This document shows, in pieces, positions 1 through 64,000 of a stretch of DNA of 64,000 nucleotides. The translations under genes were made by a program, and so were the position numbers. Under the pieces are notes generated by a model. It was not told the origin of the DNA. It saw only the letters and a list, made by a program, of their open reading frames with translations, and did no database searches. Source of the DNA: Nitrospirota bacterium. GTDB taxonomy: Bacteria; Nitrospirota; UBA9217. Positions within the stretch are counted from its first letter, which is position 1; each line of letters opens with the position of its first letter. The stretch spans positions 832,001 to 896,000 of the forward strand of contig CAWFSF010000006.1 in the NCBI GenBank assembly GCA_963818475.1, written 5' to 3'.

Positions 1-8
1 GGTAGTAA

Positions 9-167
9 AGAAACCAGCGGCAATTGGCAGGGGCGAATACGTACTACTACCACAACGATCATTTATATACCCCGCAGAAGATGACGGATAGCACCGGGAC
101 GGTTGTATGGGCTGCGGATTATAAACCGTTCGGTGAAGCGACGATCACGAGGTATTGGGTAGAGTAG
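9..167 (+). pseudogene. RHS/YD-repeat core fragment
   Basis: Hand translation gives ...YYYHNDHLYTPQKMTDSTGTVVWAADYKPFGEAT..., a typical RHS core motif. In-frame stops at 3-8 and no start codon; the frame runs into the hairpin at 153-204. Confidence 0.75.
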
Positions 168-204
168 AGAGCTGGTCAATACCAGCTCTCTACTCTACCC
201 CAAT
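153..204. repeat. Palindrome built from two inverted group II intron 3' ends
   Basis: The reverse complement of 153-177 equals 50724-50748 exactly (GACCAGCTCTCTACTCTACCCAATA). 171-204 matches 50712-50747 with two small indels. Confidence 0.8.
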
Positions 205-348
205 GATCCAATGATCCCTGACATTCTACCGTCGATGGTCGATCATATATAAATCATTCTTAAGTCCTATTGACACCGGATGGGCCTGTGTTAAATTTAT
301 TCATATATAGCGATGAAGCGTGAAATCCTGCGAAGGAGGAATAGATCA

Positions 349-876
349 ATGAAAAGAGGATTTTTTGCGGCAGTGGTTGCCTTTTGCGTTTTGGTAACGC
401 TCCCCGTATTTGCAGCGGATGTGGTGGTTTCGATGAATCTCGTCACCGAGCAGGGCATCGGCAAAAGCATCGGCACGATCACGATCAGCGAAGGGCCGGC
501 AGGACTCGTATTCACGCCTCAGCTCACCGATCTGCCCCCCGGCTTTCATGGATTTCACGTTCACCAGAACGCGGACTGTGCGGCAGGCATGAAGGACGGT
601 AAGATGGTCCCCGGCCTTGCGGCAGGCGGGCATTACGATCCTGCCAATACCGCCAAACATGAAGGTCCGCACGGCAAGGGTCATATCGGCGACCTCCCAT
701 TGCTCACTGTCGGAGCTGACGGCAAAGCCGTGACAGCGGTCTCCGCCCCCCGTTTGAAGATGGCGGACGTGAAAGGCCGCTCTCTGATGATCCATGCAGG
801 CGGCGACAACTATTCCGATCTGCCGGCATCGCTGGGCGGTGGCGGCGCGAGGGTTGCCTGCGGCGTCATCAAATAG
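349..876 (+). CDS. sodC: Periplasmic Cu/Zn superoxide dismutase
   Basis: Signal peptide; [28 protein letters not shown] and [12 protein letters not shown] motifs; GGAGGA RBS before ATG 349. Confidence 0.95.
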
Positions 877-928
877 CGCTTTCACGCGTCGGGCCTACCA
901 TAATCTGCTTTTTTCTAAATAATAATAT

Positions 929-954
929 TATCCCCCGCTAAAGAGCGGGGGATA
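929..954. terminator. Stem-loop after sodC
   Basis: TATCCCCCGCT-AAAG-AGCGGGGGATA inverted repeat. Confidence 0.55.
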
Positions 955-1130
955 CCTCATCAAACCTCGAATTCTCGCCAAACTCACCTCTGAATGTTTT
1001 TCATTGAAACTTCGTCGATTTTAGTCAATAATGCACTTCGCGGAACTAAGGATCGGCTGTTTCTGGTCTTGGTTATAAAGACCGGAACGAAAGCAAAATG
1101 CAGATCTGTTAAGATCCGCCGGAGGGTATT

Positions 1131-2417
1131 ATGGTTAAAAGTTCGCAGAGGACGTTCCTTGTTCTCTTGTCCGTTGTTCTTCTTGCCCTGTTCTCCGGAC
1201 TGTTTCTCAGGGGGATGATCATCAAGGATTTCCAGGATTATGTCGAGGGCGAGCGATCAGCTCTGGTTCGCCTGGTTTCGTCTGACATGGAAGAGTCCTA
1301 CGAAAAAAACCGGAAATGGGACCGGGAGGCAGTGGCCGGCATCGCGGTCCGGGCACTGCAGCTTGGATTGCAGATGAAGCTGGTTGATATGCGCGGCGAC
1401 GTCGTGATCGACACGGAACAAGCCCTTGCGTTTCTGCCTTCCGACAGGGCATCCCGGATCCGTGAAACAGCAGGGTTTGTCGGGGATGACAACGTAACGG
1501 ACTATCGATCTTACCCACTCGTTATAGGTAGTGAAAATGCGGGCCGCCTTGACGTTAAGTTTCCAGGGAAGGGCAGGTCCGACGCATTCACCAGCCGCGC
1601 CGGCACCATTGTTCTGACAGGAGCGTTTTTGCTGGCAGTGCTGGTATTGGCGCTGATGAAGCTCATTTCGCGGAAACAAACCATGCCGGTCAGAAGGCCT
1701 GTCCCAACATCCGATGCTGCTGCTGTGCTGCAGGGAGTTATGCCGGTTTCAGTTAAGGGTGAAACGGCAACTGTCCCTGTGGCTGAGAAAGAAAAGGCCT
1801 CTGAGGTCAATTCTCCTGCATTAAGCATTGCTGTTGCCACGGAGGAAGAACCGGAAGACCCGCTCGACGCGGATGATGAGGATATGCAGCCGCTTGCAGG
1901 CGATCCGGACAGAATATCCAAGATCGTTAAGGGATTGGATGGACTGGCAAAGGCACAAGCGATCCGCAGCGCGCTGCAGAAGCAGCCACTTGAACTCTCA
2001 TCGTATCTGAACAGCATCGTTGAAAAAACACGTCAGTCTTTGACAGGCACTGATGTCACCTTTAGTGTGGAATGCAGGAACGATCTCGTCATATCAGCTG
2101 ACCCTGAGTGTCTGATGGGGATCATGACCAACCTTCTGGAGAATGCAGCAAAAGCGGTGAAGCATGACGGGACCGTGACCGTCAGTGCATCGGAGAAGGG
2201 CGACCAGATAGAGTTCGCGGTCAGCGATACGGGATGCGGGATCAGGCGGAAGGCTCTTCCGCATATTTACGAGCGTTTTTATCGAGGGTCGGGAGACGGC
2301 ATCGGCCTGGGGCTTACCATTGTAAAGGAACTGGTCGATGCCTGCGCAGGGACCATAGCGGTTCAATCAACAAGGGGCAAGGGCTCGGTTTTTACCGTTT
2401 CCATCCCTCGTTCCTGA
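1131..2417 (+). CDS. Membrane sensor kinase-like protein (BaeS-like) with no recognisable H-box
   Basis: Two TM segments and a C-terminal HATPase (NLLENA, DTGCGI, GIGLGL). The HAMP/HisKA region is replaced by a low-complexity acidic linker. Confidence 0.8.
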   Translation: MVKSSQRTFLVLLSVVLLALFSGLFLRGMIIKDFQDYVEGERSALVRLVSSDMEESYEKNRKWDREAVAGIAVRALQLGLQMKLVDMRGDVVIDTEQALAFLPSDRASRIRETAGFVGDDNVTDYRSYPLVIGSENAGRLDVKFPGKGRSDAFTSRAGTIVLTGAFLLAVLVLALMKLISRKQTMPVRRPVPTSDAAAVLQGVMPVSVKGETATVPVAEKEKASEVNSPALSIAVATEEEPEDPLDADDEDMQPLAGDPDRISKIVKGLDGLAKAQAIRSALQKQPLELSSYLNSIVEKTRQSLTGTDVTFSVECRNDLVISADPECLMGIMTNLLENAAKAVKHDGTVTVSASEKGDQIEFAVSDTGCGIRRKALPHIYERFYRGSGDGIGLGLTIVKELVDACAGTIAVQSTRGKGSVFTVSIPRS

Positions 2418-2456
2418 CCGGCAGGACAGCGAAAGCATGAACCTGAAAAGATTATT

Positions 2457-2610
2457 TGGACGCAGATAAAATCTGATGAACGCGGATAAACCTGAAAAAG
2501 CATTTAACACGGGAGGAGCGGATTAAATAAAGACTCGCCCTTGTGGTGAAAGTTCTGTCACCTGAATGCCTGGCTTTATCAGCGAAAATCTGCATAAATC
2601 TGCGTCCTAC
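2457..2610. repeat. Long imperfect inverted repeat of ~9-nt (CGCAGAT/ATCTGCG) units
   Basis: GGACGCAGATAAAATCTGATGAACGCGGATAA pairs with TTATCAGCGAAAATCTGCATAAATCTGCGTCC. A related half-arm lies at about 24467-24495. Confidence 0.6.
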
Positions 2611-2645
2611 TGCCGTTATTAGGATGAAAGCTAAACATCATAAAG

Positions 2646-2682
2646 AAGCCCCGTCTGCAATGCAGGCGGGGCCTTTATTTTT
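2646..2682. terminator. Probable bidirectional intrinsic terminator
   Basis: GCCCCGTCTGCA-A-TGCAGGCGGGGC followed by a T-rich tract, between convergent genes. Confidence 0.7.
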
Positions 2683-2703
2683 AAAAGATGACGGTCGGCG
2701 TTC

Positions 2704-3788
2704 TTACTTCTTTCGATAGAACGGCAGCTCCATGGTCTTTGCCGCGATCTCGCGGTCCTTGAGCTTCGATCTCGATCTCCTGTCCGGGCTGCGCGTAGCG
2801 GCTGATGACATAGCCGAGGCCGATGCCGTTCCGGAGGTAGGGCGAATGGTTGCCGCTCGTCACGACCCCGATATCGCGGCTTTCGGAAAAGATGCTGCCC
2901 CCTTCGCGCGGGATCCCCTTGTCGAGCAGCATGAACCCGGCAAGTTTCTGCTTGATGTCATCAGGTTTCAGCTTGAGGAGCGCTTCTTTGCCGATGAAAT
3001 CTTTTTTGAAATTCACGAAGCGGTCGAGGCCGGACTCGATCGGCGTGCGGGTCTCGTCTATTTCGTTCCCGTACAGAGCATACCCCATTTCAAGGCGAAG
3101 CATGTCCCGGCTGCCCTGGCCGCAGGGGAGCAGTCCGCTCTCCTGACCTGCTTCCAGGATGGCGTCCCAGAGCTGTTCTGCGTGCGAGGCGGGAACGAAG
3201 AGCTCATAGCCGTGCTCGCCGGTATAGCCCGTGCGGGAAACGATCGCCGTTATTCCGACGAGCTTGCGTTCACGGACTCCCCGGAGTCTCATCGCTTTCA
3301 CATGGGCGCCGGTGAGCTTCTCGAGGACCTTAAGCGACCGTGGGCCCTGGAGCGCAATTTGTGCCAGGGAACGGGTCTGGTCAATGATCTCCACGTTCGT
3401 ACCCGCGTTCGTCGTGAGCCACGAGATGATCTTTTCCGTGTTCGATGCGTTGGTGCAGAGCAGAAATCCGTCATCACCCGGCAGATGGAGCAGCATGGCG
3501 TTGTCCAGGATGCGGCCGTGCATTATTGCAGAGAAGTCCGTAGGCAGCTGCTCCTGGGGCCAGATTATCTATGTTCCGGGTAAAGACCCGCTGCAGGAAA
3601 GCACCGGCATCGGCGCCTTTGATCGCAATGCGGCCGAGAAAGCTGACATCGAAGAGGCCGGCAGCAGTGCGCACGGCATGGTATTCATCAAGCACCGTGG
3701 AATACTGGAGCGGGATCTGCCAGCCCTGGAAATCGGTCATCTTTGCCTGTAACTGCAGCTGTTTCTGGTGGAGAATGGTCTGTTTCAT
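2704..3788 (-). CDS. gcvT: Glycine cleavage system aminomethyltransferase T (two apparent frameshifts)
   Basis: MKQTILH...EYHAVRTAAGLFDVS in one frame, SRTGYTGEHGYE and LRLEMGYALYGNEI in the next, and C-terminal KDREIAAKTMELPFYRKK in a third. Shifts near 3521 and 2764. Confidence 0.9.
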
Positions 3789-3867
3789 GGCGCCTCCAAG
3801 TTCATCTCGCTGGTACAGACATTCCCGGCACACAACACCATGCGGTTCAGTACGATCAGGTAAGGTC

Positions 3868-4930
3868 TTATTTTATGCGGAGCTTCTCGGTATCCGTGGA
3901 GGCATTTGCCAGCTTATGCAGGTCCTTGGGATGGAAAGCGCCCTTTTCAGTAATGATGGCGGTGATGTAGCGTGCAGGCGTCACGTCAAAGGCAGGATTG
4001 GCCACCTTGACGTTGTCCGGCGCGATCTGGACCTTGCCGAACACGTGGGTCACTTCGCGGGGATCGCGCTCCTCGATCGGGATGCCAGCGCCCGATTCAG
4101 TATTAAAGTCGATCGTCGAGAACGGCGCTGCCACGTAGAAGGGGATGCCGTGCTCCTTGCAGAGCACTGCCAGGCTGTAGGTCCCGATCTTGTTCGCCAC
4201 GTCTCCGTTTTTGGCAATGCGGTCCGCACCGACAATGGCCAGATCGACCATATCGCGGAACATGAAATAGCCCGCCATGTTGTCGGTAATGAGCGTGCAG
4301 GGGATCTTTTCTTCCATCAGCTCCCAGGCAGTCAGGCGCGCGCCCTGCAGGACCGGACGGGTCTCGTCCACGTACACATGGATCTTTTTTCCCGCTTCCA
4401 CGGCGGCGCGCATGACGCCCTCGGCGGTACCGTAGCCGGCGGTCGCGATCGATCCGGCATTGCAGTGCGTGATGACGTTGTCGCCGTCGGCGACGAACGC
4501 AGCGCCGAAGGCGCCCATTTTTCTGTTCGTGGCGATATCTTCGTCATGCATGCGCTGCGATTCATCGACGAGCATTTCACGGAGCGCATCAAGGGACTGG
4601 TCCTTGTTCTTCTGCACGAACTGCTTGATGCTGGTCGATGGCCCAGAACAGATTGACCGCCGTAGGCCGCGTGGCCGCCATATGGGAGCAGATCTCTTCG
4701 AATTGGGGCCAGAAGGCATCAAAGGTATTCGCCTTGATCTGGCGCGATCCGAGAGCAAGCCCCATGGCCGCTGAAACGCCGATGGCAGGCGCTCCGCGAA
4801 CCCACAGCTCCTTGATGCCCCTCGCGACGGTCTGATAGTCCTTGCAGTCGTTATACACGATCTCGATCGGCAGTTTTGTCTGGTCAAGCATACGGACGAT
4901 GCCGTCTTTCCATTCGACGGTAGGTATCAT
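3868..4930 (-). CDS. mtnA: S-methyl-5-thioribose-1-phosphate isomerase (one apparent frameshift)
   Basis: [15 protein letters not shown] and [11 protein letters not shown], then after a shift near 4633 [39 protein letters not shown] and NPAFDVTP. Confidence 0.93.
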
Positions 4931-5105
4931 GGGGAAGTTCTCCTTTAGGATTACGTGCAGGTGAGTAGCAGTACTGATTTAAATATAAAGGATACGGAAG
5001 GAATTGTCAAAAAAAAACTGGCGAATGGCTTAGATTGGCACTGTTATAAGGGCGTTTTTACGGCGCGCTACCTGTCTCTGTAGTTTGCCGGTTCTGAATT
5101 AAATC

Positions 5106-5139
5106 CGTAGGGGCAAACCCTGTGAGGCCTGCCCCTATG
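5106..5139. repeat. GTAG-type REP-like palindrome
   Basis: CGTAGGGGCA...TGCCCCTATG. Confidence 0.55.
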
Positions 5140-5153
5140 GATCATTTTGCTGA

Positions 5154-6074
5154 TCACTTCCCCAGCACCTGCCCGACCTTCAACTCCGGCTCTTCGGCAG
5201 AGCTATCGTCGTTACTTGTTTCTTCCCATTCCATGTTGATTATTTCAAGGCTGCCATTGCCCGTTGCCACGAGCAGCGGGTCGAGCGACAGCACTTCTCC
5301 CGGGGTTCCCTTGGCGGGGCCGGCTGGTGTGGCCCACCAGATAAGCATCTTCATACCGCCCGCTTCGGTAAATGCGCCGGGGTAGGGCTGGGTGAGCGCG
5401 CGGACCAGACTGTAGATGTTGTCGGAGCCTGCTGTCCAGTCGATGCGTCCGTCCTCGGGCTTCCGACGTCCGAAATAGGTCGCCTGCGATTCGTCCTGCG
5501 CGCGTCGCGGGGCCGTACCCGCGGTCAATGCGTCGAGCTGGCGTTCTAGCACAACGCGTGCGGCCTTGACGCACTTGCCGAAGACCTCCTGCACCGTATC
5601 TTCCTTTCCGATGAGTACCGCTTCCTGGTCCACGATATCGCCGGCGGCAGCCCGCTTTACCATATGGTGCAGGGTCATGCCGGTCTGCTTCTCGCCGTTC
5701 AGTATGGCCCAGTTGATGGGGTCGTGGCCGCGGTATTTCGGGAGGAGGGAGCCGTGCATATTGAACGCCCCGAGACGAGGCACGCTGAGGGTCTCTTCAG
5801 CGATCATGTTCCGGTAGAAAAAGGAAAGGATGAGGTCGGGAGCCCAGGACCGGATCTTCGCGATCCAATCGGGCGAGTTGACCGACTCCGGTGTATGGAC
5901 CGGAATGTCGTATTTGGCAGCCAGTTTCGCCACCGATTTGAACCAGATATCTTCGTTGGGATCGTCCTTGTGGGTAATGACGGCCATGATGTATTCATCA
6001 TTCTGGATCAGGGCCTGCAGGCATTCATAGCCCACGTCGTGATAGGCGAAAACGAGTATTGCGGGTTTAGTCAT
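5154..6074 (-). CDS. Formyltransferase, ArnA N-terminal-like
   Basis: VFAYHDVG, LSFFYR, NMHGSLLPKYRG, YFGRRKPEDGRIDW and VRALTQPYPGAF motifs. Confidence 0.9.
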   Translation of the reverse strand: MTKPAILVFAYHDVGYECLQALIQNDEYIMAVITHKDDPNEDIWFKSVAKLAAKYDIPVHTPESVNSPDWIAKIRSWAPDLILSFFYRNMIAEETLSVPRLGAFNMHGSLLPKYRGHDPINWAILNGEKQTGMTLHHMVKRAAAGDIVDQEAVLIGKEDTVQEVFGKCVKAARVVLERQLDALTAGTAPRRAQDESQATYFGRRKPEDGRIDWTAGSDNIYSLVRALTQPYPGAFTEAGGMKMLIWWATPAGPAKGTPGEVLSLDPLLVATGNGSLEIINMEWEETSNDDSSAEEPELKVGQVLGK

Positions 6075-6776
6075 GGGTCCCTTCTTTCTGTGTGTCGATC
6101 TTTTCGCAGACCGTCCGAATGACGAGCCGGTGAAGGCGTCGGGATGAGGGCGGCGTCACGCCGCCACAATGCGTTCGAAGCGGCCTGATTTATTGTCAAC
6201 TGAATGCATGGTTATTATAGCGTCGGAATAGCGCCTGGCAGGCGTCGGGGAGGGAGAGGTCGCATGCCCCGGCTGGAGATGAACTATCCGTATGGTTGAA
6301 GGACCGATCCTTGTCAGGTAGAATTTTACTGATTTTACAGTCTGGCATGCGCTTTGTCAAACATATTATCTATGCATTCAGGGAATTACCGGTAAGGAAT
6401 CGCATGTTCTCACCCCATGCTGGTGAATTGCGGTGCGAACGGGGAATGTGTTTCATTTTTCACCGTTGTTTGTTTGGAAATGAGCCGCCTCTGGAGCGTG
6501 TGTTGAATTGTTTAGATTGCATGCGTTCAATAGGCAAGGCCCTTAAACAGAATATGCAGCATGCTGCGGTGAGCGGTCCATTTCATTTACTGTTCCGAGC
6601 AAGAACATATTTGGCCGGGTCTTTCTCCTTGAAATAATCAATTCTATCTGTTATCGTCATAGAACAGTTTGCCCCCACGTTGGGTAGGGCAGGGGGGACG
6701 AAGCCGAGACTCACTACCATGATGCATGGGGGGGGCCGTTTCCCGAACGCTTGACGGGGTTTTTGGAACCATATAA

Positions 6777-7487
6777 ATGAGCTCACCTATCGACAACACA
6801 CCATGTCCCTTGTGCCGTACCGAAAAAGTACGTGAATATTCCCAGGACAAACGGCGTAATTATTACCAGTGTCAGATCTGCAGCCTGGTGTTCGTCCCTT
6901 TCCGTCAGTTCCTGTCCGCAGAAGATGAAAAGAAAAGGTACGATCTGCACCAGAACTCGCCTCAGGACGTGAACTACCGCCGCTTCTTAAGCCGCCTGTT
7001 TTTTCCCCTGCAACAACATCTGACTCCGGGCAGCCAAGGTCTGGATTTCGGCTCCGGTCCCGAGCCAACGCTCTCCCGGATGTTCGTAGATGCCGGTCAT
7101 ACCATGACGCTCTTCGACTATTTTTATGAACCGGTTCCTGCAGTACTGGAGCAACAATACGACTTCATAACCGCCACCGAGGTGGTGGAGCATCTGCATG
7201 ATCCCCAAAAGGAACTGGAACGGTTGTGGACTTGCCTGAAGCCGGGCGGGTGGCTCGGCATCATGACAAATCTTTCTGTTGATCGAGACGCGTTCACGCA
7301 ATGGTATTATAAGAACGACCTTACGCATGTCTGCTTCTTTTCCAGGACGACCTTTGCCTGGCTGGCCCTGCAGTGGCATGCAGAGGTGATCTTTGCAGAC
7401 AGCGATGTCGCGCTCTTCCACAAAATGCCTGTTCCTTCGACGTCCACGCCGGTCGGCGTAAGGAAAAAAGGTGGCTCTTTCGTATAA
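6777..7487 (+). CDS. Class I SAM-dependent methyltransferase with N-terminal zinc ribbon
   Basis: CPLC...CQIC, GLDFGSGP, TEVVEHL, LKPGG and WYYKNDLTHV motifs. Confidence 0.88.
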   Translation: MSSPIDNTPCPLCRTEKVREYSQDKRRNYYQCQICSLVFVPFRQFLSAEDEKKRYDLHQNSPQDVNYRRFLSRLFFPLQQHLTPGSQGLDFGSGPEPTLSRMFVDAGHTMTLFDYFYEPVPAVLEQQYDFITATEVVEHLHDPQKELERLWTCLKPGGWLGIMTNLSVDRDAFTQWYYKNDLTHVCFFSRTTFAWLALQWHAEVIFADSDVALFHKMPVPSTSTPVGVRKKGGSFV

Positions 7488-7682
7488 TAGTTTACCTTCA
7501 GAAACTCGAAAAAGAACATTTCAGGAGAAATGGAGAGGAATGGTGAAATGGGGTTAAATTGTTATTAAATGACGCTACCCCTTTTCCCCCAGCTTCCCCA
7601 TTTCTCCTCCAAAGAGGTTCTTGATCTTGGATTTCGGTTTTATGAGTCTTTCAACCTAAATACGAATGAACAAAAAACGTAT

Positions 7683-8435
7683 ATGAAAACACTACCTATC
7701 GTATATCAGGATGAGCACCTGGTCGCGGTGAATAAACCGTCGGGACTTCTGGTCCACCGCAGCAGCATCGACCGCCATGAAAATGAAAATGCCATGAAGA
7801 TCGTCCGGGACCAGCTCGGGCAGTGGGTCTATCCTTTCCATCGTCTAGACAAAGCCACCTCGGGAGTACTGGTCTTCGCACTGGACCAGGAAACTGCCCG
7901 TCGTATGACCCAGGCTTTTACCGATGGCAAGATTTCGAAAGAATATCTTGCCATCGTGCGGGGGGTCACCAAAGAGGCGGAGCGCATCGACCATCCCTTG
8001 AAGGACATTGCGGACAAGATGACCGATCAAAAAGCGGATAAGGACAAGCCGGCAAAACAATCGGTTACCGACTATCGGCGGTTGGCGTCAATTGAACTGC
8101 CTCATCCGGTGGGCCGTTATTCCACTGCACGCTATTCCCTCATTGCCGTGAGCCCTTTAACTGGCCGCAATCACCAGATACGGCGCCACATGAAGCACAT
8201 TTTTCACCCTGTTATAGGGGACACCACCTATGGCGACGGCAAACAGAACGACTTTTTCCGCAGGCAGTTCTCCTGTCATCGATTGTTACTGCATGCCTAT
8301 AAGACCGATTTCGTCCATCCTTACACCGGCCAACCGCTCCATATCCGGGCGCCGTTGGACCACACCTTCGCCACTCTGCTGGAGGGACTGCAATGGGGCC
8401 AGCTGAGACGTGAAGTGCTGCAAGGAGGTTCATGA
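7683..8435 (+). CDS. truC: tRNA pseudouridine synthase C (RluA family)
   Basis: VNKPSGLLVH, HRLDKATSG, GRYSTARYSL and TGRNHQIRRHMKHIFHPVIGDTTYG motifs; start taken at MKTLPIVY. Confidence 0.85.
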   Translation: MKTLPIVYQDEHLVAVNKPSGLLVHRSSIDRHENENAMKIVRDQLGQWVYPFHRLDKATSGVLVFALDQETARRMTQAFTDGKISKEYLAIVRGVTKEAERIDHPLKDIADKMTDQKADKDKPAKQSVTDYRRLASIELPHPVGRYSTARYSLIAVSPLTGRNHQIRRHMKHIFHPVIGDTTYGDGKQNDFFRRQFSCHRLLLHAYKTDFVHPYTGQPLHIRAPLDHTFATLLEGLQWGQLRREVLQGGS

Positions 8436-8926
8436 TGCAACGAATGTTCATTTCACTAGTTCTGATCATTGGTATGACGATTATTGCGGTTTTGAGCCTG
8501 ACGAGCTGCCATAAAGCAACGGAAGAAGACAAGATAAAAAACATCATCGCCGGGATACAGAAGGCCGCCGCGGAAAAGGACGCACGGACCGTGCTGGGTC
8601 ATCTGTCCAAGAGCTATCACGACCCGCAGGGCAACGACTACGACGGAATAAGGGGATTGCTCCTTTTCTACTTTATGAGACACCGGCAGGTGCACGTGTA
8701 TGTGCCGAATCTCGATATTGCGATCGAAAACTATGCAGCCCAGGCGTCCTTTCAGGCGGTCCTGACTGGTGCAGGAGAAGGCGTCGCAGAGGGGGGCAAG
8801 GGACTGCTGCCCGAAGCACTCGGCGTCTACGCATTTAACGTGGCCATGCAGAAGGAATCCGGCGAATGGAAAATCACCTCTGCAAAGTGGGAGCGCATGG
8901 GTGAAGGGACGGTACCGAACGAATGA
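8432..8926 (+). CDS. Putative lipoprotein, NTF2/SnoaL-like fold
   Basis: Lipobox-like LTSC, LSKSYHD motif, C-terminal GEWKIT. Confidence 0.6.
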   Translation: MMQRMFISLVLIIGMTIIAVLSLTSCHKATEEDKIKNIIAGIQKAAAEKDARTVLGHLSKSYHDPQGNDYDGIRGLLLFYFMRHRQVHVYVPNLDIAIENYAAQASFQAVLTGAGEGVAEGGKGLLPEALGVYAFNVAMQKESGEWKITSAKWERMGEGTVPNE

Positions 8927-9122
8927 TCGGGCGCCGTACACGGTCGCAGGGGCAAATCGGATACGGCACAAGACGACAAAAGGTATTTCGCGCAGTCTCA
9001 GGTGAATCAACTGTGACACGCATGGGCCGGGATGTGTTATAGTACGCTATGGAGAAGCTCGCTTTCTGGGTGCCTCCGCTTGCAGGGCAAACTGCTCATG
9101 ACATAATGAGGAGCATTTCCGG

Positions 9123-11654
9123 ATGAACAGTTTTGAACTCATTGCTTACCCGCTGTTGCCGATCTCTGCGATGGAGCTTCTTCTGGGATTTCTCCTGCTG
9201 ACCCAGAACCAACGAAGCAGTCCCGTACACCGGTCCGTGGCAGCCATGGCATTTTTTTCGGCTGCCTACTCGCTGACTACCGCGGTCATGTATCTCTTGG
9301 CTTCCCAGGGGCACAATTACAGCTTCTTCACCCGGCTGAACTGGATCGGGTGGCTTGCCATTCCCGCCGGTCTGCAATTTCTTTATTATCTCAGGCCTGA
9401 AGCAAGCCGTGCTGCCCGCATGGTAGGGTACGTTTTGTATCCCTACTGGGCTGTTATGCTGACGCTCTGCCTGTTTACCGATCTGATCGTAACGCCTCAC
9501 TATTCGCTCATACCCTACCTGAACCATCCGGGCCCCCTTGAAATTCCTGTACGCATCAGCGGCGCGTTCATGCTCCTTTGGCTGATCGTCGAAGTAATGA
9601 GCATCAGGCGTCATTTGACCGGAATAAAAAAGTTCCAGCTCGATCATTTTTTTTATGGCGTGATGATTTTCGCGATCGCCGGAGTGATCATCGCGGGCAT
9701 CATGCCGGCGATCGGCGGTTTTGGCATCGAACCGAGTCTGGGAGCCTATTTCAGCCTGCCCTGGGTGGTCCTCACTTTTTACGCCATTGTCCGGCACAGC
9801 CTCTTTGAGATACGGACCATTTTATCGAGGGCGATGAGCATCCTTCTTCTGGTCCTCATCTGTTCGGGAATTCAGGCGGCCATCCTGACAACGATCGAAC
9901 CCGCTTTTGGAACAATGCTGTCGCTTGTTGTCTCGCTCTCGGTCCTTGGTTTTTTCCTGTTCGGAACAACCGTCAGCAGAAAACTGCAGTCCATCGTCAA
10001 CAGTCTCATCATCGGCAGCCGTTACAATTATGAGACCCTCATGCGGGAGGCGATCGTAACGCTGAACGCAAAGCATGACGGGCATGGGCTGATTGATTAT
10101 TTGATCGAGACAACCTGCGCCGGGCTTAACGTCAGGGATGTGGGTGTCTACGTCCATGCAGTTGAGGACGGCTTTGTTATGCGGCAGGGGTGCGGCTGCT
10201 TCTCCGCCATGAAGGGCCGGCGCTCGCTCGCAGACATCGCGGTAACAAAGCTGCAGGAAGCGAACCGCTCGCTGATCCTGAAGGAGATCGCAGGGGCGGG
10301 AGAAGAGCGGGAACCGTTCGCTCTCAGCACGTATATGCGGGGGATCGGCGCCGAGGCGCTCGTGCCGCTGCTGTTCCAGGGAAGGCTGCAGGGGGTGCTG
10401 GTACTCGGCGCGAAAACGAGCGGCGAGATGTTCGGGCAGAGCGACGTCGGCTTTCTCGAAACACTGGCCGCGCACGCTGCGAGCGGGCTGGAAAATGCCA
10501 GGCTCCATGAGATCACGCGCAAGGTCCGGTCATCGCTGCTGGAGAGCGAGGAACGTTTCACGACACTGGCGCAGAAGATGCCGGCGGCCGTCTTTATTCA
10601 CCGGGGAGCGTCGATCGTCTATGCCAATAACGCGGCAGAGGAGATGACGGGATATCCGCAGGAACGGCTGATGACGATGCACATCCGCGACATACTCCTT
10701 CCGGAGTACCGGGAGGCGATCCAGCCGCATGGTCTCGAGAGGACCGAACCTCCGTTGCGCTATGCGGAGAAGGAAGTACGGATATCGCGGCTGAACGGGA
10801 GCGAACGGTGGGCGGTCATGACGTCGTCGGTCATTGAATATGGAGAACAGGCGGCGGTTATCTGGATCTTTTTTGACATAACGGAGCACAGGCGGAATGA
10901 AGCCAGGCTTCGGTACGAACGAATCCGGGACGCGGTAGGAAGGATGGCAACCTACATTGCGGGCGATCTCGAGGGCATGGTGAAGGACATCCGCCGCGTC
11001 ACGGAACTTCACTCGCAGGGAGACGACGGTGACGGCACCACAGAACTGGCGCATAAGATCCTGTCCAGGATGCAGCAGGCGGAGCTCCTTGTCCGCACCC
11101 TCAACGAGCTCGGCACCCGCCAGGAAACAAAACGGACCCTCCAGGATATCAGTGAACTCGTCGGGAAAAGACGGCAGATCCTGGCAGCGATACTGAGCGG
11201 AAAGTGCGAACTCGTGATGCGATCTTCACCGGAACCGCTGAAGGTCATGGTTGATCCGATCAAACTGGAAAGTGCGCTCATGAACCTGGTGATCAACGCG
11301 CGTGACCAGATGCCGCACGGTGGGGTCGTGACCGTAGCCATCGGCCGCGCCTCGATCGATGCCGATTTTATCCGGCGGACCGGATATGGAAGGGTCGGGG
11401 CCTATGCCACCGTCTCCGTAAGCGATACCGGGGAAGGCATGGGTTCCGTGGAACAGGAGCGTATCTTTGAGCCCTTCTTCACAGCGCGGGCAGACCGGAA
11501 GGAAAGCGGCATCGGCCTTTCAATGGTGTACGACATCATTAAAGAACATGAGGGGTACCTGACGGTAACGAGCCCGCCCGGACAGGGCTGCTCCTGCATG
11601 GCCTATCTTCCACTGGTGCCCGAGGGGCAAACGGGGAAAAATAATGTTTTATGA
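9123..11654 (+). CDS. Multi-TM GAF-PAS histidine kinase-like protein with degenerate H-box
   Basis: About 9 hydrophobic segments, GAF, PAS (YANNAAEEMTGY) and HATPase (MNLVINARD, SDTGEG, FEPFFT). H-box reads IAGDL instead of IAHDF. Confidence 0.85.
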   Translation: MNSFELIAYPLLPISAMELLLGFLLLTQNQRSSPVHRSVAAMAFFSAAYSLTTAVMYLLASQGHNYSFFTRLNWIGWLAIPAGLQFLYYLRPEASRAARMVGYVLYPYWAVMLTLCLFTDLIVTPHYSLIPYLNHPGPLEIPVRISGAFMLLWLIVEVMSIRRHLTGIKKFQLDHFFYGVMIFAIAGVIIAGIMPAIGGFGIEPSLGAYFSLPWVVLTFYAIVRHSLFEIRTILSRAMSILLLVLICSGIQAAILTTIEPAFGTMLSLVVSLSVLGFFLFGTTVSRKLQSIVNSLIIGSRYNYETLMREAIVTLNAKHDGHGLIDYLIETTCAGLNVRDVGVYVHAVEDGFVMRQGCGCFSAMKGRRSLADIAVTKLQEANRSLILKEIAGAGEEREPFALSTYMRGIGAEALVPLLFQGRLQGVLVLGAKTSGEMFGQSDVGFLETLAAHAASGLENARLHEITRKVRSSLLESEERFTTLAQKMPAAVFIHRGASIVYANNAAEEMTGYPQERLMTMHIRDILLPEYREAIQPHGLERTEPPLRYAEKEVRISRLNGSERWAVMTSSVIEYGEQAAVIWIFFDITEHRRNEARLRYERIRDAVGRMATYIAGDLEGMVKDIRRVTELHSQGDDGDGTTELAHKILSRMQQAELLVRTLNELGTRQETKRTLQDISELVGKRRQILAAILSGKCELVMRSSPEPLKVMVDPIKLESALMNLVINARDQMPHGGVVTVAIGRASIDADFIRRTGYGRVGAYATVSVSDTGEGMGSVEQERIFEPFFTARADRKESGIGLSMVYDIIKEHEGYLTVTSPPGQGCSCMAYLPLVPEGQTGKNNVL

Positions 11655-11726
11655 ATTGTAACTGTGCAGGTGTCCATAAATAACAGACTAAACCAGCGGG
11701 TTTCGATCTGCCATACCTCGCATTTT

Positions 11727-11790
11727 TGTCATTTAATCGGGAATCCAGACGTCCCTGGATCCCCGATAGGATCATTCGGGGACGACGGAT
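11727..11790. repeat. CGGGAATCCAG...CTGGATCCCCG-type intergenic palindromic repeat
   Basis: ATCGGGAATCCAG-N6-CTGGATCCCCGAT nested in GTCA...GACGAC, between convergent genes. Confidence 0.5.
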
Positions 11791-11817
11791 ATGGGGGTGC
11801 TGAATAGTTCCATGAAT

Positions 11818-13578
11818 TTAAGATTTCACCAGGACTTTGACCTTCGTCCCTTTTCCCGGAACGCTTTCGATCTGCAGGTCCCATCCGTGCGCTTTCACCA
11901 GGTGTTTGACGATCGCAAGGCCAAGACCCGTCCCCCCCATGTTTCGTGAACGGCCCGGATCGACCCGGTAGAACCGTTCCCCCAGCCGCGACAGATGTTT
12001 TTTCGCAATGCCGATGCCGGTATCTTCTACATACAGGCAGGTCAATCCGTTCTCCTGCACAGTGCCGAAGGTAACGCCGCCTTTATCCGTGAACTTGATC
12101 GCGTTTTCAACGAGGTTGATAAGGATCTGGATGAGACGGTTCCTGTCAGCTTCGATCGATACCGGCACCGGGAGCAGCTCCATCCTGAGGGTCAGATTCT
12201 TTGCGTCCGCTTTCTCCTGCAGCATTTCCATGATCTGCCCGCCCACATCCTCAAGATCGACCGGGGTTTTCTGCACGGAGATTACACCCAGTTCGAGTTT
12301 TGAGATGGTCATGAGGTCGTCCACCAGGCTGTTGATGCGCTCGCTGTTCGCTTTGATGGTCCTGAGAAACTTATGTACATGTTCTGTATCTTCCAGGGCT
12401 CCTTCCAGGAGCGTCTCGGCAAATCCCTGGATGACCGTTATAGGCGTCTTGATCTCATGAGAGATGTTGGCCACAAAATCTTTTCTGGTTTGCTCGAACT
12501 TTTTGAGCTTCGTTATGTCGTGGAAGATCGCGATGTACCCGGACAGATCTGTCTCGTTATAGGAAAGAGGGGAGACCTGGACCACGCAGTATTGCTCCAG
12601 CGGCGAGTCGATCCTTATTTCAGCGACACCGGCTGCCCGTTTTTTTTGCACCTCTTCCATCAGCGTCAGGAACTCGCTGTTGCGGAAGACCTCGATGAAC
12701 CGTCTTCCCTGGAGCGCCGTCTCGCCGAACAGTTTCCTGGCTGCCAGGCTCGACAGAACGATGACACCCTGAGCGTCGATGATGAACAGGGCGTCGGGTA
12801 TGTTCCTGAGGATCATGTTCAGGCGATATTTCTCTTCATCGCTTTCGGCGACGCTTTTTTGCAGTTCAAGAGACATGGTGTTCAGGCTTTCGGCGATCTC
12901 GTCGAACTCTCCTGCACGCTCAAGGAAGAGTTTTTTGCCCAGTTCTCCGCGCGCAAGCGATCGGGAAAAATCACGGATCCGGCTGGTCAGTCTCCGGATA
13001 TATTCGATCTGCCAGAGAGAGAACAGGCCTGTTGCCAGAAGGATCGAAATGCCGACGGTCAGGACCTTTATCCTGATGATATTGATCGATCGGTCTATGT
13101 CCCTGAGCGGCACGCTCAGCCGGACAAAGCCTGCGGGCTCTCCGCCTACCGTGATCTTCTGAGCCACATAGAGAAAATCGTATCTGGTCGTATCGCTGAA
13201 GCGAATGGCCATGCCCCTGTTGTTCAAAAGCGCCTGCTGTATCTCCTGCCGGTGTGCATGGTTGTCCATGTCCATTGAGGGACTGTCGGAGTCGCCCAGG
13301 ACCCTTCCGTCGAGAGCGATGACCGTTACCCGTGCCCCTGTTTTGTTCTTCAGTTGTTTGCAGGTGTCGTCGAGCGGGGAAAGCGAATGAAAGGAGAGGC
13401 GGTCGGCGATCAGGGACGCCTGAACAGCGAGGTTGTCTCGCAGCGTTGCGATGTGGTTTTCCCGGAGGGCGGTTGTGATATATACTTCGATGAACAGAAT
13501 GGCCAGGAGCATGACGCCGCCGTAGATGATAAAGATGCGCTGGAATATGCCCCGGTTCTTTATCGCGTCATTCGACAT
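11818..13578 (-). CDS. phoR: PhoR-like PAS/HAMP sensor histidine kinase
   Basis: MDNHAHRQEI sensor motif, HAMP, PAS, RKDFVANISHEIKTP and ERFYRVDPGRSRNMGGTGLGLAIVKH. Confidence 0.8.
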   Translation of the reverse strand: MSNDAIKNRGIFQRIFIIYGGVMLLAILFIEVYITTALRENHIATLRDNLAVQASLIADRLSFHSLSPLDDTCKQLKNKTGARVTVIALDGRVLGDSDSPSMDMDNHAHRQEIQQALLNNRGMAIRFSDTTRYDFLYVAQKITVGGEPAGFVRLSVPLRDIDRSINIIRIKVLTVGISILLATGLFSLWQIEYIRRLTSRIRDFSRSLARGELGKKLFLERAGEFDEIAESLNTMSLELQKSVAESDEEKYRLNMILRNIPDALFIIDAQGVIVLSSLAARKLFGETALQGRRFIEVFRNSEFLTLMEEVQKKRAAGVAEIRIDSPLEQYCVVQVSPLSYNETDLSGYIAIFHDITKLKKFEQTRKDFVANISHEIKTPITVIQGFAETLLEGALEDTEHVHKFLRTIKANSERINSLVDDLMTISKLELGVISVQKTPVDLEDVGGQIMEMLQEKADAKNLTLRMELLPVPVSIEADRNRLIQILINLVENAIKFTDKGGVTFGTVQENGLTCLYVEDTGIGIAKKHLSRLGERFYRVDPGRSRNMGGTGLGLAIVKHLVKAHGWDLQIESVPGKGTKVKVLVKS

Positions 13579-13736
13579 AATAGCCTGCGCCTCGATGCTT
13601 TGATGTGTGCTGCCACGGCTGACCGTTCGAGAAAACTATAACATAAACTGAAAAAAAAAGGAATGCCGGCCCGGAGCAACCACCGGATTTATCTGGTATA
13701 CTTTGGCCAGCATTGAACATTCCAAAGGAGGATGCC

Positions 13737-14222
13737 ATGAAATATACGAATCTATTGGTCCTGGTTGTGGCGCTTTTGCTGCCCTTCGGTCTTGTCGCGT
13801 ATGGGGAGGAGGAAAAACAGCCTGCCAAGGAAGCTGCTCCGACAGCAGCAACGGAAGGTCGCTCCCCCGGTGCGGTCAAAAAAGTGAAACGTGTTGTGGC
13901 TGCCGTGGACGCTGACGGAGTGCAGCGTGTTGAGGTCGTGGGTGGGGGCTATTTCTTCGACCCCAACTACATCATCGTGAAGGTGAACGTGCCGGTTGAG
14001 TTGAAGGTCAGGAAGGAAGACGGATTTGTGCCTCATGATATCGTGGTGAAAGCGCCGGAGGCGGGAATCAATTTCTCGGAATCACTCGGCAAGGCCCCCA
14101 AGGTCATCAAATTCACGCCAACGGCAATTGGGAAATATGAGATGTATTGCGGCAAGAAGCTCTTATTTGTAAAAAGCCACAAGGAACGCGGCATGGACGG
14201 CATAATAGAGGTTGTTCAATAG
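13737..14222 (+). CDS. Exported cupredoxin-domain protein
   Basis: Signal peptide; HDIVV...YC...SH...GM type-1 copper ligand pattern. Confidence 0.8.
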   Translation: MKYTNLLVLVVALLLPFGLVAYGEEEKQPAKEAAPTAATEGRSPGAVKKVKRVVAAVDADGVQRVEVVGGGYFFDPNYIIVKVNVPVELKVRKEDGFVPHDIVVKAPEAGINFSESLGKAPKVIKFTPTAIGKYEMYCGKKLLFVKSHKERGMDGIIEVVQ

Positions 14223-14228
14223 AACAAA

Positions 14229-14259
14229 GGACGGCCGGGCCTTGGTCCCGGCCGTTTCC
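14229..14259 (+). terminator. Stem-loop after the cupredoxin gene
   Basis: ACGGCCGGG-CCTTGGT-CCCGGCCGT followed by TT. Confidence 0.5.
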
Positions 14260-14386
14260 ATAAAAGCTCCCTTCCACAACCTCGCAGTGTAAATCTTTTC
14301 AGGTTTTCGTGTACCGCCACCCCGCATTATTGCTCAGCATGGTCCTCCAACCGGGGCGCTTCCCGAAGGGGGGAATACTGTTTTGA

Positions 14387-15349
14387 TTGACTTCCCGGCC
14401 GCACCTTGATACTATATTATCAATGTTACGGTTTCTTGCGAAAAGACCTGCCCTCGGGCTTGAAATAACATCAACAGCACTGCGGCTTGCAGCAATTTCC
14501 GGGAAAGGGGCGACTGCCTCTGTTCTCGGGACGGCACGGGCGGTTGTTCCCGCCGGCATGGTGAGCGAAAGCTACGGTGCACCCAACCTTGACGCTCCCC
14601 AAGATCTTTCCCGCCTGTTACGTGACTGCCTGACCGGCCTGGGACGGCCCGACATCCGCCGTGTGGCACTCAGTTTGCCCGACAGCGTATTCCGCGTGCA
14701 GACGCTCGATTTTGACACGCTGCCGGGAAAGGCCCTGGACCGGGAACGGCTGATCCGCTGGCGCCTTGAAAAGACCGCAGCCTTCGATGTTGCGGACACG
14801 TCGCTCCGGTACGAGGTCCTCCGGGGACAGGACCGCGGCCTTACGGTGCTGGCCTGCGTTGCCAAACAGAGCGTGCTGGCCCAGTATGAGGCGATGCTCA
14901 CCATGCTCGGCCTCGAACCCTGGTCCATAGGCCTTTCATCTTTTTCTACCTTGAACTTTTACGCTGCGTACCTGACGAAACGGTCTCCGGTCGCCGTGCT
15001 GGCGCATATCACCGATGATGCTTTCGCCACGGTCATTCTCGAGAACGGCGGGGTGCGCTTCTACCGCTATAAAGAGATCAAACGGGGGGGCGTTGACGAG
15101 ATCCGCGCCCGGACCATCCGGGAGATCGAAGACTCCATTCATTTTTATTCGCACATGGACCGCATCCAGGCCGCGGAGATCGGGCATCTCTTTCTCACCG
15201 GCGATGCAGCAGCGGGCGACGGGCTTGCAGAGGGGCTCCATGACAGGATGGGAGTCACGGTCGAATTGCTGTCCCCGGCAGTCGTCCTGTCCCGGGGGCA
15301 GGCGGAGCCGGACCTTGCTGCGGCCCTCGGAGCCGGAGGTTCTTTGTGA
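14387..15349 (+). CDS. PilM/GspL-like actin-fold assembly protein
   Basis: LGLEIT, VALSLPD, LFLTG and AAALGA motifs; first gene of the cluster; the start may be ATG 14423. Confidence 0.75.
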   Translation: MTSRPHLDTILSMLRFLAKRPALGLEITSTALRLAAISGKGATASVLGTARAVVPAGMVSESYGAPNLDAPQDLSRLLRDCLTGLGRPDIRRVALSLPDSVFRVQTLDFDTLPGKALDRERLIRWRLEKTAAFDVADTSLRYEVLRGQDRGLTVLACVAKQSVLAQYEAMLTMLGLEPWSIGLSSFSTLNFYAAYLTKRSPVAVLAHITDDAFATVILENGGVRFYRYKEIKRGGVDEIRARTIREIEDSIHFYSHMDRIQAAEIGHLFLTGDAAAGDGLAEGLHDRMGVTVELLSPAVVLSRGQAEPDLAAALGAGGSL

Positions 15350-15882
15350 TCACGATCAATTTTGCAAGCATAAATTACCGGCTCGCGTCACGCTTGTCAG
15401 CAGGGCTGACTGTCGTTACCGTTTTGCTCACTGCGGTATTGGCGATCCAGATATGGGGTTTCACGGGATCGCGGGCCGACCGTATTGCTCTGGAGCAGAA
15501 ACTGAAACAGCAATCCGACCGGGAGGAGCAGATCCGGCCGGTCCTGCAGGAACGGGCACAGATCGTGAGCGACCTGACGGCCATGGCCGGCCTGATGGAG
15601 GCGCGGCGCTTCTCCTGGACCAGGCTGCTGACCAGTCTGGAAACGGCCTTTCCCACCGGCGTTGCTCTGACAAAACTGGAATTCGATCCCAAAGAGCGGA
15701 CCCTGGTGATCGAAGGCGTGGCACAGTCTCCGGAGGCGCTCCGCAATCTGATGGTCGGACTTGAAAAGTCGACCTACTTTAAGGACCCGCTGCTGAAGCA
15801 TCAATCCGTGGACAAGGGGATCATTTCGTTCAATGTCGCTTCCTTCTATACCGACCATATCGTGGCCCTTCGGGCTCGCTGA
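15346..15882 (+). CDS. PilN-domain protein
   Basis: INFAS N-terminal motif, TM, coiled coil, FSWTRLLTSLE, GVAQS. Confidence 0.8.
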   Translation: MITINFASINYRLASRLSAGLTVVTVLLTAVLAIQIWGFTGSRADRIALEQKLKQQSDREEQIRPVLQERAQIVSDLTAMAGLMEARRFSWTRLLTSLETAFPTGVALTKLEFDPKERTLVIEGVAQSPEALRNLMVGLEKSTYFKDPLLKHQSVDKGIISFNVASFYTDHIVALRAR

Positions 15883-16393
15883 GAACCGCACGCTCAGAAC
15901 CATCGCCCTGATCTGTGCCGTTCTCATCAGTGCGAACGTGCTGTTCTACCTGTTCGTGGCCGCGCCGTCAGCAGCGGGGCTTCGGGAGCTTGGGTCCCGG
16001 CATGCCGAGCTCCGGAAGCGGCATGCCGAAGCAATGCAGTTCCAGAAACAGAAGCAGGCCCTTGCCGGCATCAAGACCGGGATCCAGACGCAGAAGGACA
16101 TGCCGCTCCTCGTCAAGGACCTGGTGCAGACCGCGCGCGGGCTTAACCTCAGGGTTGGGCCGATCAACTACGATATTCCCAAACCCGGAAGCGGGGGGCT
16201 CGCCATGCTCACGTTCTCCTTTCCCGCCCAGGGCAGGTATCCCGATATCAAACGGTTCATTTACGAGACCGAGACCTCACCCCGGCTGGTGGGCATTCAG
16301 GATGTGGAACTGGATTCTGAAAAAGACGGGGTCAAGCTGCAAGTGAAGCTCGTGACCTATATCAGAAGCACCGAAGAAAAGGCGCAACCCTGA
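15833..16393 (+). CDS. PilO/GspM-like protein
   Basis: TM, coiled coil and GRYPDIKRFIYETE; position in the cluster; start uncertain. Confidence 0.75.
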   Translation: MSLPSIPTISWPFGLAENRTLRTIALICAVLISANVLFYLFVAAPSAAGLRELGSRHAELRKRHAEAMQFQKQKQALAGIKTGIQTQKDMPLLVKDLVQTARGLNLRVGPINYDIPKPGSGGLAMLTFSFPAQGRYPDIKRFIYETETSPRLVGIQDVELDSEKDGVKLQVKLVTYIRSTEEKAQP

Positions 16394-17007
16394 TGGCGTT
16401 CAGCAAACAGCAGCAAAAAATCGTTCTGAGCGTGCTGGTCGTGGTCCTTGTACTGGCGATCATCTACCGCTTCGTCACTGGCGAAAAGCCGAAGACCGCG
16501 CCGCTTACCTACCCGCGCGGGGCGGTCGCGACCGCGCCAGTCCGGCAGGGGCTCCCGTCCCCAGCGGCATCTTCGGACCCGCTCACTGTTTTTTTTGCAC
16601 GCCAACACGAGCCCTTTCCCGGTGTCGGTCGCGATTTGTTCAGGATGCAAAATCCCGCGCCCAAACCAACAAAGCCGGCACCGGCCGTTCCTGCTGCTCC
16701 GGTTCCGCCGCCCGTGCCGGAGAAGTCGCCGGAGGAGATCGCAGCAGAGTTTGCCAGGGCGGACCTTTCGAAGTTCCGCTTCCTGGGATACCTGACCGAC
16801 AGGGACCGGTCCCTGTTCCTGTCGAAGGACGGGGAAACGTTCATCGTGAAAAGCGGCGACCGGGTCCTCAAAAACTATACGATCAAGGATGCAGGCAAGG
16901 ATTACGTGATCCTGCTCGATACGGTCACGAATGTCGAGGTGCGTATCGAACTCTCGGGAAGCGGACCTGAACCGGCCGCGCCGCCCCAGCCGCAGAGATT
17001 CAGATGA
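16393..17007 (+). CDS. PilP/GspC-like protein
   Basis: TM, RDLF motif, Pro-rich linker, FRFLGYL...FIVKSGD beta domain. Confidence 0.65.
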   Translation: MAFSKQQQKIVLSVLVVVLVLAIIYRFVTGEKPKTAPLTYPRGAVATAPVRQGLPSPAASSDPLTVFFARQHEPFPGVGRDLFRMQNPAPKPTKPAPAVPAAPVPPPVPEKSPEEIAAEFARADLSKFRFLGYLTDRDRSLFLSKDGETFIVKSGDRVLKNYTIKDAGKDYVILLDTVTNVEVRIELSGSGPEPAAPPQPQRFR

Positions 17008-19383
17008 GGAGATGGATGATGAAAAAGATCGTGCTATTGCTCATGGCCGGCGTCCTGCCGGCGCTCATCGCCGGCTGCGCCGGTTCCCGGGCGTACCAGC
17101 GGGGCGAGACCTATTCCCACCGCGGAGAATGGGACCTGGCGGTCAAGGAATACCGCGAGGCCAACAAGCAGGCGCCCCAGGATATTGAGTACCGCTCATC
17201 ACTGATGCGCGCGGAGGAAACGGCGGCCAACCAGCATTATCAAAAGGCCCGCTCATTCGTCAAGGAGCGCAAACTCGACCAGGCCATCGTGGAGCTGCAG
17301 CAGGCGCTGTTCCTGAATCCGTCGAACGCGGCGATCCAGGGCGCACTCAAGTCGGTGCTCGACATCAAGCAGGCCGAGGAGCATTACCGGGCGGCGCTGA
17401 CGTTTCAGGAGCTGTCAAGACTGAACGACGCCATCACGGAACTGGGCCAAGCCGTCGAACTTGATCCGGAGAACGCCAAATACCATGACGCCCTGGACAA
17501 ACTGCAGAAGAAGAAGACCGAGATCGAGCCTGATGACGCCCTGAACCTGGCATCGGACAAGCCGATCACGCTGAATTTCAAAAATACGAACATCAAGGAG
17601 GTCTTCGAGCTCTTGGCGAAGCTCTCCGGGATCAATATCATGTTCGACGAAGAGGTCAAGGCCCAGCCCATCACCGTCTTTGTCAAGGATGTTTCGTTCC
17701 AGTATGCGTTGAACCTGCTGCTCTCGACGAACAAGCTTTTCATGAAAAAGATCAGCGCCGACACGATCATCATTATCCCCAAGAACAAGTCCAAGTCCGA
17801 CCAGTACCAGGACCTGATGGTGAAGACCTATTACCTCAACTATGCGAAGTCCAAGGAGATCGTGAACCTCCTGCGGTCCATGCTCGATGTCAAAAAGGTG
17901 TACGTCAACGAGATCCTGAACTCCATCACGATCCGCGATACACCCGAGAAGATCAAGCTGGTTGAAAAAATGATCGCAGCCAACGATCTGAAGGAAGGCG
18001 AGGTCATTCTCGACGTCGAGATCCTCGAGATCTCGCGGAGTAACACCCTGAAGTACGGCTGGAATTTCAGTCCCGGGCTTTCGGTCTCCGGAACGATCCA
18101 GAAAACGGATCCGTCCACAGGCGCGGCCGTGACCGACACGGGGATCACCCTGGCGGATTTGCGGAGCTCGGAAAAAAACGGTCTTTTCCTGAGCCTGCCG
18201 GGCATCGTGGTGAATCTGATCAAGCAGGACTCCGATGCCCAGGTCCTGGCCAATCCCCGTGTTCGCGTGCTGAACAACAAGCCGGCCAAGTTCCATATCG
18301 GCGACAAGATACCGATACAAACGTCGGTTGTGCAGGCAGCGGTGGCAGGCCAGACGACCTCGAACTTCGAGTATAAGGACGTGGGCATCAAGCTGAACAT
18401 CGAGCCGACGATCCACCTCAACAGCACGGTGACGCTCAAACTGGGCCTCGAGATCAGCACGCTTGGCGATGCCCTCGACTTCGGCAACGGCCAGAAACAG
18501 TACAAGTTCGGTACGCGCAACACGGACACGATCATCAACCTTCGGGACGGCGAAACGGTGATCATCGGCGGGCTGATCAAGGACGAGGAGCGCCGGGGCA
18601 GCATCAAGATCCCGCTGCTCGGCGATATCCCGATCCTGGGCAAGCTCTTCTCGTCGTCCGATGACGGCACGATCAAGACCGACATCCTCATGTCCATTAC
18701 CCCCAACATCGTGCGGAGCATGGAGATCCCGGACAAGGAGATGCAGAATTTCTGGTCAGGGACGGAGGAGGCATTCGATATCAAGCCGCTCTTCGTGACC
18801 ACGGCAAGCAAGAGCACGCGCGCCCCTGAAAAGGCCGCTTGATAAGACGGCGGTCCTCGACGCCCTGGCAAAACGGGAGCCTGCGGGTGCGGTCGAAGCG
18901 CCCGGGACGGGGACGGCTGCCCCGATCGAACCGCCCGCGGGGCAAAAGCCGGCCCTGCCGCCGACGGCCGGATCGGTACTGGAAATGAAACCCGCCGACG
19001 TGAGCGTGGCCGTAGGACAGGACATGAGATTTGAGCTCTCGGTGGATAACGTGCGCGATCTTTACGGCGCTATTGTCACGCTCGGCTATGATCCGAAGAT
19101 CACGGAATTCAAGACCGCCAGCGAAGGGGCGCTGCTGAAAAAGGACGGCCAGCAGACCTCTTTCCTGTTCTCGAACAACGTCAAGGCGGGGACGGTGGAC
19201 ATCTATATGACGCGGATCGGCGATGTGGGCGGGATAAGCGGTGCGGGAAGCCTGGGCACGCTCGTATTCCAGAGCAAGGCCGGCGGTTCCGGAGAAATAA
19301 GCCTTCGGAGCGTCAAACTGACGAATTCCAGCCGGGAGCCGATCAAGGCGGAGCTCAAGGGAGCGAAGATCACCGTCAAGTAG
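17004..19383 (+). CDS. TPR-containing secretin (GspD-like) with C-terminal cohesin-like domain (one apparent frameshift)
   Basis: Lipobox, TPRs, LANPRVRV, YKDVGIKL and IPLLGDIPILGKLF. A shift near 18833 joins the 18985-19383 cohesin-like ORF (YDP, SGAGSLGTLVF). Confidence 0.85.
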
Positions 19384-19398
19384 CGGGTGTTCCTGATC

Positions 19399-19875
19399 AT
19401 GCAAAAAGGACTTACCCTCATAGAGCTGATGGTCGTGATCGCTATCCTCGGGATCCTCACCGCTGCGGCAATGCCCCTTTCGCGCATGACCGTGAAGCGG
19501 GTCCGGGAGATGGAACTGCGGAGCGACCTCAGGATCCTGCGCAATGCCATCGATGCGTTCAAGAAGGACTGCATCGAAAAAAAGATCGCTTCGGATTATT
19601 GCAAGGCTGAGCGGGACAACTATCCCGAGTCGCTGGAACTGCTGGTCGAACCGGTGAAGCTGGCAGGCGCCGTGGACAGAACAAAAAAATATCTGCGCAG
19701 GATACCGCGCGACCCCATGATGCCGCCTGAGCAGGACGGCAACGCGCACAACTGGGGGCTCCGTGCCTACGGCGATGAGCCTGACTCGACCCAATGGGGC
19801 GGCGACAATGTGTTCGACGTCTATTCCCGGAGCGAGGCGATCGCCCTGGACGGGACCAGGTACAATACGTGGTGA
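19399..19875 (+). CDS. Type II secretion pseudopilin (GspG-like)
   Basis: KG|LTLIEL prepilin motif, YPESLELLV, YLRRIPRDPM, GTRYNTW. Confidence 0.9.
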   Translation: MQKGLTLIELMVVIAILGILTAAAMPLSRMTVKRVREMELRSDLRILRNAIDAFKKDCIEKKIASDYCKAERDNYPESLELLVEPVKLAGAVDRTKKYLRRIPRDPMMPPEQDGNAHNWGLRAYGDEPDSTQWGGDNVFDVYSRSEAIALDGTRYNTW

Positions 19876-19904
19876 AGGCGGGACGGAGATAAACCGTAAA
19901 ATGT

Positions 19905-20018
19905 TTTGCCACGAAGACACGAAGACACGAAGACACAAAGTGCAGCCTTAATCTAATCATTAAAGCGATTTATTCATCAGTTTTGTTGTTCTTCGTGACT
20001 TCGAGCCTTCGTGGCAAA
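19905..20018. repeat. Inverted arms of 8-nt tandem repeats (CACGAAGA/TCTTCGTG)
   Basis: TTTGCCACGAAGACACGAAGACACGAAGACAC pairs with CTTCGTGACTTCGAGCCTTCGTGGCAAA. Confidence 0.7.
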
Positions 20019-20053
20019 TTTTGGTTCCGGATTGTCCGGTCAGGAACAAGCAA

Positions 20054-20467
20054 ATGGATACTATGAACAATAAAAAAAAGCTCCTCAAACAGGCAGGATT
20101 CACGCTGATCGAGCTTATGATCGTGCTGTCGATCATGGGGATTCTGATCACCATTGCCGAGCCCAGCTTCAAGCAGTCCATTATCAGGGCGAGGGAAGCG
20201 GTGCTGAAGGAGGACCTGTTCCAGATCCGTGACGCCATTGACCAGTATTATGCTGACAATAATAAATATCCCGAGCAACTTACCGACTTGATCAACCAGC
20301 AGGACCGTACTCGTAGCTATCTGCGCGAGATCCCCAAAGATCCGTTTACCAGGGCTGCGGACTGGATCACCGTATCACCGGAAGGCGGCGAAGAGGCCGG
20401 CGTCTTCGATGTTCACAGCGCCAGCCCGCTCATTGCGGTTGATGGCACCGCGTATAATACCTGGTAG
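20054..20467 (+). CDS. Type II secretion pseudopilin (GspG/OxpG-like)
   Basis: AG|FTLIEL, EAVLKEDL, AIDQYYAD, YLREIPKDPFT, GTAYNTW. Confidence 0.9.
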   Translation: MDTMNNKKKLLKQAGFTLIELMIVLSIMGILITIAEPSFKQSIIRAREAVLKEDLFQIRDAIDQYYADNNKYPEQLTDLINQQDRTRSYLREIPKDPFTRAADWITVSPEGGEEAGVFDVHSASPLIAVDGTAYNTW

Positions 20468-20723
20468 GTTTCCCAGCCGTCCGTACCCGCTCCAGGTTCG
20501 TGCGGCAGCAGGGCGGCCAACTCGTGCAGAATTCTCACTGTTTGAAGCAGGGTTCTATTAACCTCCATTGCAACTCGATTTTTCTTTTCATTAATCCTAA
20601 AAATCCTGACATCGCCCACTCCGGCTTGACCCTCCGCCAAAAGCTCAAAGCGTGACCTCAGCATCCAAAATTACCAGCCGTCAGCTGATTCGCGTCACAA
20701 TCGTTTTTTTGAGCGTCATACAG

Positions 20724-20771
20724 CACCTGTCAATTCTGACAGGTGACAGGTGACACCTTCTCCTATATAAT
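20724..20771 (+). promoter_or_regulatory. lux-box-like site 1 plus sigma70 promoter
   Basis: ACCTGTCAATTCTGACAGGT (20725-20744), GTGACA, 17 bp, TATAAT (20766-20771). Confidence 0.8.
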
Positions 20772-21048
20772 TCACGTGCATTGCATCAGCGACATTCTTC
20801 TCTTGGCGCAGTCGATCGTCCGGCTGTGAAAAATATGAATTCGCATTTGCACCGCGACGCTCTTTGACATTCAGCCTAGCTGTCCAACCTGCGAGATTCT
20901 GTTTGCCCTATGCGGCAAATATGGTAAGATACTGCCGTCTGCTTCGTTGACCGATCAATTGCAGATATTGGCTGGTTTGTGCGTCGCCGGCATTCCCTCA
21001 GTGTGGACAAAGCGACCGGGGTAATAATTATCTTGTGGGAGAACTATC

Positions 21049-22923
21049 GTGACGAAAATCGTCAGCAGTTTCACTATTTTTCTTGCCCTGGCCTTCTCCA
21101 TAACCTTCCCCCCCATTACCCTGGCGCAGCCTGATGAAGACAAAAAGTTCCTTCTCATGTATTTTAAGGAAGAGGAGCTCGTCGTGGAGTCGCCGACGCG
21201 CGGCAAAAAACCCCTCACCCAGGTTGCGGAGAACATTACCGTCGTTACCGCGGATGACATCAAACTCATGAACGCCCACACGGTCGCGGACGTGCTGAAT
21301 GGCGTGACCGGTGTGCAGGTGTTCATGACCGGCGGGCCGGGCAGTTCTGCACTGGCATCCATCCAAGGCTCGGATAACAGGCATGTTGCCATATTCATGG
21401 ATGGAATTCCTATGAACAACCTTAGCGACAATGTCACGGAGATCGGTGCTCTACCGGTCCAGAATATAGAAAAGATAGAGATCATCAAGGGACCGGCGTC
21501 TTCTGCCTGGGGCTCCTCCCTCGGCGGTGTAGTGAATATTATTACGAAGTCGGGGAGTGATGATGGATCCCGCAGCACGGTCTCTGCGAGCTACGGCGGA
21601 AAAAGCATGGCTGATATTAGAATGGAAACCCTTGGCAAAGAGGAACGATTCGGTTACTACGTCACCGCAGGCAGGCTTCAAACCGACGGTTTCAGGTCTC
21701 ATAATGATTTTTCCGGGAACAATGTTTACACAAAACTGACGTATGGCTTATCGGATAAAACGACCATCGGTTTTACTGTTGGGTATGACAACCTTTCGAG
21801 GGGTATTGCAGAATATCCTGACCCTGCTTACGATCTGTTTATTAATAATAAAATAGAGACACTGAAATCGTCTTTGATGGTGAAATCTTTGTTGAGTGAC
21901 GACGTAGAAGCTCAGCTCTCATTTTGGAAGTTGAAACAGAATAATGACATTTATTATTATAAGTTGAGTTCCGGAGTAGAGCTTTCAAAATACTACTATA
22001 AAGATAGCGGTTACGGCTCGAGTGCGAAACTCTCCTGGAAACACGATTTACATAATATCGTTCTGGGTGTGGACTTAGATTCTAAAAAACTTGAGTCTAA
22101 TACTATAGCTGACAATGATGGTTTAAAAAAATGGGCTTATTATATCAACGATACTGTTGCGATCGATCGCTTGTCACTTACGCCTGGCATCCGTTATGAT
22201 AAAACAAGCACGAACGGCGATTTCACCAGCCCGAGCCTTGGCGTTACTTATAAAATAACCGACTCATCTTTGCTCCGGGCATATGTTGCGCGGGGCTTCA
22301 GCATTCCGCCGCTTGGTTATACTTATGGAGATAACGATTTTTATATATCAAATCCAGACTTAAAAATGGAAAGAGTTTGGTCCTATGAGCTAGGAGCTGA
22401 ATCTACAGCGTTGCAATATGTCTGGATGAAGCTGTCCCTATTTCGGCACGATATCAGCGGCGGCATAAGACCAGAACCCGTATCAACGACTTCATCTACA
22501 CGGGTCAATGATGGAAGAGAGAGAAGGCAGGGAATGGAAATAGAGATGAAGTCACTGCCTCTCTACCATACTTTAATGGTTGCTGCAGTAACATTTATAA
22601 ACGCGAAAGATCTGGATACGGGTGAAACTATCGTAAACGTTCCTCAGCGAACATATGATATAGGCCTCCAGTTTGAGAATAATTCATTCAAGGCGCTGCT
22701 CAAGGGACATTATATTTATTGGAACGCTGATCCTACGTATAACGGGAAATACGATTCGATAATCGTGGATCTTCATGTTGCGAAGAATCTTTATGCGCAG
22801 CAAGATCAAGCGCTCGAAGCTTATTTTGATATCCATAATATATTCAACGGATCTCAATATCTTGTGGATGTATATACAAACCCGGCACGGTGGTTTGAAG
22901 CCGGCGTACGCTATACGTTCTAA
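21049..22923 (+). CDS. TonB-dependent receptor
   Basis: Signal peptide, plug motifs (IEKIEIIKGPASSAWGSSLGGVVNIITK), NPDLKME, C-terminal GVRYTF. Confidence 0.93.
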   Translation: MTKIVSSFTIFLALAFSITFPPITLAQPDEDKKFLLMYFKEEELVVESPTRGKKPLTQVAENITVVTADDIKLMNAHTVADVLNGVTGVQVFMTGGPGSSALASIQGSDNRHVAIFMDGIPMNNLSDNVTEIGALPVQNIEKIEIIKGPASSAWGSSLGGVVNIITKSGSDDGSRSTVSASYGGKSMADIRMETLGKEERFGYYVTAGRLQTDGFRSHNDFSGNNVYTKLTYGLSDKTTIGFTVGYDNLSRGIAEYPDPAYDLFINNKIETLKSSLMVKSLLSDDVEAQLSFWKLKQNNDIYYYKLSSGVELSKYYYKDSGYGSSAKLSWKHDLHNIVLGVDLDSKKLESNTIADNDGLKKWAYYINDTVAIDRLSLTPGIRYDKTSTNGDFTSPSLGVTYKITDSSLLRAYVARGFSIPPLGYTYGDNDFYISNPDLKMERVWSYELGAESTALQYVWMKLSLFRHDISGGIRPEPVSTTSSTRVNDGRERRQGMEIEMKSLPLYHTLMVAAVTFINAKDLDTGETIVNVPQRTYDIGLQFENNSFKALLKGHYIYWNADPTYNGKYDSIIVDLHVAKNLYAQQDQALEAYFDIHNIFNGSQYLVDVYTNPARWFEAGVRYTF

Positions 22924-22975
22924 TAACTTGAGCACTATTCGCTTTAAATTAAAAAAGGGGGGGAGGTGAGTGGGG

Positions 22976-23071
22976 ATGAAAAATCGTATTATCGTTTTAA
23001 AAAAAGGAGTTGATAAAAAAGGCGTTGTTTCCGGCGGCTGTTGTGCCATGGCTTTTATTCCGATCCGTTAG
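22976..23071 (+). CDS. Geopeptide-like RiPP precursor, 31 aa (MKNRIIVLKKGVDKKGVVSGGCCAMAFIPIR)
   Basis: Hand-translated; below the ORF-track size cutoff. GGAGGTGA RBS; basic IIVLKKGV leader and CC pair, directly upstream of a radical SAM gene. Confidence 0.85.
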   Translation: MKNRIIVLKKGVDKKGVVSGGCCAMAFIPIR

Positions 23072-23086
23072 TTAACGTACGTTTTA

Positions 23087-23120
23087 GAGAGGGAGGGCTG
23101 CTGGCTCTCCCTCGCATTTT
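23087..23120 (+). terminator. Stem-loop between precursor and maturase
   Basis: GAGGGAGGGC-TGCTG-GCTCTCCCTC followed by ATTTT. Confidence 0.55.
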
Positions 23121-23168
23121 ATTCTTATAAAAGCGACAGATTTTGATCTACCTCATGATGAAAAGACC

Positions 23169-24455
23169 ATGCCATTATCAAAATATACTAAAATATACCC
23201 CTCCCCAGATGGACCTGATTCCGTAATTCTTTATTCTACGAAAAATGCATCGGCACTGCTCGTCCCTTCCGGATCGATTGAAGACATCCAGAAAAACAGC
23301 TTGTCCGACGAGGAAAAAGAAACCCTCACGGATCACGGTTGCCTGGTAAAGGATGCCTCGGAAGAAAGACGTGAGATGCTCACCTTTATCCGGGAAGTGA
23401 ATTCTCTCGATAAAACGCTGAACTATATTGTTGTCTTGAACCTGGACTGCAATCTCGCATGCACATACTGTTTCGAGGGCGAAAGAAAGGGCAAGCTCTA
23501 CCTGTCCGATGAAACAGCCGACCAGTTCGTAGATTTCGTGAAGCGCAGCAGTGTCGGAAAAGAAGAGATCAATATCACCTTTTACGGCGGCGAGCCGCTC
23601 TTAAGCATGGAGCGCATTGCAGGGATCTCTGAAAAACTTCGTTTGTTCTCGGAACAGAAGGGACTTGCTTACGGCTTCTCGCTCGTTACCAACGGGACCC
23701 TGCTCACACCCAGGAATGTAAAGCGCTTAACGCCTCTCGGCTTGAAAAGCGCGAAAGTAACGCTCGATGGGCCGGAATATGTCCATGACATGTTCAGGCC
23801 ATTCAAATCCGGCGAAGGGTCCTTCAATATCATCATGCGGAATATCAAAGACGTCTGCGACATGATACGCATCCAGATCGGGGGTAATTATACGCAGGAA
23901 CATTTTCAGAAGTTTCCCCGGCTTCTTGACGTTCTCGCGGAAAAAGGCCTAACTCCCGACAAGATATATATGGTCAAATTCGACCCCGTGGTCAATGAAA
24001 GCGCAGAGTTTGCGCCGCGTGATTTTCATGACGGGTGCGCGTCGATCAATGAACCCTGGATCAGCGAAGCGAGCCTGTTCCTGCGGGAAGAGATATTGAA
24101 GCGGGGATACAAAACGCCGAAGATCATGCCGTCTCCCTGCGCCATTGAGCGGGAAAGCAGCCTGGTGGTCAACTACGACGGTGCACTGTACAAATGCCCG
24201 GGGCTGATCGGCAGGGCTGACTGCTGCGTGGGCGATCTCAAGAGCGGCTTGATCGACTACGGCAGCTCTCATGATCTCGACGCCTGGAAAAACGAGGAAT
24301 GCCTTGCCTGCGAATATCTCCCGCTCTGTTTCGGCGGATGCAAGTACATGAAGCTGCTGCGCGACGGCACCCTGCGCGGCATCAATTGTCAAAAAGAGTA
24401 TCTTGACCGGACCCTCGCCGGACTGGTGGCACAGGATATTAAATACGATCTATGA
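23169..24455 (+). CDS. Radical SAM/SPASM peptide maturase (geopeptide maturase-like)
   Basis: CNLACTYC, YGGEP, TNGTLL, TLDG; SPASM cysteines C...YKCPG...CLACEYLPLCFGGC...C. Confidence 0.92.
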   Translation: MPLSKYTKIYPSPDGPDSVILYSTKNASALLVPSGSIEDIQKNSLSDEEKETLTDHGCLVKDASEERREMLTFIREVNSLDKTLNYIVVLNLDCNLACTYCFEGERKGKLYLSDETADQFVDFVKRSSVGKEEINITFYGGEPLLSMERIAGISEKLRLFSEQKGLAYGFSLVTNGTLLTPRNVKRLTPLGLKSAKVTLDGPEYVHDMFRPFKSGEGSFNIIMRNIKDVCDMIRIQIGGNYTQEHFQKFPRLLDVLAEKGLTPDKIYMVKFDPVVNESAEFAPRDFHDGCASINEPWISEASLFLREEILKRGYKTPKIMPSPCAIERESSLVVNYDGALYKCPGLIGRADCCVGDLKSGLIDYGSSHDLDAWKNEECLACEYLPLCFGGCKYMKLLRDGTLRGINCQKEYLDRTLAGLVAQDIKYDL

Positions 24456-24572
24456 CCCGTTTCAATATCTGTGAAATCTGCGTAATCTGCGGATAATACA
24501 TTGACTTGAGCAGTTACTAAAAAAATCTTTTCACTAATCAGCAGGCTTTCGGATAGATAACACAGGCATTCC

Positions 24573-25485
24573 TTGATCAAATTGAATTCATACTTCGCCC
24601 GCAACCTTCTCCTCATCTTTTCCCTGTTCGCAGCGGTTCCGGTGCTCGGACCCGCGTCCGTGAACGCATGCGATGTTGTCGTAGTGAAAAGCGCCGACCT
24701 GAAACCCTACCGCGACGCGCTTCGAGGGTTTCGGGACGCGAGTTCCTGCACCGTGAGCGAAGTGGAATTGAACGACGATCGCGATCTTGAAAGAATACGT
24801 CAGAAAACGGCCCGATGTCGTGCTGGCGATCGGTACAACGGCCTTTAAGAAGCTCAGGCTGTTGAACGATGTTCCCGTTGTGTACGTTATGGCTGTCCTC
24901 TCCGAGGCGGACCGCGCACTTCCTCCGAATATTTCCGGCGTGAGCATGGAGATACCGCCTGCGGCCTATTTTGCCGCCATGAAACAGGTCTTTCCCTCGG
25001 CAAAACAGGTCGGTCTTTTGTACGATCCGCGCAACAGCGAGACCTTTGTCGAAGAAGCGTCACGCGACGCACGCGCCGCCGGTCTCGAGCTGTCGGACAG
25101 GAAGCTCCCCGATCCCGCAGGCCTGGCTGCTGCTCTCGGCAGCATGCGGGACACTATCGACATCCTGTGGATCTTGCCAGATCCGACCGTGGTAACGCCT
25201 GAAACGATCGATTACCTGCTGCGTTTTTCCATTCAAAACAATATTCCGCTCTTCGCTTTTTCAAAAAAATACGTCGAAATGGGCGCGATCGCTTCGCTCG
25301 ATGTTGACCCCTACGACATGGGCGCGCAGGCCGCGGACATAGCAAAGGGGATCGCCGCGGGGGGCAAAGGGTCGGTACGCGTATACGCGCGGAAAACCCG
25401 GCTTTCGATCAACGGGAAGGCCGCGAACAAAATGGGCGTCAAGATCGACAGCGAAACGGCGCGCAGGGTGGACCATGCCGATTAG
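24573..25485 (+). CDS. Periplasmic ABC-type substrate-binding-like sensor partner (one apparent frameshift)
   Basis: Signal peptide and PYRDALRGF, then after a shift near 24805 PDVVLAIG, GLLYDP, LWILPDPTV and DPYDMGAQAA. Confidence 0.8.
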
Positions 25486-26927
25486 GAGCTTTCGGAACAG
25501 GATCCGGGAACAATTCGGACTGAAGGTGTTCACCGCCTTCTTCGTCGTCATTGTTGTGCTCCTGACAACCTATACCGGCATCGGCGCTTTCCGTGAATGG
25601 CACAAGGCGAAGGACAAATTGAAGGAACAGGGGGAGATGCTTGCAGACCTGCTCTCACAGAATGTCCTCGTCGGGCTGTTCGCGGAGGACGAAACACTGC
25701 TCGAGGCGGCTGCGGCCGGAATGCTCGGTCTGAAAGACGTCACGTCGATCACGATCTATAACAGCGAGCTGAAGTTGCTCTATGCCGGTAAGCGGTCTTC
25801 GTCCGGGCAAAGCGCAACGCCCCTCCCTGGCGGACCGGTCCCCGGTCTTGGGGGTGTTTCCGGTCCCGACGTCGTCGAAACAGCGGACTCCTTTCAGTTC
25901 ACAAAACCCGTGTCGATCAGGTCGCGGTCCCGAGGCTGTCGAGTCCCTGTATTTCGACGTGCAGGGCACGGGGCGCAGCGGCCGGGTGATAGGATACGCG
26001 CAAGTCGTCCTGAGCAAGGACTCATTTCGCAAGGACATCGCATCGCTCGTGACGCGGAGAGCCGTAATGATGCTCCTGTTCATCGCTGCCGGCTGGGTCA
26101 TCATTTCTTTCGCAGTGAAGCAGGTCACGCGGCCGCTCCGGAACCTGACCGGGAAGGTGCGGTCGCTTGAATTGGGACTGCCCATCGAACCGGCTGTTGT
26201 GGAAACGGAGGATGAGATCGGGAAGCTCGCAGCGGCCTTCAACGCGATGGTTGAGGCGCGCGTCAGAGCGGAAAAATCCATGCGGGAGAGCGAGGAACGG
26301 GAACGGCACCTGATAGCGACCGACCTTCATGATTTCGTGGGACAGAACCTCGTGGCGTCGCAATACCAGCTCGGAGCATTGCGGAAGCTCATCTCCTCCC
26401 CTGAAGCGGCCGCACGCCTGGACGAGGCGCGCGAGCTGATCGCGCAGACCATCCAGTACACGCGGTCGCTCACCATCGAGCTCAGGTCTCCCGTGCTGGA
26501 GGAACTCGGCTTGCAATCGGCCATCGAATCGCTGGCCGAAAGTTATGAAACCACCCACGGGGTCCCTGTGCGGGTGGAGAATGACGGCTTGCCGATGGAG
26601 ATCAGCGACGAGACGGGCTATCTGCTCTTCCGGAGCGTGCGCGAGCTCCTGATGAACATCGTAAAGCACGCGAAGGCGACCGAAGCGAGGATCTCGGTGA
26701 CGAGGACGGGGGACAATGTCCGCATCGCGGTCAGGGACAACGGCATCGGGTTCATTGCAACGGCGGCGCCACAGCCCGGCCATAGCTTTGGTTTATTCAC
26801 CATCCGCGAGAGGCTACGAGGCCTTGGCGGGCATTGCGACGTCGAATCCGCGCCCGGCGCGGGGACAACGGTGGTCCTTACGGCGCCGCTCGTGAGATCC
26901 GGGGAACAGGGAAAGAGGACGCCATGA
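25475..26927 (+). CDS. HAMP HisKA_3 (NarX/UhpB-type) sensor kinase (one apparent frameshift)
   Basis: TM and periplasmic domain, shift near 25929, TM-HAMP (DEIGKLAAAFN), ERHLIATDLHDFVGQ, ELLMNIVKHA, DNGIG, FGLFTIRER. Confidence 0.88.
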
Positions 26928-27568
26928 TAAAGATACTTCTCGTTGACGACCACAAGATCGTGCGCGCCGGGCTCAGGGCGGTGATAGCCGGGCACCCGGA
27001 CATGACCGTTGTTGCCGAAGCGGGCGACGGCAGGACCGCCGTGGAACTCGCCGCCGAAGTGTCGCCGAACGTTATTATCATGGACATCTCCATGCCCGGT
27101 TTGAACGGAACGGAAGCGACCCGCAGGATACTGGAGGCGAACCCGGACGCCAGGATCATAGCGCTGTCGATGCATCTTGAACGGCGCATCGTGCTCCAGA
27201 TGCTGGGCGCCGGCGCAAAAGGATATTTATTGAAAGACGGCGCCGATGACGAGGTGATCGACGCCATTCTCGCTGTTACGCAGAATGCGACCTACCTGAG
27301 TCCGAGGATCAGCAACATGGTCTTGAGGGACTACGTCGAACGGGTCTCGAAAAATGAACTGTCCTCGATCTCCCTTCTGTCGTCGCGGGAGCGGGAAGTT
27401 CTGCAGCTTCTGGCCGAGGGGAAAAAGACAAAGGATATCGCCACGCTCCTTACGGTAAGCATAAAAACCGCAGAATTCTACCGCCAGCAGATCATGGAAA
27501 AACTGGACGTTCATACCATCGCCGAGCTTACGAAGCTGGCTATCCGCGAAGGCCTGACCTCGCTGTAA
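26924..27568 (+). CDS. NarL/FixJ-family response regulator
   Basis: ILLVDDH, MDISMP, GYLLK, LSSREREVLQLLAEG, IMEKL. Confidence 0.95.
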   Translation: MIKILLVDDHKIVRAGLRAVIAGHPDMTVVAEAGDGRTAVELAAEVSPNVIIMDISMPGLNGTEATRRILEANPDARIIALSMHLERRIVLQMLGAGAKGYLLKDGADDEVIDAILAVTQNATYLSPRISNMVLRDYVERVSKNELSSISLLSSREREVLQLLAEGKKTKDIATLLTVSIKTAEFYRQQIMEKLDVHTIAELTKLAIREGLTSL

Positions 27569-27682
27569 CATTTCCGCAGTATTCAAACTTCCTGATAGCC
27601 CTATCTGCCATACCTGCTTGTATGAAATCAGGCCCCTGCACGTCATAACCGGCTCAAAACCCAAAAAAGGACTCTCAAAAGG

Positions 27683-27730
27683 CACCTGTCAGTTCTGACA
27701 GGTGACAGCGAACAAAAAATCACTTACAAT
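27683..27730 (+). promoter_or_regulatory. lux-box-like site 2 plus sigma70 promoter
   Basis: ACCTGTCAGTTCTGACAGGT (27684-27703), GTGACA, 17 bp, TACAAT (27725-27730). Confidence 0.8.
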
Positions 27731-27856
27731 CCCGCAACTACTGGTTGATGCAGTTCTGGTCTTATGCAGGTTCCGTTTCAACCATGATTCTTATCAACCC
27801 ACGCTGTTTTGTGCGATTACCTGCGACAATGTGCGTAAAAAAAGGAGGATACTATT

Positions 27857-28864
27857 ATGGACATCGAATTTCACTATTACATCACCGCTCTTATAGCACT
27901 TCGCGCCGGATTTACTAAGGAAGAGGCCTATATACTTGCCTATGCTTCGCAGCATGTTGACGATAATACCGACGTCTTTAAGATCAATCAGGGTACCGCC
28001 GAGGCATACAGCAATTACATAAGTCAAACGTCAAACATACTAAAAGCGGAAAAGGAGCTAATGCAAATCTATCCCGTTTTCCACTTTATGCCGGGGAACA
28101 GGGACGAGATTGAATGTGAAGGGGCCATGCGATGTGACGGAAAACTTCATGTTCTCAATACGATACCGGACAATAGCAATGCCTGCGCCGTCCTGCAGGC
28201 GGCTTTCGACGACGGCAATCTCTACCGCATAGGGATAGCAACGCATATGTACGCAGATACGTTCGCGCATCAGAACTTTGTCGGCTACTACGAATCGTTC
28301 AATGCCATGAAAGGCGTTCTCGGTAAAGCTATTCCCGATGTGGGGCATGCGGACGCCCAACACAACCCCGATCTGCCGGGGCTCATCTGGGATGATAAAC
28401 GCCTTATCAACAAGAACAAGGATGTCTGCAACAGGGACCGTTTCCTCAAAGCGGCAGAACGCATCTTTGAGCAGTACCGGCGACATAAAGATCCCCACTG
28501 CTCGCCTGAAGTCATTACAGCGGACAAGACCTCGCTTATGGCCACTATTACTTATGCGATCGGTGAAACCGGCGATCATGCGGTCAACGATCAGGAGCGA
28601 AAGAATCGCATAGCCCGGTATAGAAAAGCCATTGGTGAAGATTTTAAGGACTATGACGAAAAGGAGTGGCTTGGCGAGGCAATTGAACGAAAAGGCCTCC
28701 TTGCCCCGATCAATCCGTGGCCCTCGTATGCATGGAAAGCCGATCACACGGACAGCCACTGGTTCAAGTTCCAGGAAGCGGTCAAGAACCATCAATGGTT
28801 CGCCAAGGACAATGTCCTGAGCCCCATCACCAAAAATCTTCAGCTTGATCGATTTTATAATTGA
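27857..28864 (+). CDS. Conserved hypothetical protein (DUF6765-like; His/Asp motifs reminiscent of zinc phospholipase C/S1-P1 fold)
   Basis: MDIEFHYY, ASQHVDD, FHFMPG, GIATHMYADTFAHQNF, GHADA; AGGAGG RBS. Confidence 0.6.
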   Translation: MDIEFHYYITALIALRAGFTKEEAYILAYASQHVDDNTDVFKINQGTAEAYSNYISQTSNILKAEKELMQIYPVFHFMPGNRDEIECEGAMRCDGKLHVLNTIPDNSNACAVLQAAFDDGNLYRIGIATHMYADTFAHQNFVGYYESFNAMKGVLGKAIPDVGHADAQHNPDLPGLIWDDKRLINKNKDVCNRDRFLKAAERIFEQYRRHKDPHCSPEVITADKTSLMATITYAIGETGDHAVNDQERKNRIARYRKAIGEDFKDYDEKEWLGEAIERKGLLAPINPWPSYAWKADHTDSHWFKFQEAVKNHQWFAKDNVLSPITKNLQLDRFYN

Positions 28865-29460
28865 GGACTACCTTACGGATGGAGTGTTCCCTTTCCATGA
28901 TACATGAATACGAGATCAACGGTGTGACCCTGCGGACCGGGGATATCATCTGCACGCATGACGGGGGCGCCCCGATTCTGGAGGGCCAGCTCTGGCATTT
29001 TGTCGGGAACCTGATCCCCGGCGATGTCGACCATGTCGCTCTTTATCTTGGACCGGGCGGTCGCTGCATAGAGGCAGGGCCGAAAGGGGTCAACATATTC
29101 GAAATGAAGAGCAGGACCTGGGATTCCGTGAATATGCGGGACCAGCGCGGCCCGGTTGTGGATACGTTCTACGGCGTCGCCTGCCCGGTAGAGGGCAGAG
29201 GTCTTGCGGAAGAAAAAAAAGCCGAGATCCGGGAGAGCGTTGCCCGGTACTGCATTGCGCAGGCAGGAAAGCCGTACAATTTGAATTTTATGAATTCGGA
29301 AACAGAAGATACGTTTTATTGCAGTCAATTAGCGTGTCTGGCGTATCTGAAAAGCGGCATCATTTTGAACACGGACCTGGGGGTGCCTCTGGTTCCCGGG
29401 ACGCACAGCATCATCTTTCCGCAGGAGATATGGAGCGGGTGTGTAAATAAAAAGGCATGA
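28861..29460 (+). CDS. Permuted papain-like NlpC/P60 (YiiX/YebB-like) enzyme
   Basis: GDII...DHVALYLG...GKPYN...FYCSQL, with His preceding Cys; start uncertain. Confidence 0.8.
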   Translation: MRTTLRMECSLSMIHEYEINGVTLRTGDIICTHDGGAPILEGQLWHFVGNLIPGDVDHVALYLGPGGRCIEAGPKGVNIFEMKSRTWDSVNMRDQRGPVVDTFYGVACPVEGRGLAEEKKAEIRESVARYCIAQAGKPYNLNFMNSETEDTFYCSQLACLAYLKSGIILNTDLGVPLVPGTHSIIFPQEIWSGCVNKKA

Positions 29461-29593
29461 GTGTCCCTGTCAAGGGGACCGGAAACAGTTCGATCACCGT
29501 TTCCAGAGCTCATCTGCAGGGTGATAAAAGAAGTTTTTAGGCCAAGATGGCAGATTTGACCGGCATTAGAATAACCTGAAGGAGAACGAGATC

Positions 29594-29950
29594 GTGAAGG
29601 CGAAAAAAAACAATGGCACGGGTGAGAATATCTGCGCTTGTGGAAGCTGGTTGGACCACTGGAAGAAATACGGCAGTCAGGCACTTCCCAGGTACTGCAC
29701 AGAAGCGAAATGTATGCACGCGCCGGAAGTCGGAGCGCATATCCAAAAGGACGGCTCTTCAGACAACGGCTGGTACATTGTTCCGCTCTGCAGTGCCCAC
29801 AATGCCGAAAAGGGCAGATCGCTGAACGTCAGTGATGCTGTACAGCTTGTGCCGGCCGATATCAGTATCACGTGCGGCAAGAAGGATGCTGAAGAGCGCA
29901 ACAACGTTGGCATGACCGAATGGGGCCAATTTACAGGAACGCATAGGTAG
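29594..29950 (+). CDS. Small Cys/His-rich hypothetical protein
   Basis: CACGSWLDHW, C..C, GAHIQ and YIVPLCSAHN; GGAG RBS before GTG. Confidence 0.6.
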   Translation: MKAKKNNGTGENICACGSWLDHWKKYGSQALPRYCTEAKCMHAPEVGAHIQKDGSSDNGWYIVPLCSAHNAEKGRSLNVSDAVQLVPADISITCGKKDAEERNNVGMTEWGQFTGTHR

Positions 29951-29992
29951 AAACAACTTTCCTCAAAAGCGCCGAAAGGGAAAGCGGAGACC

Positions 29993-30115
29993 GTGAAACA
30001 AAATTGCTGGGATTTTAAAAAACGCGGAAGTCTACCGGGTGGAGCGCACGCGGAGGATCTGGGCGTATGTCCGGTTGCGACGTACGCCGCGGTTAGAACA
30101 GTGGGGTCAGATTAA
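29993..30115 (+). pseudogene. Truncated two-CW-domain fragment
   Basis: Hand translation MKQNCWDFKKRGSLPGGAHAEDLGVCPVA matches the first half of the NCWEFKKCG...GVCPA family and stops at a TGGGGTCAGA motif. Confidence 0.55.
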
Positions 30116-30125
30116 GGGGGGGCTT

Positions 30126-30584
30126 ATGCAAGGAGCTATAGGGGATGTCGATTTTTTAACGCTTTTGCAATATGGGGCAACAGGCTTTGCCGTCATTTTA
30201 TTATCTCTTGGATATCGGCTCCTGAACCAGCTGATGAACGCCAAGGACAAGGGCGATAACTTTAAACGAAAATTATTCGCCGTTGTTTTTTTCATGTCGA
30301 TCTCAACGATATTTTTTTTCGGGGGACTGGCCGGACAGTATATTTTACAACAACAGGAAAGGCCGGTGAATGTCCTGATAACACCTAACCAAATGCCGGC
30401 AGGTGTGGACCGACCGCAAATACGGCGGGGAGTCGAATCAATTAAGCTGGAGAATGGGGCCGCAGTTGTGGCCGTAAAATACAATGATACCCTGAACTTT
30501 CAAGTCGAATGCCTGACGGATAGAATATTAATGTGTCAACAGGCGCAGCGGTACGCTCCAACAATGAACCAAACATTGCAATGA
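30126..30584 (+). CDS. Hypothetical membrane protein
   Basis: Two hydrophobic segments; start taken at MQGAIG. Confidence 0.55.
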   Translation: MQGAIGDVDFLTLLQYGATGFAVILLSLGYRLLNQLMNAKDKGDNFKRKLFAVVFFMSISTIFFFGGLAGQYILQQQERPVNVLITPNQMPAGVDRPQIRRGVESIKLENGAAVVAVKYNDTLNFQVECLTDRILMCQQAQRYAPTMNQTLQ

Positions 30585-30593
30585 GGTGATGCT

Positions 30594-31205
30594 ATGAACA
30601 ATAAATTATGTTATCCGACATGCACCTTGGTTTTGGCTGTCCTGTTATTAGTGTCGCAGAGCGTCGCTCAAGATCGATTTCAATCCGATATTCCGGATGC
30701 AGTGTCAGCGCAACTGGAAGAAGCGAAATTGCTGCGCCAAAAAGGCCAGATCAATCCGGCCATAGAAAAACTGAACGCGATCATTGCGAGTTGTCCCGAT
30801 TATTATATGGCTTACTATAATTTAGCGTTGGCATATAGCACTGCCAGGGATTATCAAAAGGCGGTCGCCGCATTCAACAAAGCATTGGATATCCGGGACC
30901 GCAAGAAGGTCCCCGAAGCGACCATTTTCAACACTATGGGAGTAATGTATATGTACGCGGGCGATTACCCGAATGCCGAATTAATGCTGAAAAAGGCGGA
31001 GCAAAATGTGGATTTGCTTCCGGGAAAATCAAGAGGAAAATTATTTAACAACCTGGGAGTATATTATTTCAACGCTGGAAAATATCCTGAATCGGAAAAA
31101 TATTTTCGAATCGCATCGACTCGATATGCCAGTAAGTCTGCAAAAGACAACATAAAGATATTGGAAAAGATCAAGAGTGATGTTGCAGATATGAAGAAGA
31201 AATAA
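30594..31205 (+). CDS. Exported TPR protein
   Basis: Signal peptide; AYYNLA, FNTMG and FNNLG TPR units. Confidence 0.85.
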
Positions 31206-31327
31206 ACGGGATCATCGCAGGACTTAGGCAAGAAATAAGCAAACACGTGCTTGACCGCTCGAATCCGTTCCCCATAATAGGCGCGATTCGGGGGGCGACG
31301 CAATGGGTGCAACAAGGAGAGATTTTC

Positions 31328-32395
31328 ATGGAACCGGAAGCAGCGCGCAAAAAACACACCATACTTGTCGTGGATGATGACCACGATGTGCTTAGATCAC
31401 TTCGATTAGTGCTGACCACCTGTGAATACAAGGTCATCACGGCCTCCAATGCCGCAGCGGCGCTTGACATACTGCATAATCCGATGGCGGGCGTGGACGT
31501 CGTCCTCACGGACATCAGGATGCCCGGAATGGATGGTCTCGAATTGGCAGTTAAAATTCATCAACTTGACCGGGAGATCCCTGTTCTGGTCATGTCCGCC
31601 TACGCCGAGCTGACCGATGCCATCGACGCGATCCATCGAGGGGCCTTTGATTTCATCATCAAACCGCTCAATCCCGAGTATCTCATCCATTCCATCCGAA
31701 AGGCGGAGACCCTCCTCGACATGAGGACCCTGGAACGGAACTACAAGCAGGCGCTCCAGGAGGACGTCACCATAAAGACCAGGGAACTGCAGGACCTGAA
31801 CAGGGAGATCATCCACCGCCTGACCGTGGTCGCGGAATACCGGGACACGGACACGGGTCTGCACAACTCGCGGGTCGGGAGCTTCGCGGGAACGATCGCG
31901 GAAACGCTCGGGATGTCCGCTGAATTTGTCGAAACAATAACGCTTGCGAGCTCGCTTCATGATATCGGCAAGGTCGGGATCATGGACAGCATCCTTCTGA
32001 AACCCGCCGTCCTTGCGCCGGAGGAGTTCGAGATCATCAAAGGCCATACCACGCTCGGGGCAAAAATGCTCGCGGGCTCGTGTCATGCCGTTATCCGGAT
32101 GGCAGAGTCGATCGCCATGAATCATCATGAGCGGTGGGACGGCAAGGGATATCCGAATGGGCTCACGGGAGAGGAAATTCCGATCGAAGGCAGGATCGTC
32201 ATGCTCGCCGACCAGTACGACGCCCTGAGAAGCAAACGTCCCTACAAGCCGGAGTTCGATCATGAGAAGTCCTTCAGGATAATTGCGGCAGGCGATGGGA
32301 GGACCAGGCCGGAACATTTCGATCCCCGGGTGCTTCAGGCTTTCAAGGACACGCATGCCGAGTTTGAGGAGATTTATGCAAGTCCACAAGACTGA
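31328..32395 (+). CDS. Response regulator HD-GYP phosphodiesterase (RpfG-like)
   Basis: [45 protein letters not shown]. Confidence 0.92.
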
Positions 32396-32407
32396 GGAGA
32401 AGGGTAG

Positions 32408-32475
32408 TGAAGATTGAAGGGAGAAGTTTGAAGTTTGAAGGGGGAAGTTTGAAGGGGGAAGTTTGAAGTTTGAAA
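32408..32475 (+). repeat. Heptamer tandem array (GAAGTTT/GAAGGGG)
   Basis: About 9 degenerate 7-nt units upstream of the four-helix-bundle gene. Further arrays at 32853-32897 and 33434-33498; reverse-complement arrays at 32955-32975, 33520-33607, 33969-33995 and 35209-35240. Confidence 0.85.
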
Positions 32476-32495
32476 AAAATGAACAGAGATAGAAC

Positions 32496-32858
32496 ATGAA
32501 AAGTGATCTGCCGTTGCGGACTTTTGAGTTTGCGAAACAGATCGTGAACTTGTGCCTGCATTTGAACGGTTCACCGGGGGTGTCGCGCACACTGGCGAAC
32601 CAGCTTCTGCGCTCGGGGACCTCCATCGGGGCAAATGTTGAGGAAGGACAGGCTTCTCAGAGTGCGGCGGACTTCGTGAGCAAATACAGCATTGCCTGCA
32701 AGGAGGCCCGTGAAACGCATTACTGGCTCCGCTTGCTCTCGGCAACCGAACTGCTCGATGCCGCCCGGCTCAAGCCGCACGCTGATGAATGCAATGAACT
32801 CATCGCTATTCTCACCAGCATTATAATAAAGATGAGGCGGAAGAAGGAAAAAGGGTGA
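32496..32858 (+). CDS. Four helix bundle protein (23S rRNA IVP/Avd-like family)
   Basis: QLLRSGTSIGANVEE, DFVSKYSIACKEARETHYWL, ELIAILTS. Confidence 0.93.
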   Translation: MKSDLPLRTFEFAKQIVNLCLHLNGSPGVSRTLANQLLRSGTSIGANVEEGQASQSAADFVSKYSIACKEARETHYWLRLLSATELLDAARLKPHADECNELIAILTSIIIKMRRKKEKG

Positions 32859-33000
32859 AGTTTGAAGGGTGAAGTTTGAAGCGTGAAGGGTGAGGTTAAA
32901 CTTACAAAGTTGATTGACAAGTCAAACAGCTGAGCTCATAATCCGAAAGCAATTTGACTTCAAGCTTCAAACTTTAAAAAATGATCAGGAGGCAATCGCC

Positions 33001-33441
33001 ATGAATGGAGACACGCAGGCAGGTGGTGTAACGGTAACTGATAACATGATGGCTTCGATGCGCTCGATAAAACCGTGGACAAAACTTATGGCAATACTGG
33101 GGTTCGCAAGCGTCGGACTTATGGTTCTTTTCAGCGTTGTCTTTATGGTTTTTGCGAACACGTTCCCGCAGCAGAAAAACGCCCCTTCGCCCTACATAGG
33201 ATTTATGTACATCGTGTTTGCAATTCTGTACTTTTTCCCCGCTTTTTACCTGTACAAGTATTCTGCTTCAATTGGCGCTTTCCTCAAAAGCAATGGCTCA
33301 ATAGATCTGGAATCCGCCCTGTCATACCAGAAGTCATTCTGGAAATTCGTGGGCATCGCCGCCTTGGTCGGGATGATTCTAGGCGTTCTCGCAATCGCTG
33401 CCGCCGTCATCATACCGATCTTGACGAAGGCAAGAGTGTGA
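33001..33441 (+). CDS. DUF5362-like membrane protein
   Basis: KPWTKLMAILGF, YFFPAFYLYKYS, QKSFWKFVGI; AGGAGG RBS. Confidence 0.7.
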   Translation: MNGDTQAGGVTVTDNMMASMRSIKPWTKLMAILGFASVGLMVLFSVVFMVFANTFPQQKNAPSPYIGFMYIVFAILYFFPAFYLYKYSASIGAFLKSNGSIDLESALSYQKSFWKFVGIAALVGMILGVLAIAAAVIIPILTKARV

Positions 33442-33607
33442 AGTGTGAAGTGTGAAGTGTGAAAGGTGAAGGGTGAAGGTTGAAGCTTGAAGTGTGAAAT
33501 AGTTCGGTAAAGCAGTTGATTTCAAACTTCACTCTTCGAACTTCAAACTTGTAACGTTCTGGCGGAAGCCAATTGATTTCAAACTTCACCCTTCGAACTT
33601 CAAACTT
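33434..33607. repeat. Heptamer arrays in inverted orientation, (AGTGTGA)n and (CTTCAAA)n
   Basis: Forward units at 33434-33498; two near-identical 35-bp reverse blocks at 33516-33550 and 33573-33607. Confidence 0.8.
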
Positions 33608-33628
33608 CTAGTAAAGGGAGAGTACACG

Positions 33629-33943
33629 ATGAAAAAACTGGGCTTGGTTATCTTAATTTCTCTCCTGGTCGGCTGCTCTTCAGTGCCGGTCAAAATCCCC
33701 ACCGTTATGGAAAAACAATATGATGTTCTCGGCGAGGGCGAGGGTTCTGGTGTCGGGATCATGCTGTTCAATTTGATACCCATAGGCCAGAATGAGCGTC
33801 TGGAGCGGGCATACAATGAGGCTATTTTCAGTAAAAATGGCGACGCTTTGCTCAATCCGGTCATTTCAGAGCGCTGGTTCTGGGCCTATGTTCTGAATGG
33901 ATACGTAACAACGGTGAAGGGGACCGTGATCAAATATAAGTAG
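33629..33943 (+). CDS. Small lipoprotein
   Basis: MKK, hydrophobic stretch, LVGC lipobox; GDALLN...VKGTVIKYK. Confidence 0.8.
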   Translation: MKKLGLVILISLLVGCSSVPVKIPTVMEKQYDVLGEGEGSGVGIMLFNLIPIGQNERLERAYNEAIFSKNGDALLNPVISERWFWAYVLNGYVTTVKGTVIKYK

Positions 33944-33995
33944 TCCTACAAAAGCGGTCTGACGAGTCTTCAAACGTCACTTTTCAAACTTCTAA
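33848..33995 (+). repeat. 148-bp direct repeat, copy 1 (3' end of the lipoprotein gene)
   Basis: Near-identical to 35089-35236. Confidence 0.9.
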
Positions 33996-34123
33996 TCGTC
34001 GGTTCCCTGAGTCGGTTCCAAGGCGGGGCTACCGCATTCCTTCCCTTACCAAGGGGAGGTTAGGTGGGGTGATTTGAGGAGAAAGAGGTCCGATCTAATT
34101 CTGGTTGTCCGAGGGGGTATGCC

Positions 34124-34789
34124 ATGCTTAGGGAAGCTTTTGATTTAGTGAATGGGACGCCATGGCCGACGTTGGCGGTGCTTATTGGGTTCATCATGTT
34201 ATCTGTCGGCTTTGGTCTCCGGATCAGTGTTGTTTTTAATGTGGAACAATTGAACAAAACCTATGCAAAAATCATTGGAATCGCACTTCTTATGATCGGG
34301 CTTGCTCCTCACGCGACGAGTCTTTTTTCTGATAACCCTCAAACGCCTCTCACAACCGACCCCTGGCTCATCTATTATGTTTCTTCCATGCTGTTTTTCG
34401 TGGCGCTTTGTTTCTCCATACTGAAGTTTACCGTGACAGAGTCCCAAGCTCGTGCCATGAAAAGCGGTTTCCTGCTGGTCGGAGCACTGGTTTCGCTGGC
34501 TGTTCTGTGGCGGGTCGCCGCCGTTTATTTCTACATAAGTACGCCTGGTAATCACGATGCTCCTTTCGACCTCTATCAAAAGCACAGCTATTTCCCTTAC
34601 TTCGTCATCGTGGGTGCAGGCATCCTCGTGATTCTTTGGATCATACACAGGTTTACCCAAGCGGAATCAAACAACATGAACAGGGTGAGGCTCTACGAGT
34701 ATTTTGCATCCTTGACAGCATATTTGATCTTTTGCAGGTTTGCGTGGGAGCTGGCGGACTTACTAGCGAGAAAGCATATGCCACAGTAG
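34124..34789 (+). CDS. Hypothetical multi-pass membrane protein
   Basis: About 6 hydrophobic segments. Confidence 0.6.
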   Translation: MLREAFDLVNGTPWPTLAVLIGFIMLSVGFGLRISVVFNVEQLNKTYAKIIGIALLMIGLAPHATSLFSDNPQTPLTTDPWLIYYVSSMLFFVALCFSILKFTVTESQARAMKSGFLLVGALVSLAVLWRVAAVYFYISTPGNHDAPFDLYQKHSYFPYFVIVGAGILVILWIIHRFTQAESNNMNRVRLYEYFASLTAYLIFCRFAWELADLLARKHMPQ

Positions 34790-35053
34790 CGATAACGTGA
34801 CGGGATTCGTTGATGATCACGGCAAGAAGGCCAAGGAATTCGATGGAAAACAGCGCATGAAGGTGATGAACATCGATGACAGGAGTGATGCTGACCGAGC
34901 AGCAGAAAGAACAGCTGCTCCGGAACTGGAAGATTCCCGAACGGCAGGGTGGAAACGTCGGTTGTGCGGCCAGACATGGTTCGAGAGTAAGATTGGGGCA
35001 GGAGAGGTTGAGGGATCCCAATGGTCCCCGGCCTTGAGTGATGAACAGTAAGG

Positions 35054-35086
35054 TAGTTCGTCACGTATTAACGTCCCCTAAGTTGT
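35054..35086 (+). repeat. 33-bp exact direct repeat, copy 1
   Basis: TAGTTCGTCACGTATTAACGTCCCCTAAGTTGT, identical to 36037-36069. Confidence 0.9.
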
Positions 35087-35088
35087 TC

Positions 35089-35236
35089 TTGCTCAATCCC
35101 GTCATTTCAGAGCGCTGGTTCTGGGCCTACGTTCTGAATGGATACGTAACAACGGTGAAGGGAACCGTGATCAAATATAAGTAGTCCAACAAAAGTGGTC
35201 TGACGAGTCTTCAAACTTCACTTTTCAAACTTCTAA
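35089..35236 (+). repeat. 148-bp direct repeat, copy 2 (lipoprotein gene remnant)
   Basis: Near-identical to 33848-33995. Confidence 0.9.
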
Positions 35237-35285
35237 CTTCTATGTCGTCAAGACCCTAAGTGCCTCACAAAAGTTCTGTTGAAAG

Positions 35286-35333
35286 CACCTGTCATTTCTG
35301 ACAGGTGACAGCGAACAAAAAATCGTTTACAAT
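35286..35333 (+). promoter_or_regulatory. lux-box-like site 3 plus sigma70 promoter
   Basis: ACCTGTCATTTCTGACAGGT (35287-35306), GTGACA, 17 bp, TACAAT (35328-35333). Confidence 0.8.
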
Positions 35334-35523
35334 CCTGAAACAATTTGTCGAGGGCTGTTTAGTTAAGATCATAACGTAAGGTTTCGACAAGATAAAAAGG
35401 AAACACTTGCTTGTCAGGTCAAGTAAAAATAGACGTGGTAGGTATATGGGGACATTAGAGGGATGGAATGCATCAAACAACAAATGCATCACGTCCCGCG
35501 TCGGTCCCGTATGTGAGGGAACA

Positions 35524-35976
35524 ATGAAGTTAGGAGAGCTGATTCAGCAAGCACTCGACAAACAAGGTATTGCAACTCTTAAGGCGGCATCGAAAAAGGC
35601 AGGAGTATCAGCTGAGTGCTTGAGGATGTTTTTAGGCGCCGGTCATCTGCCGAAAGATAACACGCTCATAAAGATTGCGAAAAATCTGGGGCTGGACGAG
35701 AATTCAATCATACTCGCTGCCCACAGAGAAAGACTCTCGGGGGCCGGCGAGGATAATCTTCTTGTTCCCGTAGTCAGCGAGTACGAGAAAAAAAGGATAT
35801 GGCCGATTTCCGAGGAACAGTGGCAGTACCTCGAAAAAATTATGCGCCAGCCGGAAATTCAACTGATCAGAAAATACCGTCAGGTCTCGACGGAAGGCCA
35901 GGTTCAAATAAAAGGTTATGTCGATTTTATGTTCGTGTCGAACCGTAGCAAGCCACCGTCCGAGAGTGCTCCCTGA
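35524..35976 (+). CDS. XRE-like HTH transcriptional regulator
   Basis: MKLGELIQ...LKAASKKAGVS...LPKDNTLIKIAKNLGL; C-terminal LIRKYRQVSTEGQ..IKGYVDF. Confidence 0.7.
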   Translation: MKLGELIQQALDKQGIATLKAASKKAGVSAECLRMFLGAGHLPKDNTLIKIAKNLGLDENSIILAAHRERLSGAGEDNLLVPVVSEYEKKRIWPISEEQWQYLEKIMRQPEIQLIRKYRQVSTEGQVQIKGYVDFMFVSNRSKPPSESAP

Positions 35977-36036
35977 TCGCTCTTTGATAGTCTGTCGAGC
36001 CTGACCGGGGGGCGAGAGCATCTTAGGGTCACTAAA

Positions 36037-36069
36037 TAGTTCGTCACGTATTAACGTCCCCTAAGTTGT
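36037..36069 (+). repeat. 33-bp exact direct repeat, copy 2
   Basis: Identical to 35054-35086. Confidence 0.9.
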
Positions 36070-36095
36070 CGAGGCAGGTAGAATCATCAAGGTGA

Positions 36096-36146
36096 TGGGG
36101 ACAGGTCTTGAAATATAAGAAACTGCCATTTCAAGACGCGACCTCA
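36096..36146. repeat. REP-like palindrome
   Basis: TGGGGACAGGTCTTGAAAT...ATTTCAAGACGCGACCTCA. Confidence 0.6.
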
Positions 36147-36211
36147 AATGTTTCGAGAAAAGACAGAGAGCGAACCTGCTCCATTCCTGTAAATGAAGGT
36201 GAGAAAATATC

Positions 36212-36436
36212 ATGCATGCGATATTTGAAAAAGCAAATCAAGGCTTACACGTTATAATATTTTTCCTGGTGCTCATTGGCGTCCTGTCCATATCAGCGCG
36301 CTTGATCGTCAGGTACAAGCTGAAAAACAGCAGTAGATCCAGACGAGAGAAAAGGGTCTTTGAGGATTTAGCCGCGGTTGCAGTCGCCGGACTTCTCGGG
36401 ATCGTAATGCTGCAAACGCTTGGCAATATGAAATGA
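36212..36436 (+). CDS. Small two-TM hypothetical protein
   Basis: 74-aa ORF with two hydrophobic segments. Confidence 0.4.
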   Translation: MHAIFEKANQGLHVIIFFLVLIGVLSISARLIVRYKLKNSSRSRREKRVFEDLAAVAVAGLLGIVMLQTLGNMK

Positions 36437-36615
36437 ACGTCCTGGTAGATTCTGAATCAAGGCTGACATAAAAGTAGGCGTGGACCTATGAGGTTGGATA
36501 TGGTTCGAGAGCGCGATGAGGAAGGTGAAGACCGAGTAACGCAACGTAAGTAACAACGTTATATATCAATAAGCGAATAGACAAACCGATCAGTATAGCT
36601 GAAAGAAAATTATTT

Positions 36616-38292
36616 TATAAGCTAGCAAAAAGAGAAGCCTCCTGCTAAGAATAAGTTTATTCCGAAACTAAATTCTCGCACAGGAGGCCTCTCATGAATG
36701 ATTCAGATGGTATCAGGCTGCAGGAATTTTGTCAATTCAAGAAAGAGATTCGCGGTTCGACGCAGTATTTGGTCGTAGGACTTGATGTCGCCAAGGAACG
36801 GCATAATGCCTTCTTTGGCACCGCGACCGGTAGGACACTGCACAAAGGGATGTTCTTTGATAATACGTACGATGGTTTCCAAAAGCTCCTGATCCAAACG
36901 GACGCGCTCAAGGTGCAGCATGGCCTGCGCAAAGTAGTTTTCGGACTGGAACCCACGGCCAATTATCATAAACCCCTGGGAGAATATCTCATCAAGGGCG
37001 GACACTTGGTTGTTCTGGTATCTGCTGCAGCCACGTCAAAGAACCGTGAGCTTATGGATGGCCGATGGGATAAGCACGACACCAAAGATGCCGCGAATGT
37101 CGCCGACCTAATCTCCCTGGGAAAATGCCTGTACTACGACTGCCCGGGGGAGGATCTGCGGTCCTTGCGGGGGCTGTTGTCCTTAAAGAAACGGCTCAAA
37201 AAAGAGGAGCACGGTCTCCGGGTCCGCATCCGCAATCAGCTTCTGGCCCAGTACTTCCCGGAAATGGACCAGCACTTCGGTTCGGTAGCGAGTCTGAACG
37301 TGGTCCAGCGATGCATGGATCCCTCGCTTATCTCCCTTATGGAATACGACGAGTTCTGCCGGACGGTATCGCCCGGCAAGGTGAATATGGCGCAGCAGCG
37401 GCGGCTTACGCAGATATGGCGGGCTGCCAAGCAGTCCATTGGCTGCATCGTCGGAGAAGCGGTGTCCGTGGAAGCACAGATCATGGTGATGGGACTTCAC
37501 CAAGTCCGGGAGACGATCAAGACCGTTGAGGACAAAATCGAGGACATCTGCCTGAAGTTTCCGGAGTACTCGTTCCTTCTCATGATTCCCGGTTTCGGTC
37601 CGGATGTGTCTTCCAAGGTCCTGGCTGCCATCGGCGATCCCGAACGCTTTACGAACGGTAAGCAGGTCTTGAAGATGGCCGGATTCGATCTGTGCGCGAG
37701 CCGAAGCGGAAAAACGTCAAATAGCGCCACACCGGTCATCTCCAAGCATGGGAAATCCGATCTCCGCTACGCTCTGTATCAGGCGGCGATCATCAGTTCG
37801 CTCAACTATAAAGAGTTCATCGTCTACCACACGAATAAGATAAAGGGACGGGAGCGGGAAAAAGGGATTGGCACCAAGATGCGGGTGAAACTGGCAGCAA
37901 AACTGTTGATCATCGCTTGGACGCTCATGAAGAAAAAAGAAACATTCGACCCGAAATACCTCAGCCAGGGGGGTAGTAAGGCATAGGCCGGACTGAAAAT
38001 TGAATTTCGACGTAGAGAGCCCGGGACACAACGTTGAGGCGAATGACCTCGTGAGGGACAATACAGGGCCTCTCATAGAACTTGAGAATCTGGATAAGGG
38101 ATGCTTGGCGGCAACGGCACGCCGGATATTTATAACGCTTAGAGAGCAAGTTCGCTTTACGTGAGAAAGTCGTCGAAGAAAATGCTGATGTCCAAACAGG
38201 ACGCATAGGTGAAGTGCGTCTTCAAGAAAAACCGTCAGTTATCGTATTGGAATTTCAGCGAAAGCAAGTTGCACTTGACAAGGGGGCTATAG
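36616..38292 (+). mobile_element. IS110-family insertion sequence (ends approximate)
   Basis: Transposase; GCCTCCTG...CAGGAGGC stem over its RBS; about 300 bp non-coding 3' region ending TTGACA...CTATAGG. Confidence 0.65.
36694..37986 (+). CDS. IS110-family transposase/recombinase
   Basis: DEDD motifs VGLDVAK, GLEPTANY and KHDTKDA; IPGFG, RSGK, ISKHG..LRYALY. Confidence 0.95.
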   Translation: MNDSDGIRLQEFCQFKKEIRGSTQYLVVGLDVAKERHNAFFGTATGRTLHKGMFFDNTYDGFQKLLIQTDALKVQHGLRKVVFGLEPTANYHKPLGEYLIKGGHLVVLVSAAATSKNRELMDGRWDKHDTKDAANVADLISLGKCLYYDCPGEDLRSLRGLLSLKKRLKKEEHGLRVRIRNQLLAQYFPEMDQHFGSVASLNVVQRCMDPSLISLMEYDEFCRTVSPGKVNMAQQRRLTQIWRAAKQSIGCIVGEAVSVEAQIMVMGLHQVRETIKTVEDKIEDICLKFPEYSFLLMIPGFGPDVSSKVLAAIGDPERFTNGKQVLKMAGFDLCASRSGKTSNSATPVISKHGKSDLRYALYQAAIISSLNYKEFIVYHTNKIKGREREKGIGTKMRVKLAAKLLIIAWTLMKKKETFDPKYLSQGGSKA

Positions 38293-38299
38293 GATGTCC

Positions 38300-39254
38300 C
38301 CGAGTCGGTTCTGACTACTTAGTATTTGACGAAAAAAATATCGAACATGCGCGAAAACTAATTATTCCACGTGAAAGCAATATGGAGCTTGCCAAAAATA
38401 GGCTAAACAATTTTGCAAATCATACCGGCCTAAAAACGATTTCGGCAAATAATAATGTAAATGTTACTGAACTATTGAACAGATATTTTAGTTGTAGCCC
38501 GCCGTTCGCCGAATCTGGGCAAAAGAAAAATGAGTTTCCCGATGCTATCGCATTAATGACACTAGAAGACTGGGCAAAGCAAAAGAACGTAAAAATTATA
38601 GCTGTTTCTTTAGATAAAGATTGGCACGATTTCGGAAAAGCATCTGAATATATAGACGTTACATCTGATTTAGCTGAAGCAATATCCATCTTCCAGCCTC
38701 ACAATACTGCTTTTGCATTTTGTATCAAACTAGCGAGCGATTTGATGACAACAGCGGGCGAAAAAATACGAGACCCCTTAGAATCGTATTTACGAAATTA
38801 TGTGGAAAATATGGATGTTTATGCCGAAGGAAGTTCTGCGTACTATTTTGAATCTGATTATGTGGAAACAAAATATAATACCTTTGAATTTTTAGTTAAC
38901 CATGAAGACAAGGCACAACTACGGCCGGTACAAATACAGGAAAATACGATTGTTGTAGAGTCTGAACTTACAATAAAGGCAGAAGCATCATCTGATTTTA
39001 CTTTTTCAGTTCATGATTCAATCGATAATGATGATATGAAAATTGGCGATGCAGAGGCTACACGCGACTTCGAATTCGACTCAAAGGTACTTATTACCTT
39101 AACGGGCGATTTCGATAAAGGACTCGATTTTGTAAAGGTAATAGCATTCGAGGTTTTATCTTCGCCAAAGTATGTAGATTTTGGAGAAATCGGCCCTGAG
39201 TGGGGTTACCATGAATTAGGTTATAATGAACTAGGTTATAATGAGTCGCAGTAA
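38300..39254 (+). pseudogene. PIN-domain (DUF4935-like) protein lacking its N-terminus
   Basis: RYFSCSPPF...KKNEFPDAIAL...VSLDKDW motif present; the N-terminal xDT motif is absent and the ORF-track start (38214) lies in IS sequence; AT-rich. Confidence 0.7.
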
Positions 39255-39343
39255 GTGCTGCATATAGGTCGATTGTCATCAAATGAGATTTTACCGCCGT
39301 GCTCTCCGCAAGGTGTCGCAGCACGTCAAAAAAGGAGGATAGC

Positions 39344-40360
39344 TTGCACATATTCAATAAACCGAGGGTCTTCTTATCTCATTCAGCAAAGGACAAGACT
39401 TTTATCGAAAGGCTATCGACAGACCTCCATAAATGTCAAATTGAACCGTGGTTGGATACTGAGGAAATCAGGGATGGTAAGTCCTGGCTAAAAGTTATAT
39501 TTGAAGACGGTATCCCGACCTGTGACAGTATCATGGTCTATTTTACCGAGAATTCTATTAATTCGAAAATGGTTGGGAAAGAAATTGACTCATCGCTTAT
39601 CACTCAATTAAGTGATAGTGGTATCGGGATTATTCCGTATGTCCAAAAAGCCGAACTGAGAAAGAAATTAAGGGTTGATTTGCAAACGCTGCATTGCCGT
39701 GAGTGGAATGATGCAAACTACCAAGATCTATTGCCATCTGTAGTTGCAGAGATATGGCATAGTTATATGGAAAGAACTGTAAGTACGGCTGTAGCTCAGG
39801 AGAGAAATAGGCGATTGGAATTGGAACTTGAAATTATTAAGCAACAAGAAAGATACGAATCGTCACCATTTACACCTTCAGAAGAAGCAGATTATAAATA
39901 TATCTATGATTCCCTAGGCCAAACGATTGACATTTGCTTCGGTTTATATGTCAAACACAACTCTTCATCTCTTGAAAAGCGTAAAGACGTCTTCCAATTT
40001 ACCTATCTCGACCTAGTGTTACTCAGTTTACAAAATGGTCAGGTGTATTGTGATTGGGACGAAATTAGGTACAGCTTAATAGGAATATTAAAAGAGCACG
40101 GATATCCGGAAGCTACTGAAGAAGACAGCAGGTATATTAATTCTAAAGACAACATGGGAGCGACATTCGTAGTTAACATAAGAACAATTGGACTAACGAA
40201 GAGAGTGCAGGCGGATGATGGTTTTGGATACCTTAAGCCGCAAGATGAATATTCTGAAAAAGCATTCAGATTTAATTATTGGCTAGGTTTTAATAACAAA
40301 TTGAAGAAAGAACTCACCTTTAAATATACTAAAGGTGAAGAATTGAAAATGAAGTTCTAA
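39344..40360 (+). CDS. TIR-domain protein
   Basis: PRVFLSHSAKDK, PWLD..EI..G, SINSKMVGKE; GGAGG RBS before TTG 39344; AT-rich. Confidence 0.85.
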   Translation: MHIFNKPRVFLSHSAKDKTFIERLSTDLHKCQIEPWLDTEEIRDGKSWLKVIFEDGIPTCDSIMVYFTENSINSKMVGKEIDSSLITQLSDSGIGIIPYVQKAELRKKLRVDLQTLHCREWNDANYQDLLPSVVAEIWHSYMERTVSTAVAQERNRRLELELEIIKQQERYESSPFTPSEEADYKYIYDSLGQTIDICFGLYVKHNSSSLEKRKDVFQFTYLDLVLLSLQNGQVYCDWDEIRYSLIGILKEHGYPEATEEDSRYINSKDNMGATFVVNIRTIGLTKRVQADDGFGYLKPQDEYSEKAFRFNYWLGFNNKLKKELTFKYTKGEELKMKF

Positions 40361-40705
40361 GTGAACTTTTTTGTCGAAGAAAAGCAAAGTTAAAACAATA
40401 TTACCATAGTGTCTCAAAGTGTTTATCATTTGAAGGCACTCCAAATATACTAAAACTTAAAAAGGAAATGATGAAAACTCTTTTTGAAATTGAGAATTTT
40501 GGAACAATCGATACCGACAGGGGACTATTGGGGGACTATTGGGGTCAGACTTTAAAATTGACATTCTGGCTTTTCTCGGGGAGCTACGGAGATCTATATA
40601 GGGTCGGTCTGCTTTCTTACCATTCGGACTCTTTAGAAAATGGACTTTAATTGGGATGGATGCTTTGCACTCTGAATCCTCGCCCACCAGGAAAGGACCG
40701 CTGTC

Positions 40706-41245
40706 ATGTCCTTTGAATTCTGGCTCCTCTACGCAGTCACCGTGTTCCTCGCCTCGATCAGCCCCGGTCCCAGCATGCTGCTTGCACTGACGCACGGCAT
40801 GAAGTACGGGGCGCGGCGGACCATGACGACGGCGTCGGGCAACGTCGTCGCTTCGCTGCTCCAGGCGGCGGTATCTATCGCAGGTCTGGGCGCAATCCTT
40901 ACCCTGTCGGAAGGCGTGTTCTTGGTCATCCGGTGGCTGGGGGCAGGGTACCTCATCTACCTCGGCATCGTCACGTGGCGATCATCCTCGCTCTTGCAGG
41001 CAGGAGAGGAGGGCGGCGCGCCCGGTCCCGAGCTTTCGCTTCGGGGCATGTTCCTCCGGTCGTTCTTCGTTGCAGCGGGGAACCCGAAGGCGCTCATCGC
41101 CTTCTTGTGCTTCATGCTCTATGCAACGGCGGGTCAGCGCATCCTTGCGCTCTTCTCTCGGCAGGCCGCCGGCAGAAACCTGAACCGGATCGCCGGCGGC
41201 GCCTTTATCGGGGCCGGTATCGGGCTCGCTGTAAGCAGGCGATGA
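40706..41245 (+). pseudogene. LysE/RhtB translocator, copy with 30-aa internal deletion
   Basis: Near-identical to 42619-43248, but NPKA is joined directly to LIAFLCF. Confidence 0.85.
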
Positions 41246-41436
41246 GGGGTGGAAGGGGCAGGGTTCAGGGTTCAGATCTCTCATCAAGACCGCCCCTCGC
41301 CCTAGCCCTCTAACTCTAGGGGGAGGGAAAAGGGGAGAGGGTGCTTGGTTATTGAGAATCTTCAGGGTCGGGTCTACTTTCTTTTTCTCATTCCTTCCGC
41401 ATATCGACATCACAGCCTTCCCTCGGAGACCTAGAA

Positions 41437-41910
41437 CTACTTGGCGGACAGAACAATGTCCCCCTTGGTGCCTTCCACAATGGCAATGAGCTCACTCTGC
41501 TCCTTTGGAGGGACCTTGAACTTATTCAGGCTCTTCTTGAAGTCAACCACCATTGCCTGCCACTCTGTCTCGGTGATGTCAAGATGACTGTGAGCATCCT
41601 TCATGGAGCGCCCCGTGTACTGGCAGGGGCCGCCGGTCACCTGGCAGACCAGGGCGGTCACCTGAAATTTCAGTCCGGCTTTGGGTACCCGCTGTCTTGC
41701 TTTGTTGATTTTCGGATTTGCGTTCAGCGTCTTGTTGATCAACAGCCGTTCAATAAAGTCGTCCACGAGGGTCGCGATGCTGTAAACGCCCCCAAGCCGA
41801 TCATGCAGCGACGGCTCCTGCTTCTCCTGAGCGCCGGCGGGGACAGCATTCCCCAGGACGGTCAGGACGACCAGGAATGAAAAAGCCATTACCATACTGA
41901 GTTTCTTCAT
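41437..41910 (-). CDS. Exported group I truncated hemoglobin
   Basis: Signal peptide, LHDRLGG, TGGPCQYTGRSMKDAH, KVPPKEQSEL. Confidence 0.88.
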   Translation of the reverse strand: MKKLSMVMAFSFLVVLTVLGNAVPAGAQEKQEPSLHDRLGGVYSIATLVDDFIERLLINKTLNANPKINKARQRVPKAGLKFQVTALVCQVTGGPCQYTGRSMKDAHSHLDITETEWQAMVVDFKKSLNKFKVPPKEQSELIAIVEGTKGDIVLSAK

Positions 41911-42063
41911 AGGTTCCACAACTCCTTTCTTGGTGAAAAAAACTTTTTCTCCCCCCTCGCTTTCCATCCAGAAAGGACGGGCCATCGGAGAATTTTTCTA
42001 AAGTATATCCCTGCCCTCCGAATTGTCAAGCCGGCATACTGCGCCTTAAATGCCCTCATACGC

Positions 42064-42111
42064 CACCTGTCGGTTTTGACAGGTGACACACGTTGAAAAT
42101 ATTCATATAAT
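42064..42111 (+). promoter_or_regulatory. lux-box-like site 4 plus sigma70 promoter
   Basis: ACCTGTCGGTTTTGACAGGT (42065-42084), GTGACA, 17 bp, TATAAT (42106-42111). Confidence 0.8.
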
Positions 42112-42123
42112 AAACCATTACCT

Positions 42124-42194
42124 CGCTCTTCCCCCAGATCGTCGGCGGCGCCTTTATCGGGGCCGGTATCGGGCTCGCCGTAAGCAGGCGCTGA
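42124..42194 (+). pseudogene. Third LysE remnant (internally deleted 3' fragment)
   Basis: CGCTCTTCCCCCAGATCGTCGGC (from about 43022-43045) is fused to GGCGCCTTTATCGGGGCCGGTATCGGGCTCGCCGTAAGCAGGCG (gene end). Confidence 0.8.
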
Positions 42195-42402
42195 GCAGCC
42201 ATCGTCCTTCCTTCCTGCTCTCTAAATTAATGAACTTCACCTGTGCTATAATTAAAAAGCGATCATCCAAGAAACAGTAGTACTGTGATTTACAATGGTT
42301 GTGAAAGAAAGATATAAATGGATATTTAGTGAATCTTTTTGATGTCTGAACGATGATCGCGAGCCGTGATTTGAAATCAAAAAGGCCGGGAGAACATACA
42401 CC

Positions 42403-42588
42403 ATGGGATTATGGTCAAAAATAAAAAATGCCGTTAAGAAGGCCGTTACGGTTGTTGTCAATATCGTTAAAGGCATTGTACGTGACCTGTTGTGTACTAC
42501 AAGGGGACGTAGTTGCACCCGTTGCGTAGCGGACAATGATGCAGTGACCGCAGTCGACTTTATTTGGGATGGAGACATCGCACTCTGA
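42403..42588 (+). CDS. Small ORF with cationic amphipathic N-terminus
   Basis: MGLWSKIKNAVKKAVTVVVNIVKGIVRDLL; GGGAG RBS; the C-terminal part overlaps the duplicated LysE leader. Confidence 0.45.
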   Translation: MGLWSKIKNAVKKAVTVVVNIVKGIVRDLLCTTRGRSCTRCVADNDAVTAVDFIWDGDIAL

Positions 42589-42618
42589 ATCCTCGCCCAC
42601 CAGGAAAGGACCGCGACC

Positions 42619-43248
42619 GTGTCCCTTGAATTCTGGCTCCTCTACGCAGTCACCGTCTTCCTCGCCTCGATCAGCCCCGGTCCCAGCATGCTGCTTGCCC
42701 TGACGCACGGCATGAAGTACGGTACGCGGCGGACCATGACGACGGCGGCGGGCAACGTCGTCGCTTCGCTGCTCCAGGCGGCGGTTTCCATCGCAGGTCT
42801 GGGCGCAGTCCTGACCCTGTCAGAGGGCGTGTTCTCGGTCGTCCGGTGGCTGGGGGCGGGGTATCTCATCTACCTTGGCATCGTCACGTGGCAGTCTTCA
42901 TCGCTCTTGCAGGCAGGAGAGGAGGGCGGCGCGCCCAGTCCCGCGCTGACGCTTCGCAGCATGTTCCTCCGGTCGTTCTTCGTTGCAGCGGGGAACCCGA
43001 AGGCGATCATCTTCTTTACGGCGCTCTTCCCCCAGATCGTCGGCAGCGGCGTGCGGCGGCTCTCCGAAGTCTCGATCCTGCTTGCGACGCTGGCGCTCAT
43101 CGCCTTCTTGTGCTTCATGCTCTATGCAACGGCTGGTCAGCGCATCCTTGCGCTCTTCTCCCGGCAGGCCGCCGGCAGACACCTGAACCGGATCGCCGGC
43201 GGCGCTTTTATCGGGGCCGGTATCGGGCTCGCCGTAAGCAGGCGATGA
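42619..43248 (+). CDS. LysE/RhtB family translocator
   Basis: SPGP, RWLGAGYLIYLG, NPKAIIFFTALFPQ, NRIAGG. Confidence 0.92.
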   Translation: MSLEFWLLYAVTVFLASISPGPSMLLALTHGMKYGTRRTMTTAAGNVVASLLQAAVSIAGLGAVLTLSEGVFSVVRWLGAGYLIYLGIVTWQSSSLLQAGEEGGAPSPALTLRSMFLRSFFVAAGNPKAIIFFTALFPQIVGSGVRRLSEVSILLATLALIAFLCFMLYATAGQRILALFSRQAAGRHLNRIAGGAFIGAGIGLAVSRR

Positions 43249-43471
43249 GAGACATGAATATCTTCCGGATTGCCCTTCTTATTTCAGTTCACTGAAAAAA
43301 CCCTCTTGTCTCAGTAGACAGCAATTCTTGCACCCTCCCCTTAGTTCCCTCCCATCGAAGGAAGAGGAGCGTTAATCTTGCTGCGGGGTAGCTCATCATG
43401 AGCCTGTTCCGTTGCGATCCTTGTTCTGGGTCCCGGCCGCATTGCCGGTAATGGCCTTGTTGCGTGCGATC

Positions 43472-43536
43472 GCTACCAGGGAAAAATTCCGGAAAATTAG
43501 GGATTCCCCGGTTGTCATCCGGTCGGAAAGCTGTTA
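43472..43536 (+). promoter_or_regulatory. Second conserved upstream motif, copy 1
   Basis: GCTACCRGGGAAAAA-N5-RAAAATTAGGGATTCCCCGGTTG-N12-AAAGCTGTTA, colinear with 54286-54350. Confidence 0.65.
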
Positions 43537-43623
43537 CAGATATGCATAGAGGGTGAATATAAAGAAAAGACCTTCTTATCGTATCCGGTCATACCTGAGA
43601 CTGGAATAATCGAGGATATCTCC

Positions 43624-44022
43624 ATGGATGGTGTGCAAGAAAAAGTCGTTCCTGATTCTGAACGCCGACGGGAACAACGAAATCCGGTCTCGTTCCCCCC
43701 TGATTATCAGCGCTATATCAACTGCGAAGTAAAAATGGACGATGTCTTCGTTTCCGTCATTCTTCACAACTTCAGCGAAAGCGGTGTTCTCTTCGAAAGC
43801 CGCGTGCCGTTCGAAATAAAATCGTATGCCGACTGCGTCATTTCGATATCCCAGTCGCTTTCAAGAAAAATCGCTTTCGCTATTCGAGTAAAACACTGTC
43901 AGAAAAAAAATAATGCCTATTTTGTCGGTGCGGTGATCGAGACGCCTGTCGATGCAACCTGGTTTAATATCTTTCGAGCAGTTGCCGATTTTATCAGGAA
44001 GCGGCAGGGCGATATATATTGA
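43624..44022 (+). CDS. PilZ-domain protein
   Basis: RxxxR (RREQR) and NxSxxG (NFSESG) motifs. Confidence 0.8.
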   Translation: MDGVQEKVVPDSERRREQRNPVSFPPDYQRYINCEVKMDDVFVSVILHNFSESGVLFESRVPFEIKSYADCVISISQSLSRKIAFAIRVKHCQKKNNAYFVGAVIETPVDATWFNIFRAVADFIRKRQGDIY

Positions 44023-44112
44023 AAAGGGCGTAGCACAACGGCATTGGACCAGACATATTCAGGACCATCTGACGTCTTGCCTGAAATTCCTCTTTGAATT
44101 CCTTATATAAGC

Positions 44113-44160
44113 CACCTGTCAGTTTTGACAGGTGACAAACGTTAAAAATATTCATATAAT
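44113..44160 (+). promoter_or_regulatory. lux-box-like site 5 plus sigma70 promoter
   Basis: ACCTGTCAGTTTTGACAGGT (44114-44133), GTGACA, 17 bp, TATAAT (44155-44160). Confidence 0.8.
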
Positions 44161-44203
44161 TATTTTTAGGTAGTTGCCAAACATCCCACCAGGAGGCAGA
44201 AGA

Positions 44204-46069
44204 ATGCAAAACTTCAGACAGATCCTGAAAAAAGACAAGGCGCTCCGGGAAGAGGTCGAGCATCTGGTCGAAAGCGGGAGAAACCTGCCCATAGCCAGGC
44301 GGCAAGGCGTCAATTCTTCCACCATCAAAAAAGCTATGATCGGGCCGCACAACGAGCTGCCAAGGGCAGAGGCAATGGTCCAGCGGCATCTACGGCCAGC
44401 CCTGCTGATCCGGAACAACAAGATCGAAACCCCGGAGTCTCTGGAAATCCGCAAGCGTCTGCTTCCGTACATCGGGAAAGTGGAGAGCAGGGTTCCTTCC
44501 GTGGGCAGGATCGAGTTCGAGAAGATCGGCCGGCCCTTCGGCGGTACCGGTTGGATGATCAGCGAGGATGTCATCGTCACGAACAGGCACGTTGCCGCGC
44601 TCATGGCGACGAAAAAGGGAAACACCATAACCTTCATTAAGAACCAGATGGGCGAGACGGTCCAGGCATGCATTGATTTCAAGGAGGAGTTTCTCGGAAA
44701 TAATCTCGCTACTCCCGAATTCGAGATCCCCATCGAGAAAGTGCTGTTCATGACGGACAACATCAATACCCAGCCCGATATCGCCTTTGTCAAGATACGG
44801 AAGCATCCCCGGTTGCCCCAGCCCATCCCCATCAGCGATACTCCTCTTACAAAAGATCAGTTCGTCTCCGTGATAGGATATCCCGCGTACGATCCCGACG
44901 GGATCATCAGCCCCGGTGCAGCAACGGATGTGTTTCACGACATCTACGGTGTGAAGCGGTGCTCGCCGGGCGAGATCATGGAGTACGACAAGAACGGCTG
45001 GTATTTCTTCCATGACTGCACGACCCTGGGCGGGAACTCCGGCTCCGTGGTGCTGGACAATTCGACCGGGTATGCGGTCGGTCTCCATTTCATGGGAGAA
45101 GTGAAAAAGGAAAATTACGCCGTGAAAAGCACGGAGATCATCAAGTACCTCCGCAAGATAAAAACGTCCGTGTACATCAGATCGGTCCCCGGTGAAGTGA
45201 GGGCCAAGGAACGGGCCGGTGGTCCGGAACCGGAAGCGGCTCCGGAAAGTTACGACGACCGCAAGGGTTACCAGGTAGATTTCCTGGATCCCAGGTTTCC
45301 CGTGCCCCTCCCCGTCGTCTCCCGGAACAAACAGCAGGTGCTCACTTTCGGCAGCAACCGCAAAGGAGCGTCGGAGCTGAAATACCATCACTTCAGCGTT
45401 GTGATGAACAAGGAACGTCGCATGTGCTTCTTCAGCATCTGCAACATCGACGGGAAGCAGAGCAAGCGGGGTGTAGCGAGGACAGGCTGGAAATGGGACC
45501 CCCGGCTCCTGAAAAAGTACCAGATCAAGGACGAATGTTACGGCAATCCTCCCCACTTTGCCCGCGGTCACATGACCCGCAAGGAGGACCCCATCTGGGG
45601 AAGCCTGCAAACGGCGCGTGCTGCCTGCTCGGACACCTTTCACGTCACCAACGCAACTCCCCAGATGCAACCGTTCAATGCCCCGGTCTGGCTCGCGCTC
45701 GAAGATTATGCGCTCGAGAACGCCCGCCAGGATGATATGAAAATCACGGTGATCACGGGCCCCATCTTTCATGATGAGGATCCGGTCAGGTTCGATGTGC
45801 AGGTCCCTGTCGAGTTTTTCAAGATCATCGCGTTCATCCATGACGAGACCGGCAAATTATGCGCCACAGCCTACACCGTCTCGCAGGCGGATTATCTGAC
45901 CAACGAAGAGTTCGTATACGGGGAATTCAAGACGTACCAGGTCTCGATCAAGTCGATCGAAAACAAAACAGGGATCGATTTCGGCAAGCTTGCAACGGCA
46001 GATCCGAAAAAAGGGGAAGAGGCGCTTTCCACGGCGCTTATGAACGTCGAGGATATTGTTTTCAATTAA
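44204..46069 (+). CDS. Trypsin-like serine protease fused to DNA/RNA non-specific endonuclease
   Basis: TNRHVA, PDIA and GGNSGS triad; FARGH, TNATPQ, WLALE, TGPIF and VPVEFFKII nuclease motifs; AGGAGG RBS. Confidence 0.92.
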   Translation: MQNFRQILKKDKALREEVEHLVESGRNLPIARRQGVNSSTIKKAMIGPHNELPRAEAMVQRHLRPALLIRNNKIETPESLEIRKRLLPYIGKVESRVPSVGRIEFEKIGRPFGGTGWMISEDVIVTNRHVAALMATKKGNTITFIKNQMGETVQACIDFKEEFLGNNLATPEFEIPIEKVLFMTDNINTQPDIAFVKIRKHPRLPQPIPISDTPLTKDQFVSVIGYPAYDPDGIISPGAATDVFHDIYGVKRCSPGEIMEYDKNGWYFFHDCTTLGGNSGSVVLDNSTGYAVGLHFMGEVKKENYAVKSTEIIKYLRKIKTSVYIRSVPGEVRAKERAGGPEPEAAPESYDDRKGYQVDFLDPRFPVPLPVVSRNKQQVLTFGSNRKGASELKYHHFSVVMNKERRMCFFSICNIDGKQSKRGVARTGWKWDPRLLKKYQIKDECYGNPPHFARGHMTRKEDPIWGSLQTARAACSDTFHVTNATPQMQPFNAPVWLALEDYALENARQDDMKITVITGPIFHDEDPVRFDVQVPVEFFKIIAFIHDETGKLCATAYTVSQADYLTNEEFVYGEFKTYQVSIKSIENKTGIDFGKLATADPKKGEEALSTALMNVEDIVFN

Positions 46070-46150
46070 AATGAGCCTGCCTGTTGTAACGGCACTTTGG
46101 CCAGAAACTTTGATCCGCTGTTGTAACGAGGACATTCAACACCTAAAGTG

Positions 46151-46210
46151 CATATAGGGTCACTTCTTACCCTTGTCATAATTGTCCCACAAAGAAGTGA
46201 CCCCAATTGT
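46151..46210. repeat. REP-like palindrome; empty homolog of the intron target site
   Basis: CATATAGGGTCACTTCTT...AAGAAGTGACCCCAATTGT. Confidence 0.85.
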
Positions 46211-46325
46211 CCTTATGATGAGTGAGGTTTAAATGGCTGAAACACTTTAAATCAGGTGCAATATATCGGAAGCAACAATAACCCAGAGCAATTCCAGAAT
46301 TCAATTCTTGACAAGGAGGAGTTCT

Positions 46326-48659
46326 ATGAAGACCAAATTTTTCGTTGTGGCGATGCGCAAGGGCATCGTACTGGAAAGTCTAGTCGTTCTGCTTTTTTTG
46401 ATTGGATTGGCTTCTCAAAGTTCTGCCACTCCGCCGACGCCGCCGGCGCAAATCGTACTCCCTGAAGGACTGCTTGAAGAAGTCACTCTCACCGGAAAGG
46501 TTTTGCCGATACAGATCAAAATGAATGAAGAAATCATCGAGCTGCAAGTAGTTGCTACGCAACAGAAGCTGGTCCGCGGCAAAGGTGCTTTTGAACAGCC
46601 TGCGCCCGAAGTACTCATGGAAAAGAGCCAAAAGGCGATAAAAGAGAAGAAAGAAGATCATGAAGTTCCCTTAAAACTGGAACAGCCGGGAAATTATCTT
46701 ATCGATATCCGGATAAAGGGAAAAACCGCGAAAGGCGTAGGTTTTTCGGACCGACTCAACCGTTACGTTGTCATCAAAGAAAACGGCGTGGCAACGATGA
46801 TCAGCCCCGCAGAATTTCAGAGGCGTAACGAGAAGGCGCGAGAAAAGCTTTTTATGAATGAAAACGAGAAAAATACGAATAATCATCCCATTCGAGTACT
46901 TTTTGAGGACACAGTAAAGGTTCCGGAAGGCGTAAGAAAAACGATAAAGCCTTATGATGTTCCGAAAGACCGTCGCCTGGAAGTGCGTCCTGAGGGACCC
47001 TCTGAATTTTTACGCAAACATAGTATCGATCACAGTGCGACCAGCTGGACTTCAAAAGATCCAATCACGGTTAGTGGACGCCTAGTATTTCAGGACATCG
47101 ATGGCGTGGGGAAGCCGCTGGTGAACGTCGGCGTCTACCTCTGGGATTCAGATGTTTTCAGCGACGAATACCTGGGCGCTGTCGCCACCGATTGGGATGG
47201 CCGCTGGTCATTCACGGTGAACAACGATGACGGCTGGCTACAAGATGGCCGGGATATATATTATACGTTCAAACTCGAAAATACCCGTCTCAGTACGGGG
47301 AGTTGCGGCGGCGGGGCTTACGAGTGGAAATCGGCAGTTCATGACGACCTCTCTGAGGGGACGGTGTTAGATTTCGGAGACGAAACGGCCAGCACCAGCA
47401 TGGAGGCGCTACAGGTATGGAGTACGCTTAATCTGGCATGGAACCACGCCGCCGCAGTGGGTGGCTGGGACCCGGGGAGGATCGATTCGTGCTATCCTTC
47501 CTCCGGCACGTTTTATAACGGGACGGTAAACGTGCTCGGCTCCGACAATGATGGCCCCGATTCAATTACCCACGAATACGGTCATGGCCTCATGGCGCAT
47601 GCATATACGGACGGCGATCCTTCCCCGGGCGGGGCGCATGGTTTCGGCGATTGCAATCAGAATCGATCACTGTCGTGGTCTGAAGGGTGGGCGACCGCCT
47701 TTATGCTCTCCGTCCGGCCCGATAATCGCTATAACTGGCACGAAGGGGACGGAGGGCAGGAACTCGAATCGTTCCAGTCAACCTGTCACACGGGGGAGAC
47801 CAGCGAAGGATGGGTCGTCGCCGCGCTGCTCGATATGATGGACTCGAACGACGACGACAACGGCGGCAATCTGAATCGCGGTCGCAACGGCGCGCGGGAT
47901 CATAATACCGGCAACGAGGTTGCACTCGCAACAATCCTGCGGGACACCATGGTCGGCAGTAGTCATCACAACGACGTCCTGGAGTTTTGGAGCAGCCTAT
48001 CGGGAGAACTCGACGCTACCCATCGAAATCTGGCGCAGGAAATAATGAACTATGAATGGATGAGTGTTTTGATGCCTTCTTCATGCGTAGCGACGAAAGT
48101 TGCGACGGCGCGCGAAGCAAACCGGGAACCGATGCTTGCCGGACTGCGCAAATTTCGGGATCTCGCCCTCAAAAACTGGTCGCATGGACGCGAGCTGATC
48201 AATATGTACTATCGTAACAGTCCGGAAATAGCGATAACTCTCTTGAGCAATCCAAAGTTGATTCCGGCAGCGTTGAGCGTCATGAGGCATTTTTCAGAAA
48301 TCGGCACTACCGTTAGCAACCATCGCGCATATACTAAGAAGATGGTACAAAATCCGGAAGTGCTTCCTGGAGAAGTGATTGCATCTATCGAGGCCATTAC
48401 TCAGGTATTGTATAAGAACGGGAGTGCCGAATTGAAGGCCGACATAGATCGCGTGCGCAAGGATGTCGATGGTCTCAAGGGCGTGAGACTGCAGGAATTA
48501 CAGGAGCGCGTTACAAAGTTGAAAGCCGGGGAGCAAGGCAAAGGGCTTACCGCTATCAAGCAAAACAGCTTGACGCCAGCAAGCCAGAAAGCCTTAAAAG
48601 AATTGAAATTACAGACAATCATAAAGCAAGGGTTGCCGGAGATAAAGCCGGCACCGTAG
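46326..48659 (+). CDS. Exported zinc metalloprotease-like protein with C-terminal CFI-box-like domain
   Basis: Signal-like segment, THEYGHGLM and WSEGWA; CVATKVA...LRKFRD..L....GRELINMYYRNSP. Confidence 0.75.
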   Translation: MKTKFFVVAMRKGIVLESLVVLLFLIGLASQSSATPPTPPAQIVLPEGLLEEVTLTGKVLPIQIKMNEEIIELQVVATQQKLVRGKGAFEQPAPEVLMEKSQKAIKEKKEDHEVPLKLEQPGNYLIDIRIKGKTAKGVGFSDRLNRYVVIKENGVATMISPAEFQRRNEKAREKLFMNENEKNTNNHPIRVLFEDTVKVPEGVRKTIKPYDVPKDRRLEVRPEGPSEFLRKHSIDHSATSWTSKDPITVSGRLVFQDIDGVGKPLVNVGVYLWDSDVFSDEYLGAVATDWDGRWSFTVNNDDGWLQDGRDIYYTFKLENTRLSTGSCGGGAYEWKSAVHDDLSEGTVLDFGDETASTSMEALQVWSTLNLAWNHAAAVGGWDPGRIDSCYPSSGTFYNGTVNVLGSDNDGPDSITHEYGHGLMAHAYTDGDPSPGGAHGFGDCNQNRSLSWSEGWATAFMLSVRPDNRYNWHEGDGGQELESFQSTCHTGETSEGWVVAALLDMMDSNDDDNGGNLNRGRNGARDHNTGNEVALATILRDTMVGSSHHNDVLEFWSSLSGELDATHRNLAQEIMNYEWMSVLMPSSCVATKVATAREANREPMLAGLRKFRDLALKNWSHGRELINMYYRNSPEIAITLLSNPKLIPAALSVMRHFSEIGTTVSNHRAYTKKMVQNPEVLPGEVIASIEAITQVLYKNGSAELKADIDRVRKDVDGLKGVRLQELQERVTKLKAGEQGKGLTAIKQNSLTPASQKALKELKLQTIIKQGLPEIKPAP

Positions 48660-48774
48660 TTTCAATAATAGATATGAAGGCCAATGTATCAGACGTTTAT
48701 CATTCGAGATTTTGACTCTTGCCTTCCAATACAAATGGGCTTCGTAGCTACGTCTTTTGAGGGAGAACCGGTGT

Positions 48775-48829
48775 CATATAGGGTCACTTCTTTATCATTG
48801 TCATCATTGTCAAGATCAAAGAAGTGACC
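48775..48829. repeat. REP-like palindrome interrupted by the intron
   Basis: CATATAGGGTCACTTCTTT...AAAGAAGTGACC, completed by CCAATAGT at 50743. Confidence 0.85.
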
Positions 48830-50742
48830 GTTCGCAGTAACAACTGATTATCTCGCGGGTTCAAGTCCCGCCCAAGGAGTTGTCCGTACACCTTGGTAGC
48901 ACGAGGGAGCGGCGTCTGAGCAATCAGAGGTCGTGAGTTCCCAAACGGCAAAGCTACAGGCCGCAGCGAAAGCGAACCTACACGTAGCCTCGTAACTTAT
49001 TCGGAGATGCCGACCTTGTGGTCAAATGGGGAAGGCCGATGCGCGCTGATTCAGACAACGGAATCGATCTGTGCGATCTCCCGGGGTAGCAGGGGCGGCA
49101 TGCAGCGGAAGATAAGCAGTCCAGTGCTGGAGACCCCATACAGTGATGTTAGAGGAACATCAACCGGTGCGTATAAGGAAACGAAAACGCACTGGGCTGT
49201 ATCGGGAGTCGGAGGGGTCCATAGTATCGTTTGAAGGTATGGGACAACATAACCCTGCCCGAGAAAAGGGACCCTGCTTTGTTCACGCAACCGAAGGAGA
49301 GAGGATGAGGGGATTGCAGAGATGCTAACAACCCCAGATACAATCAGGACACTCCAGAGGAAGCTCTACCGTAAGGCCAAGCAAGAACCGGCCTACCGCT
49401 TTTACGCGCTCTACGACAAGATACACCGGGCCGACATCCTCAGTCACGCCTACCATCTTGTCAGGGCCAACAAAGGAAGCGCCGGCATCGACGGCGTCAC
49501 CTTCGAGGCCATAGAGACCGGAGAAGGGGTAATCGCCTTTTTGGCGGAGCTGCAAGAAGCACTGAAGAGCAAGACCTATGCACCAAACCCTGTAAAGCGC
49601 GTCATGATCCCCAAAGGAGACGGCACAGAGCGTCCCTTGGGAATCCCGACCATTAGGGACAGGGTGGCCCAGATGGCCGTAAAACTGGTCATCGAACCGA
49701 TATTTGAAGCGGATTTTATAGACACCTCATACGGATTCAGACCCAAGAAGTCGGCCCATGATGCAATCGAAGACATATCGTATGCCCTTAACTGCGGTTA
49801 TACGGAAGTCATCGACGCCGATGTGTCCAGGTACTTCGACACCATTCCCCATGCCAAACTCATGGCCGTGGTCGCCGAGCGCATCGTTGACAGTGCGATT
49901 CTGCACATTATCCAGATGTGGCTCAAGGCCCCGGTTATGGAAGTGGACAAGGACGGAACGAAGCGCAACATCGGCGGCGGCAAGGCAAACACCAAAGGAA
50001 CACCGCAGGGCGGTGTCATCTCGCCGCTCCTGGCCAATCTCTATCTGCACCTGTTAGATAGGATATGGCATAAGAAGAAGCTTCAGTATAGGCTCGAAGC
50101 GCGTCTTGTCCGGTATGCCGACGATTTTGTCGTGCTGTGCAGAAAGGGAACTGAGCAGCCGATGGCGGTTGTGCGCCGGGTGCTCGAACGACTGGGACTT
50201 GTACTCAATGAGAACAAGACCCGCATGGTGAACGCCAAGCAAGAAGGCTTCAACTTCCTTGGATTTGAACTTCGTATGGGGAAAAGTCGGAGAACGGGCA
50301 ACCTTTACCCCCTTATACAACCGTCACGAAAAGCCCTGAAGAAGATCAAAGACAGCGTTACCGCTCTTACACACAGGCGGATGACGCCGAAGCCGCTTAC
50401 TATGATAATCGAAGATATCAATACCGCCCTCCGGGGCTGGGTCGGGTACTTTCATTACCGCAATAGCAGCAAGGCGTTCAATCGTCTCAAGTTTCATGTG
50501 GAAGCGCGAGTGCGCACGCATCTGCGAAAGCGGCATAAGATCAAAAGCAGGGCAGCGGGGTTTACCAGGTTCACCAACAGGTCTTTGTACGAGAAGTATG
50601 GGCTCTATAAAGTGCCGACGACAGCGGGCTGGCTGAAGGCGCATGCCTTGCGGTGAAGAACATCGGAAAGCCGTGTGCGGGAAAACTGCATGCACGGTTT
50701 GATGAGGGAGGGCTGGTCAATACGACCAGCTCTCTACTCTAC
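48830..50742 (+). mobile_element. Group II intron
   Basis: 5' GTTCG; RT ORF; domain V AGCCGTGTGCGGGAAAACTGCATGCACGGTT; domain VI ending CTACTCTAC. Removing it restores a palindrome matching 46151-46210. Confidence 0.92.
49322..50656 (+). CDS. ltrA: Group II intron reverse transcriptase/maturase, no endonuclease domain
   Basis: RPLGIPTIRDR, SYGFRP, GTPQGGVISPLLAN, RYADD, FLG and LRGWVGYF motifs. Confidence 0.96.
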   Translation: MLTTPDTIRTLQRKLYRKAKQEPAYRFYALYDKIHRADILSHAYHLVRANKGSAGIDGVTFEAIETGEGVIAFLAELQEALKSKTYAPNPVKRVMIPKGDGTERPLGIPTIRDRVAQMAVKLVIEPIFEADFIDTSYGFRPKKSAHDAIEDISYALNCGYTEVIDADVSRYFDTIPHAKLMAVVAERIVDSAILHIIQMWLKAPVMEVDKDGTKRNIGGGKANTKGTPQGGVISPLLANLYLHLLDRIWHKKKLQYRLEARLVRYADDFVVLCRKGTEQPMAVVRRVLERLGLVLNENKTRMVNAKQEGFNFLGFELRMGKSRRTGNLYPLIQPSRKALKKIKDSVTALTHRRMTPKPLTMIIEDINTALRGWVGYFHYRNSSKAFNRLKFHVEARVRTHLRKRHKIKSRAAGFTRFTNRSLYEKYGLYKVPTTAGWLKAHALR

Positions 50743-51019
50743 CCAATAGTTCCCAAAGTTGGCCCGATGCACAAACTGGTGTTAGTGGGGCGTAGATCAG
50801 GAGAAGGGCAGCTGGAACATTATTTCCCCAGAGTGAACGCCTCATCCAGCTTGACCGAAGGTATCAAGAAATCCACGGATGATTTGCTTTCCAGCTATGC
50901 GATGGGTATTTGGTCAGCCGTACGGGGTCATAACTGTCGGCATGTCCTCCCATTATTCGTCAAACATCGCGTTTCCTCCTTTACCGATCGATGTATCTCC
51001 TTAAAACCCGAAAAAACAC

Positions 51020-51067
51020 CACCTGTCAGTTCTGACAGGTGACAAGTGCTAAAAATATTCATATAAT
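51020..51067 (+). promoter_or_regulatory. lux-box-like site 6 plus sigma70 promoter
   Basis: ACCTGTCAGTTCTGACAGGT (51021-51040), GTGACA, 17 bp, TATAAT (51062-51067). Confidence 0.8.
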
Positions 51068-51123
51068 ATTTAATATTGCACTAATCATCTTGATCTGTTC
51101 TCGCGGGCCCTCATTCAACGCGT

Positions 51124-51492
51124 ATGCGCACCTTACTCCTGGTAGAAGACAGTGCTCCTCTCCGCAAGACGCTCCAATCCATCCTGGAGGCGTCGGGTTT
51201 TAGCGTCATCGCGTGCAGCGACGGGCAGGTGGCCATCGAACAGGCGAGTCACCGGGACGTCGACGTAATGCTCGTCGATTACCGCATGCCCGGCCCCAGC
51301 GGGGCCGAGGTCACAAAAATCATACGAGAACGCCATCCTCGGGCCTGTATCATCGGGATGAGCCTTGAGGACCGGAAAAACAGCTTTCTTGCCGCAGGCG
51401 CAGACGACTTTTTGTTGAAGCCTTTCGCCATCGGGGATGTCATCAGGATCGCAGAAACCTGTGTTTTTCAACAGGAAGGCATCGGCAAGTAA
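51124..51492 (+). CDS. Single-domain response regulator
   Basis: LLVED, VDYRMP, AGADDFLLKPF. Confidence 0.88.
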   Translation: MRTLLLVEDSAPLRKTLQSILEASGFSVIACSDGQVAIEQASHRDVDVMLVDYRMPGPSGAEVTKIIRERHPRACIIGMSLEDRKNSFLAAGADDFLLKPFAIGDVIRIAETCVFQQEGIGK

Positions 51493-51546
51493 TCTTTTGG
51501 CGTGTCATTCACAAGTGATTAACCCTAACCGATAAGGAGGCAAGCC

Positions 51547-52752
51547 ATGGGAAAGAAAATCTTTTGTACGTTCGCCGTTCTGGTACTTGCATTTTGTTTT
51601 GTCCGTAGTTCTTATGGAGAATACACGCTCACATTAAATGTTCCCCTCTACGGACAGGACACGGGATACTATTGCGGTGCGGCAAGTTCGCAGATGATCA
51701 TGATGGGGTACCCGAGTCTTGCAAGCCGACAATGTTATACCCAGGATTTCATTTACAATGCCATTCAGGCAACTAAGCAGGACAACGGGTTTTATACCGA
51801 TCCTGATGGTTTGAGAGACACCCTCATGAATCTTAATCCACCGCCGGCGGCAGGACACTTTAGCCTATTCAGCAATGCAAACCGCGATACAATAATGCAT
51901 GACATGCTTTACTGGATGTCGATACGAAGCTACCCTTCAGCCGCGCTCATTAATGGCGGCGCGCATTGGGTCGTAATTACCGGGTTTCAGACAGACATTA
52001 ATCCGCAAACAGGAAACGCGGTTCTACAGTCCATAGATGTCAACGATCCCGCTCCGGCAGACATCGCCCCGCATGACAACCCCTGTACAACAGCGAATGA
52101 GGGCAATGAGGGTGGGACCATAAGACATGTCACTGGTGCATCCTGGTTCAGCAATGACTGGCAAAATCCCAACGGATACGGCACCAAATGGCTCAATCAG
52201 TATGTTGCCGTCGTAGAGCCGCCCTCGGTGAAAGGAAGCATAACCGCAAAACAGGAGGTAGAAAAAGGCGAGGTCATATCTGCCGAGGAGGCTTTGAAAC
52301 TGTCCCTACGGCATGTAAAAGAACGAAAACTTGCCGAAAGAAAGGAGTTCAGGTACCTCAGCAAGACCAGGCCGACAAGGGCGCTGCTCGTAAACAAACG
52401 ACACAAAGGATACTATATCGTCCCATTCGAGGACGAAAACAGGCGCGCGCCGCTGGCCGTCTTACTGAACGCATATACGGGAGATTTTCAGGAAATCGGC
52501 GCATTTCGCCACCCCATCGAATATCTTTCGCAGCAGGAGGCTGTCGACATCGCTGTGTGTTCCATTCGGAAGAAGCCCGCTCGACGACCTGTCGTGGAAC
52601 TAGAGTATGCCGTTTCGGAACAGATGAAGAGCCGCTATCGGCCGTTGTGGAAGGTGACAATGGCAGAGGAAAAGACCCCGATCATTCGTTACATTTCCCA
52701 GCTTGGAGAGGTATTTACTGAAGTTACTCCGGTACCGATCGGCGGCGACTAG
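51547..52752 (+). CDS. Exported C39-like (papain-fold) cysteine peptidase
   Basis: Signal peptide; VPLYGQ....CGAAS, HWVVITG and VNDP catalytic pattern. Confidence 0.75.
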   Translation: MGKKIFCTFAVLVLAFCFVRSSYGEYTLTLNVPLYGQDTGYYCGAASSQMIMMGYPSLASRQCYTQDFIYNAIQATKQDNGFYTDPDGLRDTLMNLNPPPAAGHFSLFSNANRDTIMHDMLYWMSIRSYPSAALINGGAHWVVITGFQTDINPQTGNAVLQSIDVNDPAPADIAPHDNPCTTANEGNEGGTIRHVTGASWFSNDWQNPNGYGTKWLNQYVAVVEPPSVKGSITAKQEVEKGEVISAEEALKLSLRHVKERKLAERKEFRYLSKTRPTRALLVNKRHKGYYIVPFEDENRRAPLAVLLNAYTGDFQEIGAFRHPIEYLSQQEAVDIAVCSIRKKPARRPVVELEYAVSEQMKSRYRPLWKVTMAEEKTPIIRYISQLGEVFTEVTPVPIGGD

Positions 52753-52888
52753 CCGGATAACCTCACTCGGGTCGCGGAAAGTAGGTTAGGCTGTCTGGCT
52801 CAGGCTATGTGGACAACCTCCAGATCGTTCTTCCAATCTAATGGACCCCTGTGCCGCCCAGATGCATTTTTTAAACGTGAGGTAAACC

Positions 52889-54121
52889 ATGGTTCCTGAT
52901 GAGAGCGAGAATGGGAGCGGCGTTTTGAACGCGATCGCCGATCCTGTATTGATCATAGACAAGGACTTCAAGCTCGTTTTTGCAAACAATGCGGCGCTCG
53001 ATCTTTGGAGCGTGAGCCGCGACCAGGTCCTCGGCAAAGAATGCCGCGACCTGTCCCCCCGCTGCATCCTGCCCTGTGCGCCGGATAACTGCCCGCATCA
53101 GGAGGTCTTCGCGACGAACAGGCCGCTGCAGGTCAAGCGTACATTCTGCTGCACGGACGGAAATGAGAAGATATTCAGCATGACTGCCTCGCCGTTTACG
53201 GACGCCGACGGCAAGGTCGTCCGGATGATCGAGGTGCTGCGCGATATTACCGAGGCGGAAAATGCGGCGAAGGCCCTGCAAAAGGGCGAGGCGCCCATCA
53301 CGAAAGTACGGATGCTCGAAGAGCAGCTGCTGCATGCCCATAAGATGGCGGCCATGGGCACGCTCGCCGGAGGCATTGCGCATGATTTCAACAATATCCT
53401 GTTCGCGATCATCGGCTATGGCAGCCTCATCCAGATGACGCTGAAGCCCGATGATCCCTCCCTGCCTCATCTGAAGGAAATGCTCGATGCCGGGGAACGG
53501 GCGGCAAGGCTTACGCGGGGGCTTCTTGCGTTCAGCAGGAAAGGGTCGATGGGTCTGAGGGCAGTGAAGGTCACCGACCTCATTGGGGACTTCAGAAATA
53601 TGCTCGAGCGGATCATCGGCGAAGACATCGAGTTTCGCGTCGCAGCCGACCCCGACCCGGGAGAGCTGATCGTTCAGGCCGATACGGGCCAGATCGAACA
53701 GGTGTTGATGAACCTTGCCGCGAACGCACGGGACGCCATGCCGCGCGGAGGGACGCTGACCATAGAAACGGAACGCGTGACCATGGACAGCGGCTTCATC
53801 GCGCTGCACGGCTTCGGCCAGCCGGGCAGCTATGCCGCGATCGTTGTCACGGACACGGGCACGGGAATGGCCGATGCGACCAGGAGGAGGATCTTTGAGC
53901 CCTACTTTACCACCAAGGAACCGGGAAAGGGCACCGGGCTCGGTCTCTCCATAGCGTTCGGCATCGTCAAGCAGCATAGTGGCTTTCTCGAATGTCAAAG
54001 CGAACCGGGGAAGGGGACGACGTTCACGATCTATCTCCCTGTTGCAGCCGCGGCTGAACAATCCTTCTCCCAATCAAAGTTGCGAGACACACGACAAAAG
54101 CGATGTAAAACTCTGATTTGA
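52889..54121 (+). CDS. Cytoplasmic PAS sensor histidine kinase
   Basis: Cys-rich PAS, LAGGIAHDFNN, MNLAANARDAM, FTTKEPGKGTGLGL. Confidence 0.92.
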   Translation: MVPDESENGSGVLNAIADPVLIIDKDFKLVFANNAALDLWSVSRDQVLGKECRDLSPRCILPCAPDNCPHQEVFATNRPLQVKRTFCCTDGNEKIFSMTASPFTDADGKVVRMIEVLRDITEAENAAKALQKGEAPITKVRMLEEQLLHAHKMAAMGTLAGGIAHDFNNILFAIIGYGSLIQMTLKPDDPSLPHLKEMLDAGERAARLTRGLLAFSRKGSMGLRAVKVTDLIGDFRNMLERIIGEDIEFRVAADPDPGELIVQADTGQIEQVLMNLAANARDAMPRGGTLTIETERVTMDSGFIALHGFGQPGSYAAIVVTDTGTGMADATRRRIFEPYFTTKEPGKGTGLGLSIAFGIVKQHSGFLECQSEPGKGTTFTIYLPVAAAAEQSFSQSKLRDTRQKRCKTLI

Positions 54122-54285
54122 GACGACTATATTTTTAAGGCGTGTGGATAACTTCCGGTTACTCCCTCTGATTTAAAAAAATCCTTCATTTTGTAAACAA
54201 ACATCAACTTATCAATGAATTACGTTGCGATGCCTCATTGGAATCCAGGCTGCATTGCCTATAAATAGGCTTGCTGCGTCTGATA

Positions 54286-54350
54286 GCTACCGGGGAAAAA
54301 GTGCGAAAAATTAGGGATTCCCCGGTTGCAAAGCGGTTCTAAAGCTGTTA
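54286..54350 (+). promoter_or_regulatory. Second conserved upstream motif, copy 2 (upstream of luxR)
   Basis: Colinear 65-bp match to 43472-43536. Confidence 0.65.
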
Positions 54351-54444
54351 TTGATACTAAAGACTGAAAACAGTTTGTTGCAGCGGAGATTCTCAAGCGA
54401 GTTGTTCGAAGCAGCCGAATATCCTTCAAGGGGGCAAATCCGAT

Positions 54445-54951
54445 ATGTACGATCTGTCGAAAAAAGACGCCAACAGCCTGATCGAGATCATTCATGAGAG
54501 CCTGAACTGCAATACTTTGCACGCATTCCACCGGCTTGTCCAAAAACTTCGGCAACTGACGCCGGATAATCTCGGGATCGACTTTTCGCACAATGCGGGA
54601 GAGCATGCATCTAATGAAATCGAGCAAATCTTCCCTGGTAAAAATATCGCTGGTCCCTTCAGCCGGGCCGAAATCATAATGAATTATGCCTTGCCGCATC
54701 TTCGCCAGGCCCTTTCCCGAGTTACTAAGGAAGAAAGTCAAAAACCAACAACGATGCTCTCTTGCAGGGAGAGGGAGGTACTGCGATGGATGAGCGAAGG
54801 GAAGTGCACCTGGGACATATCCCGGATCCTGCGGATCACGGAACGGACCGTATACTATCATAGCCAGAACATCATGCATAAGCTCGAGGCGACAAGCCGT
54901 TCCCACGCGGTTTCCATCGCCCTTAAACGGGGGATCATCGAGCTTCATTGA
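54445..54951 (+). CDS. LuxR-family regulator with quorum-sensing-type HTH and shortened N-terminal domain
   Basis: REREVLRWMSEGKCTWDISRILRITERTVYYH...KL; 168 aa with no Trp or DP motif in the N-terminal region. Confidence 0.88.
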   Translation: MYDLSKKDANSLIEIIHESLNCNTLHAFHRLVQKLRQLTPDNLGIDFSHNAGEHASNEIEQIFPGKNIAGPFSRAEIIMNYALPHLRQALSRVTKEESQKPTTMLSCREREVLRWMSEGKCTWDISRILRITERTVYYHSQNIMHKLEATSRSHAVSIALKRGIIELH

Positions 54952-55233
54952 GCAACCAAACGTCAACAGTAGTGGAGCAACAACTGCACGGTCAAATTGA
55001 TCGTGCCTTTATTCGCATTATTATGCATTGGAATGCAATTTTATGATAATACCCTAAAAATACCCTGACAATATTTTTATTCATAAAAACAATGCGTTTA
55101 TCATTATTTCATAGCTGATGCTGTATGAATTTAAAAATTTAGGTTGATAAATATATAAAGTGTTGCTATAGTCGCGCACTAGTACGAAAGTATTAGCAAG
55201 TAGAATACGAATTAGACCTTGTCCCATCTTCGC

Positions 55234-55306
55234 AAGCTCGAGGCAACAAGCCGATCTCACGCAGTTGCCATCGGCCTTCAAGTGGGGGATCATCGAGTCT
55301 CATTGA
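55234..55306 (+). pseudogene. Degenerate duplicate of the luxR 3' end
   Basis: AAGCTCGAGGCAACAAGCCGATCTCACGC...GGGGATCATCGAG...CATTGA parallels 54880-54951. Confidence 0.8.
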
Positions 55307-55364
55307 AAATTTGATTATTACGTAATAAGCCGCATCGACTTTTGAGCTCTCTAACGGAGGTACT

Positions 55365-56846
55365 ATGGCCTGCAAGCTGTTCCCTTATCCGTCAGCTCGT
55401 TCTGGATCCGCGCTGATCCTGATGACCCTCATTACTGTCTTATTGGTGGCCGCACTATCCGGTTGCAGCGGCGGCAAAGGCGGCTCCATGCCGTCTCCTT
55501 CGAATGTCGGCGGAGGCTTCACGCTTGTTGCTTCCGGCGGTACATTGGATGACGGGTCAGGGGTGAACGGACTTGCGGTACTGGTGACCCTGCGGGACGA
55601 AAGCGGGAACGGACCGGCAATCCCCTGGACTCTTTCGATCACCGGGCCGGGTTTCGCTGCTCCGCTTTCGATATCTTATGATGATGGTTCCCCGTCCAGT
55701 TATATGGCCTGGTGGTGGGACAGCTTTGATCCGCAGCCCGGCAGGTATACAGCTACAGCCACGAACGGTGCCACCGTTCTTACCTATGCTTTTGAGATCA
55801 ACACCACAACCATCAATCTATCGCAGCCCACGCTGAATAAATCCGGCAGTATAATTTCCTGGAACACGGTACCCGGCGCGGGTTCCTATTATTATGAAAT
55901 GACAGACGGATCACACGCGCTTCCGATTACATCCGGTTATTTTGAATCTGACCCTCTTGTCAGCCAATATTCTTTTTCTATCCCGACCTTGGAAAATGGC
56001 AGCTATCTCGTTTCAGTCTATGCCCTGACCAATAACCGTTTTACTCTTTCTTCCGATAGTGCTTCCTGGCCTTCTCTTCCCGTGCAAAACAACGATTCTC
56101 TTGCCACGATCGATTTTGTACAAGGAGGAACGGGCTCGGGCTATGTTCTGGATGCTCGCGGAGGTGTGTTGTATGAAGGTCTGTATTCCGCGGGATCGGA
56201 GACGCCCGCTGATTATTACGGAATTGTAATCTGGACTTCGATCGTTACGACCTCTACGCCGTCGACAGCGCCGGCGGGAGACTGGAATCTGACCGTAACA
56301 GGTCCGGGAATCACGACGGCTCTGACGTTCTCCTATCCGCGGACGGATTCTCACTACATCTGGTGGGATTTCGGCACGATTCCCGCTCCGGGCACCTACA
56401 CGGTCACGGCAACGCCTGCTGCAGGCGGTTCCTCGTTAATCCAAACGTTCACGGTTCCTTCTCCGACAGCAAAATTGCCGGTTGCAACCGGACTGAGCGC
56501 AACCCCCTCAAACGGCGGCGGGGCAGCGCTAAATTGGAATACCGTTGCAGGCGCGAATTCCTATTACGTAAACATTTGGACGTGCGTGGGGACCGGAAGT
56601 GTCAATACTGAGACTGGTTGTACAAATGAGGGAACGTATTCGGAAATTGCCGGCGGCTGGAGCAATTCAACGTCCCTCACGATCTCGAACGGCAGCTTGA
56701 CAAAAGGCCTTGTGTATGACCTGTACGTGACCGCTTCGGAACTCGATATGATGGACATGAATTCCGTGCCGGTTCCCGTCAGCCCCGGATCGCAGGTCAA
56801 TATGTCGGATACCACGTTCACCTATACGACCTTTACCGCGTTATAA
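55365..56846 (+). CDS. Surface lipoprotein with two internally repeated beta-rich/FN3-like modules
   Basis: LSGC lipobox; duplicated W.L.ITGPG...WWD....PG.YT.TAT and WNTV.GA.SYY motifs. Confidence 0.75.
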   Translation: MACKLFPYPSARSGSALILMTLITVLLVAALSGCSGGKGGSMPSPSNVGGGFTLVASGGTLDDGSGVNGLAVLVTLRDESGNGPAIPWTLSITGPGFAAPLSISYDDGSPSSYMAWWWDSFDPQPGRYTATATNGATVLTYAFEINTTTINLSQPTLNKSGSIISWNTVPGAGSYYYEMTDGSHALPITSGYFESDPLVSQYSFSIPTLENGSYLVSVYALTNNRFTLSSDSASWPSLPVQNNDSLATIDFVQGGTGSGYVLDARGGVLYEGLYSAGSETPADYYGIVIWTSIVTTSTPSTAPAGDWNLTVTGPGITTALTFSYPRTDSHYIWWDFGTIPAPGTYTVTATPAAGGSSLIQTFTVPSPTAKLPVATGLSATPSNGGGAALNWNTVAGANSYYVNIWTCVGTGSVNTETGCTNEGTYSEIAGGWSNSTSLTISNGSLTKGLVYDLYVTASELDMMDMNSVPVPVSPGSQVNMSDTTFTYTTFTAL

Positions 56847-56915
56847 GACTCTTCCCTTCCCCTTCAAAGGAGGGGTTAGGGGAGGGGGCGTACCAAAATT
56901 CAAGGAGGACCCGGA

Positions 56916-58574
56916 ATGAAAGCGTCGATAGCAAAAATACTTCTCCTTCTTCTGCTGGTATCTTTAACAGCGTGCGGAGGCGGAGGAGGCGGGCTTTCTG
57001 GAGGCGGCGGCTCAGAGGATACTATCGCACCTTCTGTTCCCACCGGTTTGGTTGCGACGGCGAATTCCACGAGCCAAATTACCCTTACATGGAACGCCTC
57101 CACTGATGATGTGGGTGTTGCCGGGTATGACGTTGAGAATGGAATCTTCGTTACAAACACGAGCGAGGTACTTACAAATCTTGCGCCCAGTACACAGTAC
57201 TGCTTTAGCGTAAAAGCACGCGACGCTGCTTATAATTATTCCTCCTCCAGCGCACAAGTCTGTGCCAGCACGCTCAATCCCACCGGCTGGAGTCCCGCGA
57301 TCCAACTCGGCGAACGGAGGGATTCCTTGGATTACGACCTTTATTCCCCGCGCGCTGCCTTGAATGACAGTAATGCGGGTATCGCTGTCTGGGATGACAG
57401 CTATAGGTACTTCCCGTACATAGGACGCATAGTAGCGAACGTCTACAGGAATGGAAGCTGGGGAACGCCTGTCATTATTTCCCGTGATCTGCCGAGCTCG
57501 CACACGCCCAGTCTGGCAATGAATGCGAACGGGAATGGCGCGGCTGTCTGGTCGATGGCGACCAGCACTACCACGGACATAGGGATTGGGGCCAGCCTCT
57601 ATACAGCTGCGACAAACTCCTGGTCAGCCCCGGTCAGGATATGCGATCCGTTCACCGGTTATTTTTCAGCCCCCAAAGCTGCCATGGATTCATTAGGCAA
57701 TGTCGTTGCTATCTGGCTGTATGAGGGGGACGTATGGACAAGCCGCTATAGCGGCAGTGCATGGAGCAGCCCCGAGCTGCTGAGCAGCGGGACGAACTAC
57801 GTGTATTCAGCGGAGCTGAAGATCGGCGGCGATAATAATGCATTCGTGGTCTATTCCGAGGAGACCAGCCCCGGCTTATCTAGTTCAAACATTTTTGCAC
57901 GAATTTACACGGCATCAACCGCCACGTGGGGCACGTCTTCGACCCTGATCGGCAAACCTACCGTCACAACCGATGACGCAGCCAATCCCGTTATTTCAGT
58001 CTATGCGAACGGCGATGCGGTCGTGGCATGGGAAATGACTCATTACAACGGTTCCGCCTATGAATACTCCATCGCGGCCAATTTTTACAGCAGCCTTCTC
58101 TCCTGGCAGACAGCGACGAACGTGACGGCCAGTACAACTGCGTACAAGGAGTTTCCCGCTGTTGCCATCGATGGAACGGGCAATGCTTTTGTCGGGTGGC
58201 AGGAGAACTTATTCCCCGACAGGCAGGGATGGATGAGCAGGTATGATTCCGGTGCAAAAACGTGGAGCCCTGCCGAGCGGTTCGATACAGATGACATATA
58301 TTACGATATCTCGGATATCGCGATCGATGTCGACGGAAACGGAAACGCCCTCTTCGCCTATCGCCAGGGACGGGTGCACACGCGCTGGTACATGACAGCA
58401 TCGGGATGGGCTGCTACGGCATGGACACCGGTCCCGTCCGACTTTGATAATGCTCCCGGATTCAGTCTCGATGTCAACAACACGGGCAATGCTCTCGTGG
58501 TTACGCGTGAGATGGTCAGGGACTACGTGGGGACGTCATGGACGCCTTTCGCAAACCATTATACGAAACCGTAA
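56916..58574 (+). CDS. Lipoprotein with FN3 domain and repeated beta-propeller-like blades
   Basis: LTAC lipobox, Gly linker, DTIAPSVPTGL...WNASTDDVGVAGY, repeated D..GNA..VW. Confidence 0.8.
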   Translation: MKASIAKILLLLLLVSLTACGGGGGGLSGGGGSEDTIAPSVPTGLVATANSTSQITLTWNASTDDVGVAGYDVENGIFVTNTSEVLTNLAPSTQYCFSVKARDAAYNYSSSSAQVCASTLNPTGWSPAIQLGERRDSLDYDLYSPRAALNDSNAGIAVWDDSYRYFPYIGRIVANVYRNGSWGTPVIISRDLPSSHTPSLAMNANGNGAAVWSMATSTTTDIGIGASLYTAATNSWSAPVRICDPFTGYFSAPKAAMDSLGNVVAIWLYEGDVWTSRYSGSAWSSPELLSSGTNYVYSAELKIGGDNNAFVVYSEETSPGLSSSNIFARIYTASTATWGTSSTLIGKPTVTTDDAANPVISVYANGDAVVAWEMTHYNGSAYEYSIAANFYSSLLSWQTATNVTASTTAYKEFPAVAIDGTGNAFVGWQENLFPDRQGWMSRYDSGAKTWSPAERFDTDDIYYDISDIAIDVDGNGNALFAYRQGRVHTRWYMTASGWAATAWTPVPSDFDNAPGFSLDVNNTGNALVVTREMVRDYVGTSWTPFANHYTKP

Positions 58575-58600
58575 AACGGACCAAACAATTGGAGACCGCC

Positions 58601-60064
58601 ATGCAAACTAACAGATCTCGCTGGATCAAGTGGACGGAATTGTTCTTTGTCATGCTCCTTCTGGCAGCCTGCAGCAGCGGAGGCGGAAGCCAGAGCGCAA
58701 GCGACAGCGGAGGATCGTCAGACAAACTGAGAAGTGACGGCACGTGGACCCAGGTCAGCGGGGCGACTACTGCTGATCAGCTCGGGACCTACGGCACGAA
58801 GAGTGTACCGGCATCCTCCAACATGCCCGGCGCCCGCTTTTCCTCGATGTCGTGGACCGATGGGAGCGGAAATTTGTGGCTCTTCGGCGGCGGATATTTC
58901 GATTCCGAAAGCAAGCTTCACTATCTGAACGACCTCTGGAAATTCGATCGCGGCAGCCGCGAGTGGACATGGGTGAGCGGGTCCGATACCCCGGACCAAT
59001 GGGGGACCTACGGCACAAAGGGCACTGCCACTGTAGACAATGTCCCGGGCGGGCGCTATGCAGCCGTCTCCTGGATCGACGGGACCGGCAACCTTTGGCT
59101 GTTCGGCGGCACCGGGTTCGACGCATCCGGCAACGATGACGCTCTCAACGATCTTTGGAAATTCGATCCGGTCACCCGCAACTGGACCTGGGTGAGCGGT
59201 TCGGACACGGTCGGCCAGATGGGAACCTACGGCGACAAAGGCGTGGCGGCTCCGACGAATGTACCGGGCGCCCGTGACCAGGCAGTCTCCGGGATCGATG
59301 CGAACGGGATTTTCTGGCTCTTCGGCGGTTTCGGCTACGATTCGAGCACGTTCGGCGGGCATCTCAATGACCTCTGGAAGTTCGATCCAACGAGCGGCAA
59401 CTGGACCTGGGTTAACGGAGCAAAGACCGGCGACCAGCGGGGAAATTACGGCACAAAAGGCACGGCGGACAGCGCCAATGTCCCGGGAGGACGTGATGGG
59501 GCCTTCTTCTGGATCGACAGCAGCGGCACTCTGTGGCTTTTCGGCGGGTATGGCCTCGACTCCAGCCCGATCGGCACGCCGGGTCCTCTGAATGACCTTT
59601 GGAAATTTGACGGCACCAACTGGACGTGGGTGAGCGGGGGGAATCTCATCTCGCAATATGGCTCTTACGGATCGAGAGGCTTCTCATCTGCTTCGAATGT
59701 TCCCGGATCGCGCAATGGCGGAGTATCCTGGATCGACGGTAACGGCAGCCTGTGGCTTTTCGGCGGATACGGTTACGCGAGCCGGCCTAGTGGCGGGGCC
59801 CTGAACGATCTGTGGAAATTCAATCCGGTCAGCGGCGAATGGATCTGGGTGAGCGGAGCCAGCTCCGGCAATCAGTCCGGTTCAGGCACGGTGCCCGGAT
59901 CGCGCATGTACACGCCTGCGTCCTGGATCGATGCGAACGGAAACTTATGGCTGTTCGGAGGATATGGTTTCGACTCCGCCGGCACACTTGGCTGCCTTAA
60001 CGATCTGTGGCGCGCTGCTGTCACTACTCACTGGGTGTGGTGGGCCGCTCCTTCCGTCCTTTGA
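58601..60064 (+). CDS. Kelch-repeat lipoprotein
   Basis: LAAC lipobox; six repeats of PG.R....WID..GNLWLFGG...LNDLW. Confidence 0.9.
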   Translation: MQTNRSRWIKWTELFFVMLLLAACSSGGGSQSASDSGGSSDKLRSDGTWTQVSGATTADQLGTYGTKSVPASSNMPGARFSSMSWTDGSGNLWLFGGGYFDSESKLHYLNDLWKFDRGSREWTWVSGSDTPDQWGTYGTKGTATVDNVPGGRYAAVSWIDGTGNLWLFGGTGFDASGNDDALNDLWKFDPVTRNWTWVSGSDTVGQMGTYGDKGVAAPTNVPGARDQAVSGIDANGIFWLFGGFGYDSSTFGGHLNDLWKFDPTSGNWTWVNGAKTGDQRGNYGTKGTADSANVPGGRDGAFFWIDSSGTLWLFGGYGLDSSPIGTPGPLNDLWKFDGTNWTWVSGGNLISQYGSYGSRGFSSASNVPGSRNGGVSWIDGNGSLWLFGGYGYASRPSGGALNDLWKFNPVSGEWIWVSGASSGNQSGSGTVPGSRMYTPASWIDANGNLWLFGGYGFDSAGTLGCLNDLWRAAVTTHWVWWAAPSVL

Positions 60065-60175
60065 TCCTATTGAAGTTGCTGAGATCGGTGAGTAGCTAAA
60101 GGAATTTACTAGAAATATTTTTTTTGAATTTTTGAAGAGTTTGGGATGTAACGGGCTACCTTAAGGAGGCAGGCT

Positions 60176-63100
60176 ATGTTCAGGCACGGAAAATCGAGAA
60201 TACTTGCGGTGGCAGCAGTTGCGGTCATGAGCGCGGTAATCTCCGTCACGGTCTTGGGTTCATCACCCTCGCCGGTGACGGTCAAGCTCACGCCTTCCCT
60301 GGTGTCGGTCGACACCTCGGCGTTGGCGCCGAAGCTGGCCCAGGCCGAAATGGACGCAGTCTGGCATCTCTTCGATCGGGACACGGACGCCGCCTACATC
60401 CCGATGGAAACGGCCCGGGTAACGGTAAACCTGCCGCAGTCGTCTGCCCTAAGCCAAGTCCGTGTTTATGGCGCGTCCTCGTATCAACTCAACCTGTACC
60501 GTGATAATAACGGCGCATGGGAGCCTGTGCCCTCCCTGACCGGCGTTGATCTCACGGTTCTGGGTGCGGCCTGGAACAGGTTGAATATCACGGAACCCTT
60601 TTCCACATCCCAGCTTTTGTTCGAATTCGTTCCGCAGGGGAACGTAACCGCCGGCCTGCGTGAGGTCGAGATCTGGGGTCCTGAGGCAGCGTCCGGGGAC
60701 AAGAGTTGGGAGTATGTGACGCTCGAAGGTATCCGTACACCTCAGGACATGGTCAATATACTAGCCCGCCCGGCTTCCCATATTCTGGAGTTCTCGGCCG
60801 CTCCCTCTGAATTGTCCGTACCCGAAGGAGGAACATCAGCCGTCGCCATCGGTCTCATTCAGAATCCCGCGTTGTTCAAACGCGCCTATATCCTCTATGA
60901 CGGCTACAATCTGGTCAGTTCGGTGAGCATCCAGCGCAGGATCAACAGCTTATCGTGGACCGGCGGTTTCGCGATTTCTCAGCCCGCGGACACCGTGCCT
61001 TCCTGGTCCTCTTACCTTGAAGAAATAAACCCGGCCTGGCTCGTTCAAGGAGAAAACAGGATCGAATTCCGGACAGCGAGCGGCACAGCAACCATCCGCG
61101 GTCTCAGGCTCATTGTCGAAACCGACAGCGGATGGAACCTCGTTTCAGCAGTAAGTGCAGCGGCTGTATATGACGGAGACACTTCGACTGCGTATACCAT
61201 TGCCGCGTCAGCAACCGACCCGTCGATTCAACTAAGTTTCGAACGCACGGTCCAGCCTGACATCCTGAAACTTCATAGCGCAGGTCCGATGAATCTGACC
61301 GCAGGACTGCAGTATCTGAACGGAGCAACGTGGCAGGATGTGAAAGCAGGCTGGCAGCTCAATCTTTCTACTCTCAAAGCCGGCTGGAACGATATAACTA
61401 TTCCCGGCAAGGTGACGACGCAGGCCCTTCGGTTGGTGTTTAATACAGCAAGCCTCAAGATAAAGCCCGGTGTGGGCCTCGGTGCGATCAACGAAGTGCG
61501 GGTGTCCGCGGCCCCTGTCGGCCCTGTCCCGGCTACTCCCCGGATCGTGATCAGCTATCCGCGCAACGGAGAATATTTCGGACGGACCGCATATATCCAA
61601 GGCTTTGCAACGCCCGCAGTTGATACGGCCGGTAATTCCGCCCGGTGCAGTGTCGAAGGCAAGGACGGCCAGCGAACGGTGCCGGACGGGTCTTTCAGCC
61701 TCTCCCTTACCAAGGACGAAACGCATTTCTACGACCAGGCGGACAACGATCCGTGGCAGCCGGTGGCGCAGTCGACATACGACGGCCAGATAGGCGCCAT
61801 GCAGAACATAGTCCTGAATAAAAATTCAGGGGTCCAGACAGATCCCGACCCAAACGGCGAGAGCAGGAAAAACGCGCCCTTTACCGATAACAGGGACCAT
61901 CACACGGAAAAAGTATCGCCCGGCCAGGCAAAGAAGATCCAGTACGGGGGCGTGACCCTCGACATTCCGCAGGGCGCAGTTGATCAGGACACGGACATTA
62001 CGATCGTTCCGTTGAATGAAACGGATCTTGCCCATTACGATCCGGGCATGATCAACGTCACCTATCCGGCAGCCGGTTACCGCTTCCTGCCTCACGGCAT
62101 GAAGTTCAAGAAGCCGATCAACATTTCGTTCGGATACGCGAAGCAGCTCTTTGTGGCAGGCCAGACCGACAACGACGTCAACATGTATTATTACGACGAG
62201 ACGCTGCTGCGATGGCAGCAGCTGAACCGCGTAAAAGCAGACCCGGCTACGTCCCAGGTCACGGCCCTGTCCGATCATTTTACCGACATCATCAACTCCA
62301 CCCTCGTGGTGCCCGAGCATCCGCAGGCATTGTCGTTCAACCCGAACTCGATCAAGGACATCAAGGCGGCCGATCCGACCGCCAATGTGAACCTCATCGA
62401 ACCGCCCCAGGCAAACAGCAGAGGCACGGCCAACCTGAGCTACCCCATCGAGGTGCCGCAGGGACGCAATAAGCTTCAGCCCAACCTTGCCGTTCAGTAC
62501 AACTCCTCGGGCGGAAACGGCTGGATGGGCATGGGCTGGGACCTCCCGATGCAGGCGATCACGGTCGATACCCGCTGGGGCGTCCCGCGCTACAGCTCGA
62601 GCAAGGAGACCGAGACCTATACAATCGACGGGGAACAGCTTTCGCCGGCCGCCCACCGCGGGCCCTTTGTAGATCGTGTCCTCGCGCAAAGAATTTTCCA
62701 TACCCGGGTGGAAGGTCAGTTCCGCAAGATCATCCGGCACGGGAGCTCTCCGTCCAGTTACTGGTGGGAGGTCATCGACAAGAACGGCACGCGCTATCTT
62801 TACGGCGGAACGAATGGTCCGACAACTGACGCCACTCTTAGAGACGAAAACGAAAATATTTTTATGTGGACACTCCGTGAAGTCCGGGACACGAACAACA
62901 ACTTCATACGCTATTATTATGCTCACGTGAAAGACCCCGGTTTTCCGGGCGGTCTCCCGGGGGAGAATCTCTACCTCCAGGGCATAACCTATACCGGCAA
63001 CGGGACAAAGGAAGGCCCCTACACCGTCACCTTCACGCGCGACCAGACGCGGATAGACAAACAGAGTGATGCGCGCGGCGGGTTCAAGCGAGTGACCGGC

Positions 63101-64000
63101 GATCTTCTGACCAAGATCGAAATCTATCTCGGCGGCACATACCAGGACGGCGAGGTGAAGGGCGGCAACTTCATCCGGAGCTACGAATTCGACTACAATC
63201 ACAACGCCTATGGCGACGGCAGTGAGGGCACGGCTTTTTATAAAACGCTCCTGACATCGATCAGTCAGTACGGAGCGAAGCACGGTCTCTTCAATAAGCA
63301 CGAGTTCACCTATTATGATGACGCGCGTAAACTCGATGGAACGTACAAGGGTTTTGCATCGACCGGATGGGATGCCAGGGGAAGCGGTACTATCACTGCC
63401 GGAGGGATTCCCGGGACCTGGGGCGCTGCGAGCGCGCTCGGCGGTGACACGAGCAACGGCGGGGGAGGTCATTTTCATCTTGGCCTCGGTATCGATACAG
63501 ACACAAGCACTAAAAATGTGACTATTGGTTTCAAAATCGGCTTCAACCAGACCGAAGGCGATGCGTTGGTCGCGATGGTGGACATAGACGGCGACGGTCT
63601 GCCCGACAAGGTGTACAACAATGGCGGCTATTTTTATCAGAAGAATATGTCCGGTCCGCATGGACCCGGCGCCAAGTTCGGTCCTCCTGTCTCGATCGGA
63701 ATCCCGGGTATCTCCCATCAGAGTGTGACCTCCACGACGTGGGGTGCTGAACTCTATATCTATGTGCCGATGATGTACGATCAGAACAGGGCCGAGACCG
63801 AGAACGATACTTACTTAATGGATGTGAACGGAGATGGACTTATCGACGTGGTGAAGGGGGGCATGGTTTACTTCAATCACATCGTGAATGAAGTTCCCGT
63901 TTTCGAATGGAACAGCGTGGCAACGCCGGTTCCGATCGGCAAAAGCGTGATCGACACAAATGGCCTCCTGCCGGACCGCAGTGCCGAGGAAGCCGAGCGT
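60176..64000 (+). CDS. Large exported SpvB/TcdB-type (RHS-like) protein, 3' end beyond the window
   Basis: Absent from the ORF track because no stop occurs in the window. AAGGAGG RBS, signal anchor, ZU5-like segment (GVTLDIPQGAV), SpvB-like PQGRNKLQPNLAVQYNSSGGNGWMGMGW in the start frame, and FG-GAP-like DIDGDGLPD and DVNGDGLID. Confidence 0.88.
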   Translation, partial: MFRHGKSRILAVAAVAVMSAVISVTVLGSSPSPVTVKLTPSLVSVDTSALAPKLAQAEMDAVWHLFDRDTDAAYIPMETARVTVNLPQSSALSQVRVYGASSYQLNLYRDNNGAWEPVPSLTGVDLTVLGAAWNRLNITEPFSTSQLLFEFVPQGNVTAGLREVEIWGPEAASGDKSWEYVTLEGIRTPQDMVNILARPASHILEFSAAPSELSVPEGGTSAVAIGLIQNPALFKRAYILYDGYNLVSSVSIQRRINSLSWTGGFAISQPADTVPSWSSYLEEINPAWLVQGENRIEFRTASGTATIRGLRLIVETDSGWNLVSAVSAAAVYDGDTSTAYTIAASATDPSIQLSFERTVQPDILKLHSAGPMNLTAGLQYLNGATWQDVKAGWQLNLSTLKAGWNDITIPGKVTTQALRLVFNTASLKIKPGVGLGAINEVRVSAAPVGPVPATPRIVISYPRNGEYFGRTAYIQGFATPAVDTAGNSARCSVEGKDGQRTVPDGSFSLSLTKDETHFYDQADNDPWQPVAQSTYDGQIGAMQNIVLNKNSGVQTDPDPNGESRKNAPFTDNRDHHTEKVSPGQAKKIQYGGVTLDIPQGAVDQDTDITIVPLNETDLAHYDPGMINVTYPAAGYRFLPHGMKFKKPINISFGYAKQLFVAGQTDNDVNMYYYDETLLRWQQLNRVKADPATSQVTALSDHFTDIINSTLVVPEHPQALSFNPNSIKDIKAADPTANVNLIEPPQANSRGTANLSYPIEVPQGRNKLQPNLAVQYNSSGGNGWMGMGWDLPMQAITVDTRWGVPRYSSSKETETYTIDGEQLSPAAHRGPFVDRVLAQRIFHTRVEGQFRKIIRHGSSPSSYWWEVIDKNGTRYLYGGTNGPTTDATLRDENENIFMWTLREVRDTNNNFIRYYYAHVKDPGFPGGLPGENLYLQGITYTGNGTKEGPYTVTFTRDQTRIDKQSDARGGFKRVTGDLLTKIEIYLGGTYQDGEVKGGNFIRSYEFDYNHNAYGDGSEGTAFYKTLLTSISQYGAKHGLFNKHEFTYYDDARKLDGTYKGFASTGWDARGSGTITAGGIPGTWGAASALGGDTSNGGGGHFHLGLGIDTDTSTKNVTIGFKIGFNQTEGDALVAMVDIDGDGLPDKVYNNGGYFYQKNMSGPHGPGAKFGPPVSIGIPGISHQSVTSTTWGAELYIYVPMMYDQNRAETENDTYLMDVNGDGLIDVVKGGMVYFNHIVNEVPVFEWNSVATPVPIGKSVIDTNGLLPDRSAEEAER

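Follow-up and report, generated by a model that had tools for sequence, protein, structure and literature searches.

A LuxR-type regulator without an autoinducer pocket and a multiplied lux-box promoter cassette in an uncultured Nitrospirota bacterium

Which protein reads the lux-type boxes of an uncultured Nitrospirota bacterium, and is a peptide signal its input? The question is raised by one 64,000-nucleotide stretch of the genome (the window), in which a first-pass annotation had described a geopeptide operon of six genes, six lux-type boxes and a pocket-less LuxR of 168 aa. All three are present in the window (Table 1). The annotation had joined them in one loop, in which the imported peptide acts on luxR and LuxR acts back on the peptide operon. 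The source genome (G000), of 91% completeness and 6% contamination, may hold a LuxI or a LuxR that was missed; it was compared with 63 other genomes of its order (64 in total). The explanation preferred here, with a probability of about 0.62, is that a pocket-less descendant of an AHL-type LuxR acts without lactone on about 28 lux-box promoter cassettes, including that of its own operon.

Table 1. Features of the window, with positions counted from its first nucleotide
Feature	Position	Strand	Remarks
Box 1 cassette	20724-20771	+	22-bp palindrome 20724-20745; -35-like GTGACA 20743-20748; -10 TATAAT 20766-20771
TonB-dependent receptor, geopeptide cassette gene 1	21049-22923	+	Plug and barrel domains; gene order shared by relatives
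Geopeptide precursor, 31 aa, CC core	22976-23071	+	Like peptide in 8/9 loci
Geopeptide radical SAM maturase	23169-24455	+	TIGR04280, 585 bits vs cut-off 400
ABC_sub_bind periplasmic binding protein, two frames	24573-25485	+	Pieces 24573-24848 and 24787-25485
Sensor kinase, two frames (N-terminal sensor part, HAMP, HisKA_3, HATPase)	25475-26927	+	Pieces 25475-26170 and 25782-26927
NarL-type response regulator (REC and GerE)	26834-27568	+	PF00072 and PF00196; likely start ATG at 26924
Box 2 cassette	27683-27730	+	Before DUF6765 (27857-28864) and C92 peptidase (28861-29460)
Box 3 cassette with conserved leader	35286-35333	+	Before 189-aa ORF 35407-35976
Box 4 cassette, one mismatch	42064-42111	+	Before 61-codon ORF and LysE exporter 42619-43248
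Box 5 cassette	44113-44160	+	Before trypsin-like protease/non-specific endonuclease fusion 44174-46069
Box 6 cassette	51020-51067	+	GTGACA-17-TATAAT, 11/12 to consensus
Box 6 operon	51124-54121	+	Three genes
Stand-alone receiver, box 6 operon	51124-51492	+	66% ortholog after box in L167
401-aa protein, box 6 operon	51547-52752	+	
Cytoplasmic PAS kinase, box 6 operon	52889-54121	+	56-58% orthologs before luxR in L166, L168, L169
Conserved non-coding stretch before luxR	54130-54444	+	Core motif about 54289-54326
168-aa LuxR-type regulator without autoinducer pocket (luxR)	54445-54951	+	GerE only, no Autoind_bind
Terminator-like hairpin after luxR	54986-55006	+	
Diverged remnant, 3' end of second luxR copy	55226-55306	+	72% over 18 aa at C6:887234-887287

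Lux-box promoter cassettes in the window and in the genome

The pattern ACCTGTCA-N4-TGACAGGT was found six times in the window (five exact and one with one mismatch), where 0.22 occurrences are expected by chance, and none of 100 shuffles contained six or more. The lux-box-like promoter before the geopeptide operon and its five repeats, as annotated, are thus confirmed. All six boxes are followed at a fixed spacing by gTGACA, then 17 bp, then TAtAAT or TACAAT. The box 1 cassette carries an extra TGACAGG repeat, and the box 4 cassette has a duplicate at C6:280691.

The regulon had been described as one of six promoters; the genome-wide count is about 28. Twenty-seven palindromes were detected in G000, 24 exact and 3 with one mismatch, compared with 0 for the reversed-pattern control, and these resolve into 28 oriented cassettes. 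Each is laid out as box, gTGACA, 17 bp and TAnAAT, with an invariant GTGACA that overlaps the palindrome by 3 bp. The box centre lies near -43.5 from the inferred start, which is the geometry of activating lux boxes and typical of class II activation by LuxR proteins. None of the 28 boxes is located inside an open frame of at least 150 aa, as compared with 88% of 300 random sites, and for 21 of the 28 the nearest ORF downstream shares the strand of the cassette. The cassettes are promoter-like because they lie outside long frames, are mostly co-oriented with an ORF, and keep a fixed spacing.

The repeated unit measures 70-90 nt and often includes a common leader; its left edge, at the box, is sharp. 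When its flanks are clustered, 24 groups result upstream and 25 downstream, or about 24 unrelated contexts. Among the loci behind a cassette are an Rhs toxin, nucleases, SIR2- and kinase-type defence-like genes, surface proteins, signalling genes, and one of the three geopeptide operons of G000. Exact boxes number 24 in G000 and one each in four genomes, with none in the other 59 of the order; orthologous box sites are found in G012, G013, and G014.

The same 22-bp palindrome stands directly upstream of luxI, beside full-length LuxRs, in G051, G062, and G395, and the same arrangement upstream of luxI was seen in the loci L172-L175. Boxes with at most two mismatches occur in 27 of the 77 LuxR loci of named genomes, and 11 of these 27 also have luxI. 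The G000 palindrome presumably resembles las/rhl and lux boxes as well. Judged by homology, it is a real lux box, because relatives carry it before luxI beside full-length LuxRs, and the name given to the boxes in the annotation was appropriate.

The short LuxR and its neighbourhood

The LuxR at 54445 had been annotated as lacking its AHL-binding core, and this was borne out. The GerE helix-turn-helix was matched at residues 104-159 (PF00196, E 1.5e-19), and the autoinducer-binding domain PF03472 was not matched in the protein. In the alignment with a relative's full-length LuxR, residues 1-38 pair with 11-48 and residues 42-166 with 128-254. Since the alignment skips from 48 to 128, about 80 pocket residues are missing, and the missing stretch is the one that holds the conserved pocket residues. 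The structure model predicts helices only and no beta-strands, with residues 41-73 disordered and a four-helix bundle at 107-161. The top Foldseek hits are CviR, RhlR, SdiA, QscR, and LasR. The lack of PF03472, the unaligned pocket stretch, and the all-helical model together indicate that the pocket was lost.

The best G000 match to the LuxR of G062 is the short LuxR, with 120 bits; the second scores 77 bits, and the geopeptide operon's own regulator 42.7 bits (blastp). In the tree, with a midpoint root only, the short LuxR is sister to LuxRs having both luxI and the box (support 99/92). By these sequence comparisons, the protein descends from within the AHL-receptor clade and is the best candidate for the box binder, as had been proposed. 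Relative to the G010 ortholog, dN/dS is 0.30 in the N-terminal block and 0.14 in the C-terminal block. Twelve further short forms were found in metagenomes (114-210 aa, GerE only), with a nearly invariant recognition helix, so that at least 13 forms are known. These dN/dS values and the further forms argue against a pseudogene and mark the short LuxR as a subfamily that has been maintained. Its anatomy, homology, distribution, and purifying selection are direct observations.

The annotation had seen no LuxI in the window, and none was found in the window or the genome. The PF00765 search matched no protein in G000; the same search also matched none of 14 control genomes, and tblastn is therefore the stronger test. 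With the LuxI proteins of three relatives as queries, no tblastn hit in G000 was better than E = 0.06. PF03472 was not found anywhere in the 91% complete genome, and 7 of the 8 GerE proteins of G000 have receiver domains or are pieces of such proteins. The absence of PF03472 and LuxI and the receiver-type nature of these seven leave no apparent rival receptor in G000.

Between the box 6 operon and luxR, prediction gave neither a sigma-70-like promoter nor a terminator. The existence of the different conserved motif behind which luxR was said to lie was confirmed. Further copies stand before the PilZ gene at 43624 and at C6:281069, and two other organisms have it conserved in front of luxR. In L167, the order is box, receiver gene, leader, and 168-aa luxR; L171 has a box immediately after a luxR form of 166 aa. 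A box-driven receiver gene precedes luxR in two organisms. Because luxR is found downstream of a box-driven operon, synteny suggests autoregulation of luxR, which would be a simpler feedback than a peptide loop. G010 has the regulator (210 aa) and no box in 74% of its genome, so the pairing in the genus is not clean. No short LuxR was found in G013 (92% complete, one orthologous box), G014 (a near-box with one mismatch), or G012 (one box), and no box was seen in the available sequence of L168 and L169, which carry the 209-210-aa type.

The geopeptide operon

The operon belongs to the geopeptide RiPP type in both respects examined, a maturase above the TIGR04280 cut-off and an adjoining short peptide with a CC motif; no NCBIfam model matched the 31-aa precursor itself. 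Its regulator, with a PF00072 receiver and a PF00196 helix-turn-helix, is of the NarL/FixJ type. All six annotated genes are present on the + strand, but the binding protein and the kinase are each split between two frames. The shift in the binding protein falls near 24790-24848 at an A run, both breaks fall on short homopolymer runs, and the intact binding proteins in relatives' loci measure 306-311 aa. The sensor kinase has no PAS domain, unlike the kinases of relatives. The enzyme described as radical SAM/SPASM is indeed a radical SAM maturase, but Pfam gave no SPASM domain, and that label comes only from the nearest NCBIfam family names.

The co-occurrence of the six components, which the annotation had put forward for checking across genomes, was found in the relatives' loci inspected as a single conserved cassette. 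The geopeptide cassette is a conserved stand-alone module. A maturase above the cut-off occurs in 21 of the 64 genomes; besides G000, only G051 among these 21 has an exact box, at luxI on another contig. The annotation had named a lack of co-occurrence in other genomes as a ground for refutation, and for the combined circuit this lack was observed. No box-like word stood out upstream of five geopeptide loci of relatives, and the other two G000 loci have no box. The sole regulator-type palindrome found for geopeptide operons, CTACCCGAACGGGTAG, stands before three sister operons and is absent near luxR. No exporter was seen within the cassette; the annotation had noted none in the window.

The conservation of the six-gene cassette makes it very likely that peptide, importer, and sensor work together, a link that conserved gene order alone suggests. 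No published work on geopeptide function was found, and the word "geopeptide" was absent from the literature searched. The operon would be a target of the box regulon, and a role as its input is not supported.

Mechanism, alternatives, and known systems

We infer binding, activation as the direction of control, co-transcription, and input as follows. The 168-aa protein comes from an ancestral AHL receptor of the LuxR type; it has lost the core of the signal pocket and retains two N-terminal helices, the long pre-linker helix, and the DNA-binding helix-turn-helix. Without lactone, it would bind CACCTGTCA-N4-TGACAGGTG as a dimer; dimerisation without the N-terminal domain is assumed. From its place about 43.5 bp before the inferred starts of the near-identical cassettes, it would activate in the class II manner. 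The cassette has been copied in front of the roughly 24 unrelated accessory loci, the one geopeptide operon included, and luxR at the end of a box-driven operon would provide positive autoregulation. The neighbouring PAS kinase and receiver, or else the conserved leader, would be a likelier route of input than the geopeptide system. Quite tentatively, a quorum-sensing receptor may have been turned into a regulator with a new input in trans, either from the box-operon receiver and PAS kinase (in effect a split response regulator) or from the geopeptide module, while copies of the regulator's promoter cassette built a new one-species regulon of about two dozen accessory and conflict genes.

The cassettes themselves can be read in two other ways. 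Their match to the sigma-70 consensus is very good, so that they might fire without an activator, and promoter strength near consensus fits repression as well as activation. The short LuxR could bind at the -35 edge of such strong constitutive promoters and hold costly accessory genes off as long as its level or activity stays high. The 17-bp spacer, the GTGACA overlapping the palindrome, and the many toxin-like or nuclease-like targets are consistent with this, and repressors occur within the LuxR family. It is nevertheless unlikely: the box position matches activating lux boxes, the homologous boxes of relatives precede luxI, where activation is the rule, and luxR itself would be shut off if it is read from the box promoter. 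That the cassettes are selfish repeats without a regulatory role would account for one sharply edged unit in unrelated contexts. However, the unit lacks a second terminal repeat and has a perfect -35/-10 geometry, and co-orientation with downstream genes, orthologous sites in three genomes, and identity with the luxI promoter boxes of relatives leave this reading scarcely any probability.

Two further readings assign the peptide a role. In the loop of the first-pass annotation, geopeptide import by the TonB receptor would act through the binding protein, the kinase, and NarL on luxR, and so on the boxes. Its six-gene cassette is conserved, one copy lies behind a box, and the luxR upstream element is conserved. 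However, the operon and the luxR upstream DNA have no regulator site in common, and the luxR motif is shared with the PilZ gene instead. The distribution of maturases and boxes, the boxless sister loci, and the frameshifted readings of binding protein and kinase also argue against the loop. No maturase was found in G010, which has the regulator, and the conserved neighbours of luxR are the PAS kinase and receiver rather than the geopeptide operon. We regard the loop as improbable. Similarly doubtful is a direct wiring of peptide sensing to the boxes by a 277-aa response regulator (C6:250932-251765) encoded in the second geopeptide operon. This protein combines a receiver with a degenerate first helix-turn-helix, and its tail shares 46% identity with the C-terminal part of a quorum-sensing LuxR. 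It ranks second among the G000 matches to the G062 LuxR (over 97 aa), and its type occurs in G013 and G014, each with a box or near-box and no short LuxR found. Yet its operon type carries CTACCCGAACGGGTAG upstream in 3 of 3 cases, and no exact box is present in G018, which has the type, or in G002, G005, and G040, where a LuxR-like hit lies 3.5-4 kb from the maturase. Its recognition helix also differs from those of the box-associated LuxRs, with which the short LuxR agrees.

The preferred reading, a pocket-less LuxR with multiplied boxes, is a new variant of LuxR regulation. With the AHL LuxR/LuxI systems (LuxR, LasR, RhlR, TraR, CviR, SdiA), the short LuxR shares the C-terminal helix-turn-helix and the preceding long helix. 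The presumed target is likewise a palindrome of 20-22 bp centred about 43 bp before the start, and close relatives have luxI behind the same box. It differs in having neither an autoinducer-binding domain nor a LuxI found in G000, and in a regulon made of copies of a single promoter cassette. A laboratory N-terminal deletion of Vibrio fischeri LuxR reportedly activates without signal, and by analogy the short LuxR may act at a lux box without its ligand domain. Its deletion is, however, natural and internal, with about 40 N-terminal residues retained, and the protein is under purifying selection in a family of several forms. LuxR solos resemble it as LuxR-type regulators in genomes without LuxI. 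By the definition in PMC4338825, a solo combines the autoinducer-binding domain with the helix-turn-helix, and the short LuxR, without the former, falls outside it.

The geopeptide operon matches the known TIGR04280 system in maturase and peptide; in the loci inspected, it is joined in fixed order to a TonB receptor, a binding protein, a kinase, and a regulator. In methanobactin-type operons, a ribosomal peptide and its modifying enzyme stand beside a TonB-dependent importer and a periplasmic binding protein. The gene sets are alike, but the geopeptide maturase is of another family, and a two-component system takes the place of the sigma/anti-sigma pair.

The short LuxR and its descent

The 168-aa short LuxR carries the GerE domain only. 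Its residues 1-38 correspond to residues 11-48 of the LuxR from the relative G062 (47% identity), and its residues 42-166 correspond to residues 128-254 (49% identity). The stretch that holds the conserved pocket residues is missing from the short LuxR in the alignment. The AlphaFold model, with a mean pLDDT of 83, contains no strands. These features support the ligand-free LuxR proposed in the first-pass annotation. The model is composed of helices at residues 6-20 and 25-38, a disordered segment at 41-73, a long helix at 74-99, and a DNA-binding bundle of four helices at 107-161. CviR, RhlR, SdiA, QscR, and LasR were its closest structural matches.

Among the GerE proteins of the source genome, only the short LuxR is without a receiver; the remaining seven are whole or fragmentary response regulators. 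This genome, which is 91% complete, yielded no Autoind_bind domain. In the same genome, no LuxI was found via tblastn with three LuxI sequences from relatives, and a profile search, whose controls were also unmatched, returned none. In a tree of 60 relatives, the short LuxR pairs with a 210-aa form of a Nitrospirae MAG, and this pair is sister (support 99/92) to the LuxRs of L090 and L040, two loci where luxI and a perfect box are also present.

The short LuxR was compared with its ortholog in the relative G010, a 210-aa protein with a degenerate middle. The dN/dS values were 0.18/0.59 within the first 52 codons and 0.10/0.70 within the last 104. A search of 5.8 billion proteins found 12 further forms of 114-210 aa with 58-81% identity, all of them GerE only. 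The N-terminal 40 residues and the recognition helix are almost invariant among these forms; the middle is variable or absent. The short luxR is not a dead gene. No paper on a natural LuxR without the autoinducer-binding domain was found by title or abstract.

The box and its promoter cassette

The window contains six sites of the palindrome ACCTGTCA-N4-TGACAGGT, where chance predicts 0.22; a count of six was reached in 0 of 100 shuffles. At all six sites, the 22-mer CACCTGTCA-N4-TGACAGGTG is followed by ACA, completing a -35-like GTGACA, then by 17 bp and TATAAT or TACAAT. The box centre is located 31.5 bp upstream of the -10 hexamer and at about -43.5 from the inferred start. Genome-wide, 27 palindromes were found, including 24 exact and three with one mismatch; the reversed control pattern was found nowhere in the source genome. 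With one palindrome extended on both sides, there are 28 oriented cassettes, and one more site with two mismatches has the same -35 and -10. The six-promoter regulon noted from the window is instead a set of about 28 cassettes across the genome.

None of the 28 boxes is located inside an open frame of at least 150 aa, versus 88% of 300 random positions, and in 21 of the 28 cases, the cassette and the first downstream ORF of at least 90 aa share a strand. These results indicate that the cassettes are promoters. In most cassettes, the conserved stretch has an abrupt edge at the box and includes the spacer, and it often reaches about 25 nt beyond the -10. The flanks fall into 24 clusters within 300 nt upstream and 25 clusters from +95 to +600 and are mostly unrelated, which indicates that one unit of 70-90 nt was placed ahead of many different genes. 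The leader word AAATTGTCGAG was considered as a separate regulon and rejected; six of its 12 copies in the source genome are within cassettes, so the word belongs to the cassette. Judged from the sequence, the match of the cassette to the sigma-70 consensus is so good that repression would be a live alternative, rivalling activation.

Within the window, the cassettes precede the geopeptide operon; genes for a DUF6765 protein and a C92 peptidase; an ORF of 189 aa; an ORF of 61 codons together with a LysE exporter; a fusion of protease and endonuclease; and an operon in which an unknown protein is encoded between a receiver and a PAS kinase. Elsewhere in the source genome, cassettes stand ahead of genes for an Rhs-repeat protein, HNH and SIR2_2 proteins (two of each), a Ser/Thr kinase, transglutaminase-like and NlpC/P60 proteins, a phospholipase A1, a GGDEF protein, and large proteins with Ig or NHL repeats; many other downstream ORFs have no family assignment. 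Of the 62 downstream proteins submitted to PADLOC, only a minority gave defence-like matches (HNH, PD-T4-6-like kinase, PDC-S25/ThsA-like SIR2, and AriA/OLD-like ATPase), and the label of a defence regulon was rejected. The target set is best called accessory, with a conflict and cell-surface flavour.

The exact 22-mer was searched among 64 genomes of the order. The source genome has 24 copies, G012, G016, G051, and G062 have a single copy each, and the other 59 have none. In both G051 and G062, the sole box is directly upstream of a LuxI-type synthase gene, and a full-length LuxR with Autoind_bind and GerE domains is convergent alongside. A box before luxI beside a full-length LuxR was also found in G395, which belongs to a different family of the phylum, and in the metagenome loci L172-L175. 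These matching boxes before luxI agree with the earlier identification of the promoter motif as a lux box. Among 77 LuxR-relative loci of named genomes, a box with no more than two mismatches is present in 27, luxI in 24, and both in 11; in these 11, the box is typically just ahead of luxI. On the side opposite luxI, the G051 and G062 boxes are followed by GTGAC, 17 bp, and TATAGT, which indicates that the cassette layout pre-exists in ordinary quorum-sensing loci. The small ORFs after this divergent promoter show no relationship between the two genomes. The single exact boxes in other families (loci L072 and L075-L078) were rejected as lux boxes; they have the look of terminator hairpins with A and T runs. 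No LuxI or LuxR is near the box of L073.

The luxR locus and the geopeptide operons

No sigma-70-like promoter or terminator was predicted between the end of the PAS kinase at 54121 and the luxR start, and a terminator-like hairpin is found directly 3' of luxR. The metagenome locus L167 contains, in order, a perfect cassette, a receiver gene (66% identity to the gene at 51124), the same conserved non-coding stretch as ahead of the window's luxR, and a 168-aa luxR. In L171, a cassette begins immediately after a 166-aa luxR form. In L166, L168, and L169, of the 209-210-aa type, the PAS kinase ortholog, fused to a receiver, is located just upstream of luxR, and no box was seen in the stretch examined. 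The box counts in L167, L168, and L171 cover 10 kb flanks. Gene order suggests that a box promoter would drive luxR transcription at least in part; if true, this would be positive autoregulation. From the same layouts, we infer that the PAS kinase and the receiver are conserved functional partners of luxR.

Ahead of luxR, three organisms (the source genome, G010, and L167) share a conserved non-coding element some 110 nt long, whose core is TACC.GGGAAAAA.T.CG.AAAATTAGGGATTCCCCGGTTG; a paralogous copy precedes a PilZ gene. Rfam gave no match on 54100-54470 up to E 5, and thus no known RNA family before luxR; at the gathering score, the group II intron was the only match. An RNA hairpin before luxR was considered and rejected, since the inverted-repeat arms do not co-vary and three of four copies have an A-C mismatch.

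The geopeptide operon encodes a TonB-dependent receptor, a 31-codon ORF with a CC-containing core at its end, a radical SAM enzyme, an ABC_sub_bind periplasmic binding protein, a sensor kinase with HAMP and HisKA_3 domains, and a response regulator with REC and GerE domains. The radical SAM enzyme scored 585 bits with TIGR04280, the geopeptide maturase model, for which the cut-off is 400 bits. All six genes named in the first-pass annotation are present; in both the binding protein and the kinase, the reading frame shifts at short runs of A or C, so that each spans two overlapping frames, and the SPASM domain assigned to the maturase has no Pfam match. Such splits also affect other genes of the source genome, for example a TonB receptor (L081), a maturase broken into three pieces (contig C2), and an intron reverse transcriptase (L016). 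The split frames of the operon are thus equally likely to reflect assembly indels or real decay. The homopolymer splits suggest indel errors in this seven-contig assembly, and such errors may depress its completeness estimate.

Maturases above the cut-off were found in 21 of the 64 genomes of the order. The inspected geopeptide loci share the gene order of receptor, peptide, maturase, binding protein (306-311 aa), kinase (615-643 aa), and regulator, and the peptide type MKNRIVVLKKGV[DE]KK...CC...IP was found in eight of nine. The components do belong together as one unit. Three geopeptide loci are present in the source genome, and only the window's copy has a box. A second operon type ends with a hybrid response regulator in which a receiver and a degenerate first helix-turn-helix are joined to a LuxR-like tail with 46% identity to the last helix and DNA-binding domain of a quorum-sensing LuxR. 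The palindrome CTACCCGAACGGGTAG is upstream of all three geopeptide operons with the 277-aa hybrid regulator. In the source genome, it occurs only at the hybrid-regulator operon, with tandem variants close by.

The pair of a TonB importer and a binding protein presumably resembles peptide metal carriers as much as signal systems. The literature search found no paper with the word 'geopeptide' and none joining radical SAM, RiPP, TonB-dependent, substrate-binding protein, and histidine kinase. This is the first description, from gene context, of the geopeptide cassette as a conserved peptide/importer/sensor module, and it makes the function of the geopeptide, as a signal or a metal carrier, testable.

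Coordinates of features in the window, in contigs C2 and C6 of the source genome, and in metagenome loci L167 and L171
Feature	Location	Strand	Description
Extra TGACAGG copy at box 1	window 20745-20759		Gives three direct TGACA repeats in a row; at the geopeptide operon only
Geopeptide operon	window 21049-27568	+	Six consecutive genes, all on this strand
Frame splits	window 24787-24848, ~25940-25960		At short homopolymer runs, as in many genes of the source genome (also L081, L088, L016)
Apparent inserted island	window 36694-40360		Downstream of box 3; IS110-family transposase, then PIN_12 and TIR-domain proteins; lowest G+C of the window (0.40)
61-codon ORF	window 42404-42589		Between box 4 cassette and LysE-type exporter; several cysteines and Lys-rich N-terminal half by eye; could be a small secreted peptide
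~110-nt element	window 43420-43540, 54240-54360; C6:281069		Non-coding
Group II intron	window 48862-50742		Rfam domains 1-4 and 5-6 matched; directly after a 783-aa protein with a CFI-box-CTERM-like match
Group II intron ORF	window 49322-50656		Reverse transcriptase and maturase domains
luxR	window 54445-54951	+	Short LuxR
Probable remnant of a second luxR copy	window 55226-55306		80-nt diverged copy of the luxR 3' end, ~270 nt past the real gene, just before ORF 55365
Second intron reverse transcriptase	downstream of cassette C2:833477		Two frames
Hybrid response regulator, 277 aa	C6:250932-251765 (= L081:8433-9266)		Also in L082, L087, and L052 (331-aa ORF in L052)
Tandem near-copies of NarL-type 7-2-7 palindrome (GTACCCGTATGGGTAG)	C6:256393-256424		~5 kb past the second geopeptide operon; by sequence, may be a further target of the hybrid regulator
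Neighbours of short LuxR forms	L167:3289-5256; L171:3456-9522		Include OLD-family ATPase/TOPRIM protein, HerA-type helicase, NERD-UvrD helicase; gene types common in defence islands

Regulator, box, and the meaning of the regulon

The regulator and the box were compared among the closest relatives. G013 (92% complete) carries a single cassette, orthologous to a site of the source genome; G014 has a near-box orthologous to a different site, and G012 a single cassette of its own in that layout. Searches of these three genomes returned no short LuxR. G010 has the regulator, and the box is absent in the 74% of the genome covered. The pairing within the genus is not clean, and incomplete bins may explain the mismatch. 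Binding of the box by the short LuxR is a prediction, and its dimerisation, the co-transcription, and the input are likewise putative.

The first interpretation had a modified peptide acting through the window's NarL-type regulator on luxR and then on the lux-box genes. Its lux box and its ligand-free LuxR stand, and its scale was too small. The peptide-to-LuxR link is unsupported: nothing connecting the NarL-type regulator with luxR was found, and CTACCCGAACGGGTAG is absent near luxR in the search of the source genome. The reading supported herein is a LuxR receptor lineage without the pocket and, in one species, a regulon made by copying one promoter cassette.

LuxR receptors are textbook regulators that need their signal to fold and act. 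The short LuxR looks like a natural lineage that dropped the pocket yet remained under selection, with at least 13 pocket-less forms in uncultured Nitrospirota-like organisms, and its cognate promoter went from one copy to about 28 in one species. If confirmed, the case shows that a private master switch can be made from a communication circuit, and that copying of a single promoter cassette can enlarge a regulon.

Follow-up and report, generated by a model that had tools for sequence, protein, structure and literature searches.

LuxR-family activators at class II promoters bind sites centred near -42.5 that abut the -35 hexamer, and -43 is an activating position for these proteins. The las and lux box systems share this class II position; their regulons depend on AHL, and the boxes at their targets usually show more degeneracy than those described here. 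In a treatment of LuxR solos, CT-N12-AG is named as the core motif of the lux box (PMC4338825). Within the phylum Nitrospirota, the Nitrospira receptor NspR1 was described as activating in both directions from its box, activation having been demonstrated with a reporter and binding in EMSA, where RNA polymerase was needed (PMC8553950). Vibrio fischeri LuxR was reported to be constitutively active once its N-terminal domain is removed (PMC2845093).

The window analysed here is a stretch of 64,000 nucleotides from G000, an uncultured Nitrospirota assembly of 7 contigs that is 91% complete with 6% contamination. The first-pass annotation had claimed six exact palindromes with an identical arrangement of -35, 17 bp and -10, and all six were confirmed. 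ACCTGTC-N6-GACAGGT occurs exactly at 20725, 27684, 35287, 42065, 44114 and 51021, each copy flanked by C and G and overlapping by 2 bp a GTGACA that is followed by exactly 17 bp and a -10 hexamer on the + strand (TATAAT in four cases, TACAAT in two). A scan of the window at up to two mismatches returned six matches, every one exact, where 0.09 were expected by chance; none of 100 shuffled windows reached six, the maximum being 1. If the -10 hexamer is taken as -12 to -7, arithmetic puts the box centre at -43.5 from the inferred start site. The features of the window are as follows.

20725..20771, + strand: lux box 1 (20725-20744) with -35 GTGACA (20743-20748) and -10 TATAAT (20766-20771)
21049..27568, + strand: unit behind box 1, comprising a TonB receptor, a 33-aa peptide ORF, a geopeptide radical SAM maturase, an ABC-type binding protein, a histidine kinase and a NarL-type response regulator
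22970..23071, + strand: the 33-aa peptide ORF of the box 1 unit
26924..27568, + strand: the NarL-type response regulator of the box 1 unit
27684..27730, + strand: lux box 2 with -35 and -10 TACAAT, ahead of a DUF6765 gene (27857-28864) and a C92 peptidase (28861-29460)
35287..35333, + strand: lux box 3 with -35 and -10 TACAAT, ahead of an ORF at 35407-35976
42065..42111, + strand: lux box 4 with -35 and -10 TATAAT, ahead of a 61-aa ORF (42403-42588) and LysE (42619-43248)
44114..44160, + strand: lux box 5 with -35 and -10 TATAAT, ahead of a fusion of trypsin-like protease and non-specific endonuclease (44174-46069)
51021..51067, + strand: lux box 6 with -35 and -10 TATAAT, at the start of a box-receiver-luxR module found also in L125
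51124..51492, + strand: stand-alone receiver domain
52889..54121, + strand: PAS histidine kinase, immediately upstream of luxR
54122..54444, + strand: non-coding leader, likely promoter of the pocket-less luxR, conserved in 6/6 aligned loci
54445..54951, + strand: 168-aa quorum-sensing-type LuxR with the AHL pocket deleted

The window boxes are 20-bp inverted repeats with the CT-N12-AG core. They are identical to the V. fischeri lux box at 14-15 of 20 positions, and two of them, compared by eye, match lasB op1 at 18/20, the highest value for this las box (its sequence, like that of the rpaI box, is from the supplement of PMC8553950). The exact box lies at the luxI promoter in four relatives (L005, L006, L014 and L160), and in L158, L012, L125 and L129 a box lies beside luxR. 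The earlier interpretation of the palindromes as lux boxes gains from both the luxI promoters of relatives and the match to validated boxes. The six sites are thus supported as lux boxes in class II geometry, with activation and start sites that we infer from sequence.

Family matches and ORFs place behind the boxes the peptide operon, DUF6765 with a C92 peptidase, LysE after the small ORF, the protease-nuclease and the receiver; the first-pass labels 'XRE' and 'C39-like' had no Pfam or NCBIfam match and are putative. The ORF at 35407-35976 looks regulator-like by eye and matched no family. The geopeptide operon lies between boxes 1 and 2. Its maturase matches TIGR04280 at 585 bits (cut-off 400); its 33-aa peptide had no NCBIfam match, and its ABC-type binding protein and histidine kinase are both frameshifted in the assembly. 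An autoregulated geopeptide circuit was rejected as the source of the boxes, as the second geopeptide operon of the genome is boxless. Box 4 sits within a 941-bp segment that has a second copy at C6:279882-280822. A gene resembling the 51124..51492 receiver (by eye) sits between box and pocket-less luxR in L125, and a similar PAS-type kinase gene lies upstream of luxR in L126 and L127. Part of the 54122..54444 leader recurs at about 43407-43542, ahead of a PilZ gene.

The genome-wide scan proposed earlier found the motif beyond the window: including the six window boxes, G000 has 29 sites, 26 of them exact, and no other among 400 Nitrospirota genomes searched had more than 3. C5:462104 is counted despite its lost left arm; the 1-mismatch C3:194589 and the 2-mismatch sites, all without the -35 extension, are left out. 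GACAGGTGACR-17 bp-TAnnnT is present in 27/29 sites, which gives a centre of about -43.5 in these 27, with start sites inferred and set beside the general reference of -42.5. All 17 GTGACA-17-TAYAAT promoters of G000 have the box; at other spacers it accompanies GTGACR in 0/26 sites (16 bp) and 1/33 (18 bp). A same-strand ORF of at least 75 aa lies within 500 bp of 24 of the 29 sites. Viral contigs gave 7 matches.

Random scatter in the manner of a repeat, named beforehand as the result that would speak against lux boxes, was not seen, because the genome copies are intergenic and oriented with the promoter. The copies also differ from a transposon end, MITE or scattered repeat in that 27/29 are oriented with a -10, and identity across sites is 0.90 in the box versus 0.48 in the spacer. 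They could still be a repeat that no present protein reads, inert or recombinational: either a strong mobile promoter in which a lux box was left over, or a site of recombination whose 6-bp core is asymmetric. Spacer (0.48) and leader (0.40) are more alike between sites than background (0.26), homology tracts often begin or stop at the box-promoter module, of the 28 sites that share their contig with another, 19 have one within 25 kb, and at least 5/29 sites are more than 500 bp from any clear gene. We hold this to be highly improbable: the box is still 0.90 identical across sites while the adjacent spacer drifted, and throughout the phylum the motif goes with luxR genes. The same asymmetric core, moreover, is present in the validated boxes of NspR1 and lasB, on which ground a site-specific recombination site was rejected. 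A WYL-regulator site was also set aside given the tracking of luxR across genomes, although one box stands behind what looks by eye like a WYL gene. Full-length LuxR is present in 9/18 other box-positive and 48/382 box-negative genomes (Fisher p 2e-4, with kin not independent).

Neither a luxI synthase nor a LuxR with an autoinducer-binding domain, the two components of AHL quorum sensing, was found in G000. Searches for luxI by tblastn, by a relative's protein and by profile (best profile E 3.2) were negative, the Pfam luxI search having no working control; the autoinducer-binding domain PF03472 was not found in G000, and the E. coli positive control was detected. Full-length LuxR and luxI were likewise not found in any of the 6 genomes of the genus. 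At 91% completeness and 6% contamination the assembly may lack an intact luxR or luxI that the genome has, and the boxes would then belong to an ordinary AHL regulon, bound by an intact LuxR, with or without luxI, encoded in the unassembled part. The full-length LuxRs of half the other box-positive genomes fit such a regulon. We consider it improbable, as the assembly has only 7 contigs, the negative result extends over the genus, and a pocket-less luxR is conserved and tied to boxes elsewhere.

This gene, 54445-54951, lacks all six ligand-domain residues (W57, Y61, D70, P71, W85 and G113) through a deletion of about 80 residues, but retains the HTH invariants E178, L182 and G188 and descends from AHL receptors. 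Among its pocket-less homologues, 12/12 are without the six ligand-domain invariants and 12/12 have the three of the HTH. Of the 8 LuxR-type HTH proteins in G000, it alone groups with the box-owning LuxRs, with SH-aLRT 98 both for the whole protein and for the C-terminal 97 residues, in trees from quick searches without bootstrap. Between G000 and four homologues, dN is 0.04-0.09 and dS 0.35-0.80 in the HTH, and 0.36-0.87 and 0.49-1.43 in the former pocket; judged by these rates, the DNA-binding domain is under purifying selection. In the structural model two N-terminal helices and the helix preceding the HTH remain, with a low-confidence linker (pLDDT below 50 at residues 42-70), and the homodimer prediction (score 0.27, mark 0.42) has no bearing either way. 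The 168-aa LuxR appears to be the best candidate binder of the boxes.

Another protein may instead read them. In a two-component takeover, either a receiver-NarL-LuxR chimera (C6:250932-251765) or the NarL regulator at 26924-27568 would bind the box, and the circuit would answer a modified peptide; each of the two ends a geopeptide operon, one of which is the operon flanked by boxes. The chimera has a quorum-sensing-type C-terminal half and occurs in the box-bearing congeners G003 and G005, where the pocket-less LuxR was not found, and G227 has a receiver-HTH fusion with a near-exact box directly after it. The takeover is nonetheless very unlikely. The chimera groups with the LuxRs of G021 and G026, and the luxI box of G021 differs from the G000 box; it is present in G024 and G027, both without an exact box, and its own operon is boxless, the nearest box being 29 kb off. 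A separate G021-type box for the chimera was rejected, with 0 copies in G000. Nor is the NarL protein encoded in the peptide operon a likely binder, its HTH scoring 52 bits on the quorum-sensing HTH profile versus 107.

We therefore favour, at a probability of roughly 55%, an AHL-independent class II activator that would drive an enlarged set of secreted and defence-like genes, the regulon having spread as a promoter module of about 70 bp was copied. With no signal-making enzyme found and a regulator without signal pocket, the quorum-sensing circuit seems to have turned into a switch that works independently of the signal. On this view luxI and the AHL pocket would have been lost from an ancestral module in which luxR and luxI converged, leaving the N-terminal helices, the last helix of the old ligand domain and the HTH. 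Bound to the box as a dimer, at about -43, the remaining LuxR would activate sigma-70 RNA polymerase without AHL, like an engineered N-terminally deleted LuxR, and control would sit in luxR expression or a partner protein. The regulon would have grown because the box-plus-promoter module was copied ahead of accessory genes, among them genes for secreted or surface proteins, hydrolases and defence-like functions, and selection would have maintained box and -10.

The neighbourhood of pocket-less genes elsewhere is consistent with this activator only in part. Two contigs of one metagenome carry an exact box near the gene, L129 at 32 bp behind it and L125 at 880 bp ahead of it, and the flanks of three of the five metagenomic pocket-less loci have none (L126, 10 kb each side; L127; the 2.5-kb L128). 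In favour of the activator, the congener G003, in which no pocket-less LuxR was found, has the intact box in 0/3 promoters of this family. The congener G004 (260 contigs, 74% complete) carries a pocket-less LuxR of 210 aa and no box at up to one mismatch, and G001 (65%) and G005 (92%) have one intact box each and no match to the pocket-less LuxR. We count the boxless loci, the genomes G004, G001 and G005, the single metagenome behind L125 and L129, the quick trees and the assembly gaps against the activator. The near-consensus -35 and -10 weigh the same way, as such promoters might not need one.

The pocket-less LuxR could then act as a repressor, constitutively covering the -35 of strong promoters and keeping acquired genes silent until its level drops or a partner removes it. 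Over the 29 sites the -35 is GTGACA in 26 and the -10 TACAAT or TATAAT in 20, near consensus, and G000 has only 15 TTGACA-17-TAYAAT sites. LuxR can repress from a box overlapping the -35 (PMC5601948). In G003, half-modules that have lost the left arm retain -35 and -10. Repression is unlikely all the same, since the same near-consensus geometry already stands beside intact luxR-luxI pairs. The position at -43 is, besides, an activating one for LuxR-family proteins. Nitrospira NspR1 is described as activating from such a box (PMC8553950).

A wider, more tentative reading, which we regard as possible but somewhat doubtful, is that the circuit was dismantled and reused, with a signal-blind LuxR as master switch and a module of about 70 bp still spreading and annexing acquired secreted, competition and defence genes. 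It would be one of several independent escapes of LuxR-HTH and lux box from AHL control in Nitrospirota, by internal deletion here, receiver fusion in G227 and HTH-only proteins in family f24. The activator would show the fate of a quorum-sensing regulon after signal loss, which here seems to have grown rather than decayed, and would be a natural counterpart of an engineered constitutive LuxR, with 29 testable promoters. A further caution, relevant to metagenomic surveys of quorum sensing, is that AHL sensing does not follow from the presence of lux boxes in a genome. If the activator works as inferred, it would offer a compact inducer-free activator-promoter pair.

Among known systems, NspR1/NspI has, in the same phylum, a 20-bp box that matches ours at 15-16/20 and serves both the synthase gene and a gene running divergently from it, an arrangement also seen in L005, L006 and L014. 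As described, NspR1 needs C8-HSL and has two to three confirmed promoters (PMC8553950), whereas G000, with no synthase or AHL pocket found, has 29 sites that are nearly identical. The Chromobacterium systems CviR/CviI and CsuR/CsuI, which include the closest solved structure, are convergent luxR-luxI pairs with an 80-bp overlap, as in L005, and 8/10 specified positions of their core palindrome match the G000 box; unlike in G000, the receptors reported are full-length and AHL-dependent with a cognate synthase (PMC12114271). The LuxR solos covered in PMC4338825, including AHL-independent CarR, share the trait of binding 20-bp palindromes without a cognate luxI. By the definition used there a solo has both domains, and its pocket differs by point changes, whereas the G000 protein has the pocket deleted and lacks the N-terminal autoinducer-binding domain of that definition; the truncated forms named there keep the ligand domain without an HTH, the reverse of our protein. 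Engineered LuxR delta2-162 (PMC2845093) activates from the lux box independently of AHL after loss of the ligand domain, but it is synthetic and its whole N-terminal domain is gone, whereas the G000 protein is natural, keeps two N-terminal helices and the pre-HTH helix, and is under selection.

The six palindromes ACCTGTC-N6-GACAGGT (hereafter the box) described in the first-pass annotation were recovered at 20725, 27684, 35287, 42065, 44114 and 51021 of the window (0.09 matches expected); on the + strand each overlaps a GTGACA that a 17-bp spacer separates from TATAAT or TACAAT. The genome-wide motif scan suggested there was run on the source assembly (G000; 4.66 Mb in 7 contigs, with 91% completeness and 6% contamination) and found 26 exact copies. 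To these we added two one-mismatch sites with the same promoter and one site whose left arm is lost, giving a set of 29; one other one-mismatch site and two-mismatch sites without the -35 extension were left out. The pattern GACAGGTGACR-17 bp-TAnnnT is present at 27 of the 29, and all 17 GTGACA-17-TAYAAT promoters of G000 carry the box. The left arm is found at 27/52 GTGACR sites with a 17-bp spacer, 0/26 with a 16-bp spacer and 1/33 with an 18-bp spacer; the box-to-promoter spacing is strict. None of the 29 boxes falls in a stop-free frame longer than 142 aa, and 24 have a same-strand ORF of at least 75 aa within 500 bp, a few of these ORFs being doubtful.

The exact box occurs in 19 of 401 Nitrospirota genomes, with at most three copies in every genome other than G000. 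Its proposed likeness to a lux box held up: where relatives have the motif, it often serves as a lux box proper. In four loci (L005, L006, L014 and L160, the luxI of the last identified by eye) it marks the luxI promoter, and this luxI overlaps a luxR convergent with it; L158 and L012 have the box next to luxR. Full-length LuxR was detected in 9/18 other box-positive genomes versus 48/382 box-negative ones (p 2e-4, an overstatement given that kin are not independent). Compared with the validated Nitrospira NspR1 box (PMC8553950), the window boxes agree at 15-16 of 20 positions, and two of them agree with lasB op1 (supplement of that paper) at 18 of 20.

Neither luxI (tblastn, a search with a relative's protein, and a profile) nor an autoinducer-binding domain (domain search with a working control, and a profile search) was found in G000, and luxI and full-length LuxR gave no match in any of the genus's six genomes. 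That an intact luxR in an unassembled part of the genome accounts for the boxes is, in our view, unlikely. The window encodes a shortened form lacking the AHL pocket:

54445-54951 (+), pocket-less luxR, 168 aa, 3.4 kb after the sixth box

Of the eight LuxR-type HTH proteins in G000, this one alone clusters with the box-owning LuxRs from L005 and L006. Support (SH-aLRT) was 98 for whole proteins and 98 for the C-terminal 97 residues, both in quick trees; the latter means that gaps cannot drive the grouping. Twelve of 15 matches are likewise pocket-less (166-210 aa), the others being a fragment, a full-length LuxR and an HTH-less protein. None of the 12 has W57, Y61, D70, P71, W85 or G113; E178, L182 and G188 are retained in every one (numbered as in PMC4338825). 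Between the G000 protein and four homologues, dN is 0.04-0.09 and dS 0.35-0.80 in the HTH, against 0.36-0.87 and 0.49-1.43 in the former pocket. The predicted structure (pTM 0.40) has two N-terminal helices, a low-confidence linker and a long helix preceding the HTH. Residue pattern, substitution rates and model together indicate that the pocket deletion is natural and the protein maintained.

The approximately 330-bp luxR leader (54122-54444) is conserved in 6/6 aligned loci. It contains an inverted repeat, and part of it is repeated at about 43407-43542; three of four leaders scanned hold a DnaA-box-like 9-mer. A direct repeat ATACCC-N5-ATACCC at 55049-55066, possibly the site of another regulator, also occurs upstream of luxR in L106 and L109; in two promoters of full-length luxR genes it stands ahead of a TTGACA. 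A short copy of the luxR 3' end lies past the gene at 55222-55307.

Most likely, at a probability that we put at 0.55, the pocket-less LuxR is an AHL-independent activator bound to the box at about -43. Activation is suggested because the geometry is common to intact loci, NspR1 of Nitrospira is described as an activator (PMC8553950), and LuxR is reported to be constitutive once its N-terminal domain is deleted (PMC2845093). Repression of the box promoters by the same protein seems rather unlikely. An AHL-free circuit could take its input from the expression of luxR, with its conserved leader, or from a partner protein, for example the receiver or PAS kinase encoded nearby.

Protein and box are also linked elsewhere. 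Five of eight metagenomic loci encode the pocket-less protein. In L129 an exact box lies 32 bp past the luxR stop, facing a 3161-aa Ig-repeat protein; in L125 one lies 880 bp upstream of luxR with a receiver gene in between, an arrangement that the window shares apart from two inserted genes. Both loci derive from one metagenome. In G003, which has no pocket-less match, 0/3 promoters of the same family carry an intact box. The chief results against signal-independent activation are the pocket-less loci L126, L127 and L128, in which no box was seen, G004, with a 210-aa pocket-less form and no box found, and G001 and G005, with one intact box each and no pocket-less LuxR match. These assemblies are all incomplete or fragmented (G005 is 92% complete, in 190 contigs).

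G000 has two geopeptide operons, each made up of genes for a TonB receptor, a short Cys-Cys peptide, a radical SAM maturase, a binding protein, a kinase and a regulator, and each resembling a peptide-signalling circuit of its own. They are listed here together with other features of the window:

21049-27568, first geopeptide operon
24573-25485, frameshift in its ABC-type binding protein
25475-26927, frameshift in its histidine kinase
36694-40360, IS110 transposase, then PIN-domain and TIR-domain genes
49322-50656, group II intron reverse transcriptase
G000 contig C6:244491-251765, second geopeptide operon
C6:250932-251765, chimera (receiver, NarL HTH, quorum-sensing LuxR HTH) ending the second operon

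The C-terminal half of the chimera groups in a tree with luxI-linked LuxRs of G021 and G026; take-over of the boxes by it, or by the NarL protein of the first operon (26924-27568), is quite improbable. The same chimera type occurs in L112, L114, L117 and L176. The frameshifts may be assembly errors. The reverse transcriptase has five more near-identical copies in G000 (1.2 kb compared), four of them at C6:241-274 kb.

When the 29 sites are compared in pairs, identity rises from 0.26 upstream to 0.90 within the box, then drops to 0.48 over the 17-bp spacer, 0.40 immediately past the -10 and 0.26 farther on, a profile indicating that many sites are descendants of a copied module of about 70 bp, with box and -10 kept. 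Homology tracts often begin at the box or stop about 60-70 bp past its start, and of the 28 sites that share a contig with another site, 19 have one within 25 kb. A mobile promoter lacking any current reader is, in our judgement, very unlikely. Among the genes that follow the boxes are those for an RHS protein, a giant Ig-repeat protein, transglutaminase-like and NHL-repeat proteins, a phospholipase A1 and a protease-nuclease. The first geopeptide operon also belongs here, as do genes resembling defence functions (HNH, kinase, SIR2-like, and an exonuclease with Cas3; PADLOC matches at domain level only). At C6:2012089 a near-exact box separates a WYL-like gene from the exonuclease and Cas3 genes.

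Short quorum-sensing-type HTH proteins occur in four of the nine box-positive genomes without full-length LuxR: in G227 a near-exact box comes directly behind a receiver fusion, and G213, G355 and G369 have HTH-only proteins. The luxR of G029 is cut off by a contig end, G005 has only the chimera and G311 only a NarL type, and this search gave no match in G001 and G263. With further short forms scattered across the tree, such cases suggest that loss of the AHL domain with box retention may be recurrent. Family f24 (L165, L166, L168) has exact boxes upstream of pilin-like genes, in genomes whose sole quorum-sensing-type LuxR match is an HTH-only protein.

Outside the phylum, exact boxes precede large surface-protein or autotransporter-like genes (labelled by eye) in Pseudomonas (L017, L020, L035, L039, L065, L072, L078) and Pandoraea (L028, L037, L042). 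No luxR was found within these 5-kb loci, which are possibly LuxR-family regulons, maybe undescribed. In the gammaproteobacterial L059, a gene with a C-terminal LuxR-type HTH is directly followed by an exact box and a lipoprotein-like gene.

The closest solved structure to the box-owning LuxRs is CviR, whose genes overlap by 80 bp (PMC12114271); luxR and luxI of L005 overlap similarly. Earlier work has established lux boxes, class II promoters and LuxR solos, as well as AHL sensing in Nitrospira; in open-access text we found no paper describing a naturally occurring LuxR that carries an internal deletion and controls an expanded regulon. The present analysis adds a count of boxes across the genome, their origin at luxI promoters, a comparison over the phylum and the protein-box linkage in other contigs.

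Follow-up and report, generated by a model that had tools for sequence, protein, structure and literature searches.

Geopeptides and their maturases are known as family names in NCBIfam, defined in silico by NCBI's curators; the peptide model TIGR04229 has 22 positions and a cut-off of 30 bits, and the maturase model is TIGR04280. The portions of PMC10288494 and PMC3531188 that we covered do not mention such a cassette, and in the literature outside subscription journals and supplements, which was the scope of our search, we found no paper on geopeptides, on the TIGR04280 family or on a cassette such as the one described below. This agrees with the first-pass annotation of this DNA, to whose knowledge the chemistry and function of geopeptides are uncharacterised.

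In the architecture of the enzyme, CteB/SCIFF and PapB resemble the system presented here, in which radical SAM and SPASM domains are joined to a putative RRE-like domain, and our model places the substrate cysteines near the SPASM cysteines; they differ in gene context and in the substrate, which in our case has two adjacent Cys residues instead of six spaced ones or CX3D repeats. The methanobactin operon, comprising a precursor, the TonB-dependent MbnT and the periplasmic MbnE, is similar in that the gene of a RiPP precursor is accompanied by those of its own TonB-dependent receptor and of a binding protein in the periplasm. Our cassette, however, uses a radical SAM/SPASM enzyme and not MbnBC, and the partner of its binding protein, which is of the PF04392 type, is a histidine kinase instead of a sigma/anti-sigma pair. 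LuxP-LuxQ and TorT-TorS are binding-protein-dependent sensor kinases, and with them the cassette shares an orphan periplasmic binding protein that lacks a permease and is placed beside a kinase whose sensor domain is periplasmic; unlike them, it includes a TonB-dependent receptor, and the presumed ligand is the cassette's own peptide.

In this work we analysed a stretch of 64,000 nucleotides from a Nitrospirota bacterium, referred to as the window, in which a small open reading frame (ORF) and the next gene almost certainly make up a real precursor/maturase pair. Our best overall reading, to which we assign a probability of about 0.5, is that the product is a thioether-type geopeptide which is re-imported and sensed. 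The features of the locus, in window coordinates, are as follows:

20743..20771, + strand: promoter-like site GTGACA-17-TATAAT (11/12 match) upstream of the receptor gene, a weak candidate
21049..22923, + strand: TonB-dependent receptor of 624 aa, first gene of the cassette (Pfam PF07715 and PF00593)
22962..22966, + strand: ribosome-binding site GGAGG, 9 nt 5' of the ATG, read from the sequence
22976..23071, + strand: precursor peptide of 31 aa (leader M1-G21, Cys22-Cys23, tail A24-R31)
23089..23123, + strand: terminator-like hairpin with a T-rich tail, found by folding and kept across loci
23169..24455, + strand: geopeptide-type radical SAM/SPASM maturase of 428 aa (TIGR04280, 585 bits)
24573..25485, + strand: periplasmic PF04392 (ABC_sub_bind) binding protein, in two frames (24573-24848 and 24787-25485)
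25475..26927, + strand: sensor histidine kinase, in two frames (25475-26170 and 25782-26927)
26924..27568, + strand: response regulator of 214 aa with receiver and LuxR/GerE HTH domains, its start overlapping the kinase stop

The small ORF runs from the ATG at 22976 to the stop codon TAG at 23069-23071 and translates to MKNRIIVLKKGVDKKGVVSGGCCAMAFIPIR; it is the direct neighbour of the TIGR04280 maturase, lying 97 nt upstream of its start. The first-pass annotation had proposed it as a RiPP precursor with a good ribosome-binding site, and the position of GGAGG bears out the latter. An alternative GTG start at 22970 would add two residues, but since it is only 3 nt past GGAGG, and since orthologous precursors start with M-K/Q/E-x-R-I, we took the ATG as the start codon.

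Searching with geopeptide and geopeptide-maturase models had been suggested as a check, and its outcome was divided: the enzyme clearly passes TIGR04280, as in the geopeptide systems (585 bits against a cut-off of 400), while the peptide has no match to TIGR04229 at E values up to 10 and was not found by this model in a six-frame search of its own genome; homology became visible with a wider profile. When TIGR04229 was applied to 40 precursors located beside TIGR04280 maturases, 2 passed, 22 scored below the threshold and 16 gave no match. The model is thus narrower than the family of homologous precursors, and as only 2 of 40 true maturase neighbours pass it, such precursors will usually be absent from annotations. 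The window peptide is a further member of the geopeptide family that escapes the curated model. Like it, the two passing peptides (L107, labelled delta proteobacterium, and L098, labelled Geobacter sp.) are encoded just upstream of the maturase and combine an I-x-V-L-[KD]-x-G leader with a Cys-Cys pair, whereas their leaders are acidic and their tails Ser/Gly-rich, in contrast to the basic leader (charge +5) and hydrophobic tail AMAFIPIR of the window peptide.

The wider profile was made of 69 distinct precursors, all from other genomes; the three precursors of the window's own genome and six long, Lys-rich ones were left out. That genome has 122,916 frames between stop codons with a length of 20 aa or more, and among these the window ORF ranked second (48.1 bits, E = 4.7e-12), after the precursor of a second cassette (56.4 bits, E = 1.2e-14), and the next frame scored 12.7 bits (E = 0.55). 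From this rank and E value we conclude that the ORF is a genuine member of the precursor family. The profile leaves the peptide of a third cassette at noise level (12.2 bits). A chance frame in the spacer between the receptor and maturase genes could be suspected, the ORF being short and without a match in NCBIfam or Pfam scans; such an explanation was rejected on the profile result and on the ORFs found upstream of related maturases, and its probability is negligible also considering the same position kept across phyla, the good ribosome-binding site and the model of the complex with the maturase.

Of 401 genomes sampled from the phylum, 43 had a TIGR04280 match over the cut-off, as against none of 14 control genomes. 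In a separate scan of one genome per species, 309 stretches encoded a relative, and the best 80 of these (L040-L119) were used for comparison. The closest of the best 80 are labelled Nitrospirota/Thermodesulfovibrionia, with about 55-71% identity, followed by Desulfobacterota orders and Geobacteraceae with 43-53%. Refutation, according to the first-pass annotation, would come from the lack of a conserved small ORF next to orthologous maturases; a pattern search found an ORF with the leader and Cys-Cys 5' of the maturase in 69 of the best 80 of 309 loci. The pattern missed a Cys-Cys precursor in L048 and L110, and another in L088, where it is located 3' of the maturase; a profile search revealed single-Cys variants in L079 and L092. 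There was no convincing precursor in L093, and 5 of the 80 loci end at a contig edge with no upstream DNA. Sequence comparison thus shows the window ORF to have homologues next to the orthologous maturase genes of Nitrospirota, Desulfobacterota and Geobacteraceae.

The window's own genome contains three maturase loci. Besides that of the window there is another intact one, while the third is split over three frames. A small upstream ORF having the same leader and a Cys-Cys pair is present at all of them, and every cassette comes with a separate receptor, binding protein and kinase.

The anatomy of the family was assessed on 78 distinct precursors chosen by a pattern that demands Cys-Cys, so the invariance of this pair is partly circular. 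The leader motif I-x-V-L-[KD]-x-G, whose Gly is at least 90% conserved in a 46-row alignment, is followed by 8-15 residues and then by Cys-Cys; the window peptide conforms to this scheme, with I5-G11 as its recognition strand. The tail past Cys-Cys, hypervariable and 7-13 residues long, loosely follows the scheme x-G-A-[FLY]-x-P-[LFIY]-R (Gly at +2 in 43, Ala at +3 in 37, Pro at +6 in 42 and Arg at +8 in 36 of 78), from which the window tail departs by its Met at +2. Aromatic residues such as Trp, Tyr and Phe abound in geopeptide tails, and these are also the amino acids bound by the solved PF04392 proteins (see below).

Two features that had been read from the single sequence do not extend to the family. 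The double glycine before the Cys-Cys pair had been taken for a cleavage site, but Gly-Gly occurs at this place in 2 of the 78 precursors and Gly at -1 in 7, so the proposed GG|CC site is left without support; G-P-x-x-x-C-C, present in 17 of 78, is commoner. Assignment to the double-glycine leader class was rejected for this reason and also because no C39-ABC exporter was found in the conserved clusters or among the window ORFs scanned. Likewise, the basic leader had been regarded as a geopeptide trait. Of the 78 leaders, 35 have a net positive charge, 38 a negative one and 5 none, and both peptides passing TIGR04229 are on the acidic side; a basic leader is thus a trait of the window's clade and not of the family.

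The maturase ORF is intact and its residues 1-426 align with profile positions 1-427 of 428 in TIGR04280. The radical SAM motif CX3CX2C is formed by C94/C98/C101, and the SPASM set is complete (CX13GX4C ... CX2CX5CX3C ... C), with C324-G338-C343, C378/C381/C387/C391 and C407; none of these ten cysteines varies across an alignment of 15 maturases. Further NCBIfam matches, namely TIGR04463, CefB, Clo7bot, PapB, CcpM, QhpD and the SCIFF maturase, all represent maturases of Cys-rich peptides, with scores far below the respective cut-offs (91.6 bits against 425 for SCIFF and 135.5 against 340 for PapB); the enzyme is also below the cut-offs of the RumMC and CcpM models. The closest solved structure by sequence is that of CteB, which forms thioethers in SCIFF peptides (5wgg, phmmer E = 7e-20). 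CteB was also the best Foldseek match (E = 4.9e-18, TM 0.67) of the AlphaFold2 model (mean pLDDT 82.9), followed by anSME, TigE, SuiB and ChlB. Since the nearest enzyme families mature Cys-rich peptides, thioether formation is the most likely reaction, and we consider the odds about even that the enzyme forms thioethers from the two cysteines of the precursor. Two thioethers cannot be universal in the family, as shown by the single-Cys variants L079 and L092.

In the maturase model, residues 7-71 show the order of elements known from RRE domains (E7-11, E18-23, E28-33, H35-41, H47-55, H63-71), and the putative RRE-like domain takes up approximately residues 1-85; a Pfam scan of the maturase gave no RRE/PqqD match. 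Modelling of the maturase with the precursor resulted in a median run of 0.83, and the best of 3 controls reached 0.00. A mark of 0.83 was met by 116 of 157 solved complexes and by 2 of 215 mismatched pairs, these counts being rough as own alignments were used. The runs have at least 67% of contacts in common, with a partner pLDDT of 62 or higher. Peptide residues 5-11 are modelled along maturase residues 27-32 (strand 3 of the RRE-like domain), and residues 20-24 (G-G-C-C-A) in contact with 317-331, 343-344 and 390-394, near the SPASM cysteines. The model supports predicted pairing of the leader strand I5-G11 with strand 3, which would bring Cys22-Cys23 close to the SPASM cysteines. As CteB and SuiB have been solved with bound leaders, the result may mirror likeness to these structures and not this particular pair.

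Directly after the precursor gene, a stem of 11 pairs with a 3-nt loop (23089-23113) is followed by GCATTTTATT. The 70-nt stretch with this hairpin folds at -24.6 kcal/mol (z = -3.87), and none of 200 shuffles folds as well. The hairpin, already noticed in the first-pass annotation, recurs in the family: 65 of 75 distinct precursor-maturase spacers have z below -2 in mononucleotide shuffles, 69 of 75 reach -15 kcal/mol or lower, and nearly all consist of a GC-rich stem and a T run directly after the precursor stop codon. It is probably a partial terminator which raises the precursor transcript over that of the enzyme.

The main clue to function is the context of TonB-dependent receptor, binding protein and kinase. 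Among the best 80 of 309 loci, the gene clusters present most often were those of the maturase (78), receptor (72), PF04392 binding protein (64) and kinase-like protein (63); a 189-aa half-MFS protein follows the maturase in 14, and every other cluster occurs in at most 4 loci. No protease, ABC exporter, C39 peptidase, permease or ATPase is conserved in the clusters of these 80 loci, and the binding protein is not accompanied by an ABC permease or ATPase. Seven of the eight loci with no receptor are truncated at the end of a contig, which leaves L088 as the single case where the gene could have fitted; in a set of 32 loci, the receptor gene precedes the peptide in all. The gene order in the window's clade is receptor, peptide, maturase, binding protein, kinase and LuxR-type regulator. 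In other Nitrospirota and in Desulfobacterota the kinase and binding protein are divergent from receptor-peptide-maturase, and in Geobacteraceae cassettes the receptor is on the opposite strand. The receptor has a Plug and a 22-strand barrel and is BtuB-sized, with TonB-B12 as its best NCBIfam match (141 bits, under the cut-off of that model). The intact kinase of the clade has 615 aa and the composition sCache_4-HAMP-PAS-HisKA_3-HATPase.

Within the genome of the window, the three cassettes are the only places with this binding protein and the sensor part of this kinase. Many genomes encode weaker homologues of the former (E of 1e-25 or lower in 153 of 401), and of the 40 genomes whose best match has E of 1e-50 or lower, a threshold set post hoc, 37 carry the maturase. 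Three weak homologues from genomes lacking the maturase were sampled: all three are directly upstream of a kinase and two are directly downstream of a receptor. These two belong to modules of receptor, binding protein and kinase(-regulator), and the third precedes an sCache_4 hybrid kinase with no receptor. As it is found in genomes without the maturase (2 of 3 loci sampled), the set of receptor, binding protein and kinase is a module of its own, and the geopeptide cassette is this module with an added precursor and maturase. The context gives a testable guess at geopeptide function, a re-imported and sensed peptide, and conversely a guess at the ligand class of a widespread, unstudied TonB-linked sensing module; this conserved link is the point most worth following. 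The first-pass annotation does not mention the conserved context.

The proposed course of events is the following. By stopping part of the transcripts, the hairpin would let the precursor outnumber the enzyme, and the maturase would link the two Cys sulfurs to carbons of nearby residues, as in the thioethers of sacti- and ranthipeptides. After removal of the leader, a core of approximately 10 residues would leave the cell, to be carried back across the outer membrane by the cassette's TonB-dependent receptor. In the periplasm, the PF04392 protein would bind the core and report to the sCache_4 kinase, which in turn would drive the LuxR-type regulator. The cassette may thus be a self-contained loop of making, release, import and sensing. 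For the import and sensing of the modified core, a step read from gene order only, we put the chances slightly under even.

The main rival to re-import and sensing is a metallophore role, which in our opinion is unlikely. The peptide would carry a metal, similarly to methanobactin, bound by the Cys-Cys pair or a derivative of it, with the receptor importing the loaded form and the binding protein and kinase reporting metal supply. The Cys-Cys pair as the conserved feature of the core and the BtuB-like size of the receptor would suit such a function, and the combination of a RiPP precursor gene with those of a receptor and of a binding protein in the periplasm is reminiscent of the methanobactin operon. 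On the other hand, the three solved PF04392 proteins (PMC10443332, Table 1) bind L-Trp, L-Tyr or L-Phe, i.e. aromatic amino acids and not metals. The cassette has no conserved inner-membrane permease or ATPase, the gene after that of the binding protein encodes a kinase instead of a transporter, and the nearest enzyme families use up the thiols as thioethers.

An antimicrobial sacti- or ranthipeptide, for which the receptor, binding protein and kinase would be unrelated or self-protective, is improbable. Many radical SAM/SPASM thioether peptides are bacteriocins, and the tail is hydrophobic, but genes for immunity, ABC export or a C39 peptidase are not among the conserved ones, and a separate receptor, binding protein and kinase for each of three cassettes in one genome speak against it. 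So does the receptor adjoining in 72 of the best 80 of 309 loci across three gene arrangements, and this linkage of an outer-membrane importer is also at odds with a peptide that, like PqqA or MftA, would give rise to a cofactor inside the cell and never be exported. PqqE and MftC are SPASM enzymes with RRE partners and offer a precedent for the latter possibility, which the lack of an exporter in the conserved clusters would also suit; since further tailoring enzymes are not conserved and the tail is hypervariable, we find it hard to credit.

Carrying the preferred reading of a re-imported, sensed peptide further, we propose, tentatively and with the balance somewhat against it, that geopeptide cassettes serve double-membraned anaerobes as autoinducer circuits, in which a radical SAM-modified peptide of approximately 10 residues, once released, could re-enter the periplasm only through its own receptor and would be read out by the PF04392 protein and kinase. 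The three cassettes of one genome would then serve as private channels, and the module itself, which in other Nitrospirota occurs with no peptide gene, could be a general TonB-gated sensing device.

In the genome studied, made up of 7 contigs at 91% completeness, the binding-protein gene of the window has one frameshift near 24790 as compared with intact 306-aa orthologues, and the kinase gene has one near 25935; accordingly, the sensing loop may be broken here or the assembly may contain indel errors. Frameshifts also occur in the other two cassettes, where they affect the receptor genes and the third maturase.

As for regulation, an Rfam scan of positions 19500-28000 gave nothing relevant, with a single weak plastid match (E = 0.45), and hence no riboswitch (e.g. 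cobalamin) is indicated ahead of the receptor gene. The promoter scan yielded 12 promoter-like sites, compared with 6.2 expected in shuffles, and the site at 20743..20771 overlaps a palindrome that recurs across the genome. This palindrome (20724-20745) was considered as an operator and rejected, as it has 29 copies in the genome and is missing from the other two cassettes. A common operator 5' of the receptor genes was not found in 18 loci, where no 8-mer was present in more than 6; the commonest 8-mers in these regions are AT-rich.

All three geopeptide cassettes of the genome studied here contain frameshifts, affecting the following genes:
window 24573-25485 and 25475-26927, frameshifts in the binding protein and the kinase (window cassette)
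C6:244602-246474, frameshifted receptor (second cassette)
C2:280694-284021, frameshifts in the receptor and in the maturase, the latter twice (third cassette)
These interruptions stem either from indel errors in the long reads or from a system in decay. About 17 kb further on from the second cassette we noticed another SPASM-type radical SAM gene (C6:264978-265970, locus L008), which scores 108 bits on TIGR04280, far under the cut-off.

The window cassette is flanked by two copies of a 22-bp palindrome, CACCTGTCA-N4-TGACAGGTG, which occurs 29 times genome-wide when up to 3 mismatches are allowed, with six copies in the window:
20724-20745
27683
35286
42064
44113
51020
None of the 29 genomic copies lies near the second or third cassette, and the palindrome could be a REP-like element or a global-regulator site. 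Two groups of genes neighbour the window cassette:
window 14387-20467, PilM/PilN/PilO, a TPR-secretin, a cohesin-domain protein and two prepilin-type proteins, upstream of the cassette
window 27857-29460, a DUF6765 protein (335 aa) and a Peptidase_C92-like protein, after the response regulator
The former cluster is not kept beside cassettes elsewhere, and the latter genes show no conservation beside other cassettes.

Of the 80 related loci compared, the best of 309 stretches, 14 carry a 189-aa, half-size MFS_1 protein immediately 3' of the maturase (for example L060:8302-8868), which is a candidate exporter; within the 80 loci compared it is absent from the window's clade. A single locus of these 80, L088, has space for a receptor yet encodes none, and its precursor is located 3' of the maturase.

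In some precursors from Nitrospirota, an (A/T)KKK-repeat insert of 20-40 residues, resembling histone H1 tails (a weak match to an H1-like NCBIfam model), separates the leader motif from the Cys-Cys pair; such precursors were found in L015, L017, L018, L021, L025 and L031, with identical peptides again in L052, L054, L056, L051, L104 and L101. Precursor copies also stand in tandem ahead of a single maturase, two near-identical ones in L013/L072 and three in L073. L079 and L092 encode variants with one Cys (..ILVLDEG..K[YF]CMVP[IL]FR..).

Other genomes of the phylum possess modules of TonB-dependent receptor, PF04392 protein and kinase with neither peptide nor maturase, sampled here as loci L120, L121 and L122; in L122, a Cas9-like gene (1002 aa) is located immediately upstream.

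Follow-up and report, generated by a model that had tools for sequence, protein, structure and literature searches.

A LuxR-family regulator of a Nitrospirota bacterium, descended from an acyl-homoserine-lactone receptor and with the ligand pocket lost

Ligand-independent LuxR-type proteins and the reduced regulator gene

Ligand-independent regulation by LuxR-type proteins has been described for engineered and natural members of the family. The accessible part of PMC2845093, citing Choi and Greenberg 1991, describes V. fischeri LuxR deletions of residues 2–156 and 2–162 that were built as constitutively active, autoinducer-independent proteins. For the class E ligand-independent solos MalR, CarR and CepR2, regulation is thought to be set by the amount of the regulator (PMC10134790, accessible part), and the same portion of that article lists the key residues of the ligand pocket and the helix-turn-helix (HTH) domain in TraR numbering, G113 included. 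The definition of a LuxR solo in the available text of PMC4338825 requires an autoinducer-binding domain. The interface that joins the two ligand-binding domains of SdiA involves mainly helices 1 and 8 (PMC4453555). The words 'truncat', 'deletion' and 'shorter' do not occur in the accessible text of PMC10134790 on solos, and no description of a natural internally deleted acyl-homoserine-lactone (AHL) receptor was found in the open-access literature searched.

The DNA analysed here, a 64,000-nt stretch from a Nitrospirota bacterium (the window), contains an intact gene for a 168-residue LuxR-family regulator (Table 1). ATG is the sole start codon within the open frame, and 11 nt upstream of it is the end of a GGGGG run, a G-rich ribosome-binding stretch. 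The only Pfam domain of the protein is the GerE/LuxR-type HTH, accompanied by a sub-threshold HTH_23 match. No match to the Autoind_bind domain (PF03472) was obtained at E ≤ 0.01, and none to the Response_reg receiver (PF00072). The first-pass annotation had described the gene as a LuxR solo with the autoinducer pocket removed and had quoted three strings, all of which are present in the protein: LSKKDA..LIEIIH.SL at residues 4–19, PHLRQALSR at residues 84–92 and EGKCTWDISRILRITERTVYYH at residues 118–139. It had also set the 168 residues against the roughly 240–250 of AHL receptors, a difference borne out by the intact frame and by full-length relatives of ~250 residues. The label 'LuxR solo' fits in that no LuxI was detected in the genome, but the autoinducer-binding domain that the definition requires is not detectable by Pfam, so 'ex-receptor' is the better name.

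Table 1. Coordinates of the regulator gene, its segments and the adjoining elements in the window
Feature	Position	Strand	Remarks
Single-domain response-regulator receiver	51124..51492	+	Syntenic neighbour; PF00072
PAS sensor histidine kinase	52889..54121	+	Syntenic, directly upstream; PAS, HisKA and HATPase_c domains
Conserved upstream non-coding region, presumed promoter/regulatory	54122..54444	+	70–73% identical over 208–325 nt
87-nt repeated element	54264..54350	+	Inside the upstream region; inverted repeat CTACCGGGGAA-N18-TTCCCCGGT
Reduced LuxR-family regulator gene, 168 residues	54445..54951	+	ORF list, stop codon included; GerE domain; orthologs of 166–210 residues
Residues 1–40, first two helices of the former autoinducer-binding domain	54445..54564	+	Model helices 6–20 and 25–38; aligns to the N-terminus of L016–L022
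Residues 41–72, scar of the deleted core	54565..54660	+	~80 columns of L016/L017 gapped here
Residues 73–103, last ligand-domain helix and linker	54661..54753	+	Model helix 74–98; aligns to CviR 157–190
Residues 104–168, GerE/LuxR-type four-helix HTH DNA-binding domain	54754..54948	+	PF00196 at residues 104–159, E 1.5e-19
Terminator-like hairpin	54986..55006	+	9-pair stem, T-rich tail; 35 nt after the stop; consensus pattern match only
Decayed partial second gene copy	55209..55306	+	Direct repeats D1–D3, 82–83% identical, one 1-nt indel

Descent from LuxI-paired receptors and loss of the ligand pocket

A homolog search of 5.8 billion protein clusters with a cut-off of E ≤ 1e-3 yielded 15 homologs among 40 candidates. 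The homologs comprise five proteins of 168 residues, including the window's own, one of 166 residues, six of 199–210 residues, a 114-residue fragment, a 163-residue protein (P0015) that has lost the HTH after a frame change and gives no Pfam match, and a 256-residue protein with both Autoind_bind (E 1.2e-24) and GerE. Common to all of them are the helix region at the N-terminus and everything from SR.E.I...PHL..A onward, and the length between these parts varies. The centre has been eroded through at least three distinct deletion boundaries, each deletion being in frame in the alignment: the window type, that of L014, in which other residues are kept, and that of L013, in which ..DIPG is joined directly to KNSPG... 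P0010 and P0011 are of intermediate length, and the 210-residue form retains traces of the lost strands in an SLDI and a G.IFPGK segment of the alignment. When the N-terminal 100 residues were compared with 1.84 billion representatives, five matches were obtained at E ≤ 1e-3 and no other family sharing the N-terminal remnant was found among those representatives, so the remnant is confined to a small family.

Codons 55 and 56 of the window gene flank the deletion junction (nt 54609/54610). The deletion is not unique to this assembly, given that four other 168-residue proteins, 75–80% identical to the window protein, have the same junction in other metagenome records. A read contig of run X3 (93–94% alike, with 17 other letters and no gap) also covers the junction; the read contigs of runs X1–X4 cover only parts of the stretch. 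The recurrence of the junction in other records together with the X3 contig indicates that it is not an assembly artefact. Within the order, 31 of 64 genomes contain a match at E ≤ 1e-8, and the reduced form occurs only in the window genome (G000) and in G010, whose protein has 210 residues. These are two of the six genomes of the genus, the other four of which are 65–92% complete.

Eight proteins of ~250 residues (L016–L022 and L024) served as the full-length set, and L023, L025 and a 277-residue group were set aside as response-regulator-type by sequence. The nearest full-length relatives have Autoind_bind and GerE and belong to the same GTDB family as the window genome. The sister proteins score PF03472 at E 1e-16 to 1e-25, and their best solved relative is CviR (E 9e-33 for L016). 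A convergent LuxI-type gene lies beside L016, L017, L019 and L022 (in G062, G051, G038 and G050, respectively), and these four proteins retain W, Y, D, P and W at the spacing of TraR W57, Y61, D70, P71 and W85. The pocket columns were placed by spacing, and the sixth residue, G113, has no certain placement. All five placeable columns are gaps in the window protein, in keeping with the absence of the pocket residues noted in the first-pass annotation, and in each of the six 166–168-residue forms. In the 199–210-residue forms, four of the positions are gapped and the fifth is mostly R. The HTH residues E109, L113 and G119 of the window protein correspond, with the same spacing, to TraR E178, L182 and G188, and this E/L/G set is kept in all 20 aligned rows but for one I in place of L.

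Aligned with its full-length relatives, the window protein has shared ends and a gapped centre; residues 73–103 align to their SRTE.IL..PHLHQA segment as well as to CviR. In a tree of 20 rows built from 154 of 272 columns, with the deletion columns left out, the 12 reduced forms (166–168 and 199–210 residues) make up one clade (support 100/100) on a long stem (0.9 changes per column). The reduced clade adjoins L016 and then L017 (83/74 and 88/97), and all eight full-length rows are on the other side of its branch. The 166–168-residue and 199–210-residue forms are interspersed within the clade, and the tree does not fix the order of the deletions. Because the complete domain is the general state of the family and of all other branches of the tree, loss is the economical reading of the direction of change. 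The comparison at sequence level thus shows common descent with the LuxI-paired AHL receptors. The alignment, the tree, the LuxI-paired sisters and the residue mapping agree in supporting the earlier proposal that the outer helices are kept in one frame and that the pocket was lost internally.

In the order, PF03472 matches were obtained in 9 of the 64 genomes, Autoind_synth (PF00765) exceeded its cut-off in four of the 64, and neither was found in the six genomes of the genus. These four genomes, with AHL-type LuxI/LuxR pairs in an uncultured Nitrospirae-type lineage, add to a sparse record. A six-frame search of the window genome gave no match to PF03472. PF00765 had no match there either; the same search matched no control genome, yet it matched the four genomes of the order. 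A tblastn search with three related LuxI proteins found no LuxI relic in the window genome, the best hit (E 0.06) lying elsewhere in the genome. Since the genome is 91% complete, the absence of LuxI and Autoind_bind is likely, not proven.

Truncated TraR-like inhibitors are known in Agrobacterium and are not known to contain a DNA-binding domain. The reduced regulator could likewise act as a dominant-negative protein or an anti-activator by pairing with a full-length LuxR-type receptor in mixed dimers via its interface helices, and the retained helices are those of the ligand-domain interface of SdiA (PMC4453555). We consider this very improbable, as no Autoind_bind partner was found in its own genome or in the six genus genomes. 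Furthermore, the DNA-binding domain is kept in the reduced protein under the strongest constraint, unlike in the inhibitors of Agrobacterium.

Retained helices, selection and the DNA around the gene

The 168-residue protein was modelled as a monomer with AlphaFold2 (mean pLDDT 78). The model contains the two N-terminal helices, whose region has pLDDT values of 79–90, a long helix that precedes the HTH, and a confident four-helix HTH (pLDDT >90). Scar residues 42–69 are predicted to be disordered (pLDDT <50), and residues 43–111 of the 210-residue form are modelled with no strands, also at pLDDT <50. The HTH superposes on that of GerE (1fse) with a VIA-align Z value of 13.7 and an rmsd of 1.0 Å over 67 residues. 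Foldseek and VIA-align matched the C-terminal 90–108 residues to CviR, RhlR and SdiA and the HTH to GerE-type domains, and the HTH matches the solved CviR (E 2.7e-17), RhlR, SdiA, LasR and TraR. The structure prediction suggested in the first-pass annotation is confident for the retained helices and the HTH, but the pTM of the model is 0.45 and the N-terminal packing is not shown, with superposition of the whole model on RhlR, QscR, SdiA and CviR giving 8–14 Å rmsd over 120–150 residues. A homodimer prediction with two copies, made without control runs, scored 0.27 against a mark of 0.42, which speaks neither for nor against a dimer. The retained helices correspond to helix 1 and, as read, to the last helix (8) of SdiA, and by this analogy a role in dimerisation is proposed for them.

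Selection on the gene was estimated as pairwise Nei–Gojobori dN/dS for five coding sequences (10 pairs, dS 0.24–1.1), with values that are noisy over regions of 30–65 codons. The ratio is 0.06–0.17 for the HTH (residues 104–168) and 0.10–0.40 for the last helix and linker (residues 73–103). For the first two helices (residues 1–40), it is 0.10–0.32 in nine of the ten pairs and 0.62 in one pair with few changes. The junction residues 41–72 have ratios of 0.34–0.86. By these rough figures, the regulator gene is maintained, its outer helices are of importance and the scar is nearly free to vary. Orthologs that share the deletion, with purifying selection on the retained parts, are what the first-pass annotation had suggested looking for. 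The selection on the retained helices is the only observation in favour of a new, minimal site at which these three helices would sense a small molecule. Such sensing is extremely unlikely, given that the whole β-sheet and five of the five mappable pocket residues are gone and that the junction is predicted to be disordered and is poorly constrained.

The same data bear on the reading that a quorum-sensing system was lost and that the gene is its functionless relic, on the way to becoming a pseudogene. Both LuxI and the pocket are missing, erosion of the centre has produced differing boundaries, and the distribution within the genus is patchy. Two relatives look broken, P0015 by its frame change and L013 (1–473) by a frame-shifted 3' end; these changes may be sequencing errors or real decay, and the gene is thus not kept everywhere. 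The decayed partial copy, 260 nt downstream of the regulator, also fits a relic; in it, a part resembling codons 80–88 is joined to one resembling the final 24 codons and the stop. No partial second copy was found beside the orthologs in L007, L010, L011 and L014. However, twelve distinct intact frames persist over a synonymous divergence of up to ~1.1, with dN/dS of 0.06–0.17 in the HTH and 0.1–0.4 in the retained helices, all deletions are in frame, and all five loci compared keep the start codon along with its G-rich ribosome-binding stretch. We therefore regard a relic as quite improbable. A low-depth 139-nt contig of run X3 joins position 54944 to 55300 and skips 355 nt (52 letters on the shorter side, likeness threshold 85); it may represent a related strain in which the gene is present once and the next gene follows at a much shorter distance.

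The non-coding region upstream of the regulator was compared with those of L010, L011, L007 and L014. Several blocks are invariant in all five sequences, and the region has diverged less than the regulator's synonymous sites, which lends indirect support to control at the transcriptional level. Neither a sigma-54 promoter nor a lux-box-like 20-bp palindrome could be fitted to the upstream region when it was read by eye. The 87-nt element within it has two further copies in the genome (window 43450–43536 and G000:C6:281022-281109), which are 78–80% identical. Its copies precede the regulator, a PilZ gene (that at 43450–43536) and, at the third site, a GGDEF sensor gene; PAS kinase genes in L011 and L007 also have the element ahead of them. 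Judged from this arrangement, it may be a common control element of signalling genes. The element was rejected as a regulator-specific site, as its 17-nt core (≤1 mismatch) occurs in six genomes, of two other genera, without the reduced regulator.

A consensus scan found promoter-like sites downstream of the regulator. A direct repeat, TACCC[TC]-N5-TACCC[TC], with a spacer that is mostly [TG]AAA[AT], is located at window 55050–55066, and the genome contains 38 such repeats against one for the reversed control. Most of them are ~9–12 nt upstream of TTGACA-like and TATAAT-like hexamers, and the repeat has the look of a site that some factor uses upstream of promoters throughout the genome. A 22-nt stretch with the repeat is identical downstream of the 166-residue ortholog in L014, and L017 has a similar site ~160 nt before its full-length luxR. 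The downstream TACCCT-N5-TACCCY repeat was rejected as a dedicated site, since its 38 copies are spread genome-wide, mostly before -35-like hexamers. Both conserved DNA motifs are thus non-specific to the regulator, and no target site is assignable.

The genes upstream of the regulator encode two-component proteins (Table 1). In L011, L007 and L012, the gene immediately before the ortholog encodes a PAS kinase that is homologous to that of the window and carries a fused receiver, and in L010 a 66%-identical receiver lies directly upstream of a 168-residue ortholog. L007 is identical to L012 and L015, and with these three counted as one locus, either a PAS kinase or a stand-alone receiver is located directly upstream on the same strand at four of five distinct loci (the window, L011, L007 and L010). 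Control by a protein partner from these two-component genes is the main rival to control by expression level. The three-helix remnant would then be a docking surface, and its partner, most plausibly the PAS kinase or the receiver, would switch DNA binding. The purifying selection on the remnant helices fits such a role, and LuxR-type proteins are described as targets of protein–protein interaction in the accessible part of a 2026 review (PMC13043044). Partner control is nevertheless unlikely: the loci are closely related and the synteny is perhaps just inherited, a UvrD/NERD helicase gene occupies the upstream position in L014 instead, and neither a phospho-acceptor nor a receiver fold is known in the remnant. 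That the remnant is a working module which both dimerises the HTH and docks the PAS kinase or receiver is a little less likely again.

Other features of the window were recorded beside the locus. An Rfam search over 48000–58000 returned only a group II intron and nothing at the regulator gene. The intron (48862–50742; group-II-D1D4-6 at 48862–49096 and Intron_gpII at 50666–50742) encloses a reverse transcriptase/maturase ORF at 49322–50656. An IS110-family transposase (36694–37986), a PIN_12 protein (38214–39254) and a TIR-domain protein (39299–40360) lie together, and the gene at 44174–46069 encodes a trypsin-like peptidase fused to a non-specific endonuclease; the stretches 36694–40360 and 44174–46069 may be mobile or defence-related. 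Downstream of the regulator, a same-strand gene run (55365–64000) encodes predicted secreted or surface proteins, among them a 493-residue protein with a lipoprotein-like N-terminus, a 552-residue fn3/BNR-like protein and a 508-residue Kelch-repeat protein. The last member, of more than 1274 residues and with an SpvB domain, runs off the window. The first and last genes of the run have homologs in the same order in L011. These surface-protein genes are candidate targets of the regulator.

Mode of action and comparison with known systems

The regulator, a pocket-less LuxR-family factor derived from an AHL receptor, probably acts via its expression level. Its ancestor was a CviR-like, LuxI-paired AHL receptor from which the β-sheet core and all pocket residues were lost by internal deletion, and the reduced protein would no longer be able to bind AHL. 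DNA binding would occur through the intact HTH, probably as a dimer, and the first helices and the last ligand-domain helix may have been retained for dimerisation or stability. The output would be set by the amount of protein made under the conserved upstream control region, a mode like that of engineered N-terminally deleted LuxR and of the ligand-independent LuxR solos. In more general terms, the protein is most likely a DNA-binding regulator without the ability to bind AHL, and either its expression or a partner protein would determine how active it is. The first-pass annotation had suggested a ligand-independent activator controlled at the transcriptional level; the protein may be a ligand-independent regulator of this kind, acting as an activator or as a repressor.

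Here, a natural lineage has made and kept a change comparable to the ligand-domain deletions made in LuxR in the laboratory (PMC2845093). The intermediates are at hand, from full-length LuxI-paired receptors through forms of 199–210 residues with a disordered centre to forms of 166–168 residues. Across the series, the sheet and the pocket are dispensable after loss of the signal, whereas the first helices, the last helix and the HTH are not. Such ex-receptors would be overlooked in surveys in which a protein must have both domains to count as a LuxR solo. The two candidate roles of the retained helices, dimerisation and the binding of a partner, are experimentally approachable. If the remnant were a docking module, a quorum-sensing receptor would have been rewired as a two-component output, and the series of 256, 210 and 168 residues would record a stepwise change of input.

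Among the solved structures, CviR of Chromobacterium violaceum is the best match, with window residues 65–160 aligned to CviR 157–253 (E 2.7e-17). The protein shares with CviR, RhlR, SdiA, LasR and TraR the last ligand-domain helix, the linker, the four-helix HTH and its E/L/G residues. It differs from AHL receptors in the absence of ~80 residues of the α-β-α ligand domain, including the positions of W57, Y61, D70, P71 and W85, and from the LuxI-paired receptors in that no LuxI was found in the window genome. The best NCBIfam match is EpsA (TIGR03020, XrtB/PEP-CTERM-associated), which covers residues 74–159, that is, the last helix, the linker and the HTH. Membership in the EpsA family was rejected at 73.1 bits against a cut-off of 170, as the match spans profile positions 151–245 of 247 and leaves the N-terminal part unmatched, and the tree places the window protein with the LuxI-paired receptors instead. 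The HTH fold is also that of GerE and of the NarL/FixJ type. GerE consists of the HTH alone (74 residues), whereas the window protein has an additional 100-residue remnant of a sensor domain. Regulators of the NarL/FixJ type carry a receiver, in place of which the window protein has the remnant of a different sensor domain; the other GerE proteins checked in the genome do have a receiver (window 26834–27565 by Pfam, and the 277-residue L002 by sequence likeness).

The class E solos resemble the reduced regulator in having no cognate synthase, but, according to PMC10134790, their autoinducer-binding domain is complete and has all six key residues, whereas the window protein has lost the core of that domain. 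Engineered LuxR, as described in the accessible part of PMC2845093, is the expected functional analogue, with the ligand-binding function removed and the HTH kept. In contrast to the engineered deletions, that of the window protein is natural, heritable and conserved in a clade, and it is internal, leaving the two initial helices of the ligand domain and its final helix in place under constraint.
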